64,000 nucleotides of DNA from a virus (Duplodnaviria > Caudoviricetes). The notes under the pieces were generated by a model. That model was not told the origin of the DNA. It did not search any database and saw only the letters and a list, made by a program, of their open reading frames with translations. This document shows, piece by piece, positions 1-64,000 of the stretch. The position numbers and the translations under genes were made by a program. Where the stretch lies: IMG/VR virus record IMGVR_UViG_3300033062_002302; one strand, 5' to 3'. Within the stretch, counting starts at the first letter, position 1. Every line of letters starts with the position of its first letter.

Positions 1-27
1 CACATAATGTAATAATAAGGACATGCA

Positions 28-648
28 ATGATTGATAAAAAAAATTTAAATTTAGCAGTAAATTACTATTATAAATTGGCTCAAGGCTTTGCTAATCCTG
101 AATACGCGGAGAATCTTACTAATAGCAGAATTAATTCTATTAAATCTGTTAATCCAAATGATTTAACTTCTTCTCAAGTTAAAGACTATGTAAATAGTTA
201 TTTAGATCAAGCCTCTAAAGATTTTCAAGGCAAATTAATTACTCAAGATCAATATAAGCAAATTGTGGATGCTGGTGCAGCTAAAATAAAGGATGCGGAA
301 ACTCCTGAGCGCCTTCCAGCACCAGCATTGCCCACGCCCAAGCCCAAGGCACAGAACAAACAAAATAGCCCGAAACAATGGGGCGGTCCTCTATTCATGC
401 AAATTATTTCAAAAATTCAAGAGTTTTTAATTGACAAATTAGGACCCGATTCTATCGGAGCAACTAAAGTTGATGGTAAATGGGGTCCGAAATCTCAAGC
501 AGCGTTAAAGCAATGGCTTTCCAGCAATGGTAAGTCAGGTTCCGGTTTATTGGATGAGCCAACTCTTATTATACTTAGCGATTTAATACCTGAAGTTAAA
601 CAATATTATATTCAAACATTTGGCAAACACCCAACACTTGGGTTTTAA
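28..648 (+). CDS. Hypothetical protein with C-terminal peptidoglycan-binding-like domain
   Basis: Pro/Lys-rich linker (PAPALPTPKPK) followed by VDGKWGPKSQAALKQW, resembling the PG_binding_1 'vDG.fGp.T..Al..fQ' pattern; AAGGA RBS upstream. Confidence 0.5.
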   Translation: MIDKKNLNLAVNYYYKLAQGFANPEYAENLTNSRINSIKSVNPNDLTSSQVKDYVNSYLDQASKDFQGKLITQDQYKQIVDAGAAKIKDAETPERLPAPALPTPKPKAQNKQNSPKQWGGPLFMQIISKIQEFLIDKLGPDSIGATKVDGKWGPKSQAALKQWLSSNGKSGSGLLDEPTLIILSDLIPEVKQYYIQTFGKHPTLGF

Positions 649-1211
649 CCAATAGCTAATTTATTAAATATTTTAACTTTATTTGTTAATTTAGAATGCT
701 TTTTAACGTCTATTCCTTTTAAAGGAAAGGTGATGAAAGCTTTATCATCTCCATCAGCGCCACTCCATAGGACAATTTCTGTCACTGTAAACTCTAATGG
801 GGCAAATCGGAGATCATCAATCTCTTCTTCGGCATAAGCTAAAGTAATATGGGGCTTATAATTTTTATAATTATTATTGTAGGCGACGTCAGCGTCATCA
901 AAAGCAGCTTTAAGCTTTTTATTAACATCCCCAAGCTCCGCTGATTCTATTTTAGCGATAATTGGAACCGGATTATCTTCAAATCTAGGAAAACATGTTA
1001 TTTTAGATGTTTTAATTTTAAAAGGCTTAACATCTTCAAGAGCTTCATAAGCAGCTTCCATTGCCTTACAAATATCTTTAATTTTCCAATCATCTTCAAA
1101 ACAAACAATAGTTACATGTTGTTCATTTTCGGGAACCTTATCTCCCGGAATTTCCAAATGTCTAAATAATCTTGAAATGTCTTCCGCGATTTTTATGCCA
1201 ATAAATGCCAT
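645..1211 (-). CDS. 2H phosphoesterase (LigT/2'-5' RNA ligase-like)
   Basis: Two HxT motifs (HVTIV and PHITLAY) about 90 aa apart; N-terminal AFIGI strand typical of the LigT family. Confidence 0.85.
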   Translation of the reverse strand: MAFIGIKIAEDISRLFRHLEIPGDKVPENEQHVTIVCFEDDWKIKDICKAMEAAYEALEDVKPFKIKTSKITCFPRFEDNPVPIIAKIESAELGDVNKKLKAAFDDADVAYNNNYKNYKPHITLAYAEEEIDDLRFAPLEFTVTEIVLWSGADGDDKAFITFPLKGIDVKKHSKLTNKVKIFNKLAIG

Positions 1212-1245
1212 TGTGATCCTATGCTATTATTTTGCTATATTCTAT

Positions 1246-1758
1246 ATGCCAGCCAAAATCTCCTTGAAAACATTAAAAAAAGTCCGCCCGGAGATTTTGC
1301 TGAGGCTCATTGAAAATGCTAAGACTCGTCTCAAAAAAGATGAAACGATGCAAAGAATTTGTAAAGAATATGGGCAGTCAATTGATATTATTGATTTAAT
1401 TCCGACTCGCTTTAAAGAGCTTGATGTTTCTGCTAAAACTGATCATGGAATTGTTTATTTGAACTATGCTTTGCTTGAAGACGGAGATTTTTCTAAAGAT
1501 TATTCTTATCTTATTCATGAATACTCTCATTTCTTTCAGCAGTGTTTTAATGCTAAGCCTACCAGAAGCGCGAACGATGGAGATTATTTAGAAAATCCAT
1601 ATGAACAAGAAGGATTTCAAAATCAGGTCGAATACATTGCCAATCATTATGGAGATGATGAGGCAGAAGGTTATGTTGATGATCTTCTAGATCATCATGA
1701 AATAACAAAGAAAACCGAAAAAGAAGACCTAAAAGATGTTCTCTTAGATAAAGTATAA
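1246..1758 (+). CDS. Putative zincin metallopeptidase (HExxH)
   Basis: LIHEYSHFFQQ plus downstream EQEG as third ligand; ATG at 1246 is in frame with the 1177 ORF call and avoids overlap with the divergent gene. Confidence 0.6.
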   Translation: MPAKISLKTLKKVRPEILLRLIENAKTRLKKDETMQRICKEYGQSIDIIDLIPTRFKELDVSAKTDHGIVYLNYALLEDGDFSKDYSYLIHEYSHFFQQCFNAKPTRSANDGDYLENPYEQEGFQNQVEYIANHYGDDEAEGYVDDLLDHHEITKKTEKEDLKDVLLDKV

Positions 1759-1785
1759 TAGCTTCTAATAAGCTTGAATTAAGAT

Positions 1786-3351
1786 ATGGTTTATTACTTT
1801 AATCCGGTTAATCAAGGGATTATTTCTGCGGAAAGCAATGGAGATGGATATTCCGTTGTTTTAAAGTGGAATATCGCTTATCCGACCGTCAGGACTAATA
1901 AGCTCGCTTACCACATTTACATGTCTACCGAAGAAGATACGGTCTTTTCGGAAGGTGTCAAATTTATTTCTTTTGGAACGAGCACAACCACCGAAATTTT
2001 TGATCTTGAACCTGGGCAAATGTATCACTATGCCGTCAGAGCAATTGAATATAATGAATCAACTTTTGATCTCTCTCTTCCAACTCTAGATAATGGTTTA
2101 AAAATTTACCCTCAGAGTCTCCTCCGAGCCGATATTTCTGCTAATGCAACACTTATTACATTATTAGACTCTAGCGAATTTCCTATTAAAGGAATTGTTA
2201 AAATAGGAGTTGAGTTAATAAATTATTCGAGTAATGATTTATTAAATAATAATTTAAATCTTCTTAGTTCTGTTATTCAAAGAGGTTTTAGTAATACTAA
2301 TCCTAGAATGCATCAGACGGATGGTTATGATGGTTATAATACTTGGAGCCCTTACGTTACTTATACATTAGGTAGAGATGAAGAGGCAAATACTCGGATA
2401 TTCTCTATTCAAAATAGATTTGATGGTCAGTATACTTATACTGAAGATGATGGCTATTATCAAATTACTAAAGATATTTTAACGACCGATTTATCTGGAG
2501 CAGACGCTTCAAACATTAATTTTCCTAGTTATGATTTTGCTGGTTGGCATCGAACAGACCCGGCTGATTTATTTTCTGGAGCTTGTGTTGGTAGTTATTT
2601 TGGCGGTCAATCTGGATGTGCAGATGGCTTTACGGTTCGAGGATTATCTGTTCAGGATCAAAATAATCAACGTGAAGAAATGCTATTAGATATAACCGGA
2701 GAGGCAGTTTGTCTTCTTCGGAAACGTTGGACTGGAATTACTTGTTCATGCTATTTGCCATCTAATGAAAATGCAGACGCTCGATGTCCACGATGTCTTG
2801 GCGGCAAATTCATTATTAGTTGGGATCAATATTTTAATCCAAGACGTTCTGATGGGCGTATTATGGTTCGCTTTTCACCAGCAGACGATGAAGTCAAAAA
2901 ACAAGATTTTGGTTTAGAATCAGACTTTTCAACAGATTGTTGGACTCTAACAGTTCCAACTGTTAAGGACTGGGACATTATTGTTCGTTTTGATCAAGAT
3001 GGAAATGAAGAATTTAGATATGAAGTCATGTCTGTCAATCGGAATAAAACTTTATTTGGGTTGCAAGGCGCTCAGAAATTTAAAGTTCAAAGAATTAGAA
3101 GAACGGATACGATTTATCAGGTTCCTGTCTTCCGAGATACCTCGACTCTTCCGGCTAAAATGAACACTTCTATTAGTTCTGCTTCTGGAGTTGGACCCCA
3201 CATGCACGAATTTATTACAACAAATCAAGCAGTTGGCAATTTTGGTCAAATCACAAGCGTTTCTCAAGGTCATTCTCATCAAATCAGATATGTTAATGGT
3301 CAATTAACTGTTTTAGAGGTTCTCGGTCACACTCATACGTTAGTTTTGTAA
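1786..3351 (+). CDS. Virion neck/head-closure-like protein with N-terminal FN3-like domain, Zn finger and C-terminal HxH repeats
   Basis: FN3-like LEPGQMYHYAVRA; CSC-x11-CPRCLGG motif as in large-myovirus stopper proteins; HMH/HSH/HTH at C-terminus; first gene of the tail block. Confidence 0.5.
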   Translation: MVYYFNPVNQGIISAESNGDGYSVVLKWNIAYPTVRTNKLAYHIYMSTEEDTVFSEGVKFISFGTSTTTEIFDLEPGQMYHYAVRAIEYNESTFDLSLPTLDNGLKIYPQSLLRADISANATLITLLDSSEFPIKGIVKIGVELINYSSNDLLNNNLNLLSSVIQRGFSNTNPRMHQTDGYDGYNTWSPYVTYTLGRDEEANTRIFSIQNRFDGQYTYTEDDGYYQITKDILTTDLSGADASNINFPSYDFAGWHRTDPADLFSGACVGSYFGGQSGCADGFTVRGLSVQDQNNQREEMLLDITGEAVCLLRKRWTGITCSCYLPSNENADARCPRCLGGKFIISWDQYFNPRRSDGRIMVRFSPADDEVKKQDFGLESDFSTDCWTLTVPTVKDWDIIVRFDQDGNEEFRYEVMSVNRNKTLFGLQGAQKFKVQRIRRTDTIYQVPVFRDTSTLPAKMNTSISSASGVGPHMHEFITTNQAVGNFGQITSVSQGHSHQIRYVNGQLTVLEVLGHTHTLVL

Positions 3352-3384
3352 TGGATAAAAACGTATTCTTAATGAAGAAATAAA

Positions 3385-5007
3385 ATGGGAAATTATAATA
3401 AAGGAATAGGATCATTAGGCGTTTCTCGCTATGATTTTCAAAAACATATTGAAGGAACTGATTTTAAACATCAAGCTTCTGGGATTGATCTATCAGATCC
3501 CTTATCTGAACTCGGAAATGCAACTAACCTTCAAGACGCCTTTGATAATCTCAATGATTACATAGAGATACTCAATAATGCTGGTCAAGGAATGGTCACG
3601 GTTGGTGACGGGTATGATACTTGGCATAATGCTGATGGTAATATTAATTATGATAATACTATTCCTTCTTTAAATCTTATATTAAAACCAATTTTTGATG
3701 CTATCATCAATAATACTGCTTTGCCTGCTGCTTACTCCAGAATCAAGCGAGGCGGCGTTATGGTCATCAAGGCAGGAACGTATACGGTTACAGATACAAT
3801 AGACGTTCCTGCGGGCATTACGATTCTGGGCGAGGGTTGGGGAACTAAGATTGTCAATGCGACTTCTCTTGACCTAACGATTTCTCCTCCGAATATTGAT
3901 ATGGGCGGAACGCCAAAGCCAATTTTTAGAGTCAAAGTTGATTCTAATCGTTCGACAAATGATACGGCTATTGATGCCAGCCTTTTTATGTTTAGTCGTC
4001 AAACCAAGATTGCAAATTTAGTTATTGCCGATAACTTTGTTGAAAACACTATTTTAGGCGATATTTACTATAAATTGCCTCAAAATAAAACGGGCGATAC
4101 GCCTTTGATTTCTCAGGAGGCTGGATCCAATCTAGTTCTTGAGAATGTCATGATGATTGGACGAGTTACATTTTCAAGCGGAAAAATTGTTAGTGCGGCG
4201 ACTCGCTTTGGAGTTCAACTCGATACTTCAACGGCTATTACAACTGGAACTTTTCTTCAATTAAATAAATGTTTTATGGACGGATTTTCTCAGCCAATTT
4301 CTTATTCTAATATTGGTGGTTCTGAAGACTTTTTAGAAGTTGTTAATTCTAGAATTAGAAGTCACGGCTATTTGGATGGATATCAAACAGAAAAAGAAAA
4401 AAATTGTATTGTTTTTTCTAATGGTTGTAATACTAGATTAGTTTCAAATCATTTCTTTGGAAATCATTCTTATTCAAGCACGATTTTATATATAAATGAT
4501 TTTATTTCAGGCTCAGTTTTTGGACAAAATAAAGCTAAAGTTTTAGTAGCCAGCAACGATATTGTTATTAATAAGGGAACTTCAACGATTGCAGACTTTT
4601 TTGCAGTTTATGTTAATCCAACTAATTTAACGTCTTCTTATACTAAGGCAACAATTCAAACATTTGGAAATCATTATCAACCACAATATGGTTTTGAGAT
4701 TGATTCATCTTTCAGAGTAAGAACGAATACAGTTTCTGGCAATTATACATTAGATGGTTATGGCGGCGATTATATTGTTTTAGTTGACACTTCAAGCGTT
4801 GCTGCGAATATTGATTTGCCGATTCATGTTAAAGGTCGGCAAGTTATTATCAAAGATATTTCTCAGAATTCATCTGTTAATAATATTACAGTTACTAGAT
4901 ATTCTAATACTGGAGAAATTGAAGGTTATGCTGGGGATAGAGTCTTGGCAACAAATGGCGCGTCTTGGACTTTGGTTAGTTCTGGAACCAATTGGTATTT
5001 AATTTAA
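3385..5007 (+). CDS. Tailspike/fibre-like protein with pectate-lyase-type beta-helix
   Basis: GGVMVIKAGTYTVTDTIDVPAGITILGEGWGTKI beta-helix cap; C-terminal fibre-type module ending SSGTNWYLI. Confidence 0.7.
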   Translation: MGNYNKGIGSLGVSRYDFQKHIEGTDFKHQASGIDLSDPLSELGNATNLQDAFDNLNDYIEILNNAGQGMVTVGDGYDTWHNADGNINYDNTIPSLNLILKPIFDAIINNTALPAAYSRIKRGGVMVIKAGTYTVTDTIDVPAGITILGEGWGTKIVNATSLDLTISPPNIDMGGTPKPIFRVKVDSNRSTNDTAIDASLFMFSRQTKIANLVIADNFVENTILGDIYYKLPQNKTGDTPLISQEAGSNLVLENVMMIGRVTFSSGKIVSAATRFGVQLDTSTAITTGTFLQLNKCFMDGFSQPISYSNIGGSEDFLEVVNSRIRSHGYLDGYQTEKEKNCIVFSNGCNTRLVSNHFFGNHSYSSTILYINDFISGSVFGQNKAKVLVASNDIVINKGTSTIADFFAVYVNPTNLTSSYTKATIQTFGNHYQPQYGFEIDSSFRVRTNTVSGNYTLDGYGGDYIVLVDTSSVAANIDLPIHVKGRQVIIKDISQNSSVNNITVTRYSNTGEIEGYAGDRVLATNGASWTLVSSGTNWYLI

Positions 5008-5014
5008 GGAAACG

Positions 5015-7051
5015 ATGACTTATTCTGGAAATTTAAATATAACTAAGCCAAACACTGTTAAAATACCAGCTGTTACACAATCTATTGTAACGCCTGAATG
5101 TCCAGAACCAAGCTTTGGCACGACCTTTGCGATGCAATATTATTACGATGATAATAATATGTATTTTGTTAATAAAAAAACAATTAAATCATCTATAGAT
5201 AGTATTATAAATGGAAGTTTGGTTGGTAATGCTCAAGTTGCCGGAACGTCTTACTTTTTAAGTAATATTTATCCTACTCCAATAAATGGATATTTTTATT
5301 GTTTTTCAATGCTGGACGAGACTTCTGCTGGCGTTGGAGGTAATATTTTACGCGCTTCAGTTGATTCTCCTTTGGCTTGGTATGATACTGGTGTTGTTTC
5401 GGATAGTAATGCTGTTAATCCAACAATTTATGAAGACGGATATAATATTTATTTGTTTGGAGGTTTAGTTTCAGGGGTAGAAACTGATGCGATCGATGTT
5501 GCGCCAATTGCAGACCCAACAAATTTTACCACATCTGTAAATACTTTACCAGCCGCCACAGCTTATTCTGCTATCACTGTCGCCGGATCTAGAATTTATT
5601 TGTATGGCGGATCCTCTAGCTCTTTATCGGATGCTAAAGATGAAATTTGGAGCGCTCCCCTTAGTGATCCAACAGATTGGACTATAGAGTCAAATACTTT
5701 ACCAGCACCTATATATAATGCAGCTATTTATAATGATGGTACAACTATTTATTTATTTGGTGGCATTGATCCGATGGGGCTTGGAATACTAGATACTATT
5801 TATTCTGCTCCAGTATCAGATCCTACTAATTTTACTCTTTTAGGCGGAACTTTACCAACTTTTATTGATAATCCTCGGGTTATTGCAAGTGGTGATTATC
5901 TTTATCTTTTTTCAAGCGCTTCTTCTACTCCGTATAAGGCAGAATTATCTGATTTACAAACTTGGACAACAACGGAAGTTACTCTTTCAACAGTTACAAA
6001 ATCATCTCATTTAATTCAAGATATTGCAAATAATAAATTATACAATATTGGTGGATATGACGCTTCTGGGTTGCCTCAAGCAGCTATTCAGAGTGCTGAT
6101 TTAAATAACCCAGTTGAATGGATTGATGAAGTCTCTTCTTTTACAACTGATATTGCCGGTGGCGAAGTCATTAAAACAAAAGATTATTATTTTATAGTTG
6201 GTGGCGAAGGTGTAACAGGTGGGGTTTATCAAACTTTAATTTCCGATCCTTTATCATTTTCAATATTACCTGGTACTGGACCAACTAGAAGTAATGGTAG
6301 GGCTTGCTTTATTGACGACCAGCTATTTTATTTTGGCGGGCAACAAGATGACGGATATGCCTTAGCAGATGTTAGCCGAGCAACTATTGATGGACCCAAT
6401 TTATATTGGAGAAATGAAGAGGCTGGAGATTTCAGCATAAATTTACCGATAGCCTTGACTCAATTCTCATTAATTGTCGCCGGTCCATATGTTTATATTT
6501 TAGGAGGTCATAGTGGATATTCTACTATGAATTCCAACATTTATAGATGTTTAAAAAATAAATTAGTTGCTGGACCGACTCAGGATTTTACTTGGGAAAA
6601 CGTAGGAACATTATCAACTCCAACCGTTGACGCCTCTGTCGTTGTTATTAACAATTTTGTTTATATTGTTGCAGGCGGAAATGATGGTTTCGGAGGACCT
6701 CAAGTCGCCTCAACTAAACAAATTACTTATGCTTCTCTTTCTGATTTAGCAAATGGTAAAGCTAATTTTACAACTGAAATTATTGTTGATACTATTGCAT
6801 TTGCTCAATCTAAAGCAATTTGTTTAAATGATGTAATATATTTTATAGGTGGTCGCGTGGCAGCGACTGGGTCTACTACAACCAATAAAATTTTTAAAAC
6901 AGACTGCGAAAGTATACATACTCTGATATCACAGAAAGTCCCGGAATTATTAGAAAGCTTACCAACAATAGACAATAATTCTGGTGCTTTGGGTACTTAT
7001 TCGTCCTTTCAAAGGACCGGAATGTTGCCATGGCTTGTAAGTAATAAATAA
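5015..7051 (+). CDS. Kelch-repeat beta-propeller protein (probably virion-associated)
   Basis: Many hhhGG...W/F repeats (IYLFGG, IYLYGG, LYNIGG, YFIVGG, LFYFGG, VYILGG, VYIVAGG, IYFIGG), enough for two propellers. Confidence 0.8.
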   Translation: MTYSGNLNITKPNTVKIPAVTQSIVTPECPEPSFGTTFAMQYYYDDNNMYFVNKKTIKSSIDSIINGSLVGNAQVAGTSYFLSNIYPTPINGYFYCFSMLDETSAGVGGNILRASVDSPLAWYDTGVVSDSNAVNPTIYEDGYNIYLFGGLVSGVETDAIDVAPIADPTNFTTSVNTLPAATAYSAITVAGSRIYLYGGSSSSLSDAKDEIWSAPLSDPTDWTIESNTLPAPIYNAAIYNDGTTIYLFGGIDPMGLGILDTIYSAPVSDPTNFTLLGGTLPTFIDNPRVIASGDYLYLFSSASSTPYKAELSDLQTWTTTEVTLSTVTKSSHLIQDIANNKLYNIGGYDASGLPQAAIQSADLNNPVEWIDEVSSFTTDIAGGEVIKTKDYYFIVGGEGVTGGVYQTLISDPLSFSILPGTGPTRSNGRACFIDDQLFYFGGQQDDGYALADVSRATIDGPNLYWRNEEAGDFSINLPIALTQFSLIVAGPYVYILGGHSGYSTMNSNIYRCLKNKLVAGPTQDFTWENVGTLSTPTVDASVVVINNFVYIVAGGNDGFGGPQVASTKQITYASLSDLANGKANFTTEIIVDTIAFAQSKAICLNDVIYFIGGRVAATGSTTTNKIFKTDCESIHTLISQKVPELLESLPTIDNNSGALGTYSSFQRTGMLPWLVSNK

Positions 7052-7061
7052 GGAAATTAAA

Positions 7062-7499
7062 ATGGACCAGTTATTGATGACGTTGTTAAGTTGGCAATTT
7101 TTATTATTTTGCCTTGGTTTAGCGGCAGTAACTGAGGTTATCCGTCGTTTTGTTGAATACTTTGAAAAAGATGTCAAAGATTTGAAATTATGGCATGATT
7201 TAATTCTTCCAATTTCTCCTGTTTTCCTTGGCGCGTTGTTTGCAGGCTTTATTTCAATGTATCCATATCCAGAAGGAATTACATCGGCTGGAGCTAGGGT
7301 TATTTTTGGCTTAGTCTCAGGATTACTCTCAGGGTTTATTTACCGCGCTTTAAAAGCTTTTATTAAAGCATTTATTCGTGATAAGGGAGTAAATCTTCCC
7401 GAAGCAGGTCCATCTGATTATACAATTGATTCGGTTAGAGAAACGATTCGACGTGATCCAATTGTTCCAGACGTTGAAAATAAGACCGACTCTGAATAA
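7062..7499 (+). CDS. Small membrane protein, holin-like
   Basis: Three hydrophobic segments and a charged C-terminal tail; AAGGA RBS. Confidence 0.5.
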   Translation: MDQLLMTLLSWQFLLFCLGLAAVTEVIRRFVEYFEKDVKDLKLWHDLILPISPVFLGALFAGFISMYPYPEGITSAGARVIFGLVSGLLSGFIYRALKAFIKAFIRDKGVNLPEAGPSDYTIDSVRETIRRDPIVPDVENKTDSE

Positions 7500-7551
7500 C
7501 CTTAATAAGTGTGAATAATATCACATTTTGGTACAGAATCGGAGCTAACTT

Positions 7552-10500
7552 ATGACCAGTAACTTCCCCAATACGCCGGATGACGATGTCTCCCTTCCGC
7601 GCGTAGAAAACAATATTACAGAAATCGGCAGCGAAGCAATTAATGCTTTACGCGATGCTGTTTTTAATATTGAAGAAGAAATTGGAACTATTTTAGACGG
7701 TTATTCTGCTCGCGGGTCCAAAAACTCTATTGGCGCTCGCTTGGGTGTATCTATTGAATATGATGGAACTATAAAGCCATCTGCTTTAACAAGCTTGGGT
7801 CTTGTTACCCTTCCAATTACCAATAGTCAAATTTCTGCTTCAGCCGCCATTGCCGAATCAAAATTAAATCTTGATTACAGCACTTATTCGCTGTATAATT
7901 TAATTTCAAATGTTAATACTTCCGTTAATACAGCTTTAAATTTTATTACTAATACTGGATCTAAAGTTGAGCCTCATTTAAGTGGAGCTGGATTTAAACA
8001 CACGTTATCTCACATTAACGTTGGTGCCACGTCAAGTTTCTTTAAAAATAAGAAAGCCCTTTTTAGAAATAACACGAACCTTTATACTCTTCTTGATGAT
8101 ATTAACTCGGATTATGTTGGACATCAAAAAGCAGATGGGACAGTTTTAGCAAGTGATGTAACAAGCTTGTCAACTGGAACGGTTCCTCCGGATAATTATG
8201 CACACGTTGCTGCTGGTATTAATATTAACACCAATAATTTTTCATTTATTCCTCAAACTGCCAATGATTTACAGCAATTTGCTCAATTTATTGACAATTC
8301 AAATATATTTATTCTTGGAACTAGAATTCAAACATTATACAATAATGGTATTCCAAGAGCGTCTAGGTCTTCGGCTTTAAATACAAGTGTTTCTGGTCAA
8401 AATATTATTCTGGAATCATTAGGAACGACCTATCTCCTAGATTCAGGAAGCTCGGTTCCAGTTGATAATATTGATACTGGCGACGATGTCATTTCATTAA
8501 CCCCAACCTCAGGAACAGCAAATCATACCTTTGACGCCAAGTTTGCTTTAGTTAAAGCTGGCGATATCGCAACGGTTAATTACGGAAATGTTTCTGTTTC
8601 TTTTATTATTAAAGAAAAGAAATATGTTGTTTCTGGTTTAAATAAGACTTACATAATTAGAATTAATGGCAAAAACTTATTGCCAACGACTTCTGCTCAA
8701 GTTAGCATTGATCGTCCATTATTCAATACAGACAAACAAGGTGTTTTGGCTCTTGGTATCGCTCCATTGCCAGCGGCTTTGCCAGGCGTTTATCCATCTT
8801 TAACTGTTGGCAATCCTCGTGGAGCTGAGGTTGTAAGCGTTGCTTTTAACCCCGATCTTTTGGATGGAACTCATTACAATCTTTATCTTCAACTCTTCTC
8901 TACCGGCAATCCATCAGAGTCTACTTTAAGTTTAGCTGCGGTTGATGTCACTGGTAATCTTGGAACGACTCCAGGAAGTTATACCCTTGATTCTGTTGTT
9001 GAATCGATGAATGCTGCTTTCAGAAAGCCAGGATTCAATTATCGTTTCATGGCTTTTTCTTATAAAGGCGAATTAGGATTAATGTTGTCTGATTCGGTCG
9101 GAGGAGCCAGCTTCTCTATTATTTCAGGAGCCGTCGCTTCTTCTGGAGCTTATGATCAAACTTTAACCAACACTTTATATCCAAATAACGTTATTGGATT
9201 ATTTGATGGAAAAGACGGGTTAGGCTTTGGACCATCTAATGCTGCGGTTGCGAGCCCCGCTTATGCTAGTAGCTATTCAACGTCAGATGCCTCTCAGGTT
9301 CCAACTAAAATTTTCGTTCCATTAACCAAGAAAACGTATTATGTTAATGGAGTTGAACGAGAGCGCCTTAACTTAGAGCCAAATCAATCAATTGATGGTT
9401 ATGGAGATGGATACTGGGAAGCAACAATTACGGCTAAAGTGATTGTTCCTGGAACAAGAGTCAAAGTTACCTATCAGGTTAATGCTGATTTAACAACTTC
9501 TAGTCTTAAGCCAGGCAAAACGATTCTAATTCAAAAAGAATCTTCTGGAACCCAATCAGATTTTGGTCGATATGTTATCGAAGATATGCAATTTAACAGT
9601 TGCATTTGTGATGGTTACACCGAATATGTTACTTTAACCGTTTATGATGCCGTTCATGGAACAGGAATTACACCATACTTAAGCTCTAACGTTGGAACTA
9701 AGGTTAGAATTTATTATTCTGGTGATTCCGTTAGCTTTAATAATCAAAATGTTAATGATGTAAGCGCGTTTACAGATTACAAGCGCTCTTTTGAAATTTT
9801 GATTAATCAGAATGGTTTGACCTTCTCGCATGAACGCGCTCGAATGAATGTAACCGGAGCAACTCAGATTGTCAATGGAGTTTCTCTTTATAGCTCATCA
9901 GAACTAGCTTTTGCCAATATCTATAGGGTTTCTCCAAAACTTCGTGGCTATTCTTTTGCTTCAGTTAAAAAAATTAACTTAACAATTACAAGTTATAACG
10001 TTAACTCTGGAACTTTTTCAGGCTATCTATGCCGTTGGGACGGTTCCGTTGAAACGAGTCTTGGTCCTGTAACAGTAGGTAAAAAAGGACAGGTTGTTAG
10101 ATTCTATGATGAAACAAACATTGATTTCATTGATATTATCTTTAATCAAAATGATGCTGTTCCAGCTATTAACGCAACAAGAAGAATAGACATTCAATTA
10201 TTTGGAACATTATCTCTTGATGACGAAGTTATGCTTCTAGGAACGTGTCAGGTTGCTGATAGCGTAAAGAAAATTACATATTTGCGCGATGAACGTCAAT
10301 TTGGTAACGTTAGTGAAAAACAATTAACTAACTCTGCTCTTGATTATATTGCTGCACCAACTCAGCTTCTTTCTGAAAATGGAATCATACGCGGATTTGA
10401 CGTTGTTAGTATCCCATCGGGAGCTAATCCATATCCTAACGTTGTCGCCGTTAAAGGCGGAACAGCTGTTATTAATGGTAAAATCATTCAAGTTAACCAC

Positions 10501-12012
10501 CAAAACATAGCGTTGCCAGTTGTACAAGAAACGTTATATCCAGCCTTTACAACGAACGTCAATACAATTAATTGGTTTGTATGTGTTAATGATAAAGCAG
10601 AATTAGAATTAGTTGCGAATACTGATTATGATTCAAGCGTTACGACTTATTCTGGATTAGGTCTTGATCATACACGAATGTTTTATGTTCAAAATCCAAA
10701 TCTAACAACGCCGGTCCCTTATTGTATTAAAGGAAACTATTTAGACTCTTTAATTAATACTAATAAAGATTTGGTTCCGATTGCTTTAATAACCGCCACC
10801 ATTTCCTCTCCTTCTGGCACTTATGTTATTACTTCTTGTACATCATTAGATGTTCGTAGATTTATTGGAAATGGCTATGCTGGAATGGATAATGTCTTTA
10901 CTCTTGGACAAAATGCCAACTTTAGAAGCATGGAGTCATTAACAACTTGGCTAAATCAGCTTATTAATTTGAATTCAAAAACTACTACCAGTAGTCTTGG
11001 TAAAACTGTTTTAGTCAAAGGTATTAATACAATATCTTCTTCCTACTATTTAGATTATAAATCTAAGGTTACATTTAAGGGAGACAATGGTTCTTTTAAT
11101 GTGACTACAGGAACTGGATTTAATCTTGGAAGCAATGTTACTTTTGAAGATTTAAATATAAATTATAATTATGATGCAACTGCCGATGGAGCTTTTGACA
11201 ATGCTAAATTAATTAATTTCAGCAAGTCTTGTTTTAAAATGACTGGATCATCAACTCCATTAAAAAATATTAATTTTAATAATTGCATATTTGCATCGCC
11301 ATATGATAAGAGATTTTCTTTTATTAGTTGTGTTTTATCTGGACAATCAGACCAAGTAGAAAATTTAGTTATTAAAAATAATAGATTTGAAACAACGGCA
11401 ACAAGCCCTGGTTCATTAGCTGATAATGATGCTGTAATTGCAATTGTTACGACTAATACGACAGCTCCAACCAGTTTAACTGGCGCTCGATTGACTAATT
11501 GCACTATTGAAAATAATATTTGCAATAAAAATCAAATGATTGCTATTACGGCTCCATATGGAGCAACTATTGTAGACGCAATTGTTCCTGTTAATTTAAA
11601 GATTGTTGGAAATACATGTGGAGCTATTAACTTTTGCTTTAAACAAGATATTCCTTTAAGCACCGTTAATCCAGATGTTTTATCTGATAAAGAGGCTAGT
11701 GCGTTGATATCAAACAATAATTGCAGATACATTTATACTGGCAATAGCTCGGGATACATTAATGAATCGGCAACATCTAATAGAATGATTTCTAAATTAG
11801 CGTTTTATACTCCAAACATTACTATTTCAGAAAATACTGTTAGTTGGATTCATACTGGTCAGAGAATTCCTCTTAATTATGTTAGAGAAAACGCAAGTTT
11901 TATTGTTAGAAACAATAAATTAACGGCTTATCCAACAGCTTTGCTTGATATTTATTGGACAGGCATTTCCGGATTGAATTACGCAATGATTACAGATAAG
12001 GCGGTCGGATAA
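7552..12012 (+). CDS. Large virion structural/tail fibre protein with C-terminal beta-helix
   Basis: 1486 aa, S/T/N/G-rich; N-terminal FP..D...AINALRDAVFNIEEEIG fibre-anchor-like segment; Asn-ladder repeats (IKNNRF, IENNIC, IVGNTC, ISNNNC, ISENTV). Confidence 0.6.
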   Translation: MTSNFPNTPDDDVSLPRVENNITEIGSEAINALRDAVFNIEEEIGTILDGYSARGSKNSIGARLGVSIEYDGTIKPSALTSLGLVTLPITNSQISASAAIAESKLNLDYSTYSLYNLISNVNTSVNTALNFITNTGSKVEPHLSGAGFKHTLSHINVGATSSFFKNKKALFRNNTNLYTLLDDINSDYVGHQKADGTVLASDVTSLSTGTVPPDNYAHVAAGININTNNFSFIPQTANDLQQFAQFIDNSNIFILGTRIQTLYNNGIPRASRSSALNTSVSGQNIILESLGTTYLLDSGSSVPVDNIDTGDDVISLTPTSGTANHTFDAKFALVKAGDIATVNYGNVSVSFIIKEKKYVVSGLNKTYIIRINGKNLLPTTSAQVSIDRPLFNTDKQGVLALGIAPLPAALPGVYPSLTVGNPRGAEVVSVAFNPDLLDGTHYNLYLQLFSTGNPSESTLSLAAVDVTGNLGTTPGSYTLDSVVESMNAAFRKPGFNYRFMAFSYKGELGLMLSDSVGGASFSIISGAVASSGAYDQTLTNTLYPNNVIGLFDGKDGLGFGPSNAAVASPAYASSYSTSDASQVPTKIFVPLTKKTYYVNGVERERLNLEPNQSIDGYGDGYWEATITAKVIVPGTRVKVTYQVNADLTTSSLKPGKTILIQKESSGTQSDFGRYVIEDMQFNSCICDGYTEYVTLTVYDAVHGTGITPYLSSNVGTKVRIYYSGDSVSFNNQNVNDVSAFTDYKRSFEILINQNGLTFSHERARMNVTGATQIVNGVSLYSSSELAFANIYRVSPKLRGYSFASVKKINLTITSYNVNSGTFSGYLCRWDGSVETSLGPVTVGKKGQVVRFYDETNIDFIDIIFNQNDAVPAINATRRIDIQLFGTLSLDDEVMLLGTCQVADSVKKITYLRDERQFGNVSEKQLTNSALDYIAAPTQLLSENGIIRGFDVVSIPSGANPYPNVVAVKGGTAVINGKIIQVNHQNIALPVVQETLYPAFTTNVNTINWFVCVNDKAELELVANTDYDSSVTTYSGLGLDHTRMFYVQNPNLTTPVPYCIKGNYLDSLINTNKDLVPIALITATISSPSGTYVITSCTSLDVRRFIGNGYAGMDNVFTLGQNANFRSMESLTTWLNQLINLNSKTTTSSLGKTVLVKGINTISSSYYLDYKSKVTFKGDNGSFNVTTGTGFNLGSNVTFEDLNINYNYDATADGAFDNAKLINFSKSCFKMTGSSTPLKNINFNNCIFASPYDKRFSFISCVLSGQSDQVENLVIKNNRFETTATSPGSLADNDAVIAIVTTNTTAPTSLTGARLTNCTIENNICNKNQMIAITAPYGATIVDAIVPVNLKIVGNTCGAINFCFKQDIPLSTVNPDVLSDKEASALISNNNCRYIYTGNSSGYINESATSNRMISKLAFYTPNITISENTVSWIHTGQRIPLNYVRENASFIVRNNKLTAYPTALLDIYWTGISGLNYAMITDKAVG

Positions 12013-13046
12013 TGGCTTTGACGACAACAATGTCTAATACTTTAATTGATGGAAACGTCTTTACTGATGGCTATTCTTCTGCTAATGGCACAACAGTAGT
12101 TCATTCACAGTATAGTTATCTTCTTCTTAATAGTACAGACGCTAAAATTACCAATAATACTTTTTCTGGTCAAGCATCAAACGTTCTTAATGATATGGTT
12201 GAGCTACAAAATTGTAGCACGATGATATCTAATAATAAGTTTTTGAGATTTAATAGCACCGTCAAATCATTTATCAATAATACATCTTCTACGGCAGATC
12301 AAATAATTAAAGATAATTTATTTGATAATTTAACATGCGATAGTTCGACAGATTATGAAATTGTTAAAGGGTTAAATACAACTTCCATTTATAATAGCAA
12401 TAAAAATCAATCGTCTTATGCTTTATTTATGATGGAAGATCAAGGAATTTCAGGGGTTTCTAGTGAACCGTGGTATTGGACTACAACTAATAATTTTTCA
12501 ACTCAAATTACTCAATATTTTGGAACTTCTGAAATAAATAGCGTTTATGTTTTAAATGGTGTCATTCTCACAGCAGGCAATAACGCTGGTTTAAATAGAA
12601 ATTTAAATTTATATGTTAATTTATCTAAATCTTTGCCAAAAAATGTTAAAATATTAGAAAGTCTAATTGGATTTAGATTTAATCAAATTGGTGCAAACCT
12701 TAAAATAGATGAAGCCTCTACTATTTCAACTAATCTTTATAAGACATTAGCTTCTAGGCTAATTAATAATCCATTTTCGACTCCGGCTAATACTTTAGCT
12801 AGAATTCATAGTGGAGTAATTAATAACCTTGAAAGCCCATCTACATCTTCTGTTGTTATTTCTGGACCAGATTATGAAACAACAACGACTAAATATATAG
12901 CCGCCGATTATTCTGCTTTAAATTATATAACTGGCGAAACTCAAGACATTATTATTAATTTTAATTATGATTTTAAGACTGAGGCGTCTTCGGCTGCGTC
13001 AGTTTATTTGCTATCTCCACTCTTAATTAAATATCAGTGGGTCTAA
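12012..13046 (+). CDS. Beta-helix-containing structural protein
   Basis: Asn-ladder repeats (IDGNVF, ITNNTF, ISNNKF, IKDNLF); TAATG stop/start coupling with upstream gene. Confidence 0.5.
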   Translation: MALTTTMSNTLIDGNVFTDGYSSANGTTVVHSQYSYLLLNSTDAKITNNTFSGQASNVLNDMVELQNCSTMISNNKFLRFNSTVKSFINNTSSTADQIIKDNLFDNLTCDSSTDYEIVKGLNTTSIYNSNKNQSSYALFMMEDQGISGVSSEPWYWTTTNNFSTQITQYFGTSEINSVYVLNGVILTAGNNAGLNRNLNLYVNLSKSLPKNVKILESLIGFRFNQIGANLKIDEASTISTNLYKTLASRLINNPFSTPANTLARIHSGVINNLESPSTSSVVISGPDYETTTTKYIAADYSALNYITGETQDIIINFNYDFKTEASSAASVYLLSPLLIKYQWV

Positions 13047-13844
13047 ATGGCAATTAATAATTTCTTCATTTCGGATCTTCCAAAGATCTATAATGTAGTT
13101 CAAAATTCAATGATTGTTTATCCTAAGGAATTGGCAATTGCCGTTCTACGGGACCATTTTTCTGATGATAGCTATTATCATTTCTCTAAAGACGCCTGGG
13201 GTTTCCCTAATACCCCAGATCATACCGATCTTCCAAGCGAAGCCGGAATCAATGATAACGTTACAACGCGTCTTTTTATTGGAGAAAATTACCGTGATAA
13301 TGTAACCTATTTTCCAGCCATTTTGATTAAAAATTCTGGAATGAAGTCAGTTCCAATTGGATTGAGCCGCGAAGAAGGCACGGTCAAATGGGGAATTAGA
13401 ACTTTTGATGATGGATATGGAAACCTATCTTTCTTTAAAAATCCTGAGAGTCTTATCTTTGCCGGAGCTTGGGAAGGGACTCTTTCGATTGATATTATTG
13501 CTCGAAGCACTCGAACAAGAGATGAATTAATTCAGGAAGTAGCCCTCTGTTTTACAGACCTTAAATTTAAATTAATGCATAAAGCAGGCGTTCTGTGCAA
13601 ACCTTTAGACGTTTCTTCTCCTACCGAATCTGATGATAGGAACGGAAAGCTTTTTAAACAAACAATTACAATTCCAATTAGAACAGAGTGGAAAAGAGAG
13701 ATTCCAGTTTCAAATATTGTTCAAACTATTAATTTTATTATAGAATTTGGATATTTAGAAGTTCCAGAACCAATTATTGCGCAAAACTTAACGATTAGAA
13801 CTAATATAGAATTATTAGATATTTTGGCAAATTTGGAAGTCTAA
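13047..13844 (+). CDS. Putative tail terminator/completion protein
   Basis: Directly upstream of sheath; FPAILIK and LSIDIIARSTRTRDEL patterns resemble gpU/gp15-like terminators. Confidence 0.5.
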   Translation: MAINNFFISDLPKIYNVVQNSMIVYPKELAIAVLRDHFSDDSYYHFSKDAWGFPNTPDHTDLPSEAGINDNVTTRLFIGENYRDNVTYFPAILIKNSGMKSVPIGLSREEGTVKWGIRTFDDGYGNLSFFKNPESLIFAGAWEGTLSIDIIARSTRTRDELIQEVALCFTDLKFKLMHKAGVLCKPLDVSSPTESDDRNGKLFKQTITIPIRTEWKREIPVSNIVQTINFIIEFGYLEVPEPIIAQNLTIRTNIELLDILANLEV

Positions 13845-13932
13845 CTAGGAAATACTAATATAACAGTAAATAAGTAATATTTTAGTATTTCAACAGGCAG
13901 AGAAGCAAGCAGCTTTTTACTAAGGATCAAAA

Positions 13933-16683
13933 ATGAGTGGAAATATACCCGGATCAGGTGGAAGTGTTTTACCCGGAACATTTACCGATGTTGTAACCCA
14001 ATCTCGCGGTGCTTCAATTCCCGGTGGTGTCCGGATTGCTGCCATCATAGGCGAAGGTTCTAGAAGCGAAGTTATTGTCTCTTCCGCTCTTGGCGGCGGT
14101 TCAGATGGCTTTAATTCAACTTATACTTCTACCTCTGGAGCAGACGGTCGTCACTTTGTTTTATCTACCGCTCCCGTTATCTCAAATAGAACCTCCCTTT
14201 TCCGAAATGGCTTGCCATTGGTTGGATTAGAGGAAGTTCCTAGCAGCTCAGCTTTTAGCTCTGCTTATGATTATCGTATTGATATAGATACTGGTCGAAT
14301 TGAAATGCAAAAAGCATTTCTTCAGGATCTTGGCGGCGCATTCTTCACTGCCTCTACCTTAAACGTTGGCGATGGTTATATTGCTAATTTAACTCTTTCT
14401 GATGTAAATGCTCCTTCTGAAACCTGGACTATTAAGTGTGTTTCAGTTCAAAGAACGCCACTAAATGCTCCAATTGCTGGAACGGCGAAGTTCGTTGCGT
14501 TTGGTTCAATTTCAGGTCAAAAACTTGATGCGAATGGTAATCCTGTCTTTTGGATTGCAAATGGAACCTCCGCGACTAATGGCGTTTTAACTTTTAATCT
14601 TTGGGAAAGTAATTCTGGAGCGACTCCGCTTCGTGAAGGCGATTTCTTTACGGTTAAAGTCAAGAGCGGTGTTTTATCTAAGAATGATACCTTGACGGCA
14701 TCATATATTCCAACCTTAAGTGTTAATGACCCAGAGTTTTTACAGACTCCAGATGATGTTTTGAATAAACATGGCTTGGCTAGCACGGACAATACTCTTG
14801 CTCTTGGTTGCCAGCTTGCTTTTGCAAACTCAGCTCCTGGAATCATGTGTGTTCAAGCAGCTCCTGCCATGGCTCGTAGGACCTCATTCCTTCTGTCAGA
14901 TGGCGTTAGAGCTTTATCTCAAGATGAGTCAGATTTTATCTTTGCTCTTCCGGTCGGCGTTCAACCATATCTTGACTCACAGATTCACTTCTTTGTCAAG
15001 AACAACACGACCAATGTAGAGACTCAGGTTCTTCCAAACAAATTTGATTATTATCAATTAGATGAATCTGGTCAACCTACGACTAATGATTTTATCTTTG
15101 ATGATACTAATGCTCCTTCCGGATACTCTTTCAGCTATACGGTAGTATCTCTTCCAGCCGCTATTGCGACTGGTCTTGATGGCTATTTGGCTCGGAATAC
15201 GACTGGTGCAGGACATGATGGTATTTTCAGTGGCAATAACTTGTTCGATTCAACTTATGTTGGAAAGACCTTAAAAGTTATCGATGCTAATAACGTTGGT
15301 AACAATGGTTCTTTCGTTGTCACTGCTGTAACCAATGGCGACCTTTACTTTACCCAAGCGACTTTTGCTGATTTTACTTCAGAAAGCTCTGTTTCTTTCG
15401 AATTAATCAATCCTGCAACTGGAGCGGCTTTAGATGACGGCGTTGATGGCGTTCTAACCAATAACATTGGAACTGGAACGGCTTCATTTGCCTCAGCTTC
15501 AGTTGACTTTACTTCCTTTACTCCAGTTGGGAAACGTCTCCAGATTAATGGAACGGATGATAATGACGGATTGTATGATATCACGGTAGTTGATGGTAGC
15601 GATGTCTTAACGATTGCTAAAGTCTTTGTTGAAGAGACTGATTTACGATATGAAGTCATTGATACTGATTCAGAAAGCTTCTATGTTGTCATTAACCATA
15701 ACGTTGTTCCTAATGGATATTCATTAAGAGTCAATTTGGTTGATGATCGTGACGCCAGCTTCTATGATACTGGTTGGATCAATGCTCTTGAATCTCTTGA
15801 GACTCAAGAAATTGATATCTTGGTCGCTCTTCCGAAACAAACGATTTCAGCTATCTTCCAGAATGCTCTCAATCATTGTAAGACGATGTCAAACATTGTC
15901 AACAAGAAAGAGCGCGTTTTATTCTGCGGAGCTATCTCAGGCTTGAAGCCAGCAAACTTGACCGGCGCACAACCTGCGGCAGTTGAAGACATTGGATTGC
16001 TTGAGGGACTTCAAGGCGATGAGCCTTCAGAAGTCTTAGCGGGTTCTATCGAGGATTTAACGAACTATTCAGTTCCAGATTCTTTCGGAACGACCTTTAG
16101 AAGCACCTATTTCTATCCTGACCAGATTGTTGTTCAGGCTGGAACAGATAACGTTCTTTTAGATGGTTTCTATATAGCAGCGGCAGCGGCTGGGTATCTC
16201 TCAGCTTCAACCAATGTTGCGATTCCATTGACCAACAAGACTCTTTCTGGATTCACGATTCTCCGGAGTCGTCAGTATAGCAACTTGGTCTTGACTCAGC
16301 TTGTTGAGGCTGGTGTTACGGTCCTTCAGCCGATTGCGGGTGGTGGACGAGTTATCTGGGGTCTAACGACCACTCAGAGCGGATTCGTAGAAGAACGTGA
16401 AATCAGCATTGTTTTCATTCGAGATCGTGTAGCTAAATCTCTTCGTGGAGCATTCAATGGATTCATTGGTCTTCCAGAAGATTCTACTACGATTGCAACG
16501 CTATCAGCACGAGCAATTGGAGCGATGAACGCTTTCGTTTCTCAAGGATTGATTACGGCGTTTAAAGATGTAAATGTTGAACGAGATTCAGTTGACCCTG
16601 GGCAATGGAATATCGCGGTGAAAGCACAGCCAACATATGGAATTAACTTCATTTATATTAAAGTAAGCCTCGGCTTGTTATAA
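13933..16683 (+). CDS. Contractile tail sheath protein
   Basis: N-terminal LPGTFTDV; C-terminal sheath core (LVEAGVTVL, GLTT, REISIVFIRDRV, PTYGINFIYIKVSL); followed by tube gene. Confidence 0.9.
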   Translation: MSGNIPGSGGSVLPGTFTDVVTQSRGASIPGGVRIAAIIGEGSRSEVIVSSALGGGSDGFNSTYTSTSGADGRHFVLSTAPVISNRTSLFRNGLPLVGLEEVPSSSAFSSAYDYRIDIDTGRIEMQKAFLQDLGGAFFTASTLNVGDGYIANLTLSDVNAPSETWTIKCVSVQRTPLNAPIAGTAKFVAFGSISGQKLDANGNPVFWIANGTSATNGVLTFNLWESNSGATPLREGDFFTVKVKSGVLSKNDTLTASYIPTLSVNDPEFLQTPDDVLNKHGLASTDNTLALGCQLAFANSAPGIMCVQAAPAMARRTSFLLSDGVRALSQDESDFIFALPVGVQPYLDSQIHFFVKNNTTNVETQVLPNKFDYYQLDESGQPTTNDFIFDDTNAPSGYSFSYTVVSLPAAIATGLDGYLARNTTGAGHDGIFSGNNLFDSTYVGKTLKVIDANNVGNNGSFVVTAVTNGDLYFTQATFADFTSESSVSFELINPATGAALDDGVDGVLTNNIGTGTASFASASVDFTSFTPVGKRLQINGTDDNDGLYDITVVDGSDVLTIAKVFVEETDLRYEVIDTDSESFYVVINHNVVPNGYSLRVNLVDDRDASFYDTGWINALESLETQEIDILVALPKQTISAIFQNALNHCKTMSNIVNKKERVLFCGAISGLKPANLTGAQPAAVEDIGLLEGLQGDEPSEVLAGSIEDLTNYSVPDSFGTTFRSTYFYPDQIVVQAGTDNVLLDGFYIAAAAAGYLSASTNVAIPLTNKTLSGFTILRSRQYSNLVLTQLVEAGVTVLQPIAGGGRVIWGLTTTQSGFVEEREISIVFIRDRVAKSLRGAFNGFIGLPEDSTTIATLSARAIGAMNAFVSQGLITAFKDVNVERDSVDPGQWNIAVKAQPTYGINFIYIKVSLGLL

Positions 16684-16691
16684 TATGAAAT

Positions 16692-17396
16692 ATGTTATTA
16701 ACAAAAATTTGCGCTAAATGCAAGCTTGAACTCGACACTTCTCTTTTTCATAAGAGAAATAAATCTAGTAATGGATTCAAACCGCGTTGTAAAAAATGCA
16801 CTAAAGAAGATAATTTAAAAAATTCTGATAAAATAAAATTACAAAGATTAAATTTTAGAAAGAAAAATAGAAAAAGATTAGTTCAAGATACTAAAAAATA
16901 TGTTGAAAATAATAAAGAAGTCAGAAAAGAATATGAGCGAAATTATTATCTTTTAAATAAAAATAAAATTTTGGCTAAAAATAATATATATACAAAAATT
17001 AAAAGAAAAACAGATCCGTTTTTTAGATTGAGAGGGCAAATTACTAATGCAATTAGTAGGGCTTTAAAACTACAAAATGGATCTAAAAATAACGAATCCT
17101 GTATAAAATATTTACCATATACTATTTTTATGTTAAAAGAACATATAGAATCATTGTTTGAGCCTTGGATGAATTGGCAAAATCAAGGAATGTATCCTAA
17201 TAAAACTTGGGTTGATGAAGACCAATCTACCTGGGTCTGGAGTTTAGATCATATTATACCTCAATCTACTTTACCATATTCAAATATGAATGATGAGAAT
17301 TTTATTAAGTGTTGGTCTCTTGATAATTTAAGACCATATTCCGCTAAACAAAATTGGCTTGATGGAATTAATAAAGTAAGGCATAAGACAATATAA
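16692..17396 (+). CDS. Free-standing HNH homing endonuclease
   Basis: N-terminal CAKC...CKKC Zn ribbon, Lys-rich helix, C-terminal WSLDHIIP...CWSLDNLRPYSAKQN; very AT-rich relative to flanks. Confidence 0.8.
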   Translation: MLLTKICAKCKLELDTSLFHKRNKSSNGFKPRCKKCTKEDNLKNSDKIKLQRLNFRKKNRKRLVQDTKKYVENNKEVRKEYERNYYLLNKNKILAKNNIYTKIKRKTDPFFRLRGQITNAISRALKLQNGSKNNESCIKYLPYTIFMLKEHIESLFEPWMNWQNQGMYPNKTWVDEDQSTWVWSLDHIIPQSTLPYSNMNDENFIKCWSLDNLRPYSAKQNWLDGINKVRHKTI

Positions 17397-17432
17397 TTAG
17401 TGAAAGTTAATTAGTTTCAGGAGATTTAAAAA

Positions 17433-18053
17433 ATGGCTTCTTACCCGTCCACAGGCAGTACACTAAATGGCTCACAAGGTAATGGCAATAAAACCAGTAC
17501 CGGTGTTTCAACTAGCATTATAATTAAAGTTGGTCCCAATACTGTTGGAGCCATTCAGGAACTTTCTGTCTCTGAAAGTCGAAATATCAAAATGATTCAG
17601 GAAATTGGAACAGATGGAAATATAGATTCAGTTCCAAATTCAGCGACTGAAATCACCGGAAGCTGTAAACGAATTCGATTTGATCGGATGCGAATTGCAG
17701 AATCATTGGGTCGAGGCTTTTTGCATGCCAAATCGCAACGTGTTGGTTTCAATATTGAAATTATTGATACTTGGAATGGCGATGGTTCGGCATCTCTGAT
17801 TACGACTCTAACCAATGTCTGGATATCTAAAATAGATTTTTCTTTCAGCTCACAAGACTGGGTTATTGCGGATACTATGCAATGGAAAGCTGAAGATATT
17901 TCAACTCACTTCCCGAATGGCTCTCCTGGTGCAACGGGTGGTGAACGTAACCTTCAATTGGCAATCGACCCAATTGAACAGCTAACGGATATTGGTGGTC
18001 GTCGCGGAAGTTTGGACGCTGGCGGGCTCCTAAAAAGCTTCCTCCCATATTAA
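17433..18053 (+). CDS. Tail tube protein
   Basis: 206 aa after sheath; IIIKVGPNTVGAIQELSVSE and ITTLTNVWISK strands fit a gp19-like tube; AGGAG RBS. Confidence 0.8.
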   Translation: MASYPSTGSTLNGSQGNGNKTSTGVSTSIIIKVGPNTVGAIQELSVSESRNIKMIQEIGTDGNIDSVPNSATEITGSCKRIRFDRMRIAESLGRGFLHAKSQRVGFNIEIIDTWNGDGSASLITTLTNVWISKIDFSFSSQDWVIADTMQWKAEDISTHFPNGSPGATGGERNLQLAIDPIEQLTDIGGRRGSLDAGGLLKSFLPY

Positions 18054-18071
18054 TGCGTTATATCAGTAAGT

Positions 18072-19103
18072 ATGGTAGACGCAAATTTAATAGAAAAAAT
18101 ATTAATATATAGAAAAGATGGCTATTCAGGGCTTAAAATAGCCGTTGAATTATGTTTACATAAAAGTCTCGTATATAGAATATTGAAAGATCCAATTTTT
18201 GATGGAATTAAAAAGAAAAATAATAAACAAAAAAGATTAAGTCTTTTTATAAAAGCTGAAATTAAAAGGCTGTATGATTTAAATTATACAACACAACAAA
18301 TTGTTGACGAACTTAATTTAACTCATTGGACAATTACTAGATATTATAGAAAATATAATTTTAACAAAAAAGGAGCCAAAAATTATTCATCTAATTTGTC
18401 TCCCGATCAAGAAATTCAAATTAAAAAATTAATAGCTGAAGGATATGGTAGAGTTAAAATTGCTAAAATCATTAATTCAACAGAGGCTATAATTAGATCT
18501 TATTGTAGGTTTAATAAAATTAAAACCATAGATAATAAATGTTTGAGCAAATCAACTCCTGAAATGATATCTAAAATATTAGAATTACATGAAGCGTGTT
18601 TAAATTCATCTGAAATAAGTCGAAAAACCTACAATCAATTTAAATTATCTAAACATATAATTAGAAAAGTTTTATTAAAAAATGGATTGCCATCAGTAAA
18701 ACCATTAACTAAAGAGCAAATTAGGGATAGAGAACTTTTAAAAAGAATACGAAAGAATTTTTCTAAAGGCGTTCATAGAGAATTAAGAAATAATATTGAT
18801 AATAAGACTTGGAATAATTCATTTACTAAACATGTATCTTATACGATATCTGAATTAAAAGAACATATAGAAAAACAATTTGAACCATGGATGAATTGGG
18901 ATAATTGGGGAAATTATCGTTTAGATTCTTGGAAAGATGATGATGTAACAACTTGGCGATGGCATATAGATCATATAGTGCCAGTAAATAGTTTTATATA
19001 TACGTCCATGGAAGATAAAGCATTTGTTGAATGCTGGAAATTAAGTAATTTAAGACCTTTATCAGGTAAAGAGAATATTATAAAAGGACATAAGATTATT
19101 TAA
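18072..19103 (+). CDS. Free-standing HNH homing endonuclease with tandem HTH-like repeats
   Basis: Four HTH-like units, then HIEKQFEPWMNWDN and WHIDHIVP...CWKLSNLRPLSGKEN; paralogous to 16692..17396. Confidence 0.8.
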   Translation: MVDANLIEKILIYRKDGYSGLKIAVELCLHKSLVYRILKDPIFDGIKKKNNKQKRLSLFIKAEIKRLYDLNYTTQQIVDELNLTHWTITRYYRKYNFNKKGAKNYSSNLSPDQEIQIKKLIAEGYGRVKIAKIINSTEAIIRSYCRFNKIKTIDNKCLSKSTPEMISKILELHEACLNSSEISRKTYNQFKLSKHIIRKVLLKNGLPSVKPLTKEQIRDRELLKRIRKNFSKGVHRELRNNIDNKTWNNSFTKHVSYTISELKEHIEKQFEPWMNWDNWGNYRLDSWKDDDVTTWRWHIDHIVPVNSFIYTSMEDKAFVECWKLSNLRPLSGKENIIKGHKII

Positions 19104-19161
19104 AGGCATTTCTACCATATTAACATATACTTAGCTTATCTTAGCTTATTTAAAATAAATA

Positions 19162-19206
19162 ATGTCTCTTCCTGATATATTAATTAGGAAGAGATGTTTA
19201 TTTTTG
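19162..19206 (+). terminator. Hairpin, probable intrinsic terminator
   Basis: TCTCTTCCT / AGGAAGAGA inverted repeat followed by a T-rich tract; the TGATATAT motif lies across stem top and loop. Confidence 0.5.
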
Positions 19207-19216
19207 GAGATTAAAT

Positions 19217-19969
19217 ATGCCAAGTATTAAAAGTGATATAATGAATAAAAATTTACCTAGCTCTCAAATGAGAGAATTTGAAGTATCTAATCCAGATGAT
19301 GTAGAAGAGAGTCAAATTGATTATGATTCATTGTCGCCTGAAATTCAGGCTATAGTCAATCAATTTGAACAAAGGGGGATGAAGATTGATGACAACGTTA
19401 TCCGGTCTTTAATCGCCAAGCATGCGGCGCAAATGCCACCTCCAATGCCCAAGACAATGCAGATTGATGACCCTCTTGATTCTTATCCATCTGTTAAAGA
19501 TATGGAAAAGCAAATTCAAGAGGCTAAGCGTTTGAAATTACAGCCGAATAAGAGCAGATTGAGTCCGGCAGCTAAGAAACGAATCGAGATGTTGTCTGGT
19601 TTGAAAAAAAATACCAGAACTTGCGTTATTGGAGATTATGAATATCAGCTTCAGACGTTAAGAGGTGGTGAATTGAAAGATGCTATTATGGCGGCATCGG
19701 CGTTTGATGGGACGATAGAGCTTCCATTTGAGACGCGGAAGCAGCTTTTGGCTCGTTCTTTGACTCATGTAGCCGGGACGGATATTGATACTTTCTTAGG
19801 AAGCTCTTCATTAGAGGCTAAATTAGAGTTTTTGGGCGAAGAATTAGATGAAAGAATTACTTCAAGGCTTTATAATGAGTATTTGTTATTGGTTGATGAG
19901 GTAACAAAGAAATATTCAGTGAAAACGGCGGAAGACGCTCAGGAAGTGACAGAAGACCTAAAAAAATAA
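19217..19969 (+). CDS. Tail assembly chaperone (gpG-like)
   Basis: Between tube and tape measure; ends in slippery CTA AAA AAA TAA. Confidence 0.75.
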   Translation: MPSIKSDIMNKNLPSSQMREFEVSNPDDVEESQIDYDSLSPEIQAIVNQFEQRGMKIDDNVIRSLIAKHAAQMPPPMPKTMQIDDPLDSYPSVKDMEKQIQEAKRLKLQPNKSRLSPAAKKRIEMLSGLKKNTRTCVIGDYEYQLQTLRGGELKDAIMAASAFDGTIELPFETRKQLLARSLTHVAGTDIDTFLGSSSLEAKLEFLGEELDERITSRLYNEYLLLVDEVTKKYSVKTAEDAQEVTEDLKK

Positions 19970-20319
19970 TAAATGAACCAGAGCATCGATTTCTCTGGTT
20001 CTTGGTCAAGACATTGGGGAAGATGCCTGATGATCCTGCACTAGAAAACATGAATCCGGTTTTAAAGCTATGGATGTTTGAAAACTGGCTTGAAGATCAA
20101 AATGATGATATTGAATTAGTCAAAAATCACGCATATCTAATAGGATCCTTTATTAATCCAGAAGCGGTTCGACAACTCACGGGTCAGGATGGAAATACTC
20201 ATTCTTTGAGCGATGAGGAATTTGATAAATCACTTGAATTAGTTAAGCAAGATAGAGACAAAAATTCAGGGAGAAGAAGACGGCGAAGAAAAGTTAAAGA
20301 AGTTCAAGAGAAGGTTTAA
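19960..20319 (+). CDS. -1 frameshift extension of tail assembly chaperone (gpGT-like)
   Basis: The -1 frame is open from the A7 run at 19960 (KKIINEPEHRFLWFLVKTLGKMPDD...) to 20319; the called TTG start at 20002 has no RBS. Confidence 0.8.
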   Translation, partial: KKIINEPEHRFLWFLVKTLGKMPDDPALENMNPVLKLWMFENWLEDQNDDIELVKNHAYLIGSFINPEAVRQLTGQDGNTHSLSDEEFDKSLELVKQDRDKNSGRRRRRRKVKEVQEKV

Positions 20320-20322
20320 TTT

Positions 20323-22464
20323 ATGGCAGACGAAACAATATTACCATCAGTGTCAGATACTGAAGCTATAACGCAATCTGTTACGCAGACAGGTGCAGCC
20401 GTTGATAAATTAACTGCTTCTAATTTAGCCGCCGTTGATGCCAATAATAGACATTCTAGTTCTGTAATTGATAATATAGCTCAGCAAGGCAAAGCTATTT
20501 TTTCTTCTAAATTATTAAAAGATAATTTTGATTTGTTGGCTCAAGCAGCATTAGGGGCATCAAGCGCTTTTAACAATTTTAGTAGTTCAATGGATCAAAC
20601 TCAAGGGTTTGAAACTCAAGCTGCTAGAGTTGTTGATTTGATTAATAATAATAAATTGTTGGGAACCTCTTTAAGAGAAGTTGCTGGCAGTTTAGGAATG
20701 AAAGACGTTCTATCTGCAACGACGGCAGGATTAACTGCATTTATTATGGAGACGGCTAAAGGAGCCGATCAATCTCTTAGATTACAAAAAGGCTATACTA
20801 GTCTTATGGGAGAAACTGGTAATTTAGGCTCTTTTTATGATAAAGCGGGCGATCATTTAAAACATATGAATGATATGATGTTAACTCAAAATGAGTTAAT
20901 TAATAGAATCTCTGGTTCAACTGGTGCGACCAAAGAGCAGGTTTCTGGATTTTATCAATTGCTTGGAACGAGTCTTCCGACTTCATTAACTCAAGGAAGC
21001 TCAGCAGTTGATAGTCAAGCTAAATCATTTAATACTTTGAAAGACGCGATGGATCTGGCTGCTGGAACAGGGCGTACTGTTAATGATGTTATCGGCTCAA
21101 TGAAAAAAGGTTTTGAGGCTTATGGTGTTGAAGGTGAAAAGGCTTTAATTTTTACTTCTAGAATGTCTCAATTAAACAATGATTTCCATATACCATTAGA
21201 ATATACTCGAAAGTTTTTATATGCTAATGCTGAATCATTTAAAATGCTTTCGAGTCAAGTTGATAATTCTAATGATTCTTTTAGTCGTTGGTTTGGCTCT
21301 TTGCAGGGAACTGGTCTTAGTGCTAAAAATTCTGTTGAGGTCATTGAGGGAATGACAAAAGGGCTTGCGGGCTTAACGGTAGCTCAGAAAGCATTTTTAT
21401 CAGCTCAAACTGGTGGTCCAGGTGGATTACGTGGAGCTTTGCAAATCGAAGGCTTGATTCGTGACGGCAAAATTGATGAAGTTTTACAGAAGACAGAGCA
21501 AGTTTTAAAGAAGCAATTTGGCGGTAAGATCTACAGCCAGGCAGAAGGTCAAGAAAGCGAATTTGCGGCAGCGCAGTTTATTCGTCAACGTCAGATGATT
21601 ACGAGCGGTGCATTTGGAATTAAGGCTGACGAAGGTCAAGCGACCAGAATTCTTGAAGCTTTTAAAACAGGAAAGCCTGCTGCCGCAGAATTACGCGGTA
21701 AAGATAATGATGGAGGCTTAAGCGATTTCAGGAATAAGGGAGAAGAACAGCAAAAGTCTTCATCAACTTATTTTTCTACGTTAATCAATCAAGCTGATCG
21801 TCAACTAGCGTTAAGTTCTAAGTCTAGCATTGATACAATTCAACAATTAGTTGGAATTAATGAAAATACAAAAAATCCTAATATTAAAAATTTAGTTGGA
21901 GATTATAGAAAAGAATCAAATGAAAAAATGTTAATGACGGGAGCTGTTGCTCAAGCTCCTGGGACGCCTAAAGGTTTTGCTCAAGAATTAGCAATTGATA
22001 ACATGAAAGATGGCATTAATTCTCTTAAAGCTATTCCTGGAATGAAAGAGATAGCCGAATCTCTTGAAAAGAGATTTAAGTCAGACAATCCAAGCGTTCG
22101 TCAAGGCGCTTTTAATGAATATCAAAAAATTAAAAATACTAGAAACTTTGAGAATGCTAAAAATCAAACAGATTTTGATCAAGAGCAAATGAGGCGTGAG
22201 CGAGAAGCAAATAAAGCTAGAGATTTATCTTCTTATACTTCAAAAGGAGGCGCGACCAATCGCGTTGTTGCTCAGTCTCTTAATAATTCGAAACCAAAAG
22301 AAGAGCAATCAGCAAATCAAGATTCTTTTAATGAAAAAGGAAAAGTAAATACATCAAAAGTAGAAGTGACCTTTAAAGGTCTTTGTGTTAATTGCGCTCA
22401 ACCTGTTCAGCCAGATTCTGACATTGGCGCTATCACTAGTGGAACCGCAGGGCAATCTCAATAA
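20323..22464 (+). CDS. Tape measure protein
   Basis: Follows the chaperone pair; Ala/Gly/Ser/Gln-rich, helical character, 713 aa. Confidence 0.75.
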   Translation: MADETILPSVSDTEAITQSVTQTGAAVDKLTASNLAAVDANNRHSSSVIDNIAQQGKAIFSSKLLKDNFDLLAQAALGASSAFNNFSSSMDQTQGFETQAARVVDLINNNKLLGTSLREVAGSLGMKDVLSATTAGLTAFIMETAKGADQSLRLQKGYTSLMGETGNLGSFYDKAGDHLKHMNDMMLTQNELINRISGSTGATKEQVSGFYQLLGTSLPTSLTQGSSAVDSQAKSFNTLKDAMDLAAGTGRTVNDVIGSMKKGFEAYGVEGEKALIFTSRMSQLNNDFHIPLEYTRKFLYANAESFKMLSSQVDNSNDSFSRWFGSLQGTGLSAKNSVEVIEGMTKGLAGLTVAQKAFLSAQTGGPGGLRGALQIEGLIRDGKIDEVLQKTEQVLKKQFGGKIYSQAEGQESEFAAAQFIRQRQMITSGAFGIKADEGQATRILEAFKTGKPAAAELRGKDNDGGLSDFRNKGEEQQKSSSTYFSTLINQADRQLALSSKSSIDTIQQLVGINENTKNPNIKNLVGDYRKESNEKMLMTGAVAQAPGTPKGFAQELAIDNMKDGINSLKAIPGMKEIAESLEKRFKSDNPSVRQGAFNEYQKIKNTRNFENAKNQTDFDQEQMRREREANKARDLSSYTSKGGATNRVVAQSLNNSKPKEEQSANQDSFNEKGKVNTSKVEVTFKGLCVNCAQPVQPDSDIGAITSGTAGQSQ

Positions 22465-22473
22465 AGGATCATT

Positions 22474-23331
22474 ATGGCTAGTTTTCTCGATAATTTAGAT
22501 TCTGTTGTTGTTGATGCCGCAGGTAATACTATTGATTTTTTAAAAGATAGCACTACTCCAAATAATAATTTTAATCAAGACGGATTTATGGTACCAACAA
22601 GTCCAACGTCAGATGGGAATGGCTTACCTTCCAGTAAAGTTCCAAGTAATAGAATTGCAACACCAAAAAGAAGTTTAATTCATTGGTTCATTCCAGAATT
22701 TGGGGTTGTTAAAATGTATGTCAATCCTTCTGAAGTTATCTATAATAAAAAGAAGCAAATAAATAAAGAAAGAACCAAAGGTGGCTATAGTTTGCAGTAT
22801 TGGGGAGAGGAGCTAGAAACAATATCGATTAGAGGAAATACTGGTAGTTCTGGAATTGAGGGAATGAATGTTCTTGAAGAGATTTATAGAGCAGAACAAT
22901 TTTCATTTGATTCTATTGGATTAACTCTTGCTTCTGATAATGCAGCTCAAGGTCTTGCTTCTAATTTTGTTAGTAAAATTACTGATAAAGTTGCTAATAA
23001 AGTTGGAGTTAATGTATTAGGGGGAATTTTAGGACCAGAGCTTGGAAATACGGCTCTGGCGGCTCGCAATATTCCTTCTCTCGCTCAATTTGCTTTTAGC
23101 GTCGAGATGTTTTATCAAGGCTGGGTTTATAGAGGTTTTTTTGAATCTCTGCAAATAACAGAGTCTATTTCTAATTTGGGTCTTTTTGAGTATTCAATAA
23201 ATTTTACGGCAACTCAGAGAAGAGGATATAGAACTAACTATATGCCGTGGCATAAATCAGCAATAGATGGACCTTCCAATAATATTGATCCTAGTCCAAT
23301 TCCAAAAAGTTTTTTAAAACTAGATCGTTAA
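22474..23331 (+). CDS. Baseplate/tube initiator protein
   Basis: After TMP; YVNPSEV...KERTKGG...WGEELETISIRG and YRGFFESLQITES...FEYSINF tube-like fold patterns. Confidence 0.6.
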   Translation: MASFLDNLDSVVVDAAGNTIDFLKDSTTPNNNFNQDGFMVPTSPTSDGNGLPSSKVPSNRIATPKRSLIHWFIPEFGVVKMYVNPSEVIYNKKKQINKERTKGGYSLQYWGEELETISIRGNTGSSGIEGMNVLEEIYRAEQFSFDSIGLTLASDNAAQGLASNFVSKITDKVANKVGVNVLGGILGPELGNTALAARNIPSLAQFAFSVEMFYQGWVYRGFFESLQITESISNLGLFEYSINFTATQRRGYRTNYMPWHKSAIDGPSNNIDPSPIPKSFLKLDR

Positions 23332-23332
23332 T

Positions 23333-26300
23333 ATGGCAGCAAACGAATTTTTATCAAATTTAGCAGACGCAATCGAAGATCAATTTAGTCTTGGAGAAAA
23401 TTCCACTCGTTCTTTAAAGCTAGGTAATTTTGCCAAACAGATCGATCAAACTGCTCAGCGTAAATACGTTGAACAAGGCTATCTAAGATTAGACCCTTAT
23501 AATGCTTCTCCTAAACAATTTGAAATTCTAACTCAAGAGCCGGACTTAACTGTTTTAGTTAAGAAACGGGCTTTTGCTAGTTTGAGTGAAAATTTTCGTC
23601 TTGACCATATGGATAAAGATGAAAAGCTTTTCTATAAAGCGACCAAAATTTTATTTCAAAATAAATGCAAGCAAATTGCAGTCATGGAAAAGCTTTCTAA
23701 GATTGAAGGCGTTTCCAATAAAACTGGTCAGTTGGCAACTCAATTACTACCAATTATAATTAGCTTAGTGGATAGTTTAAGCCTTCGAACAACGGCAGAA
23801 GTTGCAGCTTCTGAAATTCTGAGTGGCAATTCTGGTTCCGGAATGGAACGCGACCTTGGAAAATTAAAGAATGTTATTGATAAGGTTCGTCGAGTCTATC
23901 AGTATAGTAATGATGCTAAATATACGGAATGGGTTTCTTCTGTTGGAACATTATCTTCGACTCTTTATGGTCAAGGAACTGGAGTTATTGAATTAAACAA
24001 TGTTACAGGAATTTCAACGAGTTTATCTGTTGGAAGTGGTGGAAGCATTGGAGGCGGAACTTTTAGCCTTAGCATTGTTGATCCTTATAATTTAATGACA
24101 ATTACTCAATATGACATTGAGAAAGCATTGTCTGACGCCACCAATTCAAATTATAATAAAAAATTATTTCAGTTTACTGAAGAGAACCTTCAATCTTCTA
24201 TTGAAACTGCTAAAAAGAAATTAAATGATAAAAGAAGACAGCGTGGTGTTAGCGCCATTGAATTTATTGTTAGCCCAGACACTTTATTAAGCAAAAGAGT
24301 TAGAGCTATTATTGAAGCTAACGCTGTTGACATTAACTTTACTTATCAACCAGCTGCTGGCTTAGCTGGTATCGCGCCAGGTCTTGGCGGGGTCACTATC
24401 TCTCAAGAGCATTTGAAAGGAGGTCCTGAGGTTGGTCTGGAAGGACTAGACACATCTGAGAGTGTATTTACTAATAACTTAGAAACTGATGTTACAATTA
24501 GAAGAATGGATTCAGAATCTGAATCGAGTCTTTTTTCAAATATCATTAGTAAAATTTTTAATTTATTAGAATTGAAAGTTAATTCAAGATCTATTACTAA
24601 ACAAAATAATAAATTAACTAATTATGCTAGAAAAAAATTAAATTTTCATTATAATGGTAAATTGATTATTCAATCAATGGATCAAGTTCATATTTATATT
24701 AATTCTAAAGCAAGAACGGATAGTAAATTACTTGGTGGTTTACAGTCAGCCTTTACAGGATATGGAGCTATTAAAGGAATTAATAATGGTATAGCGGATA
24801 TTAGAAATCAATTTAAGAGCCTTTTTAATCCATCTGATAGCGCTAATTTTCAGACAGAAAAAGCCGTCTTTGTTGGAAGTGATTTTCCAAATTGGCTTTG
24901 GACTATTTTAAGAAATCAATTTGTTAATGATACCTCTGGAACTCATGTTTTTGGTGGAGTTGTTGAAAATTCGACAAGTGATTGCAATGCAGGGCTCTAT
25001 AATGTTAATATTACTGGAAAAGATAATAGTTATTATCTTCAAATGGGTAAAGTTAATTTAAAGCCTTCCGTCTCTGTTTTTAACGGACCTTTACTTGATC
25101 CTTTGACTCCATTAAAAACAAAATTTGATACTATTTCAAGCAATTTTAAAAATAACAATCCGGATTTATTAGATGAAAATAAACAATTATTACAATCTTC
25201 ATTTGCTAGATTTAAAGCTGGTAAAGATTCTGGTAGAAAAGTAACAGAAGCGAATATTATACAAGATCATGAAATTCAAAGAAGCTCTGGAGTTATACGT
25301 AAGGTTATGTATTCTCCGGATGGATTTACTTATCGATGGAAAGAAGGAATCGGGACTTACGTTCAATTTAGCAATGCTTTCGATGTAGCAACAGATAATA
25401 ATGTAGGCAATCCAGCAGTAACTAAAGATCCATTTGCTGGTCAAGATGTTATGAACGTCATTTCTTTAGCAGTAACTGGAATTCCATATAATTATGCCAC
25501 TTTTTATAAGGCGGCTAGGGATTCTAATGGTTTTGGTCGAGACCCACAAACGAATGAAGATTCTGCTCGTTCTTTTTATAAATCATTAACGACTGATTTA
25601 AAAAAGAATAATCTTTTATGGGGCAATTTCATTCCATTTAAAAATTTAGTAATGGATGAAGAAGCTTTTAAGAAAGTTTTAAATAGCCAAGCTAATATTA
25701 CAGATAAGAGTGAAAAAATTGATCGTAAACTATTAGAAATTAGGACTCTAGTTGATGCTTTGGCTGTAAAAAAAGTTCGTGGCGAAAATGTTCAGGACCC
25801 CGCGAATACTCTTGCTTCAAATAAAATTGCAAAATTAAAAGAAGAAATTAATAACCTTCAATTTGGAATTGTCAGTGAATTATCTAGTACAAACGCCTTA
25901 AATATTATAGGTAATGAAGTGTCTTTTGATTATGATACATTCTTAAATACAGACGCTAGTAATAAAGCAAGTCTTTCTAATCCTAATTTAAGGAATGAAT
26001 TAAGAAGAAAAGTTAATTTTTTAACTCGTCGTTTAACTTGGCAAGTACGAGGAAATGATGATAAGAATTATTTAATTGTAGATGATTCATACGATAAAGA
26101 TTATGATATTATGGCTTTTGAAAAAGCTTTAAACGGTCCTGAGGGGATGCAGCTTTTTAATAGTGATTATACTGATGTTAAAGGTAAGATTGAAATTGTT
26201 GCCAAACTTTTAAATCTAGAAGTTTTCTGTGATACTCAAGGTCATATTAGAGTTCGTCCCCCACAATATAATAGAATTCCAAGTTCTATTTTTTATAGAC

Positions 26301-28201
26301 TCCTTCAGTTAAAGAAAACATCTGGGATTCAGTTATTTCCTCAATTTATTGAAGATTTATTTGAAGATCAAATTTCATCGCTGCTTCAAAGAATTGAAAT
26401 TATTGAACAACAGATTCGATTAGATGCAATTCTCCTAGGACAAGTTACAGATGATGCTGCAACGATTCTTATTCGTGGAACTGAATTTTATTCTTCTGCT
26501 CAAGGAGATACAGAGTTCTCTTTCATCTCTAATTCTAATGGAGATATTGTTGAAATGCAAGGGGTTTTGAATAAGGAGCCAGACAAAGCTCAAAATAGTG
26601 CTTTTGTAAATACTCTTGCGGCAACTAATAATTTAATACAAAAACAAAGTGCTATTAAATCGGCATTTAATGCTAATGATAGGTCTAAATATCTTTTAGA
26701 TAATCTTAATTCTTCTCTTTCTTTACCGGAGAGTGCTAATACAGTTGAAACCAATACACTTATTAATAAAATTAAAGAATCAATTTATATTAAAAGTGGT
26801 CAACAGGTCAAAATAGATAATTTTTATAGCGTTACTGGGGATGTAGCCCGTGGCGCTTATAACAAAGTTGATATTTTTAAAGTCAGTAAGGATTTAGGAG
26901 ATAAAGTTGCTGAGCGGCAGCGAGTAATCAAATTGGCAGCAAGCGCATTGAAAAATGCTAAAGAGGCAGTTAGCTTAGATGACAACAGTTTAACAGGGAC
27001 CAAATTGTTGGTTCCGGATATCGCTAAAAATTCTAATATTCCTGAAGTCTTTGCCAATATGCTTGAAGATGAGAGTTATGATGATTATGGTCCAGGCTCG
27101 GGGTCTCGATACATCATTAAAAATTATCAAATTAAGAATCTATCTATTACAGAAACTCCTCCTAGTTTCAATGCGGTTCAAGTTAAAGGACAACTAAATC
27201 CTTATGATTCAAATGAGGATGCGGGTGTTCCTAACGTCAGTTTCTTTGGAGATGGTCAAGGTGGAAATCCATTAGTGACTGCCGCTGCTGTTGATTATGA
27301 TTCTTGGCGAATGTATGGGTTTCGTCTTGCTCAACCAATTCCCGCTCCATTCTTAACAGATGCCCAATCTCAATCTGCTCCATTTGCAGCGACTTTATTA
27401 AGTCGGGCACGGCAAGATATTCTTCAGGGAAGATTGGTTATTGCTGGAAATGAATTCATGCAGCCCGGAGATGTTATTTATATAGAAGATAAAAATCTAT
27501 TATTCTATGTTGAAACGGTTACTCATTCATTTCAATATTCTTCAAGCTTTACAACAACTTTAACTCTTAAGTATGGACATTCTCCTGGAGAATATATTCC
27601 AACGACTCTTGATATTATGGGTAAGCTTCTTTATAATAATAGAGATTCATCTTCTCTTGTTAATATGAGACAAGATAATTCAGCTAATCAATTGCCAATT
27701 GGAACAATTGTAATTGATCGTCGAGGTTCGAGCTTTTCTTTAGACATTTCAAACTCTGTTATTAATGGTTCTTATGGCGAACATAATATTAAAGTTATTA
27801 ATGATATGTTGTATACGACTTTTTATTCAATCAATTCAAATACAGATACTGACACAAATGTTAAATCTAAAATAGAATTAAGAATATTTCATAATGGCGC
27901 TCCTGATAATAGCTTATCTCAAGCGGCAGCATATGTTAGATCTATAATGATTGGAAGCGTAATTCCAGAAGCGAAGAGCGCTTTAAATAAAAATAATTTA
28001 AAGCTCAAATATGATGATATCGAGATTGTTTTTATAGATACGACCAATCAATCTCAGCCTCGCTCTCCATCTCAAAAATCAGTAGATATGGTTAGAAATG
28101 TTTTGGCAACTGCTTCTAATCAATCAGGAACAGGCAAGTCTTTAAATACAGTTCTTTATAGTTATATTATTGATTGCTGGTTGGTTAATAAAAAATCATG
28201 A
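23333..28201 (+). CDS. Baseplate hub protein (gp27/gpD-like) with large insertions
   Basis: EVFCDTQGHIRVRPP and GNEFMQPGDVIYIE...FYVETVTHSF...FTTTLTL hub signatures; precedes spike. Confidence 0.7.
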   Translation: MAANEFLSNLADAIEDQFSLGENSTRSLKLGNFAKQIDQTAQRKYVEQGYLRLDPYNASPKQFEILTQEPDLTVLVKKRAFASLSENFRLDHMDKDEKLFYKATKILFQNKCKQIAVMEKLSKIEGVSNKTGQLATQLLPIIISLVDSLSLRTTAEVAASEILSGNSGSGMERDLGKLKNVIDKVRRVYQYSNDAKYTEWVSSVGTLSSTLYGQGTGVIELNNVTGISTSLSVGSGGSIGGGTFSLSIVDPYNLMTITQYDIEKALSDATNSNYNKKLFQFTEENLQSSIETAKKKLNDKRRQRGVSAIEFIVSPDTLLSKRVRAIIEANAVDINFTYQPAAGLAGIAPGLGGVTISQEHLKGGPEVGLEGLDTSESVFTNNLETDVTIRRMDSESESSLFSNIISKIFNLLELKVNSRSITKQNNKLTNYARKKLNFHYNGKLIIQSMDQVHIYINSKARTDSKLLGGLQSAFTGYGAIKGINNGIADIRNQFKSLFNPSDSANFQTEKAVFVGSDFPNWLWTILRNQFVNDTSGTHVFGGVVENSTSDCNAGLYNVNITGKDNSYYLQMGKVNLKPSVSVFNGPLLDPLTPLKTKFDTISSNFKNNNPDLLDENKQLLQSSFARFKAGKDSGRKVTEANIIQDHEIQRSSGVIRKVMYSPDGFTYRWKEGIGTYVQFSNAFDVATDNNVGNPAVTKDPFAGQDVMNVISLAVTGIPYNYATFYKAARDSNGFGRDPQTNEDSARSFYKSLTTDLKKNNLLWGNFIPFKNLVMDEEAFKKVLNSQANITDKSEKIDRKLLEIRTLVDALAVKKVRGENVQDPANTLASNKIAKLKEEINNLQFGIVSELSSTNALNIIGNEVSFDYDTFLNTDASNKASLSNPNLRNELRRKVNFLTRRLTWQVRGNDDKNYLIVDDSYDKDYDIMAFEKALNGPEGMQLFNSDYTDVKGKIEIVAKLLNLEVFCDTQGHIRVRPPQYNRIPSSIFYRLLQLKKTSGIQLFPQFIEDLFEDQISSLLQRIEIIEQQIRLDAILLGQVTDDAATILIRGTEFYSSAQGDTEFSFISNSNGDIVEMQGVLNKEPDKAQNSAFVNTLAATNNLIQKQSAIKSAFNANDRSKYLLDNLNSSLSLPESANTVETNTLINKIKESIYIKSGQQVKIDNFYSVTGDVARGAYNKVDIFKVSKDLGDKVAERQRVIKLAASALKNAKEAVSLDDNSLTGTKLLVPDIAKNSNIPEVFANMLEDESYDDYGPGSGSRYIIKNYQIKNLSITETPPSFNAVQVKGQLNPYDSNEDAGVPNVSFFGDGQGGNPLVTAAAVDYDSWRMYGFRLAQPIPAPFLTDAQSQSAPFAATLLSRARQDILQGRLVIAGNEFMQPGDVIYIEDKNLLFYVETVTHSFQYSSSFTTTLTLKYGHSPGEYIPTTLDIMGKLLYNNRDSSSLVNMRQDNSANQLPIGTIVIDRRGSSFSLDISNSVINGSYGEHNIKVINDMLYTTFYSINSNTDTDTNVKSKIELRIFHNGAPDNSLSQAAAYVRSIMIGSVIPEAKSALNKNNLKLKYDDIEIVFIDTTNQSQPRSPSQKSVDMVRNVLATASNQSGTGKSLNTVLYSYIIDCWLVNKKS

Positions 28202-30144
28202 TTCCCATTAAATATAATGTAAAAACGCCATTTGGACAATTAAGATTAGGAAAAATCTCTTCTTATGACTTGTCGCGTGGCATTGCTAAAGTAGAGCTTT
28301 CTAATAGTGATGAAATTGGCGGTAGTCCACTTATTGTCAACATTCCTATTCCAAACGGCTTCTTTTCTAATGATGGTATTTTTATTGGATCCTCTGTTAA
28401 AGTCAATACTCCTATTGTGGTTGGAAGGGGAGAGTCAACTAATTGGTATTTCGTTTCATTTGTTATTAGCGATCCTAATCGACTTCCTTCTTTAAAAGAA
28501 GGTGAGCTTTTACTGCAAACGTCTGATACAAATAAAATTCTATTAGATAAAAATAATAGCTTAATTAATATTGGATCCGATCTAAATTTATTAAGTGTTA
28601 ATTCAAAGAAAAAATCCATTAGTTCAACTTCAGATAATTTTTATCATTTTGGAGAAGATTCTAGAAACATTTCAGGAATTATCAAGCGAGATCAAAAGCC
28701 TGCGAAAGATTTTCCAGATTCATTAAAATTATCATCTGATAATTATGATAGCACGCTTTATGAAATTTCATTAGATCCAACCAGCACAACTTCATTGTCT
28801 TTCTCTGGAGGAAGAGCTAAGAACCCGCCTTTCATTGAAAAACGAGAGATCGTTTATGAATTTGCTTATTCTTATAATGTTAAAGATGATTTGACGGAGT
28901 CTCAATTTTATCAGAATGCTGGTGTAAAAAACGAAAAGCCACTATCTTCTAGAAAAGCAAGCAAAGCCGATACTTTAAGTTTAGGATTAAATGATCCTAA
29001 TTATTTAATGGAAACGGTTAAAGGAACGGTTGTTGATATCTTTGGAAAAATCTTAGATATAAACAGATTTCCAATACCCATTGGCTCAAAAGATTTAACT
29101 TTGAAAGTAGATGAAAGTGGCAACATTAAAGATAATGTCTTTAATAATATTAAAGAAAAAGAAAGAAAAAGCCTTGCTTATCATTTTGAAATTAATGCTC
29201 GTAAAGATTTGACTGGTAAAAATGGGCAAATAAAATTACCTGACATTACTTCTAAAGTAAATTATGCTAAGGAAAGAAGCAGATTCTTTTTAGATATTGA
29301 TAAAGAGGGACAATTTAAAGTTAATGTTCCGGCGTCTAGTGAAACTGGCAACATTTCATTGCTAACTCGATACGAAAATTTTTCAACCTTTAAATCAGAG
29401 AATGAAGTTAATTCAGACAAGGTTGATATTTTTCAAGATTCATTTGCTATCGGAGATATTACAATCAATGGCGAGACCGGAGTTAATACGCCAAAGGATA
29501 GAATAGATGGAGATCATATTAAGCACGGAACTGCTTATCATTCTATTTCTAATTCTTTTGAAACCTACGCTCCAGCAACCTCAAGTTTATATTTAGACTT
29601 TCAATATGAAGAAAGTATTAATTTATTAGGTCTTCCTAAAATTGCCAATATTGTTTCTCCCGTTATTACAACCGAAGGTCCTAATGCTAATGGCGGCGGA
29701 CGAAGTGGAAGCCTGAGCTTTGATGGTTCTCTAGAATTCAACGTTGGAGCTAATACTATAGATAGACAATCTATTTGGCTAGATACTGCTGGTAGTATTA
29801 TTGGAATGGTTGGTCGAGATAAAAACAATATAAGTGCAGCATGGTCTCTTGATGGAGATTTAATCGTTCAAATTGGTGGAAAAGGAATTTCGGAAGATTC
29901 TAGATTTAATAAATTAAACAATCAGCATAGAGCAGGAGTCCTTGATATTCGAGTTATTAACTCTGGCTCTAACGTATCAATAATTAGAATTGATGATACT
30001 GGAGTAATTGTTGCTACTCCGGGCTCATTATCTGTCAAGGCTAGAGATATAAATATAAGCGCAACAGGACAATTGATTTTAGAAGGAGATAGAGTTTCTA
30101 TCAATCAACGAGAAGTTCTAAAGTTTCCAGCCCCGTCAATTTAA
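28198..30144 (+). CDS. Baseplate central spike (gp5/gpV-like)
   Basis: N-terminal OB-fold-like GKISSYDLSRGIAKVEL; C-terminal beta-strand repeats GSLSVKARDINISATGQLILEGDRVSIN. Confidence 0.65.
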   Translation: MIPIKYNVKTPFGQLRLGKISSYDLSRGIAKVELSNSDEIGGSPLIVNIPIPNGFFSNDGIFIGSSVKVNTPIVVGRGESTNWYFVSFVISDPNRLPSLKEGELLLQTSDTNKILLDKNNSLINIGSDLNLLSVNSKKKSISSTSDNFYHFGEDSRNISGIIKRDQKPAKDFPDSLKLSSDNYDSTLYEISLDPTSTTSLSFSGGRAKNPPFIEKREIVYEFAYSYNVKDDLTESQFYQNAGVKNEKPLSSRKASKADTLSLGLNDPNYLMETVKGTVVDIFGKILDINRFPIPIGSKDLTLKVDESGNIKDNVFNNIKEKERKSLAYHFEINARKDLTGKNGQIKLPDITSKVNYAKERSRFFLDIDKEGQFKVNVPASSETGNISLLTRYENFSTFKSENEVNSDKVDIFQDSFAIGDITINGETGVNTPKDRIDGDHIKHGTAYHSISNSFETYAPATSSLYLDFQYEESINLLGLPKIANIVSPVITTEGPNANGGGRSGSLSFDGSLEFNVGANTIDRQSIWLDTAGSIIGMVGRDKNNISAAWSLDGDLIVQIGGKGISEDSRFNKLNNQHRAGVLDIRVINSGSNVSIIRIDDTGVIVATPGSLSVKARDINISATGQLILEGDRVSINQREVLKFPAPSI

Positions 30145-30152
30145 AGGATAAT

Positions 30153-30503
30153 ATGAAAAAATTAAGCAAAATAACCTATGATCGATTACTTGCTCAAGCC
30201 GAAGAAGCTAAAGAGCTAGGATTTGATTATCTTGAAGAAGGAATAATTTCATCTATTGGAGATGAACCGACTGAAAATCAAGAGACTTATTCTTCTCTTC
30301 AATTAGATAAAGATATTTATAATGATCTTTGGAAAATTGCAGTCAACGTTATTGCTTATCATGGAGCTAAGGTAGTAGACGCTTCTAAAGTAGATGATGT
30401 TATTTCAAAATTAGCCGAAACAGTTCTTTCTGAACTAGAAGCTTCTTTAGGCAAAGAAAATGAGATAAGTCCTCAGGAACCAAAGCTTCCAGGTCAAAAA
30501 TAA
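30153..30503 (+). CDS. Hypothetical acidic protein
   Basis: 116 aa ORF with AAGGA RBS, tightly packed. Confidence 0.6.
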   Translation: MKKLSKITYDRLLAQAEEAKELGFDYLEEGIISSIGDEPTENQETYSSLQLDKDIYNDLWKIAVNVIAYHGAKVVDASKVDDVISKLAETVLSELEASLGKENEISPQEPKLPGQK

Positions 30504-30528
30504 AGATATTGATATATAAACAATTAGA

Positions 30529-32664
30529 ATGCCTTGTAATCCCGATGACGTCACAGTAACAGAACCTAGTGGACCGGCAGCATCGCCAATCCCAGGCTTT
30601 GGTACGCCATTTGCGCCATCTCTTCCCAGCATTAGTCTTCCATATCCTACTGGATTTCCAGAGGATCTTTTGGAAATCATGGATTTATTGCAGTTTATTC
30701 TTCCTTCTGGGACGATTAAACCACCTCTAAATCCTAATTTCGGCAAAGATACTTTTGATGGCATCATGAAATTGTTAGATCAATTCTTTCCATTTCTAAT
30801 GATGTATAAATTTTTTCTTCCAATATTAGATTTAATTATTTGCATTATCGAAGTTTTATGTGCCATTCAAAATCCAGTTAAACTTATTAAGGCTCTGAAA
30901 AGGCTGTTCCGAACCTGCCTTCCAGCTTTCTTGGCTCTTTTTCCAATTTTCGCATTAATATTAATGTTAATATCATTGCTGCTATTAATATTAGCTTTGA
31001 TTGAATATATTATTGCTCAAATTCTAGCTCTTATTAACTTAATTTTATCTAACATTAAAATCATTGTTAAAGCAACAGCCAAGGCTGATGGACCAAGCAT
31101 TTTATCGGCTGTTGCCAAGCTTGGAAGTATTTTATGTTCATTTCAAAACTTCTTTGTTTTATTTGCTATCTTTAAATCTATAATTGATTTAATTAAAGAT
31201 ATCTTAAAGCTTTTCTTTAAAATTCCTCCATGTTCAGATAGTGATTCTTCAGATGAAGATAACTGTTGTACGACGGATGTTTGTCCAGCATTCATTAAGA
31301 ATAATGAAACTTTCTTTAGAACAACTGGAACCTTTCAATACTTTAATCAAGTGGCAGTTGACTCTGGCATTGCGTTACCTCTTGTCTTTGGTCCACTTGT
31401 TTCTGTAAAGCGCCCAGAGTCTTGGCAGTTTTTTGATTCTAGTGCTTCAATTTTGGAAGCTTTTATTAACATTACGCAGCCATATGATCTCCCTTCAGGC
31501 GTTAATAAAGTTTTCTTCCCAACGGATGGAACTTATAACGCAGCAACTCCATTTAGTCAAGCTCCATATACAGTTGATATTAGGTTATTCTATGAGCCTG
31601 CTAAGTTTAATAGGATAGATGAAAAGGGAGCAAGGTTCGTTAGAATTAAAGATTGTATTGTGACTCAAGCTCCATCAACCAATTTAATGACCTATGATGC
31701 TGGCTCTGTTTTACAACCAAAGGGAGTTCTAGATATTATTGGCGGCAATGTTTATGAAGATGATGGATTAATTCAAGTCTTTGTTGATGGAAAACTTGCA
31801 ACGCTTCAAAGCCTCATTCATCTTCCATCTGTCACTTCAGCTAATCCAGTTATGTCGCCTTCAGATGGCTATACATTAAATGATGTTGAATATGACTTTA
31901 AAATTAATCACGAAGTTCTACTTCAAAAAGCTTTAATTACATTAGGGTGTGTTCCTACCGTCGCCTTAGATCGTGCATTCGTCAATACTGTTTTCGGTGG
32001 CGATGCAGGATTGAACTTTTTCGTCTTAAATCAATTAGTTAACAATGAAGGCGGACAAGTCTTCCCAGATATTGGAGCAGCTCAAAGTTGCCTTCAAACG
32101 GCACTAATCAATCTTCGTAATAACATGAGCGAAGCTGGCGTCGCAACCTTTCAAGCTCAGACGACTGTTTGTTTAGCTAAGTTAAGTGACGATACTAAAG
32201 CCGCCTTGACTTCTTTGGTTGGAATTGGATTTGATCCTAATTCTAGTAGCTTTACGATTGATCCTAATATTCAGTTTACTTCTCAGAAAATTCAGGTTAA
32301 AGTCTCACTTAATGAGCGAAATGGTCAAACTCTGGTTGGGAAATTTCCATCTGATTTAGCTTCAAGCATAGCTTCTAAGCTTTCTCCTACTGTTACACTA
32401 GGAAAAGTCGGACCTTTTAGTTATGACGGAGAGCAGTTCTTTGTTGCCGATCTAACCTCGGAATCTCCTGGAGATGGAGTTATTAAAATGGCTTTTGATA
32501 ATAAAATGTTTACAGCCGTTTCTATTCCTGCTGATATTAATCAAAGTCCAGCTATTACTGAGCAGTTTTTAAATTATACCTTTGTCTATGCTCCATCTGC
32601 TGGTGCGGATGTTGATGGTAAGCCCGCTCGGGACGAGTCAGACATTGCAGAGGGATCTGAATAA
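30529..32664 (+). CDS. Hypothetical protein with long hydrophobic helices, in baseplate cluster
   Basis: Pro-rich N-terminus, very hydrophobic LALFPIFALILMLISLLLLILALIEYII segment, Cys cluster, beta-rich C-terminal half. Confidence 0.55.
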   Translation: MPCNPDDVTVTEPSGPAASPIPGFGTPFAPSLPSISLPYPTGFPEDLLEIMDLLQFILPSGTIKPPLNPNFGKDTFDGIMKLLDQFFPFLMMYKFFLPILDLIICIIEVLCAIQNPVKLIKALKRLFRTCLPAFLALFPIFALILMLISLLLLILALIEYIIAQILALINLILSNIKIIVKATAKADGPSILSAVAKLGSILCSFQNFFVLFAIFKSIIDLIKDILKLFFKIPPCSDSDSSDEDNCCTTDVCPAFIKNNETFFRTTGTFQYFNQVAVDSGIALPLVFGPLVSVKRPESWQFFDSSASILEAFINITQPYDLPSGVNKVFFPTDGTYNAATPFSQAPYTVDIRLFYEPAKFNRIDEKGARFVRIKDCIVTQAPSTNLMTYDAGSVLQPKGVLDIIGGNVYEDDGLIQVFVDGKLATLQSLIHLPSVTSANPVMSPSDGYTLNDVEYDFKINHEVLLQKALITLGCVPTVALDRAFVNTVFGGDAGLNFFVLNQLVNNEGGQVFPDIGAAQSCLQTALINLRNNMSEAGVATFQAQTTVCLAKLSDDTKAALTSLVGIGFDPNSSSFTIDPNIQFTSQKIQVKVSLNERNGQTLVGKFPSDLASSIASKLSPTVTLGKVGPFSYDGEQFFVADLTSESPGDGVIKMAFDNKMFTAVSIPADINQSPAITEQFLNYTFVYAPSAGADVDGKPARDESDIAEGSE

Positions 32665-34310
32665 TGGCTAATGATATTGATCAAGAGCAATTTAGAGATG
32701 ACCAAAACTTTGATGTTGACATTAATAAAGTTTATCAAAATTTTATTATTGAAATAGATAAAATTAGGAGTCATTTTAATGTACAGAGCAACTCGGTCGA
32801 TATTCAATTCATTGATAGCCTTACGTATAATCAGACAGTTGAAAAAAATCCTCAGGAAAGTAGATGCCATGCTTTCTATCGTTTAATTGGCTTACCAATT
32901 ATTTCAACTGATGGAAAAGCTTTATATTGCCCCGGGCATGATAGTCCCAACAATTCCGATCAAGAATTAATCAATTCTAAAATTCAAATTGCTAAAAAAA
33001 TTAGTAAAGATATGTTTAAGCTCCTGGATGCTCGGGAGAATTTACCCCGAGATTTCGCCTCAACCTTTTCACTTCAAAGCGTTACCGCCTCCGCTTTAGC
33101 CATGTCTTTAGCAGAGATTAGACCGTTTGATACTCCTTTAAAAGTCGAAGAAGCTTTTGATATTAAAAAGAAAAGTCAAAGTTATACCAATAAACTCGCC
33201 GGGCGTTTAAGTAAAACAGTCCAAGATTATTCTTTTGGCGAAACGGCTAATTTATCATCTGAGAGACTTCATATTTTAAAACCATTTATTGTCGATCCAA
33301 GAATTGATTTAATGGTTAACCCTAATATGTTTAGGCTATCAGTTCCGTTTGTTGCTGATAAATCAGAATTAAAATTTACAGATAATTCTTATTTAAAACG
33401 TCCGTACATTGAAAAGGTTTGCCGTGAGCGCTTCAGCGTCTATACGGATCCCGATCTTTTAATTGTTGGAGACCACACTAAATCTATTATTAATAATATT
33501 AAAAACAATGAATCAATTAAAGATCAAGAGTTAGTTAAATTAGTATTCAATACAGATCTAATAACTTCAGAAGAAATACAATTTGCTAATTATATTAATA
33601 TTATTCGTTCTATGCTTAAAAAGCTTTCAGATGCGGTTGATGAAGTTCACTTGGTCTTAGCAAGCGATCCAGAAGCATCCAGCCAAGCCAAATATAATTG
33701 GATTCCAATTCCAGACAAACGAGGACCAGAATTTGGGAGTCAAACGCAGGATGTTATGAATCAGCAACAAGACCCTAATAATACTCTTTGGGATTCAGAA
33801 TTAATTAGCCTTTTATATAGACAAGAAATAACTTCCGTTAATAATAAATTAAGGGAAATTAATAAATCCGATCTCGGGGGCTTTGCATTTGATAATGTTG
33901 AAATTACTCCAGATTCAAATTCTTCAGATGCTTATGGTGATGGCGTTCTCAAGGCTTGTAATGAGTTAAAGCAACAACGCAAATACTTGACGGATAAAGC
34001 TAATCAATCTATTAGACATATTGAAATTATTATGGGAGAATTTAGCGGATTAGGCTTATGTGATATTTTAGCTATTTCTGCTGCTTTTTGGGTTGTTGAT
34101 AAAAAAGTTTTAGTCAATATGTTAGATGATACGGCTTTAGCTAGAATGAATAAGGATCCAAGTCTTAAGGGACAAGAAATTTTGGATCGTCAAAACGGGT
34201 ATACTATGCTTCCAATAGAAGCTATTTCAGAATTTGAAACCAAAGTTAAACAGATTTTTGAATTAATGAATGTCATGTATACCGATATTCGTTCTAAAAA
34301 TAAAAGATAA
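32664..34310 (+). CDS. Hypothetical protein (baseplate cluster)
   Basis: 548 aa ORF coupled by TAATG; no recognised motif. Confidence 0.55.
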   Translation: MANDIDQEQFRDDQNFDVDINKVYQNFIIEIDKIRSHFNVQSNSVDIQFIDSLTYNQTVEKNPQESRCHAFYRLIGLPIISTDGKALYCPGHDSPNNSDQELINSKIQIAKKISKDMFKLLDARENLPRDFASTFSLQSVTASALAMSLAEIRPFDTPLKVEEAFDIKKKSQSYTNKLAGRLSKTVQDYSFGETANLSSERLHILKPFIVDPRIDLMVNPNMFRLSVPFVADKSELKFTDNSYLKRPYIEKVCRERFSVYTDPDLLIVGDHTKSIINNIKNNESIKDQELVKLVFNTDLITSEEIQFANYINIIRSMLKKLSDAVDEVHLVLASDPEASSQAKYNWIPIPDKRGPEFGSQTQDVMNQQQDPNNTLWDSELISLLYRQEITSVNNKLREINKSDLGGFAFDNVEITPDSNSSDAYGDGVLKACNELKQQRKYLTDKANQSIRHIEIIMGEFSGLGLCDILAISAAFWVVDKKVLVNMLDDTALARMNKDPSLKGQEILDRQNGYTMLPIEAISEFETKVKQIFELMNVMYTDIRSKNKR

Positions 34311-34375
34311 TACAATCTTTTCATAGACTTAGCCCTCTCTAACCTATAATATGGTATAAAGGGAGAAGGAGTTCG

Positions 34376-34807
34376 ATGTCTTTTGATTTAAAGATAAAAT
34401 CTGGTGATTTAGCTATAGAAAATGGTGATTTACGCGTCGTTGAAGATAGCGAAAAATTAATTCAGGATCTTTTGAAGGTAGCTTTGACGGCATCAGGCTC
34501 TAATCCATTGTTTCCATGGTATGGAACTTATATTCAAAAGACTTTAATCGGATCAAGCCTTGATTCTAGCATTACGATGCAAATGGCGCAATCTCAGCTA
34601 GATACGGCAATTCAAAATATTAAAGCTCTTCAGGAAGAACAGTCGCTTTCTGGTCAAAGCGTTACGGCAGATGAACAAATTGGAGTTGTTTTAGACATTT
34701 CAGTTAATAGAAACGTTAAAAATCCAACTCTTTTTGACGTTAAAATAAAGGTTTTGAGTAAAGGAACTAAACCAATTACGGCAGCGTTTACTTATGATAC
34801 CATTTAA
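34376..34807 (+). CDS. Baseplate wedge/sheath initiator, gp25-like
   Basis: DLKIKSGDL...LIQDL...GSNPLFPWYG pattern; 143 aa; precedes gpJ-like gene. Confidence 0.8.
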   Translation: MSFDLKIKSGDLAIENGDLRVVEDSEKLIQDLLKVALTASGSNPLFPWYGTYIQKTLIGSSLDSSITMQMAQSQLDTAIQNIKALQEEQSLSGQSVTADEQIGVVLDISVNRNVKNPTLFDVKIKVLSKGTKPITAAFTYDTI

Positions 34808-34845
34808 TTTTTAAAAATTAAGGTTATATAGTTAAAAGAGGAATT

Positions 34846-37800
34846 ATGGTTGTAGTTAGATCTTTAAATGAAATTATATTAAGTCTAATTGACTTCTATC
34901 GAATTGCTCAGCCAAATTTAGATACTAAGCCAGCAACCGTAGCTCGGGATCTTTTAATTGATGCGCCTTCTAATCAGCTCGCTCTTCTTTATGATCAAAT
35001 CTCTCAAGTCTCAACTCAGCAATCATTACAGCTAGTTACAGGATCTGACCTAGATAAATTAGCCAAAAATTTTGGTATTACTCGCAAATCAGCTACGGCT
35101 TCCTCTGGAGTTGCTTTAATTACTTTTAGTTCAATTCCTGCAACGATTGGGATTGGGCGCGGTGACATTGTAACTGCGGCTAATGGAATTTCGTATTCTG
35201 TTGTTAATGGCATTTCTGTAAGTCCAACCAACATTAATTTTTATCGTTCTACTGCAACGAAATTTAGAAATGATTTAGATTTCGTTGGAATTACAGATCA
35301 ATTTGCAGTTGAGGTTACGGTTCAATCAACAACTCCTGGGACTCAAGGAAATATTGGCAAATATAGCTTGAACAGAACGACTACTCCTGGAGCGAGTAAT
35401 GTAACCAATACTAGTTCTTTCTTGGGTGGAAACAATCAAGAGGATGATGCGACTTTTCGAAATAGAGTCTTATCTGTCTTTAGTGGCTCCAGCATTGGAA
35501 CGGCGTTAGGATATCGAAATTTAGCTTTGTCTACGACAGGGGTAACAGATGCCTTTGTAGTTGAGCCAGGCAACCCGCTAATGACCCGCGATGGCTCGGT
35601 CGTCTCCGAGGATGCTTCAGGCAATTTGACGGTCATATCGGAAGGTACAGGTGGCAAGGTTGACATCGTTATCCTGGGAACAGATTTGGTTGAGAATACG
35701 GATAGCTTTATCTATAGAGATAAGAGCAATAAGAATGACCCAACAGATCCAAAGAATACGGTTGTTTTAGGTCAAATTACAGGCGATGAAAATAAAACAA
35801 TTAATAGAAGAAGAATTGACAATATTAAAGCCGGAACTCTTCCATCTCAACCTGTTGATTCTATTATTCAGGTTAGCGGCTCGGGGAGCGGGTCCAACTT
35901 TAAAGAACAAACAATTGATTCTTTTGGAAGAGTTTCTGGAAACTACAAGCTAGTTAAAGATACAGGTTCTTTTGCGGGTAGTCCATTTGGTTTTGATAGC
36001 TTTATTTGGACTTCAGACCGCATTTCTCTCTTTGAAGAAGATAGAATTAAGGGTAAATTTAACGGGCAAGATGCCGTGACATTTTCAGATGTTTCTGAAA
36101 TTCCAATTATTCAACAAAATATTTCGATTACAAATGAAAATAGCACGGTTTTAAATTCAGACCGTTCTCTTATTCAATTACTTCATTTTCCAGCCAAGAC
36201 GGCAACTCGTGTTTTCAATAGTACAACAGGTGAACGGTATACAGTTTTAAATCAAAATCCAAATGGCTCTGGAACAACCAATACTTCTGGGGTTATTAAA
36301 ATCTCAGGAAATACCCTTCCATCTCAGAGCGATGTTCTTCAAGTAGATTATACTTGGGTTCTAACTTTCGACCAGTTTACAGATTATGATGGTAGGTTCT
36401 TTACTGATAATTTAAGAGAAGTAACAGATAGCATTGATTGGGGTTATTCTAATTTAATTAGAGATGAAGAAGTTATGCTGTCTCAAAATGATGCTGGAAC
36501 TTATTATGTCGGAAATACGACCTTACCAATTGGAGCTATTTTAACAGTAAACTCTTATGAAGAAATTGGCGGCGTCGTTAGCCAAGTTACTTCTGGAACT
36601 TATACTGGACGTTTAAGCGTTGTCATTACTAATTTAATTAATACTACAACTTCAATAGATCATGTTTTATTTAGAAATACGAATGTAGAGTTATTTAAAA
36701 CTTCTGCTAATGATGGGTTATTTACTAATGCTAGTATTGTTGTTGGAATTGATATTCAATATACAACGACGATTATTTTACCCAGTGATACGAAGGCGTC
36801 GATTGGCGATACAGTTACAGTAATTAAAAATTCAAAAGATACTTTTAATGTTACTGGATCTGTTGGAAACTTTAATGGCAATCAAGTAACGGTTCCTTTA
36901 ACTAATTTTAGCACCACCCCAGATACATTGACGGCTAAAATAAATTACATTGCTAATGTTCAGGATATTATATCGACTGGCATTACAAGCATGCCAGTGA
37001 GCCGAGTTGGAAATGGCTTTGGGACTAATTCTAGCATTGGCTTTAATAATGTCAATATTGCAAACGTTGCCAGGCGAGAAAATCAAGTCGTTCAAAAAAA
37101 CACGAGCAATCAGTTCTATATTGAATTAAATGCGGCAAGCGTTGATGTTAGCTTATCCTCTCTTAAGATCTTGACGGTTATTAGACTTTCAGATATTAAA
37201 GAGCTTTGGAATCAAGATAATGCTGGAACTATTGAAATAGGAACTAGTGGAAATTATCAGTTAATCTTTACTGGATTTAACACTCCAGCTATTGCAGATA
37301 AAGTTTTAGTTATCTATTATGCTGAAGACGTTAAAAGATTTCAACCATTTACATTTTCTAATGATGTTTTTAGCCGAGATTTTGGAACTCTTCAATATGA
37401 TATTACGACTAATAAGTTTAGCGTTCCATTGCATACCTTTATAGCTCAAACCGGATTAAGCTTTGAAATCTTAGAAAAAAATAGCGATGATGTTATTGCT
37501 TCTGGCTCAGATGGTTATATCACGACTCCATTCTCAAATTTATCTAAAGCTAACTTCAGCAGTTTAACTGTTAATTTCGATACGCTGGTCGATGTTGATT
37601 TAAGTCCGATTGATATTACTTCAAAAAGAATTAGAATCTTTAATTCAATTAATATAAATAACAATAATTATTATGAAATTTCAAGCTATAATGAAAATAG
37701 CAATATTTTTGTTATATCAAATGATTTTAGTAAAATTAATAAGAAACAAATCAGTGTAATTAGAGTTCTTGATGGAAAAGAATTATGGTCTGATACTGGA

Positions 37801-38958
37801 ACAATTGACGTAGATAACAACCTTCTTTTGTTTACAAAGACATCTGCCGCTTTAGCGGGCGATGATGTTATGGTTTTAACTTATGACTATGAAACCATTA
37901 AACAATCTCCAACCAAGCTTATTTTGACGGTTGTTGACTCGACGGCAAATACTGGAACCATTTCGGTTAATGGAACGACAATTACGAAGGCGAAAGATGT
38001 TTTATTCTCGGCAACTTCAACTAGTTTGAAGCAAAATTTATTTGAGGCTATTAGAAAAGTATTAGGGCTGAATTCGAATTCGTCTATTCCGAGCACCATT
38101 AAATTAGTCAAGATTACAAAATTAGAAAGAGTTTCGACAGAAGGAGAAGTCGTTCTATTATCTCAAGCAAATTATGATTTGTTAGGATTAACAATTCAAG
38201 ATAATAGTTTTTACTCAGAAAATATTATTTCAAATACAGATTATAATAATTTAGAGTTTAGCCTTCCTTCAACTCAAAACAATGTTTTGAATTTAGACGC
38301 TCAGGTTAAAGCCGGAGATAAATTTAGAATTACCTTTTATTACTCTACGACTAATGATACTGAAAATGTTATTTTTACTAGAAATGGAACCTTATACACT
38401 AATAAAGCATTTGCTTTGATTGATAAAGTTTATATTTCTAGTGGATTTAATTCTTCTCAATCAACTAGAATTATATTAAGTAATTTCAATCAGCCTATTA
38501 CTGGTTCTAGGTATAAAGTTTTTTATGATTATATGGCTCCTAAGCAGAATGAAAGAATAATTATAAAATCAAATAACAATAGGTTGGTTTCAACCGTTAC
38601 TTTTAATGTAGAAACTAATAGACCAATAAATGCGGATGTTTTAATTAGACAAGCTAAACAAGTAGATATAGATGTTACTATGAATGTTGTTATTTCTGAT
38701 TCTTTTAAGAGTTCATCTGCTCTTGTCTTGCAAAATTTGAAAGATAAGCTAGTTACGGCAATTAATGCGAATGCATTAGGAACTGTTTTAGATTCATCTA
38801 GTTTAGTTAATGCGGCATTCTCAGTCGATGGGGTTGCAGGAGCTAGAATTATCTTCTTTAATAAGACAGGTTCTTTTGGTCAGGTTCTAAGTTTAACAGC
38901 TAAGGAAGATGAATATTTTTCAGCTAACTTAGTGACGGTAGCAGCAGAAACAAGATAA
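34846..38958 (+). CDS. Baseplate wedge protein, gpJ/gp6-like, with large central insertion
   Basis: TGSDLDKLAKNFGITRKSAT, GGNNQEDDATFRNRV, GKVDIVILG signatures; C-terminal SVDGVAGA. Confidence 0.85.
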   Translation: MVVVRSLNEIILSLIDFYRIAQPNLDTKPATVARDLLIDAPSNQLALLYDQISQVSTQQSLQLVTGSDLDKLAKNFGITRKSATASSGVALITFSSIPATIGIGRGDIVTAANGISYSVVNGISVSPTNINFYRSTATKFRNDLDFVGITDQFAVEVTVQSTTPGTQGNIGKYSLNRTTTPGASNVTNTSSFLGGNNQEDDATFRNRVLSVFSGSSIGTALGYRNLALSTTGVTDAFVVEPGNPLMTRDGSVVSEDASGNLTVISEGTGGKVDIVILGTDLVENTDSFIYRDKSNKNDPTDPKNTVVLGQITGDENKTINRRRIDNIKAGTLPSQPVDSIIQVSGSGSGSNFKEQTIDSFGRVSGNYKLVKDTGSFAGSPFGFDSFIWTSDRISLFEEDRIKGKFNGQDAVTFSDVSEIPIIQQNISITNENSTVLNSDRSLIQLLHFPAKTATRVFNSTTGERYTVLNQNPNGSGTTNTSGVIKISGNTLPSQSDVLQVDYTWVLTFDQFTDYDGRFFTDNLREVTDSIDWGYSNLIRDEEVMLSQNDAGTYYVGNTTLPIGAILTVNSYEEIGGVVSQVTSGTYTGRLSVVITNLINTTTSIDHVLFRNTNVELFKTSANDGLFTNASIVVGIDIQYTTTIILPSDTKASIGDTVTVIKNSKDTFNVTGSVGNFNGNQVTVPLTNFSTTPDTLTAKINYIANVQDIISTGITSMPVSRVGNGFGTNSSIGFNNVNIANVARRENQVVQKNTSNQFYIELNAASVDVSLSSLKILTVIRLSDIKELWNQDNAGTIEIGTSGNYQLIFTGFNTPAIADKVLVIYYAEDVKRFQPFTFSNDVFSRDFGTLQYDITTNKFSVPLHTFIAQTGLSFEILEKNSDDVIASGSDGYITTPFSNLSKANFSSLTVNFDTLVDVDLSPIDITSKRIRIFNSININNNNYYEISSYNENSNIFVISNDFSKINKKQISVIRVLDGKELWSDTGTIDVDNNLLLFTKTSAALAGDDVMVLTYDYETIKQSPTKLILTVVDSTANTGTISVNGTTITKAKDVLFSATSTSLKQNLFEAIRKVLGLNSNSSIPSTIKLVKITKLERVSTEGEVVLLSQANYDLLGLTIQDNSFYSENIISNTDYNNLEFSLPSTQNNVLNLDAQVKAGDKFRITFYYSTTNDTENVIFTRNGTLYTNKAFALIDKVYISSGFNSSQSTRIILSNFNQPITGSRYKVFYDYMAPKQNERIIIKSNNNRLVSTVTFNVETNRPINADVLIRQAKQVDIDVTMNVVISDSFKSSSALVLQNLKDKLVTAINANALGTVLDSSSLVNAAFSVDGVAGARIIFFNKTGSFGQVLSLTAKEDEYFSANLVTVAAETR

Positions 38959-41900
38959 TGGATAATCTAAGAATCATAGGAGTCGAAGTCATTGATAGCG
39001 TGACGCTCGTTGCTAAATTTAGCCATAAGCTAGATTCAAGCATCGGTGCATCTAATGTCACCATCACTTCGCAATTAGACAGTGTTCCTTCACCTAATGT
39101 TTTAAAGGCAGAAGTCAATAGCGAAACATTGGTGATTACTTGTCAGCCTATGACTCCGCAAGCGCCTTATTTTATTAAGTTTTTGTCATTGCCAGCCATT
39201 CCATTTAAATCTGTCAATGCAACAGCCATCATGTTAAATGATGACGTTAGCAATCAATATTATATTATTGGACCAATTGAAGCTGGTAATATAATTCAAG
39301 ATCTCTTAATAGACTACTTAAGAGAAACTCCTTTAAATGTAACAGATAATACGACTATTGTTAATAAAGTTCTTCAAAGCTATTCATTACTTTATTCTAA
39401 AGCTTTATATGATATCAAGCAATTAAAAAATGAAAATTATTTATCTTTTGATGTCTTGGATGAAGAAAAGACTCGTCAAGAAGGACCCTTTGATCGTCTC
39501 TTAGAAGAAGGCGCCTATCAAATAACAAGAGTTGGAAAAACTCCGACCGGATTCTCCGCTACTTTAGATTTTAATTTTGAAGAGTTCCCTGATTTTCCAG
39601 TTTCTCTTTTAAAAGAAGAAGTCTCAGAACTATTAAACATAGATTTTGAAGATAATGATAATACATTTAATATAAACACTTTTACTTTAAATGTGTCTAA
39701 GACAAATGTATCTAAGTTATTAAGTGTTATTTTTCATTATAATAACGGTCATTTAGATTACGAATATCCTATTGAAACATTGGGCTATCAAATAACCAAT
39801 TCTAAATATGATAAAGATTATGGTTTTAGCTATTTAGTGCTTTTAACAGATCAGTTTAGATTGAGTGAAGCTATTTTAAATGATCCTGATTTTTCAAATC
39901 AAAATATTTCATATGTAGAAGTAACTTATGAATATAGAAATTTGGGCAGAATTATTGATGAGGATTCCGTTACGGCTTCGACTATTTTAAGTGTTTCTAG
40001 GGAACCTTTACCTCCAATCATCAATATATTTAATTTAAAGCATGCGCCAATTGTTGATCAAAATGGAGATATTTATACAACTGGAGGCGCGACTTTTATT
40101 GATCCAAATGCTTATTTAACAACGGATAAGCATCCAGCATTTTTATATGAAATTGCATTTCGTCTTAATGCATTGCCTCGACGTCCTGGCGAATATTGCA
40201 TTGATTATGAAACTGGAACGGTTTATGTCTTTGGAGAAGATGCTGATAATGATGGAACGGGACCTCAACCACCACTCATTAGCTATGATTATCAATTTAC
40301 TTATGTCTCTCAGGTTGATTACGTTTATGACGCTTCCTCTGGAGATTTAGTTGCTTTACCTAATGGAAATTTAGTCTCTCAAGAAGGAGACATAACTTTT
40401 AATTATGAAGAAGTTTTAGTTCCTGATTTAGATTATCGAGCAACGGTTCATCAAGAAAATCTATCAGAAAGAATTGAAAATAAATTATTAGCCTTAAATG
40501 TTGTTAAAGCGGCTAATTCTCCAATTACTAATGTTTTTAGAATCTTTAATGAGACATCAGGGGAAATATACTCACCAATTCGTTGGAGTAATGATAAGAT
40601 ATATTTTTCTTATAATACCCCTCCTAATGTTTTACCTTTTACAGGAGAAAAAGTTTCTTTTAAAGATTCATTAAATGAAATATTATTCGTTAATCAAGAG
40701 CTAACAAATGGAAGTTCTATTCGAATCTTTAAATGTCTTTTATCTGATAATAATTTAGTTTCTGGCTCAGAAGATTGCTTGGCTTCATCAATTAATAATT
40801 CAATTAATTTATCTAATGATGATGTCTTTGTTAATCAAAAATGGTTTGACCCCTTTTTAACGGAAAGTCAAAACATTGATAAACTAGATGTGGTTGGTCA
40901 ATATAAAATTGATTATGCTAATGGAATTGTTTACGTTGCAGTTTCTCCAGGGCAATCTATTGAAATAGGAACGATTACTTATAAAACTAAACTAATTGAT
41001 CCTATTAATAGCCATGTCATTTCTGTAGATGATATTTATTATCAAACATCTATTTTAAATCCTAAAGATAAAACTTTTGAATACACTTCATTTGGAGAAG
41101 GATTTATTCAGCCATTAGATTTGGATGCTTCCGATGAAGGCTATCTAAATGAAACTGAGACTTCGCCTTATCAGGTTAATTCAACAAAGGTTGGAGCTTT
41201 TGTTGATGCTGTATTCGTTCCTGGCGTTTCTCAAAATATTAAGTTTATCCGTAGTCTTTATGAACTAAATGACCTTCAAAATAGTTATAGCCCCATTAAT
41301 TTTATGGAGGCTTGTACCTTTGATGGACGAGTCATTACAGTTTCTCCGATTGAAAAAACAGAATATAATATTGTTGAATATAATATTTCAGATGGTTATT
41401 TCATAACCATTAATTTGGCGCAACCATATTTATCTTCAAATATTGAATTTAATGTTTCTATTATTAGAAATTCAGATGCTCAAGAACTATGGGACAACTC
41501 TGGAATTGTTGTCGCTGGAGATCAAGTTAAGCTTAAATTATCTGGAGTCAACTCTCCAAATGCTGGAGATTCAGTTATTACAAGCTGGAGCTTGACGATT
41601 GATGATTTGTCTAGAATCATTGTTGATTATAATAAAGGAGATTTGTATATAGATTATACTTATCTTGCAGATGAAATTTTAATTAGCTATGAGTATGGGG
41701 AAAACCATATTGACTTTAGGCAATCAGAGTCAGTCTCTCCAGGTAGCACCTATTATGTAAGTTATAAGGTCGGAGCTTTACGCGATGCTTTGTTAAAGAA
41801 TTTTGGAAGCCTTGTTAATATTCCAGAGTTAAGCAATTTTGATATTAATCTTAATCGAGAAAGATATCGAGATTCATTGTCAGCCGCACTAGAGTCTTTT

Positions 41901-44900
41901 ATACAAGGTCCGACCATTACGGCAATTAAAAATATTGTTAATAAAATATCTCATATTGATCCTGAAATTGTCGAATCAGTCTTTCAAAATTGGTCATTAG
42001 GAACAAGCTTTTTAAATCCAAGAGGATTTGAAACGACCGGAAGCTTTGAGCTTTTGCCAGCCAAATATGGCAATGGAGCATTAATTAATGCCGAAGGTCA
42101 ATCTATTACATTACCAGTCTCTTCTAATTTAAGACTAGAAAAAGGGTCATTGGAATGTTGGGTCATTCCAGAATGGAATGGAATTGACAATGATGCGGAT
42201 ATAACATTCACTTTAACTAGAGATGGTTATCAGATTGAATCTAATTACATTTTTATTGGTTCAGCCGAATACCATCCTATTCTTAATTTAGATGGAACGT
42301 TTTCATTAAATAAATTAAGTAATGCGGCAGGCGCTCCTAATAAGAACAAAGACGGTATTTTCATTTATTATAATGATGATCCTGCTCAAGATTATAAGCG
42401 CTGGTATTTAGATGTTGTTGATGGGTATTCTTTTGGTCAAGTTGATGGCTATTCTACAACTTATTCTCTTAAAGTTAGTACGCCCAACGGAATGTTTTAT
42501 GATGTCAAGGCAATAGATAATCCTAAGCCTTCTAACATGAAGATTACGTCAGGAACAAGCAATATTTCAGTTTCTATTACGGATACAGCTCGATTCAATG
42601 AAGGCTTTACTTTCATCTCAGATCGAGAGCATTATCTCTTTGATTTTGGTGAAAAGAAAAATAAATGTCGGTTTTCTATTTACAAGGATCCAAGCGGATA
42701 TTTAAATTTTAGAATATTTGACCGAGATGGAGTCAGCTATTCTATCGGCGCAGATGTTTCTTCTTGGCAAGCTCATGAAAAGCACCATGTTGCAACCGCC
42801 TGGAAGTTAAACGACAAGCTTGAGAGAGATGAATTACATTTATTCATTGATGGTCAAGAAGTTCCAAATATTATTAGATATGGAACTAAAGTTAGCCCTT
42901 ATCTTCATGAAAGATATCGAACTATTAATCCAGAAGAGATAGCTGGATTTACTCCTAAGACTATTATTGGCTCTATTGATTTGGTAACTACTGCTGGAAG
43001 TCCAACTGTCACTTCTCTCATTAATTTTGACGCCTATGGAATACTAGCTGGCGACACTATTACGATTGATGAAGTAGGATTTAATCCATCTGGCTATTCA
43101 ATTTTAACAGTTGCAGGTCAAACTTTGACCTTGTCTAGCAACATGCCTCTATCTTTAGAAGACGCTAAGTTCTCAGTTAATAAAACAGATTTAACGCTGT
43201 TAACTGCGGTAGATATTTATCCTAATATTGCAGTTTCAACCATTTCATCTTTCTTAGATGGCTATGACTTAATAACTAACGACGGTTATGACGCCGTCAC
43301 TTCATCTTCTATTGACTTTGAATTATTTGATGTTATTCCAGGAGATCTATTACGAATCGATGATGGATACTATGAAAATCATTATACTATTTTAGATGTT
43401 GATGGATATACTTTAACTCTAAATGATGATATGCCAGCAACGAATTCTGGCTTAGATTTCTTTGTTTATCATAATGAAGATGTTGAAATTCCAGGACTAA
43501 GAGCCTTGAGACCATCATATTCTTTATCTAAAGATGGTTATTATAATAATGTTCTTTCACTTGAGAATGATGTTCAAGCTAATGATTTAATTTTAATTAA
43601 AACCTTAGGTTTAAATCATAAAAGAATTAAACAAAAATATTATGAATGGGGAGATGGATATAACAATGTTATTAAAACAACATTGCCCCCACCAATTTCA
43701 TTAAATGAAGTTAGTATTATTCATGGTATTCTATTAAATAAATTAGTGAATTCAAGCAATTCAACTCTCTTGGGAAATGACTTTACTTCATCTTCTTTCT
43801 CTGGAGAACAGCCATCTCTTTCAGATTCTGGAAGGACTCTAGCGGTTGATATTTCAAGTGGCAATCTAGATTTTAGCACTTCAGTTACCGTTACAATTAG
43901 TGGCGATGTTAACGGAAGTCCAACAAGCGAAGTATTAACTTTTACTCAAATAGAAAAAAAGAATACGTTAAATAAGTTTGAAACTATTACAGGTATTGTT
44001 GTTGCAGGTAAAGTTATTAATACTAATAGGTCTTATTTGGTTTTAAATGTTAAAGAGGCTTATTCTATTACTTACTCTGAAGGCAGCTCATTATATCCTG
44101 CCATTCGTTATTCTTATCAGTCTCGTGCAGGCATTGCTTTGACTGGACTTGGTGGAGCAACAGTTACAGACCTTGATGTCTTATTTAGCTCGACTGATAT
44201 TGGGAACTATCTTGTTATTGCAAGCCCAGGACCAGCTGCTGGAACTTATTTGATTTCTGGCGTTTCCGATGATAGAAACTCTATTAATATTGATGGGTAC
44301 ATTCCTCCTTTTAGCAATGGCATTTTTCAAATTTTAAATACAACTTCTTCTAGAAGCGGATTTCAAAATGGATTCTTCTTATTAGAAGAAGCTAATGACC
44401 CAGGAGTTCCATACCTATTAAAATCAGGAACTTATGAATTTGATTTTTATACCTGGACCAGTATTAAATTTAATCCAGTAAATTCATTAGCTTATGTTGG
44501 TTCGGATATTTTCAATAAAAACCATCTTAATGGAGTAATTGATGAATTAAAGATTAGTTCTAATCAATTGACAGATTTAAGAATTGGTGAAACCGCTCAA
44601 GTTAAACAAAACTACATTACTAAAGACTTCAATTCATTAAAAGAATTATCTTTTGATTCTAATACATTAGTTTTATCACACTTTGATTCATTTCCTTTTG
44701 TTAATGAAGCTGATTTTTATGTAATGTCAGAAGGAAAGAATTTTGTTCAGTCTGATGTTTCTGTTAATGATAATTTCTCTCAGAGTCTTGCAATTATTGA
44801 CAAGCCTTTTATCATTGATAATGATGGGGTCTTAGATACGCGCAAAGAAGGAACGATTGAATTTTGGGTTAATTCATTATATGATACTACGAACGATCCA

Positions 44901-46085
44901 ACTCATCGATTTTATTTTGATGCGGCAGGAATCAATTTAGAGACGGTCACGAGCCTTGATGATTCGACTCTTCAGATTTCAGGAAGAGCGGCTCAAGTTG
45001 TTTCAGTTAAACTAAAAAATGGCGATCAAAGAATTGATTACTTTGCTGGTGGAGCTATTGAAACTTCAACCGAGGGCGCTATTGCTGAAACAACAATGAG
45101 TATAACGGATAGTACCGTTAGCACTTCTAAGAAGATTCTTCAAGTAGTGACAGTTAAAATTGTTGGAGACCCAACCGGAACAGATTATTTTGCAGGCGGT
45201 GGAGTTAGTCAGGATGGTCGAACTATTTACCTAGCCAGAACTTTGCCTCAGTCTAGTTTGAATCTAATTGTTGTTTATAAATCAGCTGAATCAGGATCTA
45301 AAACCTTTAATAGTCAAGTTATTAGATTAAAGAAAAGACTACCAAATCAAAATAGCCAGGTTGTTGTAACTTATATCCCTAGCGGTCTTCATGGAGATAG
45401 AATGTCTATCTATAAAGATGAGTCTGGATATGTTAATTTCAACGTTAGAGCCAATGACTTCGATTATCAGGTCCGAGCCCCCATTTTCTGGTCAGCTAAT
45501 TCCTGGCATAGAATTAAAGCGACTTACTCTATAAATGGAGGAAGAAGCAACGATCAGCTACATCTTTTCATTGATGGGTATGAGTATAAAAACATTCTTT
45601 TTGGAACCGGACTCCTATTTGGAGACCCATATGTTGTTGGCTCTTCTTACTCTGGAACCTCGGCTATGATGGTTGATATTAAGTTTAAAGATGTTCCAAC
45701 GGAATTGTTTATAGGAACTGAATTTAATGGTAAAAATGCTGCTAATGCCTTAATTGATAATTTAAGAATTAGCAATATCGCTCGTCCCTTGTTCGCTCCA
45801 TTTGGAGAATCAATAGATGTCAATTATTCTAGCAATTTAGACATTGTTTTTCCAGTAACAGAAGATTTATACACGACCTATCTGCTTGATTTTAATACCA
45901 TTTTGGCTAAAAATGACGATTTCGTTATGCTAAAAAATAAAAATTCAGGAATATTTGATTTTGAAGTTAATGTTTTTGATTCATTCGATTTAATCAAAGA
46001 TAATAATAGAGTCAAAGAGATATTAGAGGTCTTATTAAAAGCCTTAAAACCTGCTAATAGTCGTATTTTTATTAAGTATGAATAA
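38958..46085 (+). CDS. Giant baseplate wedge protein (gpI/gp7-like) with two LamG-like domains
   Basis: YRDSLSAALESFIQGPTITAIK and terminal LKALKPANSRIFI motifs; GSLECWV/GTIEFWV, LHLFIDG x2, IDELKIS/IDNLRIS LamG elements. Confidence 0.7.
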   Translation: MDNLRIIGVEVIDSVTLVAKFSHKLDSSIGASNVTITSQLDSVPSPNVLKAEVNSETLVITCQPMTPQAPYFIKFLSLPAIPFKSVNATAIMLNDDVSNQYYIIGPIEAGNIIQDLLIDYLRETPLNVTDNTTIVNKVLQSYSLLYSKALYDIKQLKNENYLSFDVLDEEKTRQEGPFDRLLEEGAYQITRVGKTPTGFSATLDFNFEEFPDFPVSLLKEEVSELLNIDFEDNDNTFNINTFTLNVSKTNVSKLLSVIFHYNNGHLDYEYPIETLGYQITNSKYDKDYGFSYLVLLTDQFRLSEAILNDPDFSNQNISYVEVTYEYRNLGRIIDEDSVTASTILSVSREPLPPIINIFNLKHAPIVDQNGDIYTTGGATFIDPNAYLTTDKHPAFLYEIAFRLNALPRRPGEYCIDYETGTVYVFGEDADNDGTGPQPPLISYDYQFTYVSQVDYVYDASSGDLVALPNGNLVSQEGDITFNYEEVLVPDLDYRATVHQENLSERIENKLLALNVVKAANSPITNVFRIFNETSGEIYSPIRWSNDKIYFSYNTPPNVLPFTGEKVSFKDSLNEILFVNQELTNGSSIRIFKCLLSDNNLVSGSEDCLASSINNSINLSNDDVFVNQKWFDPFLTESQNIDKLDVVGQYKIDYANGIVYVAVSPGQSIEIGTITYKTKLIDPINSHVISVDDIYYQTSILNPKDKTFEYTSFGEGFIQPLDLDASDEGYLNETETSPYQVNSTKVGAFVDAVFVPGVSQNIKFIRSLYELNDLQNSYSPINFMEACTFDGRVITVSPIEKTEYNIVEYNISDGYFITINLAQPYLSSNIEFNVSIIRNSDAQELWDNSGIVVAGDQVKLKLSGVNSPNAGDSVITSWSLTIDDLSRIIVDYNKGDLYIDYTYLADEILISYEYGENHIDFRQSESVSPGSTYYVSYKVGALRDALLKNFGSLVNIPELSNFDINLNRERYRDSLSAALESFIQGPTITAIKNIVNKISHIDPEIVESVFQNWSLGTSFLNPRGFETTGSFELLPAKYGNGALINAEGQSITLPVSSNLRLEKGSLECWVIPEWNGIDNDADITFTLTRDGYQIESNYIFIGSAEYHPILNLDGTFSLNKLSNAAGAPNKNKDGIFIYYNDDPAQDYKRWYLDVVDGYSFGQVDGYSTTYSLKVSTPNGMFYDVKAIDNPKPSNMKITSGTSNISVSITDTARFNEGFTFISDREHYLFDFGEKKNKCRFSIYKDPSGYLNFRIFDRDGVSYSIGADVSSWQAHEKHHVATAWKLNDKLERDELHLFIDGQEVPNIIRYGTKVSPYLHERYRTINPEEIAGFTPKTIIGSIDLVTTAGSPTVTSLINFDAYGILAGDTITIDEVGFNPSGYSILTVAGQTLTLSSNMPLSLEDAKFSVNKTDLTLLTAVDIYPNIAVSTISSFLDGYDLITNDGYDAVTSSSIDFELFDVIPGDLLRIDDGYYENHYTILDVDGYTLTLNDDMPATNSGLDFFVYHNEDVEIPGLRALRPSYSLSKDGYYNNVLSLENDVQANDLILIKTLGLNHKRIKQKYYEWGDGYNNVIKTTLPPPISLNEVSIIHGILLNKLVNSSNSTLLGNDFTSSSFSGEQPSLSDSGRTLAVDISSGNLDFSTSVTVTISGDVNGSPTSEVLTFTQIEKKNTLNKFETITGIVVAGKVINTNRSYLVLNVKEAYSITYSEGSSLYPAIRYSYQSRAGIALTGLGGATVTDLDVLFSSTDIGNYLVIASPGPAAGTYLISGVSDDRNSINIDGYIPPFSNGIFQILNTTSSRSGFQNGFFLLEEANDPGVPYLLKSGTYEFDFYTWTSIKFNPVNSLAYVGSDIFNKNHLNGVIDELKISSNQLTDLRIGETAQVKQNYITKDFNSLKELSFDSNTLVLSHFDSFPFVNEADFYVMSEGKNFVQSDVSVNDNFSQSLAIIDKPFIIDNDGVLDTRKEGTIEFWVNSLYDTTNDPTHRFYFDAAGINLETVTSLDDSTLQISGRAAQVVSVKLKNGDQRIDYFAGGAIETSTEGAIAETTMSITDSTVSTSKKILQVVTVKIVGDPTGTDYFAGGGVSQDGRTIYLARTLPQSSLNLIVVYKSAESGSKTFNSQVIRLKKRLPNQNSQVVVTYIPSGLHGDRMSIYKDESGYVNFNVRANDFDYQVRAPIFWSANSWHRIKATYSINGGRSNDQLHLFIDGYEYKNILFGTGLLFGDPYVVGSSYSGTSAMMVDIKFKDVPTELFIGTEFNGKNAANALIDNLRISNIARPLFAPFGESIDVNYSSNLDIVFPVTEDLYTTYLLDFNTILAKNDDFVMLKNKNSGIFDFEVNVFDSFDLIKDNNRVKEILEVLLKALKPANSRIFIKYE

Positions 46086-46118
46086 TAGATATAATTTGAT
46101 ATATGATAAAGAGAGAAC

Positions 46119-49100
46119 ATGACTAAAAGAAGCCCTATTTCTGGTTTGCAGAATCTATATTCCGATGCGGAGCAGTTGGATGATTCTGATTTAACGGCAG
46201 AACAAAGTTATAATAATAGCATTCAAAATGCCATTATTAATAATCATGTTGGGATAGGTGTCTTACCAGAAGTTTTAAATCAAAACATCTTATTCGATTC
46301 TTTATTGGTTTCTGGCTTATTAGATGGAACTAATATTGCCCCGCAGGCTCAGCCCACCGATTCTAATCAGGGGAATCAGCTTGAAATTGAATTAAAAAAT
46401 TCAAAAGCGGCAGGTAAGAGAACCGTTAAAATAGCTATTATTGGTTTAGATTTTGAAAATAATCTTCAATATGATACTTTGGTTTTTAAAGCCAATGAAG
46501 TTCAAATAACCAAAAAGCATTATACGAATATACTTGCTATTTTCTTTAATGATTTTATTGGAACGACAATCCAATCTTTTAATTTGGGTGGTCAAGTTAT
46601 TATTAAAGAGGCTAAGCCATTTAGTCTTTCTAGAGACCCAATTATGGCAGCTCAAGATATCGAGCCCAATCTTTTTTGGCGAGATTTCTTTGTTAGCTCT
46701 GTTTCATCTTTAACAACTCTATTAACTAATTCGCTGCCACTTTATAATATTGATAATTTAAATATCAATACTGGATATAAAGAAAATAAAGTTTTAGAAG
46801 AAAATGATGTTACTACTCAAATTGGTCAAAAATTTCTAGCAACGACCAATAATATTCAAAAAATTTCATTATTATTATCTGTTCAAAATACCAATCCTGG
46901 CTTTGAAACGGACTTGGCTTGGGAAGGCGAGCTAGTTGTTAGCATTTTTCCTCTTCAATCGACCATTCAATGCTCGACTGATATTGTTCCAAATTTAGCT
47001 ATTGATTTTTCTCCATCTAATATTCCATTGGCTCAATTAAGCTTTGATTATGATAGTCTTCAAAGTCTTGGAACGACTCTTGATGGGAACCCTCAGCCAG
47101 TAGACTTTGTTTTTAGTAATACTCAAGTTGGAACTGGCAATGCTATTGTTCCAGGAAATTATTACGCTGTAACTTTAAAACGCTCTGGGTCAGCTAATAA
47201 ATGTGATATTTTAATAACGGCAGGAAGTAATATTAGCTCTGATTCTAGAGCAACAATGTTTACTGGAAGTGTTTGGGTTGATTTGCCAGACGATGATCTT
47301 TGGCATCGAGTCTTTACTGACGCAGCTAAGATTTCAGATGGTCAGGCATATGAAACTGGGCACGGAATTATTATTCCTAAAATTAATTTAGATTCAGAAA
47401 CGAATGCTCAAATTGATTATTCATTAGATGGAATTCAGTTTACTGGAACAGAATTATATACTGGCGTTGTTGCCGCCGAATTAGAGCAAAGCGTCCCAAT
47501 TCAGGATCAAAGAACCGGCAACCCGGTTAATTCTCGTCAGCAGTTCGTTCCCAAAGTTAAACTATTAAACCCAATAGATTTATCAAATCTTTCCAAGACG
47601 ACAGAGCCTTTTGTTGTTGGTCTTGTTGCAGATAAGAATAAAAAATCTTTTGAAGCTTCAAGCTCTGTTCTATCAGCCGGACTTCATTCTTGGACTTTCG
47701 TTAAAAACGAATTACAATTAAAAATCATTGATGATAGCACAGATGGATATCGATATGATTTAAATGTTAATGCTTTGGTAAACAATTTAGTAAATGGTGA
47801 TTTTACCAATGCTAAACTTATTCCAAACATTTCTGAGCCAAATACTTTTTATCGTGTAGCCAAAGCCGAATTATGCTCTATGATTTATGGAGATATTAAT
47901 GGTGATGGTGTTGTTGACGATGCTGATTTAGATCTTTATAATTTACTCTTAGGAATGGACCTTAATGTCTCTCCTCCGGCAATAAGCTCCATCTCAACAG
48001 ATGGATATGTTACGACTTATACAAATGGGTACCCATTCTATGCAGATCCTTTTGTTAATGACTTTACCGTTACTTTCCAGCTTGTTGATCCTGCAACTAA
48101 TTTAGTTGTCGCATCTGGAACTGACGGCATTTTAGTTGTTAATCCAAATGATGGTAGTTTAGCTACTTTTCAGAGCGCTTCAACTAATTTCTCAGCTATT
48201 ACCAATCTAATTAATTTAAAATTGGTAATTAGACTATCAACGAATGAATGTAATAATGGCGGTATTGAGATTACGAGCCTTAATACTTCTTCAAATTATA
48301 TTGTTAATTTAAGAAAAGTTCTATTAGATAGCGACAAAATATCTCAGATTTTAAGAGCAGATATCGATGGTGATTTTGAGATTACTGCAAATGACGGTTA
48401 TTATTTACAGAATTATATTTTAAAAGCTCCTCCATTTCCAGCGACAACTTCACCTGGGAATAAAATTGGAACATCATTTAATGTTCTTAAATTAAAGTTA
48501 GATCCATTCACCTATCAAGATGGGTATTTTACTCGGAATGACGATTTCTATCCAACCATCTCTAATCGTGGGACTGTTTTACATCCTATTCAAGATTTGT
48601 ATTTGGAAGATACTGGATTAGAAAATCATGACTTTAAAAATAACCCTATTACTTTTAATCTTGTTAAACAATTAACTTGGGAAGAAAGATTAATTTCAGT
48701 TGCAAGTAATGCTAGATTTGTTCCGACCATTTTTAGTTCTACATCTGGTCACGTTCATAACAGCTGTGAAATAGACGGTATTGTTTGTGATATTTATCCT
48801 CAGGGTCCAGAATTAGATCCAGGGACGATTAATGCTTTCGTTCCTAATAATCTTATTATTGGTGATGGTGGAGAGTTACAAAGACCAGATGGAAATCCAT
48901 ATAAAGTAGACTTTGAAGTTGGAACGATTGTCTTAGAAATTCCAGATGGAATTTTCGGAGAAGAGCGAACCTTAAATGTTTTTGATGACTTCGTTGCAGA
49001 TTATACTGGAAAAGGAATCACAAGGCTAGGCTTCCCGGCGCTTCGTTTTGCTGACTGTTCATTAGTTGAACAAGAGGCTTTACTTAATAATCAAGTTAGA

Positions 49101-49877
49101 TTCTCTGTTGCAGTTCAATCTTTTAGCCCAAATACTAATGGAACAGACTCAGATGGTTATTCAGGGGTTATCGTTGATGGTAAAATCGGCGTCTCCATGG
49201 ATTACGCAACTGGATTGTTAAGACTTAACTTCACGAACCTTTATGAAGATTCCGTTCTTCAGACTTTAAATACTAAAGTTCAAATTAACGTTTACCTTAA
49301 AAAAGGTGGGTTTAATAACTCTCCATTGTTTGTAGATTCGACCAAGGTTCAAAACTTATTAGAATTAATCAGCGTTTTCAATGAAAATAGCCCATTAGAA
49401 GGTTCAACCAATCACACTCAAGTTACTCAGCAAACGACGACAGAATGGAAAGATACGAGTTCTACTGATTATAGCGCTTCTGCTCCAAAGGCGTCTAAAC
49501 GCGAGAGGCGCCGTCAGTTTACGACCACTACTTCAACAGCCAATCAGGTTATTGAAGATGGCTATACGTTTGGCAATGTAGATTTCAGCTTATCAGATGA
49601 GGCGATTACGAGAGTCACCGCCTTGCTATTAGTTAAAAAATCCGGGACTGCATTTGGCGGTACCATTGAAATGAAGGCGGATTATATTAGAGAGGGAGCT
49701 GGACCCGTTTTAATTGGCGCCCCGACCATTACTTATAATTTGACTGGATCGACCTTGGACGGAACGACAGCTGATTTTAATATCAATGGAAATAAGATTG
49801 AGATTAGAGTTTCTCCTGAAAGCGCTGATATTTTGAATTGGCGAATCTTCCGGACTCAAAATGAAGGAATAGACTAA
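46119..49877 (+). CDS. Tail fibre/baseplate-attached protein with dockerin-like Ca-binding loops
   Basis: Follows wedge genes; YGDINGDGVVDDADL and RADIDGDFEITAND motifs. Confidence 0.55.
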   Translation: MTKRSPISGLQNLYSDAEQLDDSDLTAEQSYNNSIQNAIINNHVGIGVLPEVLNQNILFDSLLVSGLLDGTNIAPQAQPTDSNQGNQLEIELKNSKAAGKRTVKIAIIGLDFENNLQYDTLVFKANEVQITKKHYTNILAIFFNDFIGTTIQSFNLGGQVIIKEAKPFSLSRDPIMAAQDIEPNLFWRDFFVSSVSSLTTLLTNSLPLYNIDNLNINTGYKENKVLEENDVTTQIGQKFLATTNNIQKISLLLSVQNTNPGFETDLAWEGELVVSIFPLQSTIQCSTDIVPNLAIDFSPSNIPLAQLSFDYDSLQSLGTTLDGNPQPVDFVFSNTQVGTGNAIVPGNYYAVTLKRSGSANKCDILITAGSNISSDSRATMFTGSVWVDLPDDDLWHRVFTDAAKISDGQAYETGHGIIIPKINLDSETNAQIDYSLDGIQFTGTELYTGVVAAELEQSVPIQDQRTGNPVNSRQQFVPKVKLLNPIDLSNLSKTTEPFVVGLVADKNKKSFEASSSVLSAGLHSWTFVKNELQLKIIDDSTDGYRYDLNVNALVNNLVNGDFTNAKLIPNISEPNTFYRVAKAELCSMIYGDINGDGVVDDADLDLYNLLLGMDLNVSPPAISSISTDGYVTTYTNGYPFYADPFVNDFTVTFQLVDPATNLVVASGTDGILVVNPNDGSLATFQSASTNFSAITNLINLKLVIRLSTNECNNGGIEITSLNTSSNYIVNLRKVLLDSDKISQILRADIDGDFEITANDGYYLQNYILKAPPFPATTSPGNKIGTSFNVLKLKLDPFTYQDGYFTRNDDFYPTISNRGTVLHPIQDLYLEDTGLENHDFKNNPITFNLVKQLTWEERLISVASNARFVPTIFSSTSGHVHNSCEIDGIVCDIYPQGPELDPGTINAFVPNNLIIGDGGELQRPDGNPYKVDFEVGTIVLEIPDGIFGEERTLNVFDDFVADYTGKGITRLGFPALRFADCSLVEQEALLNNQVRFSVAVQSFSPNTNGTDSDGYSGVIVDGKIGVSMDYATGLLRLNFTNLYEDSVLQTLNTKVQINVYLKKGGFNNSPLFVDSTKVQNLLELISVFNENSPLEGSTNHTQVTQQTTTEWKDTSSTDYSASAPKASKRERRRQFTTTTSTANQVIEDGYTFGNVDFSLSDEAITRVTALLLVKKSGTAFGGTIEMKADYIREGAGPVLIGAPTITYNLTGSTLDGTTADFNINGNKIEIRVSPESADILNWRIFRTQNEGID

Positions 49878-49901
49878 GATATATTGATATATTAAGATCG
49901 C

Positions 49902-51023
49902 ATGAAGATCTTAATACATCAATTTCTTGGCAAAAATCATAGTTGGAGCGCCGTAGGGTGGGGAACGGCTAATGCTTTAATTAACCAAGGACATGAAGTT
50001 GAATTATTTTCAACGGATGGAATTGAGCATATTCCAAATAATTTAAGAAAGCATGTGATTGGGCATGTCGAAGAGAATAAGCCTGGCAAAATCTTTGGAA
50101 GATTACCGGGAACTTATGATTGTCAGATTAGTTATACTGCTATGCGAAACTTTCAGAAGTATTTAAGCTTTGGAAATAAAAATAGATTTGGTATTTGGAC
50201 CTATGAATGGAATGGAAAAAATGTTCTTCCTTCTGGTTTTGCCAAAGCTTATAAGAATTGCGATTACTTATGTGCTCCATCTCAATTCTCTAAAGATATT
50301 TTTATCAATTCAGGAATTCCTGGAGATAAAGTTCATGTCATTCCTCATGGAATTGGCTCTGAATTTTCTGGAGAATCTAAAATTGATCTTAAAACAAATA
50401 AGAAATTTAAAATATTAGCTAATATAGCTCAAAACCATATAAGGAAGAATATAAATGGTTTATTAGAAGCATATGGAAAAGCATTTAATAAAAATGATGA
50501 TGTTATTTTAATATTAAAATCAAAATTCAAACCTGTTAAATATGGGTTTGAAGTGTCTCTTCAAGAAATTGTGAGTTCATTCAAGAAGAAATATCCCGAC
50601 CATGCTGAGTTAAAAATTTTTGAACAATTTGTTCCGGACATCTCCTCCTTATATAGGAGTGTGGATACCGTCTTCTCGCTTTCTCACTGCGAAGGATTTT
50701 TAATGCCTGGGCTTGAATCATTGGCTTCTGGAAAAATTGTCATTGCTCCTAATTGGGGCGGTCAGGTTGATTTTTTAAATGATTCCAATGCTCTTCTTGT
50801 TTCCGGGAAAGAGGCACGAGCCAACCCGGCAAGCATGTACTGGGAATCAAAACAAAATGCAATTTGGTTTGTCCCGGATATAGAGGATGCAGCCAGCAAA
50901 TTAAGGTACGCTTACGATAATTTTATCTCTTTAAATGAGAGCGTCGAAAGCCAAAGAGAAGCTATATTAAAAAAATATAGTTGGGAATCCATCACAACTC
51001 AAATGTTGAATTTAACCAAATGA
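49902..51023 (+). CDS. Glycosyltransferase, GT4 (GT-B fold)
   Basis: APSQFSKD, VIPHG, RKNINGLL, EGFLMPGLESLASG (Ex7E), YSWE. Confidence 0.9.
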   Translation: MKILIHQFLGKNHSWSAVGWGTANALINQGHEVELFSTDGIEHIPNNLRKHVIGHVEENKPGKIFGRLPGTYDCQISYTAMRNFQKYLSFGNKNRFGIWTYEWNGKNVLPSGFAKAYKNCDYLCAPSQFSKDIFINSGIPGDKVHVIPHGIGSEFSGESKIDLKTNKKFKILANIAQNHIRKNINGLLEAYGKAFNKNDDVILILKSKFKPVKYGFEVSLQEIVSSFKKKYPDHAELKIFEQFVPDISSLYRSVDTVFSLSHCEGFLMPGLESLASGKIVIAPNWGGQVDFLNDSNALLVSGKEARANPASMYWESKQNAIWFVPDIEDAASKLRYAYDNFISLNESVESQREAILKKYSWESITTQMLNLTK

Positions 51024-51712
51024 TTTATGATTTAAGCATCGTTATTCCAGTCTTCAATAATTGGAGCTATACTAAAAATTGCATTAGTAATTTATTGAAA
51101 TTGCCTGAATCATTTGAAATCATTATTGTTGATAATGCCAGCTCTGATTTAACGAAAACCGAACTTTCTAAATTTGAAAGAGTTAAACATATTAGAAATG
51201 AAACTAATTTTGGCTTCGGAAAAGCAGTAAGTCAGGGCGTTCAAGCAGCGCAATCCAATCAGATTATGATTTTAAACAATGACATTAAATTTGGAAATGT
51301 CTTTCAGGATTGGTTTTTATCATTACCTCAAATTATCAAAGATAATAATAAGTTAATTGGACCAACGGCTGGATATGTGGATCCAGAGAATGAATTTAGT
51401 TTTGTTTATGAAACTTCTAATAAAGAAGATAAAATTAATTATATGAGTGGTTGGTGTTTGTCTGCTAATCGAGAGACCTGGGATAAATTAGAGACTGGAG
51501 ATGGTCCTTTTGATAGTAAGACTTTCTTTCTTTATTTTGAAGATACTGATTTATCATTTCGAGCCAAATCTCTTAACATTGATTTTATGCTGATTGATAC
51601 TCCTTTAAAACATATTGGAAAGCAGACTTCTAAGTTATTGAATATTAGCAAACATTATTCTGAATCAAAAGTTAAATTTTTAAATAAATGGAATAATAAG
51701 TATCCATTTTGA
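51020..51712 (+). CDS. Glycosyltransferase, GT2
   Basis: LSIVIPVFN, IIVDNASSD, NFGFGKA, LNND, YFEDTDLSFR; ATG at 51020 overlaps upstream TGA. Confidence 0.9.
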   Translation: MIYDLSIVIPVFNNWSYTKNCISNLLKLPESFEIIIVDNASSDLTKTELSKFERVKHIRNETNFGFGKAVSQGVQAAQSNQIMILNNDIKFGNVFQDWFLSLPQIIKDNNKLIGPTAGYVDPENEFSFVYETSNKEDKINYMSGWCLSANRETWDKLETGDGPFDSKTFFLYFEDTDLSFRAKSLNIDFMLIDTPLKHIGKQTSKLLNISKHYSESKVKFLNKWNNKYPF

Positions 51713-51723
51713 AAGATTATTAA

Positions 51724-52689
51724 ATGTCATTATCAACCAAAATTATTATGTTTGTTCTTGCAGTCCTTCTGTTAATAGGGGGAGGTTTAATTGTTTTCAA
51801 GCAATTTGAGATTGCTCGACGTCAAGAGGCAATTGAAAAAGAAATGGTTGGTCAGAAAGAGTTGGCTGACGGAATTACTCGGGCTCTTGCTCAATATGCA
51901 ACCAAGCAGGACATTAATAATCTCGCTAAAGAAAATAATGTCAACATGAAAGTTATCCAAAATGACTTGGATAAGTTAAATGCTTCAATTATGGCAATCA
52001 ACGTTGTAACCTCGAAGAGTCAAGGGCAAGTTGTTAAAGGAGCTGGGTCAACTAATACGGTTCCTGGGACTGATGTTCCCCCGTTAGCTTTAACTTACCC
52101 AGATCCTTATAAATATCAACAAGATACTCAAGTCATTAAGCTTAATGAAAGCTTTGGAAACGTTAAAGTTCCAATAGGAGAAGTTTCTTTCTCGGCTTGG
52201 AAAGAAAAGCCATGGGATTATAATATTCCACCACGGGAATATAAGATGGTTACGGTTCTAGGAATGGATGAACAACAGCGTCAATATGCTTATAATAAAT
52301 TTACGATCAACGATCAAGAAGTTAAAATAGCCAATAGCACTTTTAAGCAAGAGTACCCGGAAGGAAAATTTAGTTTTTTCAATCCCAGGCTGTACATAGG
52401 AATGGATGCTGGTATAAACTTGAGGAGCGTTCGGGGCGAAGCCGTCCCAAATGTTAGCCTTCAACTAATGAGTTATGGAAAATATAAGAATAATCCCGAT
52501 TTATCCATTCTTCAAGTTGGCGCAGGCTATGGAATTGATGCCAAGCAAGTTTCGGGCTCATTAACGCCAATTATGTATAATGTTGGGCAACATATTCCTT
52601 TAATGAATAATTTATATATTGGACCGTCTGTTCAAGTTAATGCATCGGGAGATGTTGGGATTATGGGAAGCGCTAAGGTGGGGTTATAA
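51724..52689 (+). CDS. Membrane-anchored protein: N-terminal TM, coiled coil, C-terminal amphipathic beta strands
   Basis: IIMFVLAVLLLIGGGLIVF TM; helical Q/K/N-rich segment; Gly-rich alternating strands ending GIMGSAKVGL. Confidence 0.5.
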   Translation: MSLSTKIIMFVLAVLLLIGGGLIVFKQFEIARRQEAIEKEMVGQKELADGITRALAQYATKQDINNLAKENNVNMKVIQNDLDKLNASIMAINVVTSKSQGQVVKGAGSTNTVPGTDVPPLALTYPDPYKYQQDTQVIKLNESFGNVKVPIGEVSFSAWKEKPWDYNIPPREYKMVTVLGMDEQQRQYAYNKFTINDQEVKIANSTFKQEYPEGKFSFFNPRLYIGMDAGINLRSVRGEAVPNVSLQLMSYGKYKNNPDLSILQVGAGYGIDAKQVSGSLTPIMYNVGQHIPLMNNLYIGPSVQVNASGDVGIMGSAKVGL

Positions 52690-53522
52690 TGCTTAAAATA
52701 TTAACTTTAAATTGGAATGGGAAAGAAAAGTTAGAGAAACTTTACCCATCATTAATTAATGCTTTGGATGGTATTGATTATCAATATTTAATAAAAGATA
52801 ACGGCTCGGTTGATGAATCCGTTTCATTTATTAAGAGCCTTAATAATCCTAAGGTTAAAGTAATCGAGTATGGACATAATAGAGATAATTTTGCTCAGGG
52901 ATGTAATCTTTTATTCAAAGAATCAGATCCTAAAGATGATGATTTAATTCTTCTATTAAATAATGATGTCATTTTTAATGATAAAAAATCTATTCATAAT
53001 ATGATGAATATGTTTAAAGATCCAGAGGTTGGTCTCGTTGGCGCTAAATTAAAATTTGTTGGAACAAATCTAATTCAACATGGTGGAGTTGTTTTTAGTA
53101 AGAGCAATGGGCTTCCAATGCATTTTAAAGCTCATCAGCAGGATGATAAGTCAACTCAAAAGCATCGAGAGTTTCAAGCTGTAACAGGGGCTGTTTGGAT
53201 GACTACAGCAAGTCTTTACAATCAAATCTGTCAAACTAATAAATCAGGGCAGAATGGCTTGGATGAAGGTTTCTTTTGGTGTTTTGAAGATATTTCAGCT
53301 GGATTGTCTATAAAATATTCTCTTGGTAAAAAAGTTGTTTATTGCGGAACGACCGATATATTTCATGAAGAAAGCGCGACTCTGAAAAAGAACCCGGCAA
53401 ATAAGTTATTTATGAATCATAATATCAATCATTTTAGAACATTGTGGCGTGATAAATATCTTGTCGATGAAGAAGTCTTTGCTAAGAATGCAAATCATAA
53501 TGTGTATGAGATGGTAAAATGA
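52689..53522 (+). CDS. Glycosyltransferase, GT2 (rhamnosyltransferase-like)
   Basis: LNWNG, DNGSVD, NFAQGCN, LLNNDV, VGAKL, AVTGA, FEDI. Confidence 0.9.
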   Translation: MLKILTLNWNGKEKLEKLYPSLINALDGIDYQYLIKDNGSVDESVSFIKSLNNPKVKVIEYGHNRDNFAQGCNLLFKESDPKDDDLILLLNNDVIFNDKKSIHNMMNMFKDPEVGLVGAKLKFVGTNLIQHGGVVFSKSNGLPMHFKAHQQDDKSTQKHREFQAVTGAVWMTTASLYNQICQTNKSGQNGLDEGFFWCFEDISAGLSIKYSLGKKVVYCGTTDIFHEESATLKKNPANKLFMNHNINHFRTLWRDKYLVDEEVFAKNANHNVYEMVK

Positions 53523-55618
53523 AGAAGATACTTATAACAGGGACAGCGGGATTTATTCTTTCTAATTTTGTTAGAAAGGCGATTCATGACCAAATCCAAT
53601 CTGGAACTCACAATTATAAATTCGTTAGTATTGACAAGATGGCTAAGACATCTGTTTTAGGTAATATTTATCAAAATAAGAATCATCAGTTTTATATTGG
53701 TGACATTTGCGATTCTCATTTTTTAGATGTCATATTTGAATATGAGCGCCCTGATATTGTTCTTCATGGGGCAGCCGAGAGTCATGTTGATGATTCTCTT
53801 AAAGATACTGTTAAGTTCATTCAAAATAATGTTGTTGGGACTCAAACTTTGGTCAACGCTGCCGTTAAATGGGGCGTGGAGAAGTTTGTTCATATCTCAT
53901 GTTATGATGAACAAACGAAAGCGGTAACTAAAAGCGGAATAAAATCTTATCAAGAATTAAAAGAAGGGGACTTAGTTCTTTCAATTAATCCTGAAACGAA
54001 AGAAATTGAAGAAAAAGAAATTGAAAAAATAATAGTTCAAGATTATTCTGGCGATATGTATCATTTTAAATCTAATAGAGTCGATTTTTTAACTACGCCA
54101 AATCATAGATACATTTATGAACAAAATAATAAATTACATTGGACGACTTCAGAAGAAATGTCAGATGTCAAAGGAAAAAGCTATTTGCCAAAAGGCTCTA
54201 TTAATAGAGCATATAAAAAATATATAAATATCCCAGGTTTAGGGAAAGTAGACTCTAATGCTTTATTTTATGTTTGTGGCGCTTTTATTGGCGATGGTTT
54301 TACTGCTTATCAAGAAAAAATACGTGAAAATAAAAGTGGATATACTAGAGCTGATTTTATAAAAAAATGTCGGGATCCTAAAACTGGAAGAATTATATCA
54401 TCAAAAAATACAGATCCAAATGCCCCTAAATTTATAGTTACGCATAACTATCGTATTTTTTTTGATGTTCCAGAAAATGATAAATGCAGAGTTAAATTAG
54501 AAAAGGCTTTGACTAAATTAAAAATTAATTTTCATGCTGAAAAAAATAAATCTGGCGAACACATTTATTTTTCTTCAGAGAAATGGCTTAAATTCTTTGA
54601 TACTTTTGGGAAATATGCTGAAAATAAATTTATTCCAGAATGGATGTTTGATTATGGATATGATAATTTATTTAATTTATTAATGGGAATCCATGATTCT
54701 GATGGGCATGGTTATAATATTAGAGGTAAAGGCGCTTTGACAACATGCTCTCTCAAGTTAAGAGATCAGTATTGTTACTTGGCAACAATGTTAGGATTTC
54801 ATGCAAGATTTAATGAGCAAGGGCATAATCCAAACGCTTCTATCAATGGAAGAATTATTCATCAAAATTTTAAGGCTTGGCAAATTCATTTTTCTAATAA
54901 ACTTAGCCCATTATTTCCTAAAGCAAATATAATTAATTATAATGGTAAAATATGGTGTTTAAAAGTTAAAGATAATAAAAATTTTCTTGTTATTAGAAAT
55001 GGAATTAGCGCTTTTTCAGGAAATACGGACGAGTCATACGGTCAATTGAAAAGCGATTCTGAGCCATCCTGGACCGAGGAATCCCCGATCAATCCACGAA
55101 ACCCATATGCTGCTAGTAAAGCGGCAAGTGAATTGGTTGTTCAGGCAGCTGGGACTTCCTTTGGATTGAATTACAACATTACTCGTTCTTCTAATAATTA
55201 TGGTCCAAGGCAAACGGCAGAAAAGCTTTTGCCGAAAACAATTAAAAGCATTTTGAATAATCAAAAGATTCCGGTTTATGGGCAAGGGCTTCAAATTCGA
55301 GATTGGACCTATGTTACAGATAACTGTGCTGGATTAATGAAGGTTATTACAGATGGAAAGCCAAACGAAATATATAACATTTCGGCAAATCAAGAATGTA
55401 CTAATATTGAAATAATTCAAAAGATTTGCAATATTATGGGACGAGGTCATGATTTAATCGATTTTATTAAAGATCCAAGAGGCAATGCGCATGATTTTAG
55501 ATATTCAATTGACGCTTCTAAATTAAAGAAGCTTGGTTGGGCTCCGGAGATAAAGCTTCCGGAAGGATTGGAAATGTGTGTCAATTGGTATAATAATAAT
55601 CAATACTATTTAAAATAA
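53519..55618 (+). CDS. rfbB: dTDP-glucose 4,6-dehydratase (RmlB/RfbB-like), intein-containing
   Basis: ITGTAGFI, HGAAESHVD, HIS|TDE, PYAASKA, SNNYGP, RDWTYV, HDFRY; extein is 324 aa after intein removal. Confidence 0.88.
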   Translation: MKKILITGTAGFILSNFVRKAIHDQIQSGTHNYKFVSIDKMAKTSVLGNIYQNKNHQFYIGDICDSHFLDVIFEYERPDIVLHGAAESHVDDSLKDTVKFIQNNVVGTQTLVNAAVKWGVEKFVHISCYDEQTKAVTKSGIKSYQELKEGDLVLSINPETKEIEEKEIEKIIVQDYSGDMYHFKSNRVDFLTTPNHRYIYEQNNKLHWTTSEEMSDVKGKSYLPKGSINRAYKKYINIPGLGKVDSNALFYVCGAFIGDGFTAYQEKIRENKSGYTRADFIKKCRDPKTGRIISSKNTDPNAPKFIVTHNYRIFFDVPENDKCRVKLEKALTKLKINFHAEKNKSGEHIYFSSEKWLKFFDTFGKYAENKFIPEWMFDYGYDNLFNLLMGIHDSDGHGYNIRGKGALTTCSLKLRDQYCYLATMLGFHARFNEQGHNPNASINGRIIHQNFKAWQIHFSNKLSPLFPKANIINYNGKIWCLKVKDNKNFLVIRNGISAFSGNTDESYGQLKSDSEPSWTEESPINPRNPYAASKAASELVVQAAGTSFGLNYNITRSSNNYGPRQTAEKLLPKTIKSILNNQKIPVYGQGLQIRDWTYVTDNCAGLMKVITDGKPNEIYNISANQECTNIEIIQKICNIMGRGHDLIDFIKDPRGNAHDFRYSIDASKLKKLGWAPEIKLPEGLEMCVNWYNNNQYYLK
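53900..55024 (+). mobile_element. Intein with LAGLIDADG homing endonuclease (375 aa)
   Basis: Starts CYDEQT, block B TTPNHR, LAGLIDADG-like YVCGAFIGDG and LLMGIHDSDG, ends NFLVIRNGISAFSGN followed by Thr. Confidence 0.92.
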
Positions 55619-55644
55619 TGATATATGAAGATTAAGGATAAAAG

Positions 55645-56976
55645 ATGACGGCAAAATCAACAACAGAAATGGGCGTTCCAGAAGAAATCATTGATGATTT
55701 AGATGATGGCAAATTAGCCGCCCTTAAAGCAAAAAATCAAAACAAACAAAATATGGAACAAAAAATGGCTGCAAAAATCGTTGCGAAAAAAGATAGAAGT
55801 CTTGTCCTAGGGGTCCTAGGCTCCGGGCAAGCAGGTGGTAATTTAGCTCAAGCTTTATATTCATTAGGCTATGAAGCAGTTGTCGTTAACACTGCCATGC
55901 AGGACCTTAAATTCATTAATGTTCCAGATTCTAATAAACTTTTTCTCCAGCATGGATTAGGCGGCGCTGCTAAAGAACTAGAAATAGGTCGAGATGCCGC
56001 AGAATCTCATCGAGAAGAGATTAAGCAATTGGTTGATGATAAGCTCTCTGAGAGCCAAGTCAATGTTCTATGCCTATCTTTAGGCGGTGGTTCAGGCGCA
56101 GGTTCTTGCGAGACAATGGTAGATATTCTAGCAGAAACTGGAAAGCCTTTGGTTGTTATTACCGTTCTTCCAATGGATACGGAAGACTCTCAGACGAAGA
56201 GCAACGCATTAGAAACGCTTTCAAAGCTAGCATCTTTAACTAAAAGCAAAAAGGTTTCTAATCTTATTTGCGTTGACAATGCTAAGATTGAAGCTATCTA
56301 TCATAATGTTAGTCAGATGGATTTTTATGATATTGCCAATAAAGCAATCGTTGGACCGATTGATATTTTCAATACCTTGTCTGCCGCTCCGTCTAGTGTT
56401 AAGCCATTAGACTCTTCAGAATTCGCTAAGTTGTTTATTGATGGGGATGGTTTATCTGTCTACGGAGAGATGACTATTTCTAATTATAAAGAAGATACGG
56501 CGATTGCAGAAGCCGTGATTGATAATCTTAATTCAAATCTCTTAGCAAGCGGATTCGATCTCAAGCAGTCCAAGTATGTTGGAGTCATTATTACTGCAAA
56601 TGCTAATGTTTGGAAAGATATTCCAAGCTCTAGCGTCAATTATGCTATGAGTATAATTAATGACCAATGTGGAAATCCCAAGGGAGTTTTCAAGGGAGTC
56701 TATACGGTTGATAGTCCAGAGAACGTTGTTAAGGTTTATTCATTCTTTACTGGAATGGGACTTCCAGTTTCTCGGGTTGAGCAGTTAAAAGAAGAGACGA
56801 AAGATCTTCAGCAACGGTCCAAGGTTAAAGATGATGGTCGAAATTTGACCTTGTCATTGGATACTGGGACGAATGAAACGGTTTCAGCGGTTCAGAAGAT
56901 TAAGGATAAGATTGCGACGAAGTCCTCAGCATTCGGCAAATTGACGAAGAATGTTGTTGTTGATCGACGTAAGTAA
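55645..56976 (+). CDS. Tubulin/FtsZ-family GTPase (PhuZ/TubZ-like)
   Basis: GSGQAGGNL, VNTA, GLGGAAK, LGGGSGAG signature, VDN. Confidence 0.88.
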   Translation: MTAKSTTEMGVPEEIIDDLDDGKLAALKAKNQNKQNMEQKMAAKIVAKKDRSLVLGVLGSGQAGGNLAQALYSLGYEAVVVNTAMQDLKFINVPDSNKLFLQHGLGGAAKELEIGRDAAESHREEIKQLVDDKLSESQVNVLCLSLGGGSGAGSCETMVDILAETGKPLVVITVLPMDTEDSQTKSNALETLSKLASLTKSKKVSNLICVDNAKIEAIYHNVSQMDFYDIANKAIVGPIDIFNTLSAAPSSVKPLDSSEFAKLFIDGDGLSVYGEMTISNYKEDTAIAEAVIDNLNSNLLASGFDLKQSKYVGVIITANANVWKDIPSSSVNYAMSIINDQCGNPKGVFKGVYTVDSPENVVKVYSFFTGMGLPVSRVEQLKEETKDLQQRSKVKDDGRNLTLSLDTGTNETVSAVQKIKDKIATKSSAFGKLTKNVVVDRRK

Positions 56977-56999
56977 TTAAAGAATAAAGATAATGAATG

Positions 57000-57025
57000 G
57001 GCAGGAGGATTAACTTTCTCCTGCC
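57000..57025 (+). terminator. GC-rich hairpin after tubulin gene, probable terminator
   Basis: GGCAGGAG / CTCCTGCC perfect 8 bp stem, 10 nt loop, with outer AATGAAT / ATTCATT arms. Confidence 0.55.
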
Positions 57026-57050
57026 TTAATTCATTTGATATATTTGATGT

Positions 57051-58964
57051 ATGCCTCCTACGCCTCCCAAATCAAAGCTAACCACTCCAGAATTTATAAA
57101 AAAATGTCAAGAGTATCATGGAGATAAGTTCGATTATTCAGAAGCGGTTTATGTTAATCAGACAACCAAGTTTAAAGCAGTTTGTCATAAACATGGGTCT
57201 TTTGAGGTTACTCCTACTTCTCATTTAAAAAGTGAATTTGGCGGATGCCTTTCTTGTTTAAAGAAGAACTCTAATGAGTCTCTTTGGTTAGATGATTTAA
57301 AAGTTAAGGCTAGAAATGTATTATTAAATCAAATATTTGTTGATGGTTTTGATCAAGAAACAAATACAGTTTATTTATATGGATCAATACCTCAATCAAA
57401 ATTAGATTCATTATCTCAATATAATATCGCTTTAATTTCCGAACAAGAATTTTTGGATACTTATAAGCCGAAGACAAAGATAAGTATATTAAATAATAAA
57501 TACGCTCAAATTACTATTGATCCTAAATTATTTAATAAGCTAAGGACGTTTCTCTCTTATAAAACTGAGGGGATTGAATTTACCCCTGCTTTTAGAAATG
57601 GTTGGAATGGAATTACTTATTTGTTAGATAAGAATGGTAACTTTTTGCTGGGTCTTTTAGATAAAGTAAAAGAATTCTTAAATAATAATGAAATTGAATT
57701 CTCTATTGTTGATAATAGAAAAGAAATTGTTTCATATCCACCAATTGATTTAAGCAAAAGACTAGAAGAGCTTGGGATGGTTCCAAGAGATTATCAGGAG
57801 CGAATTGTTCAAGCTGCAATAAATTCTAGGAAAGGAATTATTAGAGCTTGCACTGGATCAGGCAAGTCGGTTTGTACTGCATTGGTAGCTGCTCACTTTA
57901 ATAAACCAACAATTATCTATGTCATTGGGCTAGATCTACTCCAACAATTTCACGATTTGTATAGCAAGCTTTTTGATGAGCCGATTGGCTTCATTGGGAA
58001 CGGGCGCTGCGAAATTCACAGAATTAACATAGCGAGCATCTGGACCATTGCAGCGGCGCTCCGAGACAAGAGCACCAAGAAAGCAACTCCTGTTACTTTA
58101 GATGATGATGAGCTTCAAAAAGAAATAGCTCCTTCTGAAATACAATCTCAAAACATTATTAAGATGTTAAAAGAAACTAAATTAAATATTTTCGATGAGT
58201 CACATGTCTGTACAACTAATACAATTGCGGCTATATTAAAGAAAATAGATCCTGAAAACATATATGGTTTTTCAGGAACTCCATTTCGAGATGATGGCGC
58301 AGATTTTTTAATTAATGGCATTTTGGGCGAGCAAATTGTTAATGTTTCCGCATCCGAATTAATTGAGAAAGGTTTCTTGGCGCAGCCGCTGATTAAATTC
58401 ACAAGAGTTCCGAAGACCTATATAGGAAGCGGAGGAGACACCTACCCAACCGTTTATAAAGAATACATCGTTCAAAACGAAATTAGAAATAAAATCATAT
58501 TTAACGAGGTCAAATCTCTTCTGTCTAAAAACTATCAAACATTAGTTCTTTTTAAAAATCTTGCTCATGGAAAGATCTTGAAAGAGATGTTTGAAGATTC
58601 AAATATCCCATTTGAATATCTATCTGGTAAAGATTCATTAAAAGATAGAAGTGAAGCGAAAGATAATTTAATTAATAAAAGATCTAACTTAATTTTGGCT
58701 AGCACTGTTTTGGATATTGGCGTTGACATTCCAACTCTTTCTGCGCTTGTTTTAGCTGGTGGTGGGAAAAGCAGCATTAGAACCCTTCAAAGAATAGGGC
58801 GAGTTATTCGAAAATTTCCAGGCAAGAAATTTGCAGCCATCGTTGATTTTTTTGATGATGTCAGGTTTCTAAAAAAACATTCAAAAAAGCGGCATCGGAT
58901 ATATTCATCTGAAACCGGCTTTAAACTTTTAATTCCAAATGATTTGAAACGAGAACTTTCATGA
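57051..58964 (+). CDS. Superfamily 2 DNA helicase (UvsW-like) with N-terminal Zn-binding domain
   Basis: RDYQ, ACTGSGKS, DESH, SGTP, GVDIP, QRIGRVIR. Confidence 0.88.
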   Translation: MPPTPPKSKLTTPEFIKKCQEYHGDKFDYSEAVYVNQTTKFKAVCHKHGSFEVTPTSHLKSEFGGCLSCLKKNSNESLWLDDLKVKARNVLLNQIFVDGFDQETNTVYLYGSIPQSKLDSLSQYNIALISEQEFLDTYKPKTKISILNNKYAQITIDPKLFNKLRTFLSYKTEGIEFTPAFRNGWNGITYLLDKNGNFLLGLLDKVKEFLNNNEIEFSIVDNRKEIVSYPPIDLSKRLEELGMVPRDYQERIVQAAINSRKGIIRACTGSGKSVCTALVAAHFNKPTIIYVIGLDLLQQFHDLYSKLFDEPIGFIGNGRCEIHRINIASIWTIAAALRDKSTKKATPVTLDDDELQKEIAPSEIQSQNIIKMLKETKLNIFDESHVCTTNTIAAILKKIDPENIYGFSGTPFRDDGADFLINGILGEQIVNVSASELIEKGFLAQPLIKFTRVPKTYIGSGGDTYPTVYKEYIVQNEIRNKIIFNEVKSLLSKNYQTLVLFKNLAHGKILKEMFEDSNIPFEYLSGKDSLKDRSEAKDNLINKRSNLILASTVLDIGVDIPTLSALVLAGGGKSSIRTLQRIGRVIRKFPGKKFAAIVDFFDDVRFLKKHSKKRHRIYSSETGFKLLIPNDLKRELS

Positions 58965-59572
58965 TTGACAATGAGTTTGGTTCATTTAATGAACCACTTA
59001 ATGATAAGTATAAAAAATTCTTTGATAAATTCAAAGAAATTGAAACTACTCCAACGGTTGATTGGAAGCCGGTTCACCTTATCGCTTACTTTGCGAAAAA
59101 GTATTTTGACTTTTATCAAGTCAAATACCAATTCAAGTTCAATACTCCAAGCCCCGCGAAATCCTTTGAAATCTTTCAAATTAAACGTCTTGCTCTTCGC
59201 TTAACCTCAGACCCAACCATCCTTCGTCAATACATAGACTGGGCATTTAAAACGAAAGCGGAAACAAGTAAGAGAAGGTTAACCTCGATTTCCTTTATGA
59301 CTTCGGAAGAGCTTCTCAATAACTATAAGTTTAATGTTCTTCTTCCTTCTAATGAGACAACATTAACTAAATTGGAGCGAGGAACTTCTCTTCCGCCCAA
59401 TATCAAATCTCATTTTTGTAATATTAATTACATTAATACTTATGGAGATTTAGCTTTTATTCATAAGTCAATGGATAAAAACGCCGAAGATATGAGTCCT
59501 GAATTAACTATGGCATTAAGCAATCTTAAGAATTCAGGTTTTGATTTTAACATTTTAAGCAGGATTACATGA
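58961..59572 (+). CDS. Hypothetical protein in replication block
   Basis: 203 aa, ATGA-coupled to both neighbours. Confidence 0.6.
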   Translation: MIDNEFGSFNEPLNDKYKKFFDKFKEIETTPTVDWKPVHLIAYFAKKYFDFYQVKYQFKFNTPSPAKSFEIFQIKRLALRLTSDPTILRQYIDWAFKTKAETSKRRLTSISFMTSEELLNNYKFNVLLPSNETTLTKLERGTSLPPNIKSHFCNINYINTYGDLAFIHKSMDKNAEDMSPELTMALSNLKNSGFDFNILSRIT

Positions 59573-59991
59573 ACCCAGAAAAAAATCAATATGTTATCAT
59601 TATATTTAAAAATGGTCTTCAATCGGAAGGATATGTTGAATCTTGGTCTGATAAAAAATCAGTTTTAAAATCAATTGATAGTTTAACTTATTTCGTTATT
59701 CAGAATACAGACCAAGATGTTATGGCATTTAAAATCTTGTTAAATCCAAGCATTCTAAAACCTCAAAAACAATTGCAGGAAGAGTTGAAAGAGATTAAGT
59801 CTTCTTTTAATGAAGAGGTAAAAAAGCCCAGTCAGAATATTGAAGATAATCTCAGAATGAAAAATCTGGCTCAGCTTAAACAAGCAATGATTGAGCAAGA
59901 GAAAAAAATAGAGCAAGCAAAATTAAGGGAGCACAACTTTTGCGGGCTTCCAAATAAAGGAAATTATGAACACGGACTTTTCAAGAAGTAG
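59569..59991 (+). CDS. Hypothetical protein, N-terminal Sm/Hfq-like fold plus coiled coil
   Basis: VIIIFKNGLQSEGYVESWSDKKSVLK resembles the Sm1 motif. Confidence 0.4.
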   Translation: MNPEKNQYVIIIFKNGLQSEGYVESWSDKKSVLKSIDSLTYFVIQNTDQDVMAFKILLNPSILKPQKQLQEELKEIKSSFNEEVKKPSQNIEDNLRMKNLAQLKQAMIEQEKKIEQAKLREHNFCGLPNKGNYEHGLFKK

Positions 59992-60715
59992 AGCTTTAAA
60001 TACCATTCCGGAAAAGAAACTTCATAATCAACTCTTAGAAGTCGTACAATCTTGTGGTACCTGTAAAGATAAGTTTATCGTAAATGATAATAGTTTCGAT
60101 AACTTATGTCCTAAATGCGTCGTGACTCATGTCGCTTTCAATCGATATAAGGAGGCAAATATTCCGGTTGATTATTGGAATTTAAAGATGGAGAAAGATT
60201 TCGAAGGAAATAAAATTCTTTTAACAAAATATAATGAATTAACATCTGATTTAAAGAAACATTATTTAAAAGGAACTTCTATATGTTTTGCCGGGTCCCA
60301 TGGTCTTGGAAAAACTTTTTCTAATTGCTGTATATTAAAAAAAGCATGTCAGAAAGGATATACATGTCTTTACACAACTCTCTCTGACGTTGTCAATGTT
60401 CTAGTTCAATCTGACAATGAAAATAAATACCTGGCACGGCGGGAGCTAACCATGGTCGATTTCTTGGTCATCGATGAATTTGATCCGAAATTCACTTCTA
60501 CAACTAGTTCAGTTGATCTTTACGCCAGGACATTGGAGTCCATTTTTAGGACCAGGACTCAGAATAAGCTTCCTACCTTAATGGCGACTAATAGTCCAAA
60601 TATAGCTGAATCATTTTCTGGACCCATGAAGTCTTCTATTCAATCTCTCATAGAAGGTAATTTAGAAGAGGTTGTTGTTTTTGGAGAAGATTTTAGAAAG
60701 AAAAATAAAGAATGA
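59966..60715 (+). CDS. DnaC/DnaI-like AAA+ helicase loader
   Basis: CGTC...CPKC, GSHGLGKT Walker A, FLVIDE Walker B, R...KLPTLMATN; directly upstream of DnaB. Confidence 0.85.
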   Translation: MNTDFSRSRALNTIPEKKLHNQLLEVVQSCGTCKDKFIVNDNSFDNLCPKCVVTHVAFNRYKEANIPVDYWNLKMEKDFEGNKILLTKYNELTSDLKKHYLKGTSICFAGSHGLGKTFSNCCILKKACQKGYTCLYTTLSDVVNVLVQSDNENKYLARRELTMVDFLVIDEFDPKFTSTTSSVDLYARTLESIFRTRTQNKLPTLMATNSPNIAESFSGPMKSSIQSLIEGNLEEVVVFGEDFRKKNKE

Positions 60716-62145
60716 GTTACTCTAATCTTGACCTTAATATTCTTAAGGTTCTCTTGACCCATAAGAGAAATGCAATTGAATTTTCCACAGAATGCAATAC
60801 CAACATCTTTGAACCCGATCTCTGGAACTTCGCCAATCTTGTTGTCAATTATACCAAGGTCTACAAAGAGATTCCAACTCAAAGAGTCATTGTCGAAAAG
60901 CTTGCTCAAGGCAAAAATGATAAAGTCATAGAGTATGTTAATAACATCTTTAAAATATTAGAAGATCATTCTTATAATGATAAAGAATACAAATTTGATT
61001 TAGATAAGATTAAGAAAAGATATCAGCAAAAACAAATATCATTACTCAACGATTCTCTATCTAAAATAGATTTTGAAAAGGCGGATATTAATCAGACTAT
61101 TTCTAACATTCAGAAGACGGTTAGCAATGTCAAGTCTATCAATCAAACTAAGGCTTATGATCGAAAAACTCTTAAAGACGCACTCCCAGAATTCAAAGAA
61201 GAATTCAACGCTAAATTAAAAGATCCAAAGTTTGATCGTGGAATTTTAACAGGTTATTCAGCTCTTGATTCTGTAACAGATGGTTTAAGAGAAGGCGAGC
61301 TTCTTCTTATTGGTGGAGAATCTGGTGCTGGTAAGTCCATGTTTTTAATGAACATGGCAATTCAAATGTGGATGCAGCAAAACACTTTAGATATGGTAAG
61401 TAACTTTACAGAAGGATGCAATGTTCTTTATTTCTCATTAGAGATGCCATTTAAACCTTGTCGGAATCGTGTCTTGTCACGACTCTCAGGAGTTAATTCT
61501 AAGCTCATTCGTAATCCTGTCGGCAAAGAAGGACAATTAAGACTTTCTGTTGATGATCGTAATAAGCTTAAGAAGACGATGCAGTTTATTCACAATTTCC
61601 CATATGAATTTGAAATCATTGATATTCCACGAGGCTGCTCGGCTGAAAGAATTGAAATCCTTTTCGAGGAAGCAAAGCTAAAGTTTAATCCTCAAATTAT
61701 TGTTGTCGATTATCTTGGAATCATGGATGATGAAGATAGTAAAGAGGATGATTGGCTTAAACTAGGCACAATTGCCGGAAAGCTTCATGAATTGGTTCGG
61801 GCTCATAATTTGATTGGTTTATCCGCCGTTCAATTGAATCGGGTTAAGCCTTCAAAGGATGCTGAAGAAAGAGTTGGCATGCATCGAATTGGTCGGTCTG
61901 CTTTGATTATGCATCATGCCAATATTGGTATCCAAATTGGAACAAGACCCAATGAAAAATCATATCCTGATATGGAATATTTCATTATTAAATGTCGTGA
62001 TGGTGGGCAGACTAAAGGAAAGCTTATTAAGAATTTAAGTTGTGCTTCTCTTTTAGATGATCCAGGACCAGGAGATGAAGATACGGGCTTTGAATTCACA
62101 GATTATGATGATATCTCTGCTAAGATAGAAGATATGGATATTTAG
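60712..62145 (+). CDS. dnaB: Replicative DNA helicase, DnaB family
   Basis: GILTGYSALD, GGESGAGKS, YFSLEM, IVVDYL, AVQLNR, IKCRDG. Confidence 0.9.
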   Translation: MSYSNLDLNILKVLLTHKRNAIEFSTECNTNIFEPDLWNFANLVVNYTKVYKEIPTQRVIVEKLAQGKNDKVIEYVNNIFKILEDHSYNDKEYKFDLDKIKKRYQQKQISLLNDSLSKIDFEKADINQTISNIQKTVSNVKSINQTKAYDRKTLKDALPEFKEEFNAKLKDPKFDRGILTGYSALDSVTDGLREGELLLIGGESGAGKSMFLMNMAIQMWMQQNTLDMVSNFTEGCNVLYFSLEMPFKPCRNRVLSRLSGVNSKLIRNPVGKEGQLRLSVDDRNKLKKTMQFIHNFPYEFEIIDIPRGCSAERIEILFEEAKLKFNPQIIVVDYLGIMDDEDSKEDDWLKLGTIAGKLHELVRAHNLIGLSAVQLNRVKPSKDAEERVGMHRIGRSALIMHHANIGIQIGTRPNEKSYPDMEYFIIKCRDGGQTKGKLIKNLSCASLLDDPGPGDEDTGFEFTDYDDISAKIEDMDI

Positions 62146-62155
62146 GGATTTATAT

Positions 62156-62365
62156 ATGAAATCTGATGAAAAAGTCATTGCCGAAGCAAGCCGAATGGAA
62201 TACGAATCAAATTCCGGGAAGCTTTATATCGTCTTCGAAATCACCGATCCAAAGTATAAGGAAGAGCTAAAGAAAAATTGGACCTCATCTGATTTAGAAT
62301 TTAGAATAATTGATAAAAAATTAATTGTTGAAGCGTCTCCAGAAGAAGATAAAAAGGAAGAATAA
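62156..62365 (+). CDS. Small hypothetical protein
   Basis: 69 aa, AGGGA RBS, TAATG-coupled to next gene. Confidence 0.55.
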   Translation: MKSDEKVIAEASRMEYESNSGKLYIVFEITDPKYKEELKKNWTSSDLEFRIIDKKLIVEASPEEDKKEE

Positions 62366-62688
62366 TGCCTCATTACGAATATGAATGTCCGGTCTGTGGA
62401 GAGTTTGAAGAATTTCACTCTATTATGATTAAATTAGACCATTGTCCTATGTGTAAAGAAAAAGGAAATGAAGTCGAAGTTAAACGTTTAATTTCTGGTG
62501 GTTCAGGTAAAGGAATTATGTCATTAACAGATGATGAATTTAAAGCCTCTCTTCCTGGAGAAGTAAATAAACTCAAGAGTGAAATGTCTAAATCTGAAAA
62601 GGTATACTCTGATCTTTTAGGTCATGACAAATATCAAAAAATTCAAACTCAAATAGACAATGCAAAGAGGGAGAGAGGGAGACGTTAA
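62365..62688 (+). CDS. FmdB-family zinc ribbon protein
   Basis: MPHYEYECPVCGEFEE...CPMC...KRLIS. Confidence 0.8.
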   Translation: MPHYEYECPVCGEFEEFHSIMIKLDHCPMCKEKGNEVEVKRLISGGSGKGIMSLTDDEFKASLPGEVNKLKSEMSKSEKVYSDLLGHDKYQKIQTQIDNAKRERGRR

Positions 62689-62879
62689 TGCCAACTTATT
62701 TATATTCATGTGAGCAATGCAAACAAGAGTTTGAAGAATATCATTCTATGAGTCATGTCCTCGAAGAATGTCCAAAATGCAAAGCAAATGGAAAAGAATC
62801 TCCTCCTCCTAAGAGATTGATTTCTGGAACTTCTTTTATTTTGGTTGGTGGAGGTTGGGCAAGCGAAGGCTACAAATAA
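62688..62879 (+). CDS. FmdB-family zinc ribbon protein
   Basis: MPTYLYSCEQCKQEFE...CPKC...KRLISGTSFILVGGGWASEGY. Confidence 0.85.
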   Translation: MPTYLYSCEQCKQEFEEYHSMSHVLEECPKCKANGKESPPPKRLISGTSFILVGGGWASEGYK

Positions 62880-62885
62880 TTTACA

Positions 62886-63017
62886 ATGAATGACGAAGAA
62901 TCTAAGATTAAAATAAATAACATTATCCAAATATTGGAATTTATTTTATTATTAGAAGATGAAGAGATTACAAAATCTTCAATCGAATCCGTTATTGAAA
63001 TGTTAAAAGAAATTTAA
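62886..63017 (+). CDS. Possible 43-aa hypothetical protein (below ORF track cutoff)
   Basis: MNDEESKIKINNIIQILEFILLLEDEEITKSSIESVIEMLKEI fills the gap before the terminator. Confidence 0.4.
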   Translation: MNDEESKIKINNIIQILEFILLLEDEEITKSSIESVIEMLKEI

Positions 63018-63031
63018 AGATATTTTGTGAT

Positions 63032-63071
63032 TGAAAATCAAGGCTTTAACCAGGCTTTGATTTTCATTTTT
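63032..63071 (+). terminator. Rho-independent terminator
   Basis: TGAAAATCAAGGC / GCTTTGATTTTCA 13 bp stem (one G-U) followed by TTTTT. Confidence 0.7.
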
Positions 63072-63136
63072 ATTTATTTTGTCAATATTTGAGTATATCA
63101 TCTCAAGCATCGAATTGAAAAATAATATCGAAGGTA

Positions 63137-63165
63137 TTGACGAACGCTCCGAGAAGAATTATATT
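63137..63165 (+). promoter_or_regulatory. Sigma70-type promoter upstream of the phage sigma factor
   Basis: TTGACG - 17 nt - TATATT. Confidence 0.6.
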
Positions 63166-63214
63166 CGTCATATGAGGCGGAAATCTATCCTTCCTCCAAG
63201 AAGAAAGACCTATA

Positions 63215-63844
63215 ATGATCCAAGAAAAAGAAGCTCAAGATTTAATGGAAAAATTCATCAGCCTTCGTACTACCGCTGAAGAAACTAAAAACGAATCCGA
63301 TATTGTTGCTCTCAAAAAGCACGAAGCAATTTGTATGAAAAAGTTTAGCTATCTCGTTACGATGAAAACGAATCGATATAAATCTTTTGCTAATTATGAT
63401 GATTTAAATCAAGAAGGTTTTGAAGCTTTAATTATGTCAATGAAGAATTATAATCCTAAGAAGGGTATTTTCTTTTGGTGGGCTCATAAATATATTGATA
63501 CCAGAATTTCTCGTTCTGCTAATCTTCATACGACCATTCGTTATCCATTACGTGTTGCGCGCGAAGTGACGCCGCATAAAGAGTCCGTTATGCCATTGCA
63601 GATTGAAACAGTTCGATGTCCTGATTTAGAATTTGAAAATAAAGAGATTGGAATAATGGTAGAGAAAGGATTGTCTTCGTTATCCCAGGACCAAGAGAAG
63701 GTCATGACGATGATATATGGTTTGGACCAGGAAAAGCCTATCTCGATTAATAAAGTTTGTCAGCGATTGGGGATGACCCGATTGAATTGTGTAAAATTAG
63801 TTGATAGTGCTTTGTCTCATCTCAAAGACCACGTTAAATTATAA
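63215..63844 (+). CDS. Sigma70-family RNA polymerase sigma factor
   Basis: Region 2 DDLNQEGFEALIMSMKNYNPKKG.F..WA; region 4 LSQDQEKVMTMIYGL...SINKVCQRLGMTR. Confidence 0.85.
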   Translation: MIQEKEAQDLMEKFISLRTTAEETKNESDIVALKKHEAICMKKFSYLVTMKTNRYKSFANYDDLNQEGFEALIMSMKNYNPKKGIFFWWAHKYIDTRISRSANLHTTIRYPLRVAREVTPHKESVMPLQIETVRCPDLEFENKEIGIMVEKGLSSLSQDQEKVMTMIYGLDQEKPISINKVCQRLGMTRLNCVKLVDSALSHLKDHVKL

Positions 63845-63853
63845 GGATTATTA

Positions 63854-64000
63854 ATGTCATTACTGACCCCGCGCGCGACGTATGCTCCGTTTGAATATGA
63901 GCAAGCTTATAAATATTGGGAATTGCAACAGCAAAGCCATTGGTTACACAATGAAATTCAGATGGCTTCCGATATTAATGATTGGAAGATGATTCTCTCT
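63854..64000 (+). CDS. nrdB: Class I ribonucleotide reductase beta subunit, 5' part (truncated by window)
   Basis: MSLLTPRATYAPFEYEQAYKYWELQQQSHWLHNEIQMASDINDW matches the R2 N-terminus; AAGGA RBS. Confidence 0.8.
   Translation, partial: MSLLTPRATYAPFEYEQAYKYWELQQQSHWLHNEIQMASDINDWKMILS

Follow-up and report, generated by a model that had tools for sequence, protein, structure and literature searches.

A strict Asp-Gly-Tyr motif on tail and fibre proteins of uncultured jumbo phages, possibly read by a phage GT4 glycosyltransferase

Results

Genes of the tail and fibre region

The window, which is the whole stretch of DNA that was analyzed, comprised 64,000 nt from the 239-kb genome of an uncultured phage. 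Neck, sheath, inner tail, baseplate and fibre genes were followed by a glycosyltransferase gene and further sugar genes (Table 1). The sheath was assigned from a predicted structure. Matches of ORF 13933-16683 to PF17482 and PF04984 were just under the cut-off, and its AF2 model (pLDDT 80.8) was matched by Foldseek to the sheaths of phi812, T4, phiCD508, P1 and Mu with a probability of 1.00 and E down to 6e-14. By its weak C-terminal domain matches and its predicted fold, the product is a contractile tail sheath.

ORF 49902-51023 scored above the Pfam cut-offs for PF13439 (38.8 bits, cut-off 28.5) and PF00534 (35.7 bits, cut-off 26.4). The AF2 model (pLDDT 96.5) showed a two-Rossmann GT-B fold, and Foldseek matched it to GT4 structures at E=6e-17 with TM values of 0.64-0.73. 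The matches included 3oy2, MshA, PglA, BshA, PimA and SdgB, and the top one was PDB 3oy2, a putative glycosyltransferase of chlorovirus NY2A. In the E264-x7-E272 motif of 47 orthologues, E264 was invariant and E272 was kept in at least 90%. By sequence and predicted structure, this is a well-formed GT-B enzyme of family GT4. The dTDP-glucose 4,6-dehydratase encoded nearby was 699 aa long and intein-split. The product of ORF 18072 had been described as an HNH protein with one DGY; the DGY was present, and Pfam read the protein as HTH-rich instead.

Table 1. Features of the window with their Asp-Gly-Tyr (DGY) content
Feature	Coordinates	Strand	DGY	Basis or remark
Neck/collar-region protein, 521 aa	1786..3351	+	4 (nt 1843, 2320, 2329, 2449)	weak fn3 signal
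Virion-module protein of no assigned family, 540 aa	3385..5007	+	3	
Kelch beta-propeller protein, 678 aa	5015..7051	+	2	Pfam Kelch families, E=6.7e-21
Large neck or tail-proximal protein, 1486 aa	7552..12012	+	4, including DGYGDGY	
Protein of no assigned family, 344 aa	12012..13046	+	1 (residue 19)	
Candidate tail terminator, 265 aa, immediately 5' of the sheath gene	13047..13844	+	1	label from the initial annotation
Tail sheath, 916 aa	13933..16683	+	2 (residues 147 and 416)	Foldseek, weak Pfam domains
Inner tail block, 7 proteins of 105-1622 aa	17433..30144	+	none in virion proteins	
Block members: tube-like 206 aa, then 250 aa, 105 aa and 713 aa proteins				
Block member: 285 aa protein				weak tube-initiator signal
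Block members: presumed tape measure 1622 aa, 648 aa protein				tape measure by size and position
HTH-rich insert	18072-19103		1 (sole one inside the inner tail block)	Pfam
Baseplate-region protein, 711 aa	30529..32664	+	1	
Baseplate wedge (Baseplate_J / gp6-like), 1370 aa	34846..38958	+	1 (residue 889)	PF04865 E=4.7e-18; phrog_6 E=6.4e-37
Giant fibre or baseplate-periphery protein, 2375 aa, C-terminal LamG-like domain	38958..46085	+	12	
Internal tandem domain duplicate within the 2375-aa protein	42939..43436	+		blastp self-alignment, 39% identity, E=5e-12
Fibre protein, 1252 aa, gene always directly upstream of the GT4 gene	46119..49877	+	6	
GT4-family (GT-B, retaining-type) glycosyltransferase, 373 aa	49902..51023	+	0	candidate 'writer'; PF13439, PF00534
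GT2 (243 aa), 321-aa protein, GT2 (277 aa), dTDP-glucose 4,6-dehydratase	50981..55618	+	0 in all	

Excess and strictness of the DGY motif

The tripeptide Asp-Gly-Tyr (DGY) occurred in frame 38 times in the 20,593 aa of the window ORFs. Only 3.3 occurrences were expected from per-protein composition (p=4.9e-27) and 7.7 from an order-1 Markov model. The runner-up in the tripeptide scan was far behind, with p of about 1e-4. The initial annotation had counted DGY by ORF and proposed an excess over composition; each count was reproduced, and the excess held in the per-protein test. The two tandem forms that it listed were both present, DGYDGY at residues 179-184 of ORF 1786 and DGYGDGY at residues 615-621 of ORF 7552.

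The window DNA contained GAYGGNTAY at 41 places on the + strand, of which 38 were in frame, and at none on the - strand. The DGY codons mirrored overall codon usage, and among 481 DGY in relatives all 16 of 16 synonymous codon combinations were used. The motif operates at the protein level, as its varied codons had been taken to mean, because the DNA pattern kept to the reading frame, was absent from the other strand and used every synonymous codon.

The motif was strict. Its one-residue neighbours were not enriched in the window (observed/expected: NGY 5/4.0, EGY 5/2.3, DAY 2/2.8, DGW 0). In relatives, DGY was observed 113 times against 11.4 expected, whereas NGY was depleted (7 against 14.6). 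DGF showed a mild enrichment of about 2x, and DGS and DGT showed none comparable to that of DGY. Basic residues (Lys, Arg) were scarce around DGY, and the surroundings were acidic. No paper describing a DGY tag was found in the literature. DGY is a real, undescribed mark on tail-associated proteins, at about ten times the level expected by chance.

Tagged and untagged proteins in the window and its relatives

DGY was absent from the window ORFs at 16692-30503 (except ORF 18072), 32664, 34376 and 49902-63844. This agreed with the early observation that the tube, the tape measure, other inner tail proteins and the enzymes after the fibre genes lacked it. About 150 related IMG/VR loci had a similar 10-17-fold excess. 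In about 95 sheath-centred loci, 669 DGY were found against 75 expected, and 189 of 191 sheath homologues carried at least one; a second, distant sheath family was likewise rich in it. Orthologues of the 1786..3351 protein held 24 DGY against 1.2 expected. The family of 7552..12012 held 233 against 16.7; 9 of 10 sequences kept one site, and many further sites were lineage-specific. For the family of 13047..13844 the figures were 65 and 4.0; at the site of the window protein, 10 of 11 orthologues had DGY and L011 had DVH.

Outer protein families exceeded expectation by 14-20x, and the tape measure, tube and further inner tail families of the relatives had 2 DGY in about 170,000 aa. The tape measure family had none in 67,528 aa, where composition predicted 11.8 and the Markov model 6.1; the tube family had none in 15,606 aa. 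In the head module, the portal, the protease fusion and nine proteins of 365-463 aa had no DGY, and the sole occurrence was in a small 223-aa protein. As a description of the tagged set, outward-facing virion proteins was too broad: it suited neck, sheath, baseplate and fibre but not portal, protease fusion and head proteins. The clade spans hundreds of genomes with GC of 29-56%, over which DGY density was constant and positions shifted. Its only DGY-free member was L011, a 21-kb singleton that kept the same proteins.

Placement and turnover of the sites

In an alignment of 186 sheath homologues, DGY occupied 26 columns, all within residues 61-594. Parsimony gave at least 83 gains or losses over these columns; residue 416 was DGY in 180 of the 186 sequences. 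In the sheath model, the columns were located at coil-to-strand boundaries or hairpins, and in homologues DGY usually stood in for x-G-x or N/D-x-x turn triplets. Alignment and model placed the DGY sites at predicted Gly turns in variable outer domains. Of the suggestion that DGY forms beta-turn acceptor sites, the turns were found again, and Tyr as the acceptor is a role that we infer.

Two genomes of about 50% identity, G000 and G002, had 18 DGY sites in common and 20 and 25 private ones, with similar counts per protein. The site of the 30529..32664 protein was also found in its G002 orthologue. The 2375-aa protein had 3 of its 12 sites in common with its G002 orthologue, which carried 8. 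Within this protein, copy 1 of the internal duplicate (residues 1328-1397) had no DGY, whereas copy 2 (1424-1493) had four, which aligned with GSI, AGS, VGF and AGQ of copy 1. This comparison of sequences indicates that selection acts on the motif itself rather than on fixed positions, because the sites turned over quickly (at least 83 changes in the sheath, less than half shared at about 50% identity) and because one duplicate has none and the other four.

Synteny and co-occurrence of the GT4 gene

Each of the 5 complete main-clade genomes had a GT4 orthologue. The gene was directly 3' of the fibre genes in 61 of 61 loci, with a homologue of 46119..49877 upstream. The 10 kb upstream of it held 728 DGY against 43.6 expected in these loci, and the ratio to expectation fell at the GT4 gene from 16.7x upstream to 0.77x downstream. 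In the distant records G007-G010, GT4 was located just after fibres with 17-19 DGY against about 1.4 expected. In G011-G015, GT4 was present and the fibres were 4-7x enriched; the neck and sheath regions were unenriched (observed/expected 0/1.0 and 4/1.3). GT4 alone does not set the extent of the tag, because these GT4-bearing records were enriched on fibres only.

GT4 orthologues were found in every DGY-bearing record tested, distant lineages included. The outgroup phages G016 and G018 had no GT4; they carried 3 DGY against 6.0 expected and 3 against 4.8, with none in any protein above 500 aa. An equal density in relatives lacking the glycosyltransferase cluster, named at the outset as counter-evidence, was not seen in these two GT4-free phages, a comparison confounded by shared ancestry. 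The co-occurrence fits the reading of DGY as a GT4 sequon, but with the same confounding: independent events were few because GT4 and DGY map onto one super-clade, and any other core gene of this super-clade would correlate with DGY equally well.

The GT2 (243 aa), the 321-aa protein, the GT2 (277 aa) and the dehydratase (RmlB) were near GT4 in 51, 36, 52 and 40 of the 61 main-clade loci. Their cluster at 50981..55618 was syntenic in G002. Neither GT2 gene was detected in the distant DGY lineages outside the main clade, and the 321-aa protein tracked strong DGY lineages in 5 records. Conservation of a second, upstream sugar cluster with a collagen-like protein did not reach as far as a genome of 50% identity. 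Among the sugar genes, only GT4 tracked DGY; the co-occurrence first proposed for the whole glycosyltransferase/RmlB cluster was narrowed to this gene, and it did not extend to the GT2 genes, RmlB or the second cluster.

Discussion

DGY is most plausibly the site where the conserved phage GT4 acts, although we give this reading somewhat less than an even chance. DGY would be a short tag on exposed Gly turns of neck proteins, outer sheath domains, the baseplate periphery and fibres, read by a trans-acting factor and not required by the fold. The likeliest reader would be the GT4 encoded directly after the fibre genes. We infer that the tag is modified, that a sugar is added, that Tyr accepts it and that GT4 is the enzyme. 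GT4 would be active in the cytoplasm, late in infection, and would attach the sugar to the hydroxyl of Tyr. Recognition would rely on Asp at -2 and on the Gly of the turn at -1, comparable to the upstream acidic residue of bacterial sequons, and other, lineage-variable transferases may extend the glycan. Tail and fibres would thereby gain a coat with quickly shifting attachment sites, a behaviour also seen in the glycan sites of viral glycoproteins. The full proposal, on which we hold more doubt than belief, is that a soluble phage GT4 could be a protein tyrosine O-glycosyltransferase with the sequon Asp-Gly-Tyr on a beta-turn. It would build a rapidly shifting glycan coat in a large group of uncultured jumbo phages with worldwide distribution, on fibres only in some lineages and also on sheath and neck in others.

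Several points argued against GT4 as the reader. We know of no GT4 enzyme that glycosylates Tyr. The fold of the phage GT4 is generic, and the substrates of most of its structural neighbours are small molecules or lipids. The capsid, the largest exposed surface, was without the tag, so the glycan coat that the initial annotation had suggested shrinks to a tail coat at most. In addition, avoidance of DGY by the non-virion phage proteins was not clear (24 against 31.3 expected, near the control baseline of 0.5-0.6).

We considered it unlikely that DGY carries a non-sugar modification made by a different enzyme of phage or host. In this reading Tyr might be sulfated, phosphorylated, nucleotidylated or oxidised to DOPA (for adhesion or cross-linking), or the Asp-Gly bond might undergo isoaspartate chemistry. 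Strictness and selection imply a reader without specifying its chemistry, and the acidic, Lys/Arg-poor surroundings of DGY resemble those of Tyr sulfation; Asp-Gly is also the dipeptide most prone to isomerisation. However, no such enzyme was seen in or beside the tail module (the genome beyond the window is partly annotated), and among enzyme genes only that of a glycosyltransferase kept its place next to the tagged proteins in distantly related phages. The same constancy of GT4 after the fibre genes is left unexplained if DGY is a non-covalent docking site, where a phage protein for decoration or fibre bundling, or a polymer of the host surface, would bind the Asp/Tyr pair on the Gly turn through many weak contacts along tail and fibres. 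Sugar-binding sites commonly pair Asp with an aromatic residue, few basic residues surround the motif, and strictness, outer placement, site turnover and clade spread are equally compatible with docking. But three residues in many unrelated folds would hardly make a defined binding site, and no candidate binder emerged, the 321-aa protein being near GT4 in just 36 of 61 loci. Docking seemed improbable to us.

We would also give a small chance to an intrinsic structural device without a reader, in which a lineage-favoured compact turn with a 'tyrosine-corner'-like cap, metal site or cross-link site stabilises exposed loops of long-lived extracellular tail proteins. The location at Gly turns and coil-to-strand boundaries and the roughly 2x enrichment of DGF are in line with it, and DGY would be dispensable in helical inner proteins, the tape measure among them. 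However, the best hairpin formers (NGY and others) were unenriched, and depleted in relatives. Orthologous loops function without DGY, L011 has the same proteins with none, exposed beta-rich head proteins lack it, and the tail proteins of two other large phages had no excess. That the excess is a neutral quirk of the lineage, by founder sites passed on by descent, compositional bias or alignment artefact, is very improbable. Some sites are ancient and conserved, such as sheath residue 416, but the sheath family alone required its many independent changes, and more than half of the sites differed between the two genomes of about 50% identity while the counts were kept. Moreover, DGY was in frame only with all synonymous codons, no other tripeptide behaved like it, and its boundary at the GT4 gene was sharp.

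Whatever the mechanism, a strict tripeptide of constant density and shifting positions indicates that the surfaces of phage tails are under a constraint so far unrecognised. If DGY is a modification site, it would be a new minimal sequon with a new enzyme specificity; this specificity could serve to glycosylate loops of choice, huge environmental phages would coat their tails and not their heads, and outward-facing proteins of uncultured phages could be predicted from sequence only. If GT4 is the enzyme, DGY would be the first glycosylation sequon directed at Tyr, and no earlier glycosylation system would have been deduced from proteome-wide motif statistics. A direct test is possible, since the genome has a built-in control in the paralogous domains with four and zero DGY.

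In work attributed to Freeman et al. 2023 (Cell Host Microbe; cited in PMC12619734), phage-encoded glycosyltransferases reportedly glycosylate mycobacteriophage virions. There, as here with GT4, GT2 and GT2 after the fibres, the genes adjoin structural genes, and glycans on assembled virion proteins would be the common outcome. However, the mycobacteriophage modification is proven and reportedly lies on C-terminal stretches of capsid and tail tube subunits, whereas the present tag is known from sequence, leaves capsid and tube free and has its candidate sites in internal loops of proteins that belong to neck, sheath, baseplate and fibre.

Known sequons include N-X-S/T, D/E-X-N-X-S/T of Campylobacter PglB and D-(S/T)-(A/I/L/V/M/T) of general O-glycosylation in Bacteroidota. 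Like the latter two, DGY is within 3-5 residues, has an upstream Asp, lies on surface proteins and is freely gained and lost in loops. However, their acceptor is Asn or Ser/Thr and their enzymes are membrane oligosaccharyltransferases outside the cytoplasm, whereas the candidate here is a soluble GT4. DGY would need Tyr or Asp as acceptor, and it would be a new sequon class if it is an acceptor site, because it has neither Asn nor Ser/Thr. SdgA/SdgB of staphylococcal adhesins also combine a cytoplasmic GT4 fold with a minimal Asp-containing motif and many sites per surface protein, but add O-GlcNAc to Ser in long Ser-Asp repeats. The Foldseek match to SdgB (PDB 7vfl) had 10-11% identity at rank 44-47, which is a likeness of fold with no orthology indicated. 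In chloroviruses, virus-encoded cytoplasmic glycosyltransferases modify the capsid at non-canonical sequons. The shared feature would be a soluble viral enzyme that modifies virion proteins in the cytoplasm and recognises motifs specific to the virus; in contrast, these are eukaryotic viruses with N-linked glycans on the major capsid protein, and 3oy2 is a putative glycosyltransferase.

Tyr O-glycosylation of S-layers is established in Paenibacillus alvei and Thermoanaerobacter (PMC2943079). The glycan-Tyr link would be the same, and in the S-layers it often has rhamnose-containing adaptors (PMC2943079). In the phage cluster, the dTDP-glucose 4,6-dehydratase stands for the first committed step to dTDP-6-deoxyhexoses. 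However, the S-layer glycan is assembled on a lipid carrier and transferred by an O-oligosaccharyltransferase outside the cell, and no consensus motif is reported (PMC2943079). No O-oligosaccharyltransferase of S-layer type was seen in the phage window. Moraphages, of which 25 genomes are described (PMC12619734), have aquatic origin, large genomes, several core glycosyltransferases and predicted Bacteroidota hosts in common with our phages and are likened to them by these shared traits. The hosts of related large aquatic phages were predicted to be Bacteroidota (PMC12619734). One relative of the present phage was binned with a Chitinophagales MAG.

Strict DGY enrichment in the tail module

The window belonged to one virus record of 239,327 bp with 34.6% GC and a completeness of about 56% (CheckV). 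It carried the neck, tail, baseplate and fibre genes of an uncultured jumbo myophage as one co-oriented module, with a sugar-gene cluster 3' of the fibres. No close cultured phage was found, and the top GenBank phage match aligned with one third of the sheath (32% identity). The majority of the tail proteins obtained no name in PHROGs and Pfam searches.

Features of the tail module and of related loci (window coordinates unless a genome is named; G000 is the whole record, G002 a complete relative)
Feature	Location	Description
521-aa protein	1786-3351	
Kelch protein		tail module
1486-aa protein	7552-12012	neck family
265-aa protein	13047-13844	
Tail sheath		weak Pfam matches; AF2 model, pLDDT 80.8; Foldseek matches to phi812 and T4 sheaths
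Two nuclease-type inserts, likely mobile	16692-17396; 18072-19103	between sheath and inner tail genes; includes an endonuclease VII-like gene (phrog_1035)
Tube-like protein		inner tail
Tape measure, 1622 aa		presumed from size and position
gp25-like and Baseplate_J proteins		baseplate
Giant fibre protein, 2375 aa	38958-46085	
Giant fibre protein, 1252 aa	46119-49877	
Glycosyltransferase GT4, 373 aa	49902-51023	first gene 3' of fibres
GT2		after GT4
Unknown 321-aa gene	51724-52689	after first GT2
GT2		after 321-aa gene
dTDP-glucose 4,6-dehydratase (RmlB), intein-split	53519-55618	Pfam Intein_splicing at residues 141-496, enzyme halves on either side
TubZ/PhuZ-like tubulin	55645-56976	adjoins sugar genes 3'; Tubulin E=6e-16 and TubZ-like_C; 74% identity to G002 counterpart, there within a 923-aa ORF
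UvsW-like and DnaB-like helicases		with the tubulin, after the dehydratase
367-aa protein	G000:C1:35512-36615 (L019:8185-9288, minus strand)	distant from tail module; two DGY
Collagen/sugar block	G000:C1:114958-133731	5' of window start; 2572-aa collagen-like protein, LamG-like protein, second sugar-nucleotide/GT cluster
GT4 orthologue in two frames	G005:C1:165178-166292 (L132)	394-kb DGY-rich relative; break near residue 265-274, TGA within second piece
Fibre locus	G014:C1:60320-80319 (L283)	3295-aa fibre protein

The tripeptide Asp-Gly-Tyr (DGY) was counted in frame in the window ORFs. There were 38 occurrences in 20,593 aa, where per-protein composition predicted 3.3 (p=4.9e-27) and a first-order Markov model 7.7; the runner-up tripeptide reached p ~1e-4. 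The per-ORF counts of the initial annotation were all reproduced. The motif was strict. Observed and expected counts of its one-residue variants were 5 and 4.0 for NGY, 5 and 2.3 for EGY, 2 and 2.8 for DAY, 0 and 0.6 for DGW, and 9 and 4.3 for DGF, and permutations of D, G and Y were at expectation. At the DNA level, the coding strand had 41 copies of GAYGGNTAY, 38 in frame, and the opposite strand had none; the bases flanking the pattern were unconserved, and 481 DGY in relatives used all 16 synonymous codon combinations. The in-frame, single-strand and all-codon use, together with these flanks, ruled out a restriction, recombination or repeat site. No fixed residue flanked DGY in the proteins; position +1 was seldom Pro or Lys, and few basic residues lay nearby. 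A hidden repeated domain bearing DGY was ruled out by the unconserved flanks, by DGY-free orthologous and paralogous loops, and by the occurrence of DGY in Kelch, sheath, Baseplate_J and LamG contexts.

The whole record contained 55 DGY against 10.2 expected, 42 of them inside the contiguous neck-to-fibre block. On the head side, the portal, the protease fusion and nine head-module proteins had none, and one small head-module protein had one. The two DGY of the 367-aa protein fell in a repeated unit (…LQNRSV…DGYILTWSDM.NAW…), and its G002 counterpart had 727 aa and three DGY. This protein is likely a further fibre-like virion protein whose gene lies outside the main module.

DGY enrichment as a clade trait

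DGY enrichment was a clade trait. About 95 IMG/VR loci around sheath homologues (40-57% identity) contained 669 DGY versus 75 expected, and at least one DGY was present in 189 of 191 sheath homologues from a set of 5.8 billion proteins. By family, observed and expected numbers were 233 and 16.7 (1486-aa neck family), 159 and 11.2 (sheath), 65 and 4.0 (265-aa) and 24 and 1.2 (521-aa). In the inner families they were 0 and 11.8 for the tape measure and 0 and 2.1 for the tube, and other inner proteins had 2 in about 75,000 aa. The absence of DGY from the tape measure, where 6-12 would be expected, was no more than suggestive of avoidance, as other DGx triplets were equally scarce in it and its orthologues do not count as independent. 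The complete 361-kb genome G002, linked to the present one by 148 reciprocal best hits, carried 74 DGY versus 15.5 expected, in the same orthologues. In a profile search of 1.8 billion representatives, a second, distant sheath family was DGY-rich and further sheath families were not. One relative shared a bin with a Chitinophagales MAG, and a second with a gammaproteobacterial MAG.

The sole DGY-free member inside the clade was L011, a 21-kb singleton with 0 DGY in 6,271 aa and a non-DGY state at every conserved site. A search for a substitute motif in it found none, and no further genomes of this kind turned up in IMG/VR, in JGI metagenomes or among the 5.8 billion proteins. The sheath homologue P0154, which lacks DGY, was ruled out as a DGY-free lineage because its neighbours carried the motif. 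In the fibre protein of L283, YDG, GYD and DGY numbered 14, 10 and 14 against 2.0 expected, a pattern more suggestive of a recurring YDGYD-like unit than of isolated tags.

Turnover of DGY positions

Selection acted on the motif itself and not on its positions. Among 186 sheaths, DGY occupied 26 alignment columns, all within variable residues 61-594, leaving the conserved C-terminal third free of them, with at least 83 gains or losses on the tree. The non-DGY states of these columns were common turn triplets such as NST, NGT, DAN and LGT, and in the sheath model the columns were located at tight hairpins or coil-to-strand boundaries. Between G000 and G002, 18 DGY sites were common and 20 and 25 were private, and per-protein counts were alike. 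Two paralogous domains of the 2375-aa protein (residues 1328-1397 and 1424-1493; 39% identity, E=5e-12) differed at four aligned turns, with GSI, AGS, VGF and AGQ in the former versus four DGY in the latter, indicating that the fold can do without DGY. The Gly of DGY turns was usually there beforehand.

Association of GT4 with DGY

An orthologue of GT4 was found in all five complete main-clade genomes, about 36 kb 3' of the sheath. Around GT4 in 61 loci, the upstream 10 kb containing the fibres had 728 DGY versus 43.6 expected, and the downstream 10 kb had 24 versus 31.3. In the wider panel obtained from the profile search, the four strongly enriched distant genomes (G007-G010) carried a GT4 orthologue as part of a fused ORF of about 760 aa, directly 3' of fibres with 17-19 DGY versus about 1.4 expected. 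Five genomes whose sheath regions were not enriched (G011-G015) also had GT4, and the fibres just upstream were moderately enriched, at 6-14 DGY versus 1.4-2.0 expected. GT4 was thus present where only fibres were tagged, so it does not explain the extent of the tag. Two large records without GT4, G016 (76% complete) and G018 (88% complete), had 3 DGY versus 6.0 expected and 3 versus 4.8, with none in proteins of more than 500 aa. By these controls, the expectation computed from composition is not too low for DGY in phage tail proteins.

The initial annotation had linked DGY to the glycosyltransferase and RmlB cluster as a whole. The link persisted for GT4, which tracked DGY and was absent from G016 and G018, but not for the other genes: neither GT2 gene was detected beyond the main clade, and RmlB was present in 40 of the 61 loci. 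The unknown 321-aa gene was present in 36 of the 61. Since the GT4-bearing lineages are probably a single super-clade, the correlation represents few independent events. GT4 was modelled with a clean GT-B fold (pLDDT 96.5), and its E-x7-E motif was conserved. The closest solved structures were a chlorovirus GT, MshA, PglA, BshA and PimA, and SdgB was lower in the list. The split orthologue at L132 is either a genuine frameshift or an artefact of assembly.

Possible function of the DGY tag

The sequence pattern calls for a factor that reads precisely D-G-Y on putatively exposed turns of tail proteins. GT4 is the best candidate for writing the tag, as a glycosyltransferase was kept beside tagged fibres across very large evolutionary distances, and we tentatively predict Tyr glycosylation at DGY, at somewhat less than an even chance. 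The Tyr would be the nucleophile taking the modification, and the upstream Asp a sequon element; other bacterial sequons also have an upstream Asp. No paper describing a DGY motif in phage was found. Mycobacteriophage virions are glycosylated at other sites by phage glycosyltransferases, as cited in PMC12619734. S-layers carry Tyr-linked glycans (PMC2943079). This phage may be related to a recently described lineage of aquatic jumbo phages that has several core glycosyltransferases and predicted Bacteroidota hosts (PMC12619734).

Three other explanations share the remaining probability. The motif could be an intrinsic loop device that serves structure only, in keeping with its location in turns. 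This reading fails because NGY-type turns showed no preference, orthologous loops managed without DGY, and the excess was missing in other phages. The DGY site might instead carry another kind of modification, or it might be a non-covalent docking site.

Other genes of the sugar clusters and inserts

There was no sign that the glycosyltransferases modify DNA via a hydroxymethyl-pyrimidine route, and the ThyA homologue scored as a true thymidylate synthase. The genes of the collagen/sugar block, located between head and neck genes, were recognised from ORF size and N-terminal sequence. As a general explanation, the collagen-like protein was ruled out as the conserved substrate of the GT cluster, as both it and its sugar cluster were missing in G002; the block was therefore accessory, particular to this genome and unconnected to DGY. 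Family and fold searches with the 321-aa gene gave no family and no confident fold. Its homologues were located at other places in two distant strong-DGY genomes, and none were found in two complete fibre-only-DGY genomes or one control. The G002 orthologue of the dehydratase had 321 aa and no insert. ORF 18072-19103, initially annotated as an HNH gene, received no HNH call from Pfam; it encodes a protein with three HTH domains, with a homologue in one related locus only.

Follow-up and report, generated by a model that had tools for sequence, protein, structure and literature searches.

The giant baseplate-periphery protein P0001 of an uncultured jumbo phage contains two tandem copies of a small β-barrel, and the tripeptide Asp-Gly-Tyr (DGY) is found at four positions of the second copy (B2) and at none of the first (B1). 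The comparison of the two copies shows that DGY is an add-on to the barrel, and we consider it very likely that the motif is a selected tag on a duplicated domain. A complete explanation, in which DGY is a selected tag on the duplicated barrels and is glycosylated by a phage enzyme, is the one that we favor, with a confidence that falls a little short of even.

The window is the whole stretch of DNA that was analyzed, 64,000 nucleotides in length, and its features are collected in Table 1. Nucleotides 42960–43440 are in frame within the P0001 open reading frame (38958–46085, plus strand). This gene directly follows a gp25-like and then a Baseplate_J/gp6-like gene, an order that places P0001 at the gp7/gpI position. 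The only Pfam match of P0001 is Laminin_G_3 (PF13385) at residues 2132–2235 (39.5 bits, cut-off 27.6, E=7.9e-10), which lies outside the tandem barrels, and PHROG gave zero matches; the 1252-aa tail protein encoded downstream had zero family matches in Pfam and PHROG. Blastn and tblastn searches with the region and the whole of P0001 against 50,697 phage records returned zero matches and no cultured relative. Full-length orthologues of P0001 (n=120) share 47–66% identity.

Table 1 Positions of the P0001 barrels, the DGY sites of B2 and the neighboring genes in the window.
Feature	Nucleotides	Strand	P0001 residues	Basis and remarks
gp25-like gene	34376–34807			phrog_2669
Baseplate J / gp6-like wedge protein, 1370 aa, upstream neighbor of P0001	34846–38958	+		Pfam Baseplate_J (PF04865) E=4.7e-18; phrog_6 E=6.4e-37
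P0001, giant baseplate-periphery protein, 2375 aa	38958–46085	+		ORF list and translation; 12 DGY
Repeat unit 1	42939–43226	+	1328–1423	BLASTP, hhalign, AlphaFold2; 0 DGY
Barrel core B1	42960–43184	+	1335–1409	AlphaFold2 strands at model residues 33–109
Repeat unit 2	43227–43517	+	1424–1520	BLASTP, hhalign, AlphaFold2, VIA; four DGY
Barrel core B2	43245–43475	+	1430–1506	
DGY site 1	43257–43265	+	1434–1436	Within first B2 strand (DSSP on AlphaFold2 model)
DGY site 2	43281–43289	+	1442–1444	Turn of first B2 hairpin (AlphaFold2)
DGY site 3	43362–43370	+	1469–1471	Loop after third B2 strand (AlphaFold2); alignment indel
DGY site 4	43401–43409	+	1482–1484	Tight B2 hairpin turn (AlphaFold2)
B3, diverged third barrel	44109–44351	+	~1718–1798	hhalign against copy 2 E=3.4e-4; AlphaFold2 pLDDT 91.4; VIA
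Downstream tail protein, 1252 aa, likely fibre or receptor-binding	46119–49877	+		6 DGY; position kept in all loci
Sugar-transferase module	49902–53522	+		Pfam; close behind tail genes, short gaps or overlaps
GT4	49902–51023	+		Pfam
GT2, first	50981–51712	+		Pfam
321-aa gene within the module	51724–52689	+		
GT2, second	52689–53522	+		Pfam
NDP-sugar 4,6-dehydratase with intein-like insertion of ~360 aa	53519–55618	+		Pfam GDP_Man_Dehyd/Epimerase halves, own residues 4–128 and 499–686

The two peptides aligned in the initial annotation correspond to P0001 residues ~1336–1397 and ~1432–1493, and its claim that they are homologous tandem copies holds. BLASTP of residues 1320–1410 against residues 1411–1520 gave 28/71 identities (39%, E=1e-12), hhalign of the copy 1 and copy 2 sub-alignments from 114 orthologues gave a probability of 99.4% (E=2e-21, 71 columns), and AlphaFold2 modeled both as the same six-stranded β-barrel of ~75 residues (pLDDT 88.9). 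The pair folds with confidence when residues 1305–1535 are modeled alone. At the DNA level, both repeat units recovered only themselves when the 239-kb genome was searched by blastn (word size 7), the next best match being 28 nt long with E=0.055. As the copies lack similarity at the DNA level and both are found in all P0001 orthologues, the duplication is old. The pairwise identity among orthologues is 60% for copy 1 versus 44% for copy 2, and this stronger constraint on copy 1 accounts for part of the DGY asymmetry between the copies.

The diverged third barrel (B3) lies ~290 residues beyond the B1/B2 pair and was revealed only by profile-profile comparison and structure. An HMM of copies 1 and 2 run against all proteins of the window found zero further copies, and a putative fourth copy at residues 777–833 was not significant (profile-profile E=0.3). 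B3 of this phage has a single DGY, at residue 1779, and the turn of its first hairpin (residue 1732) is a hot spot that carries DGY in 38/114 orthologues. In VIA, B1 matched phage decoration barrels with Z values of 7–8.3 and rmsds of 2.0–2.6 Å over ~70 residues, and B1, B2 and B3 matched common PDB chain ranges with Z values of 5.2–8.5 (rmsd ~2–3 Å, ~70 residues) that may reflect a common arrangement only. The barrels superpose on the Mystique tail tube (9n71), lambda gpJ residues 490–567 (8iyk), Solidus gp83 (24qj), Phi92 gp150 (6e0v) and the P22 coat I-domain (2m5s). Like such small six-stranded decoration or insertion barrels, B1–B3 are add-on domains in a large tail protein; unlike a family relationship, the likeness comes with zero sequence-family matches, and a Foldseek search against the PDB gave nothing at E≤1e-3.

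The count of four DGY in copy 2 and zero in copy 1 is correct, with the B2 motifs starting at residues 1434, 1442, 1469 and 1482. The copy 1 residues aligned to sites 1–4 are GSI, AGS, E(V)GF and AGQ, and the Gly is common to three of the four. The initial annotation had spoken of several separate turns; in the AlphaFold2 model three of the four motifs are indeed in hairpin turns or loops, but DSSP assigns site 1 to the interior of the first strand. When the 77 residues of copy 2 were shuffled 200,000 times, a maximum of three DGY was obtained (twice) and four never occurred.

The motif is far from invariant at these positions. Among 114 orthologues, DGY is present at site 1 in 13 (the others have TGT, TGN, SGS or SGN), at site 2 in 11 (otherwise SGS, AGS or NGS), at site 3 in ~7–8 and at site 4 in 4, with three more shifted by one residue (otherwise SGN, NGN or SGH). 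At least nine, seven, six and four changes on the tree are needed at the four sites, respectively. Orthologues that lack DGY have [S/T]-G-[S/T/N] at the B2 sites; such small polar alternatives suggest that the sites are exposed, and from these substitution patterns we would expect the DGY tyrosines to lie on the surface. Copy 2 has no DGY at all in 74/114 orthologues, from which it follows that the fold does not need the motif. The totals over the 114 orthologues are 63 DGY in copy 2 and 8 in copy 1, and this phage alone has four in copy 2. The data thus bear out the proposal that the barrel does without DGY and support the proposal that the motif was gained (or lost) repeatedly at separate positions. 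Of the two outcomes that the initial annotation had named as refuting it, segments that are not homologous and a DGY that is invariant at these sites, neither was observed.

Turnover of the motif is seen throughout the family. Each of the 120 orthologues carries 3–21 DGY (~0.5 expected), and the 871 DGY are spread over 120 alignment columns. Parsimony requires at least 354 gains or losses among 114 sequences, which affords a clear view of motif turnover, with the proviso that recombination between phages could inflate the number of independent gains. Sporadic DGY are confined to residues 800–1810; residues 1–800 are equally variable and have none. The probability of Tyr after Asp-Gly is 0.26, versus 0.048 after any other x-Gly, and Asp(−1) and Tyr(+1) are coupled around the Gly with an odds ratio of 7. 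With kinship ignored, the DGY count of copy 2 correlates with that of the rest of P0001 (rho 0.52), and the P0001 count with that of the neighboring 1252-aa protein (rho 0.46, also ignoring kinship). The sequences around 776 unique DGY contexts (positions −6 to +6) revealed no strong preference that would extend the motif; Lys, Glu and Pro are mildly depleted, and the Asp, Gly and Tyr neighbors come from clustered tags.

Beyond P0001, which has 12 DGY against 0.63 expected, the motif is 13.7-fold enriched in the tail-module (structural block) proteins of this genome, and the same comparison gives 2.0-fold for DGF, 1.6-fold for EGY, 1.5-fold for NGY and 1.1-fold for YGD. DGY is the most enriched tripeptide of the window, with 38 occurrences where 3.4 are expected (7.8 by a Markov estimate). 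The corresponding nucleotide pattern, GAYGGNTAY, occurs 41 times on the plus strand and never on the minus strand, and 38 of these occurrences are in frame and use mixed codons. We conclude that the motif, being enriched, order-specific, limited to one strand, mostly in frame and written in mixed codons, acts at the protein level. It is carried by neck, sheath, baseplate-rim and fibre proteins, and there is none or one in the tube-like protein, the 1622-aa and inner baseplate proteins, the head-side genes and the collagen-like giant. In 54 other phage proteins with the same barrel, 30 DGY were counted against 19 expected, which is near background. The coupling of Asp and Tyr, the enrichment of DGY only and the near-background level of the motif in the same domain elsewhere all argue for the selection that the initial annotation had postulated.

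Directly behind the tail genes lies a sugar-transferase module. A gap of 24 nt separates its GT4 gene from the last tail gene, which has the same orientation, and the GT2, 321-aa, GT2 and dehydratase genes follow closely, with overlaps, a layout that suggests co-expression with the structural genes. The 321-aa gene gave no lead in Pfam, PHROG, PDB or Atlas. In 93 of the 95 loci that were informative, GT4 lies downstream of the tail genes, and the only clean locus without it, L072, has 0, 1 and 0 DGY in three baseplate proteins. Loci L071, L080 and L051/52 have GT4 (with or without GT2), yet only 2–4 DGY when two or three proteins of the baseplate module are counted, which indicates that the presence of the transferase is not sufficient for a high DGY load. 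L060 has lost both GT2 genes and still carries 11 + 9 DGY, and the difference in DGY load between groups with and without GT2 was not significant (p=0.13, kinship ignored). On these data the link between DGY and the module is a weak one.

Several further candidates for informative loci were considered. L051/L052 was rejected as a case of transferase present and DGY absent, as its 78-kb contig has 32 DGY against 4.6 expected, in neck proteins, and L120 was rejected as a second locus lacking GT4 since an extra open reading frame of at least 1367 aa fills the downstream space. Queries for relatives devoid of the transferase found none with P0155 and two new loci with P0150, one of which ends right after the fibre gene; a metagenome scan added no clean locus of this kind. 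A 1082-aa glycosyltransferase fusion encoded upstream was also set aside as a reader of the motif; it is absent from the records of five relatives, including a DGY-rich one of 200 kb, but these records are only 10–47% complete, so that the absence carries no weight.

The explanation that we favor combines these observations as follows. B1 and B2 are anciently duplicated barrels that would sit in the outward-facing middle part (residues ~800–1810) of the giant baseplate protein, and they resemble the barrels that occur as peripheral decorations or insertions in the tail proteins of other phages. DGY would be a clade-wide tag, foreign to the barrel fold, which selection puts in place and takes away again and again where the protein is exposed, landing mostly on turns that already have Gly and replacing [S/T]-G-[S/T/N]. 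B2 would have gathered four such tags and B1, more conserved and presumably less accessible, none. Read as a sequon by a phage-encoded enzyme during late expression, DGY may receive a glycan on its exposed Tyr, and the best candidate for this reader is the GT4-led module. Since Asn, Ser and Thr are all missing from DGY, only its Tyr (or its Asp) could serve as the acceptor. The most specific form of this proposal is that DGY is an undescribed glycosylation sequon on whose Tyr a cytoplasmic GT4 starts the glycan, that the outer tails of the clade are sugar-coated with a turnover resembling that of a glycan shield, and that the barrel pair represents substrate and negative control; we put it forward tentatively, as a possibility that stands well below even. 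Among the observations that count against glycosylation are the lack of DGY in head proteins, which is unlike a general virion glycan coat, and the location of site 1 within a strand.

Known sequons include N-x-S/T, the bacterial D/E-x-N-x-S/T, the Bacteroidetes D-(S/T)-(A/I/L/V/M/T) and the atypical one of chlorovirus PBCV-1 Vp54. DGY resembles them in being a short ordered motif on apparently exposed surfaces whose positions drift while its density is kept, and an acidic residue is part of two of these systems. It differs in having no Asn, Ser or Thr and in its setting, as the host systems are periplasmic and phage tails assemble in the cytoplasm. The Bacteroidetes sequon in particular does not describe the motif, in which position 2 is always Gly; DSY was found 3 times (3.8 expected) and DTY not once (3.0 expected). 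The GT4 enzymes GtfA/GtfB initiate cytoplasmic O-glycosylation of serine-rich repeat adhesins, which further glycosyltransferases extend. The same kind of gene set, in which a GT4 would start and GT2-type enzymes extend, is present here and is likened to GtfA/GtfB at the level of the GT4 family; the difference is that the acceptors of GtfA/GtfB are Ser/Thr in long repeats.

Glycosylation of virions by phage glycosyltransferases has been reported in mycobacteriophages (Freeman et al. 2023, Cell Host Microbe, as cited in PMC12619734). According to that citing account, soluble phage-encoded transferases are proposed to decorate the phages' own virion proteins in the cytoplasm, as we propose here, but the glycans are reported on the C-terminal ends of the capsid and tail-tube subunits, whereas the candidate site here, DGY, is an internal motif on outer-tail turns and is missing from head and tube. 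Phage glycosyltransferases often modify DNA instead, which counts against a role in virion glycosylation (PMC12619734). For a lineage that may be related to this phage, Bacteroidota are the predicted hosts (PMC12619734). Bacterial S-layer proteins (Paenibacillus alvei SpaA, Thermoanaerobacter) can be O-glycosylated on tyrosine, which sets a precedent for Tyr-linked glycans in prokaryotic surface proteins (PMC2943079). These systems differ from the present one in using an oligosaccharyltransferase that transfers the glycan en bloc outside the membrane to few sites, and the review names no DGY-type consensus (PMC2943079). In the literature that we searched there were zero mentions of a DGY motif.

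DGY might instead be a selected surface motif that binds unmodified, either by docking accessory or decoration proteins or as an Asp/Tyr sugar-binding patch for weak multivalent adhesion to host polysaccharide, and we regard this as rather unlikely but as the strongest of the alternatives. The evidence for a selected, exposed motif that loads up by lineage serves it equally well, the frequent close clusters (DGYDGY, DGYGDGY and DGY-x5-DGY) suit multivalency, and restriction to the tail, with none in head proteins, is what a role in adsorption predicts. A generic Asp/Tyr patch should, however, accept other orders of these residues, and YGD, DYG, GYD, DGF and EGY are all at or near background. 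Such a reading also has no partner to point to, and it would leave the conserved neighboring glycosyltransferase module with nothing to act on.

We find it improbable that DGY is a structural device requiring no reader, in which the Asp-Gly of a type I' hairpin turn followed by an aromatic residue stabilizes exposed hairpins and which the environment of the clade would favor. Asp-Gly is a classical tight-turn pair, three of the four B2 sites and the majority of hot spots fall on hairpin turns where a Gly was already present, and the only two near-invariant DGY columns (1156 and 2207) both represent a LamG-core Asp-Gly. The enrichment is nevertheless restricted to this clade as well as to particular proteins and parts of proteins, with none in residues 1–800 or in inner tail and head proteins and with near-background levels in the same barrel elsewhere. 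DGF and NGY are not enriched, and Tyr takes the place of Ser, Thr or Asn and not of hydrophobic residues. Copy 1 moreover has an invariant Gly-Tyr (residue 1379) at which the preceding residue is Asp in only 5%, the background frequency.

A comparably low probability is given to DGY being a sequon for some other modification of Tyr or Asp, for example sulfation, phosphorylation, nucleotidylation, hydroxylation or cross-linking, made by an enzyme whose gene lies in another part of the genome. In its favor, the motif has the behavior of a sequon, while its link to the glycosyltransferase module is weak. Tyrosine sulfation sites have an acidic and a turn-forming residue near the Tyr as their general context, which DGY resembles, and in one relative the fibre gene and GT4 are separated by a gene of the FGE-sulfatase family, of which this genome has a homologue. 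Set against this, no candidate enzyme was identified, and the universally adjacent genes encode glycosyltransferases and a sugar dehydratase. It is very improbable that the four DGY are a mere by-product of an unusual Asp/Tyr-rich composition, chance or a targeted mutator or recombination, with no selection on the motif. Copy 2 does have a very high Asp content in this phage, and segments can spread by phage mosaicism. Four DGY never arose, however, when the residues were shuffled at constant composition, the motif recurs with mixed codons over 120 columns as well as in unrelated proteins, and a diversity-generating retroelement target was rejected because blastn of both repeat units against the genome gave no template repeat of ~100 bp or more.

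Should an enzyme read DGY, as in the glycosylation proposal that we favor, the motif would count as a new short sequon and probably as the first tyrosine-directed one known in viruses. It would also imply that a large and widespread clade of uncultured jumbo phages has sugar-coated tails, with a bearing on adsorption, on the avoidance of sticking or recognition and on the engineering of protein tags. The B1/B2 fragment (residues 1305–1535) presents the same fold with four tags and with none, and thus a single recombinant piece would include its own negative control and be accessible without culture.

The dehydratase gene at the end of the module is interrupted in this phage. Residues 141–496 of its product give a sub-threshold match to Intein_splicing, and in relatives the gene is uninterrupted and encodes ~320 aa.

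The giant baseplate protein P0001 carries two adjacent domain copies whose proposed homology was borne out by BLASTP (residues 1320–1410 against 1411–1520, 39% identity over 71 residues, E=1e-12) and by a profile match between sub-alignments from 114 orthologues (hhalign, probability 99.4%, E=2e-21). AlphaFold2 modelling of residues 1305–1535 with the orthologue alignment (pLDDT 88.9, pTM 0.75) gave two similar all-β domains, 1335–1409 and 1430–1506. In an exhaustive structural scan, each copy superposed on small six-stranded barrels with an rmsd of 2.0–2.6 Å over ~70 residues. The matches comprise the phage tail-tube decorating barrel 9n71 (Z 8.3), the tailspike barrels 24qj, 6e0v and 7w1c, lambda gpJ (8iyk, residues 490–564) and the P22 coat I-domain, and also a generic reductase/EF-Tu-type barrel; such Z values are no proof of kinship. 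Foldseek searches with the barrels gave no match at E≤1e-3. The copies share no DNA similarity and both are present in every orthologue; therefore, the duplication is ancient. Residues 1721–1792 are a third copy: they match copy 2 by profile (E=3.4e-4), and a model of residues 1620–1830 (pLDDT 91.4) contains a six-stranded barrel at ~1718–1798 whose PDB hits coincide with those of copies 1 and 2 in both chain and residue range. The copy 1/copy 2 profile retrieved 259 proteins among 1.84 billion representatives, and the small barrel, which has no Pfam or PHROG model, seems to be a repeat domain not described before. It is repeated 2–9 times in many large proteins (1300–3700 aa) outside the orthologue family, for example P0164 and P0172.

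Copy 2 contains the tag Asp-Gly-Tyr (DGY) at residues 1434, 1442, 1469 and 1482 and copy 1 contains none, as initially noted; the aligned copy 1 residues are GSI, AGS, E(V)GF and AGQ. This asymmetry is real and beyond chance. Chance or composition as the source of the copy 2 tags is disfavoured, as the residues of copy 2, shuffled 200,000 times, never gave four DGY; a diversity-generating retroelement is also disfavoured. The description of the sites as separate turns holds for three, which are hairpin turns or loops by DSSP on the model, and fails for the first, which lies within a strand. Summed over the 114 orthologues, copy 2 holds 63 DGY versus 8 in copy 1, and this phage alone has four in copy 2. 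Copy 1 is the better conserved (pairwise identity 60% versus 44%), and its invariant G-Y (residue 1379) is preceded by Asp in just 5% of sequences, which is background; not every xGY is under DGY pressure. The first-hairpin turn is DGY in 1/114 sequences in barrel 1, 11/114 in barrel 2 and 38/114 in barrel 3. The within-protein control now spans three paralogous barrels.

DGY is the top enriched tripeptide in the window ORFs: it occurs 38 times, where composition predicts 3.4 and a first-order estimate 7.8. The coding strand has 41 copies of GAYGGNTAY, 38 of them in frame with mixed codons, and the opposite strand has none; thus, the signal acts at the protein level. In the structural block, DGY is enriched 13.7-fold, compared to 2.0 for DGF, 1.5 for NGY, 1.6 for EGY, 1.1 for YGD and 0.7 for DYG, and is therefore specific for both residue identity and order. 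The remaining genome has 17 DGY versus 9.1 expected. DGY is carried by proteins of the neck/collar, by the sheath (residues 147 and 416, beyond its sheath-family match at 739–913), by the baseplate rim and by the 1252-residue fibre-like protein, while the tube-like protein, the 1622-aa protein, those of the inner baseplate, the products of the head-side genes and a 2572-aa collagen-like protein have 0 or 1 each. DGY often forms tight clusters, as in P0001 (DGYSFGQVDGY, residues 1155–1165) and in the 1786 and 7552 ORFs (DGYDGY and DGYGDGY). A non-covalent docking or sugar-binding tag would account for the restriction to the tail and for the clustering of DGY; the strict D-G-Y order is hard to reconcile with it, and we consider it unlikely.

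The 120 orthologues (~2380 aa, 47–66% identity, on metagenomic contigs up to ~490 kb) allowed DGY turnover to be quantified. Each of the 120 has 3–21 DGY versus ~0.5 expected. A MAFFT alignment of the 114 full-length sequences places 871 DGY in 120 distinct columns, of which only those at residues 1156 and 2207, both 'DG' of LamG-type strands, are near-invariant; DGY is common at 1090 and 2235 and sporadic elsewhere. Once columns with DGY in ≥30% of sequences are dropped, 383 remain versus 58 expected. Tyr follows Gly in 26% of cases with Asp before it versus 4.8% otherwise (odds ratio 7). On the FastTree phylogeny, Fitch parsimony requires at least 354 changes, with 9, 7, 6 and 4 at the four copy 2 sites. 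Among the closest relatives these sites form a mosaic: P0002 has DGY at sites 2 and 4, P0003 at site 1, P0004 at site 2, and P0008 at site 1 and a shifted site 4. Invariance of DGY at the copy 2 sites was tested in the 114 orthologues and not found; the alternatives (TGT, TGN, SGS, SGN, AGS) are small and polar, typical of exposed turns. Copy 2 is without any DGY in 74/114 orthologues, and the same barrel in 54 non-orthologous proteins has 30 DGY versus 19 expected, near background. The fold therefore does not require DGY, as the initial annotation had proposed, and DGY is an add-on with many gains and losses. A turn motif with a structural role alone is improbable: DGY is limited to a clade, protein and region, takes the place of polar residues and is near background in the barrels of other phages, and DGF and NGY lack enrichment.

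All sporadic DGY fall within residues ~800–1810, and residues 1–800 are as variable yet have none, a sequence pattern which suggests that ~800–1810 may be an accessible middle region. Many of the relatives' sporadic DGY are housed in lineage-specific insertions (columns near reference 1156–1164). Tag counts correlate between copy 2 and the rest of the protein (rho 0.52), and between the P0001 family and the adjacent 1252-aa protein (rho 0.46), both with phylogeny ignored. DGY load is a lineage property.

The genes around P0001 form a contractile-tail module within a single virus record of 239,327 bp (34.5% GC). Laminin_G_3 near the C-terminus is the sole family match of P0001, and no match was found among 50,697 phage records.

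Coordinates of features in the window
Feature	Position	Strand	Remarks
Sheath	13933-16683		
Endonuclease VII/HNH-like gene	16692-17396		
Tube-like protein	17433-18053		
Endonuclease VII/HNH-like gene	18072-19103		
Six ORFs	19217-30144		250, 105, 713, 285, 1622, 648 aa; no PHROG match; zero DGY
gp25-like baseplate protein	34376-34807		
Baseplate_J/gp6-like protein	34846-38958		
P0001	38958-46085	+	2375 aa; after Baseplate_J/gp6-like gene
Segment initially noted (barrel copies 1 and 2)	42960-43440	+	In frame within P0001
Fibre-like protein	46119-49877		1252 aa; after P0001
GT4, GT2, unknown 321-aa gene, GT2, split NDP-sugar 4,6-dehydratase			In this order after 1252-aa gene
4,6-Dehydratase	53519-55618		699 aa; halves at residues 4-128 and 499-686, insertion between
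TubZ-like tubulin	55645-56976		Tubulin and TubZ-like_C domains; directly 3′ of sugar module

The six ORFs probably encode inner tail, tape-measure or hub proteins. The Endonuclease VII/HNH-like genes, which in the relative G001 occupy other places (21318–22067, 36059–37060, 37859–38458), are likely mobile homing endonucleases. The dehydratase insertion has a below-threshold Intein_splicing match (31.3 bits, cut-off 35.8). As the gene of relatives is unbroken (~320 aa), the insertion is probably an intein that includes a homing endonuclease. Many relatives have a TubZ/PhuZ-like tubulin at the same place.

The possible reading of DGY as a glycosylation sequon is favoured by the glycosyltransferase (GT) module, whose genes overlap and which starts 24 nt after the last tail gene. 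Across IMG/VR and metagenome loci the order Baseplate_J/gp6-like protein, giant protein, fibre-like protein, GT4, (GT2), 321-aa gene, (GT2), dehydratase, tubulin is kept. The fibre-like gene is complete in 103 distinct loci: GT4 lies downstream in 93 of them, eight end too early to judge and L120 is blocked by an extra giant ORF. The latter (7221–11321, open-ended, at least 1367 aa) sits at GT4's usual spot after the fibre-like gene. Also in favour of a sequon, L072, the sole clean GT4-less locus, has 0, 1 and 0 DGY in its three baseplate proteins (4,614 residues), and L073, with no GT in the 2 kb downstream, has 0/1/0. Against a sequon, counts are 0/1/2 in L071 (GT4 present), 1/2/0 in L080 (GT4 and GT2) and 2/2/0 in L051/L052 (all four genes). 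The rebuilt L052 contig (G001, 78 kb) has 32 DGY versus 4.6 expected, mostly in neck proteins. In this lineage nearly all DGY are gone from the baseplate giant (2 left) and the fibre-like protein (0 left), and neck/collar proteins retain 7, 3 and 8. Thus, in L052 the tag system persists and its loss is confined to the baseplate, so that tag load can differ between parts of the virion as well as between genomes. Loci with neither GT2 gene have a median of 8 DGY versus 11, a difference that is not significant (p=0.13), and L060 has 20. At best, then, GT4 is necessary and not sufficient for DGY, a pattern drawn from one or two GT-less loci. Records of five relatives, all of them fragments, did not contain the 1082-aa GT fusion of the upstream glyco-fibre cluster, and its absence there carries little weight.

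Tyrosine O-glycosylation is known from S-layers (PMC2943079). In mycobacteriophages, phage GTs are reported to glycosylate the virion (cited in PMC12619734). Phage GTs may act on DNA as well. A 'DGY motif' was not found in the literature searched. DGY could, with low probability, mark a different modification of Tyr or Asp. In a DGY-rich relative (L083), an FGE-sulfatase-family gene (21009–21845) separates the fibre-like gene from GT4, and this genome has a 36%-identical homologue outside the window, at window-equivalent 97513–98331; the FGE-sulfatase-family protein is a possible alternative modifying enzyme. The 'Moraphages' are a newly described lineage of large phages from aquatic habitats, whose hosts are predicted to be Bacteroidota and which has four core glycosyltransferase families and lacks an identified tape-measure gene (PMC12619734). 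Judged by this description rather than by sequence, they may belong to the same clade as this phage or to a related one. For the reading of DGY as a glycosylation tag, the compact fragment, with its confidently predicted fold, should allow a direct test.
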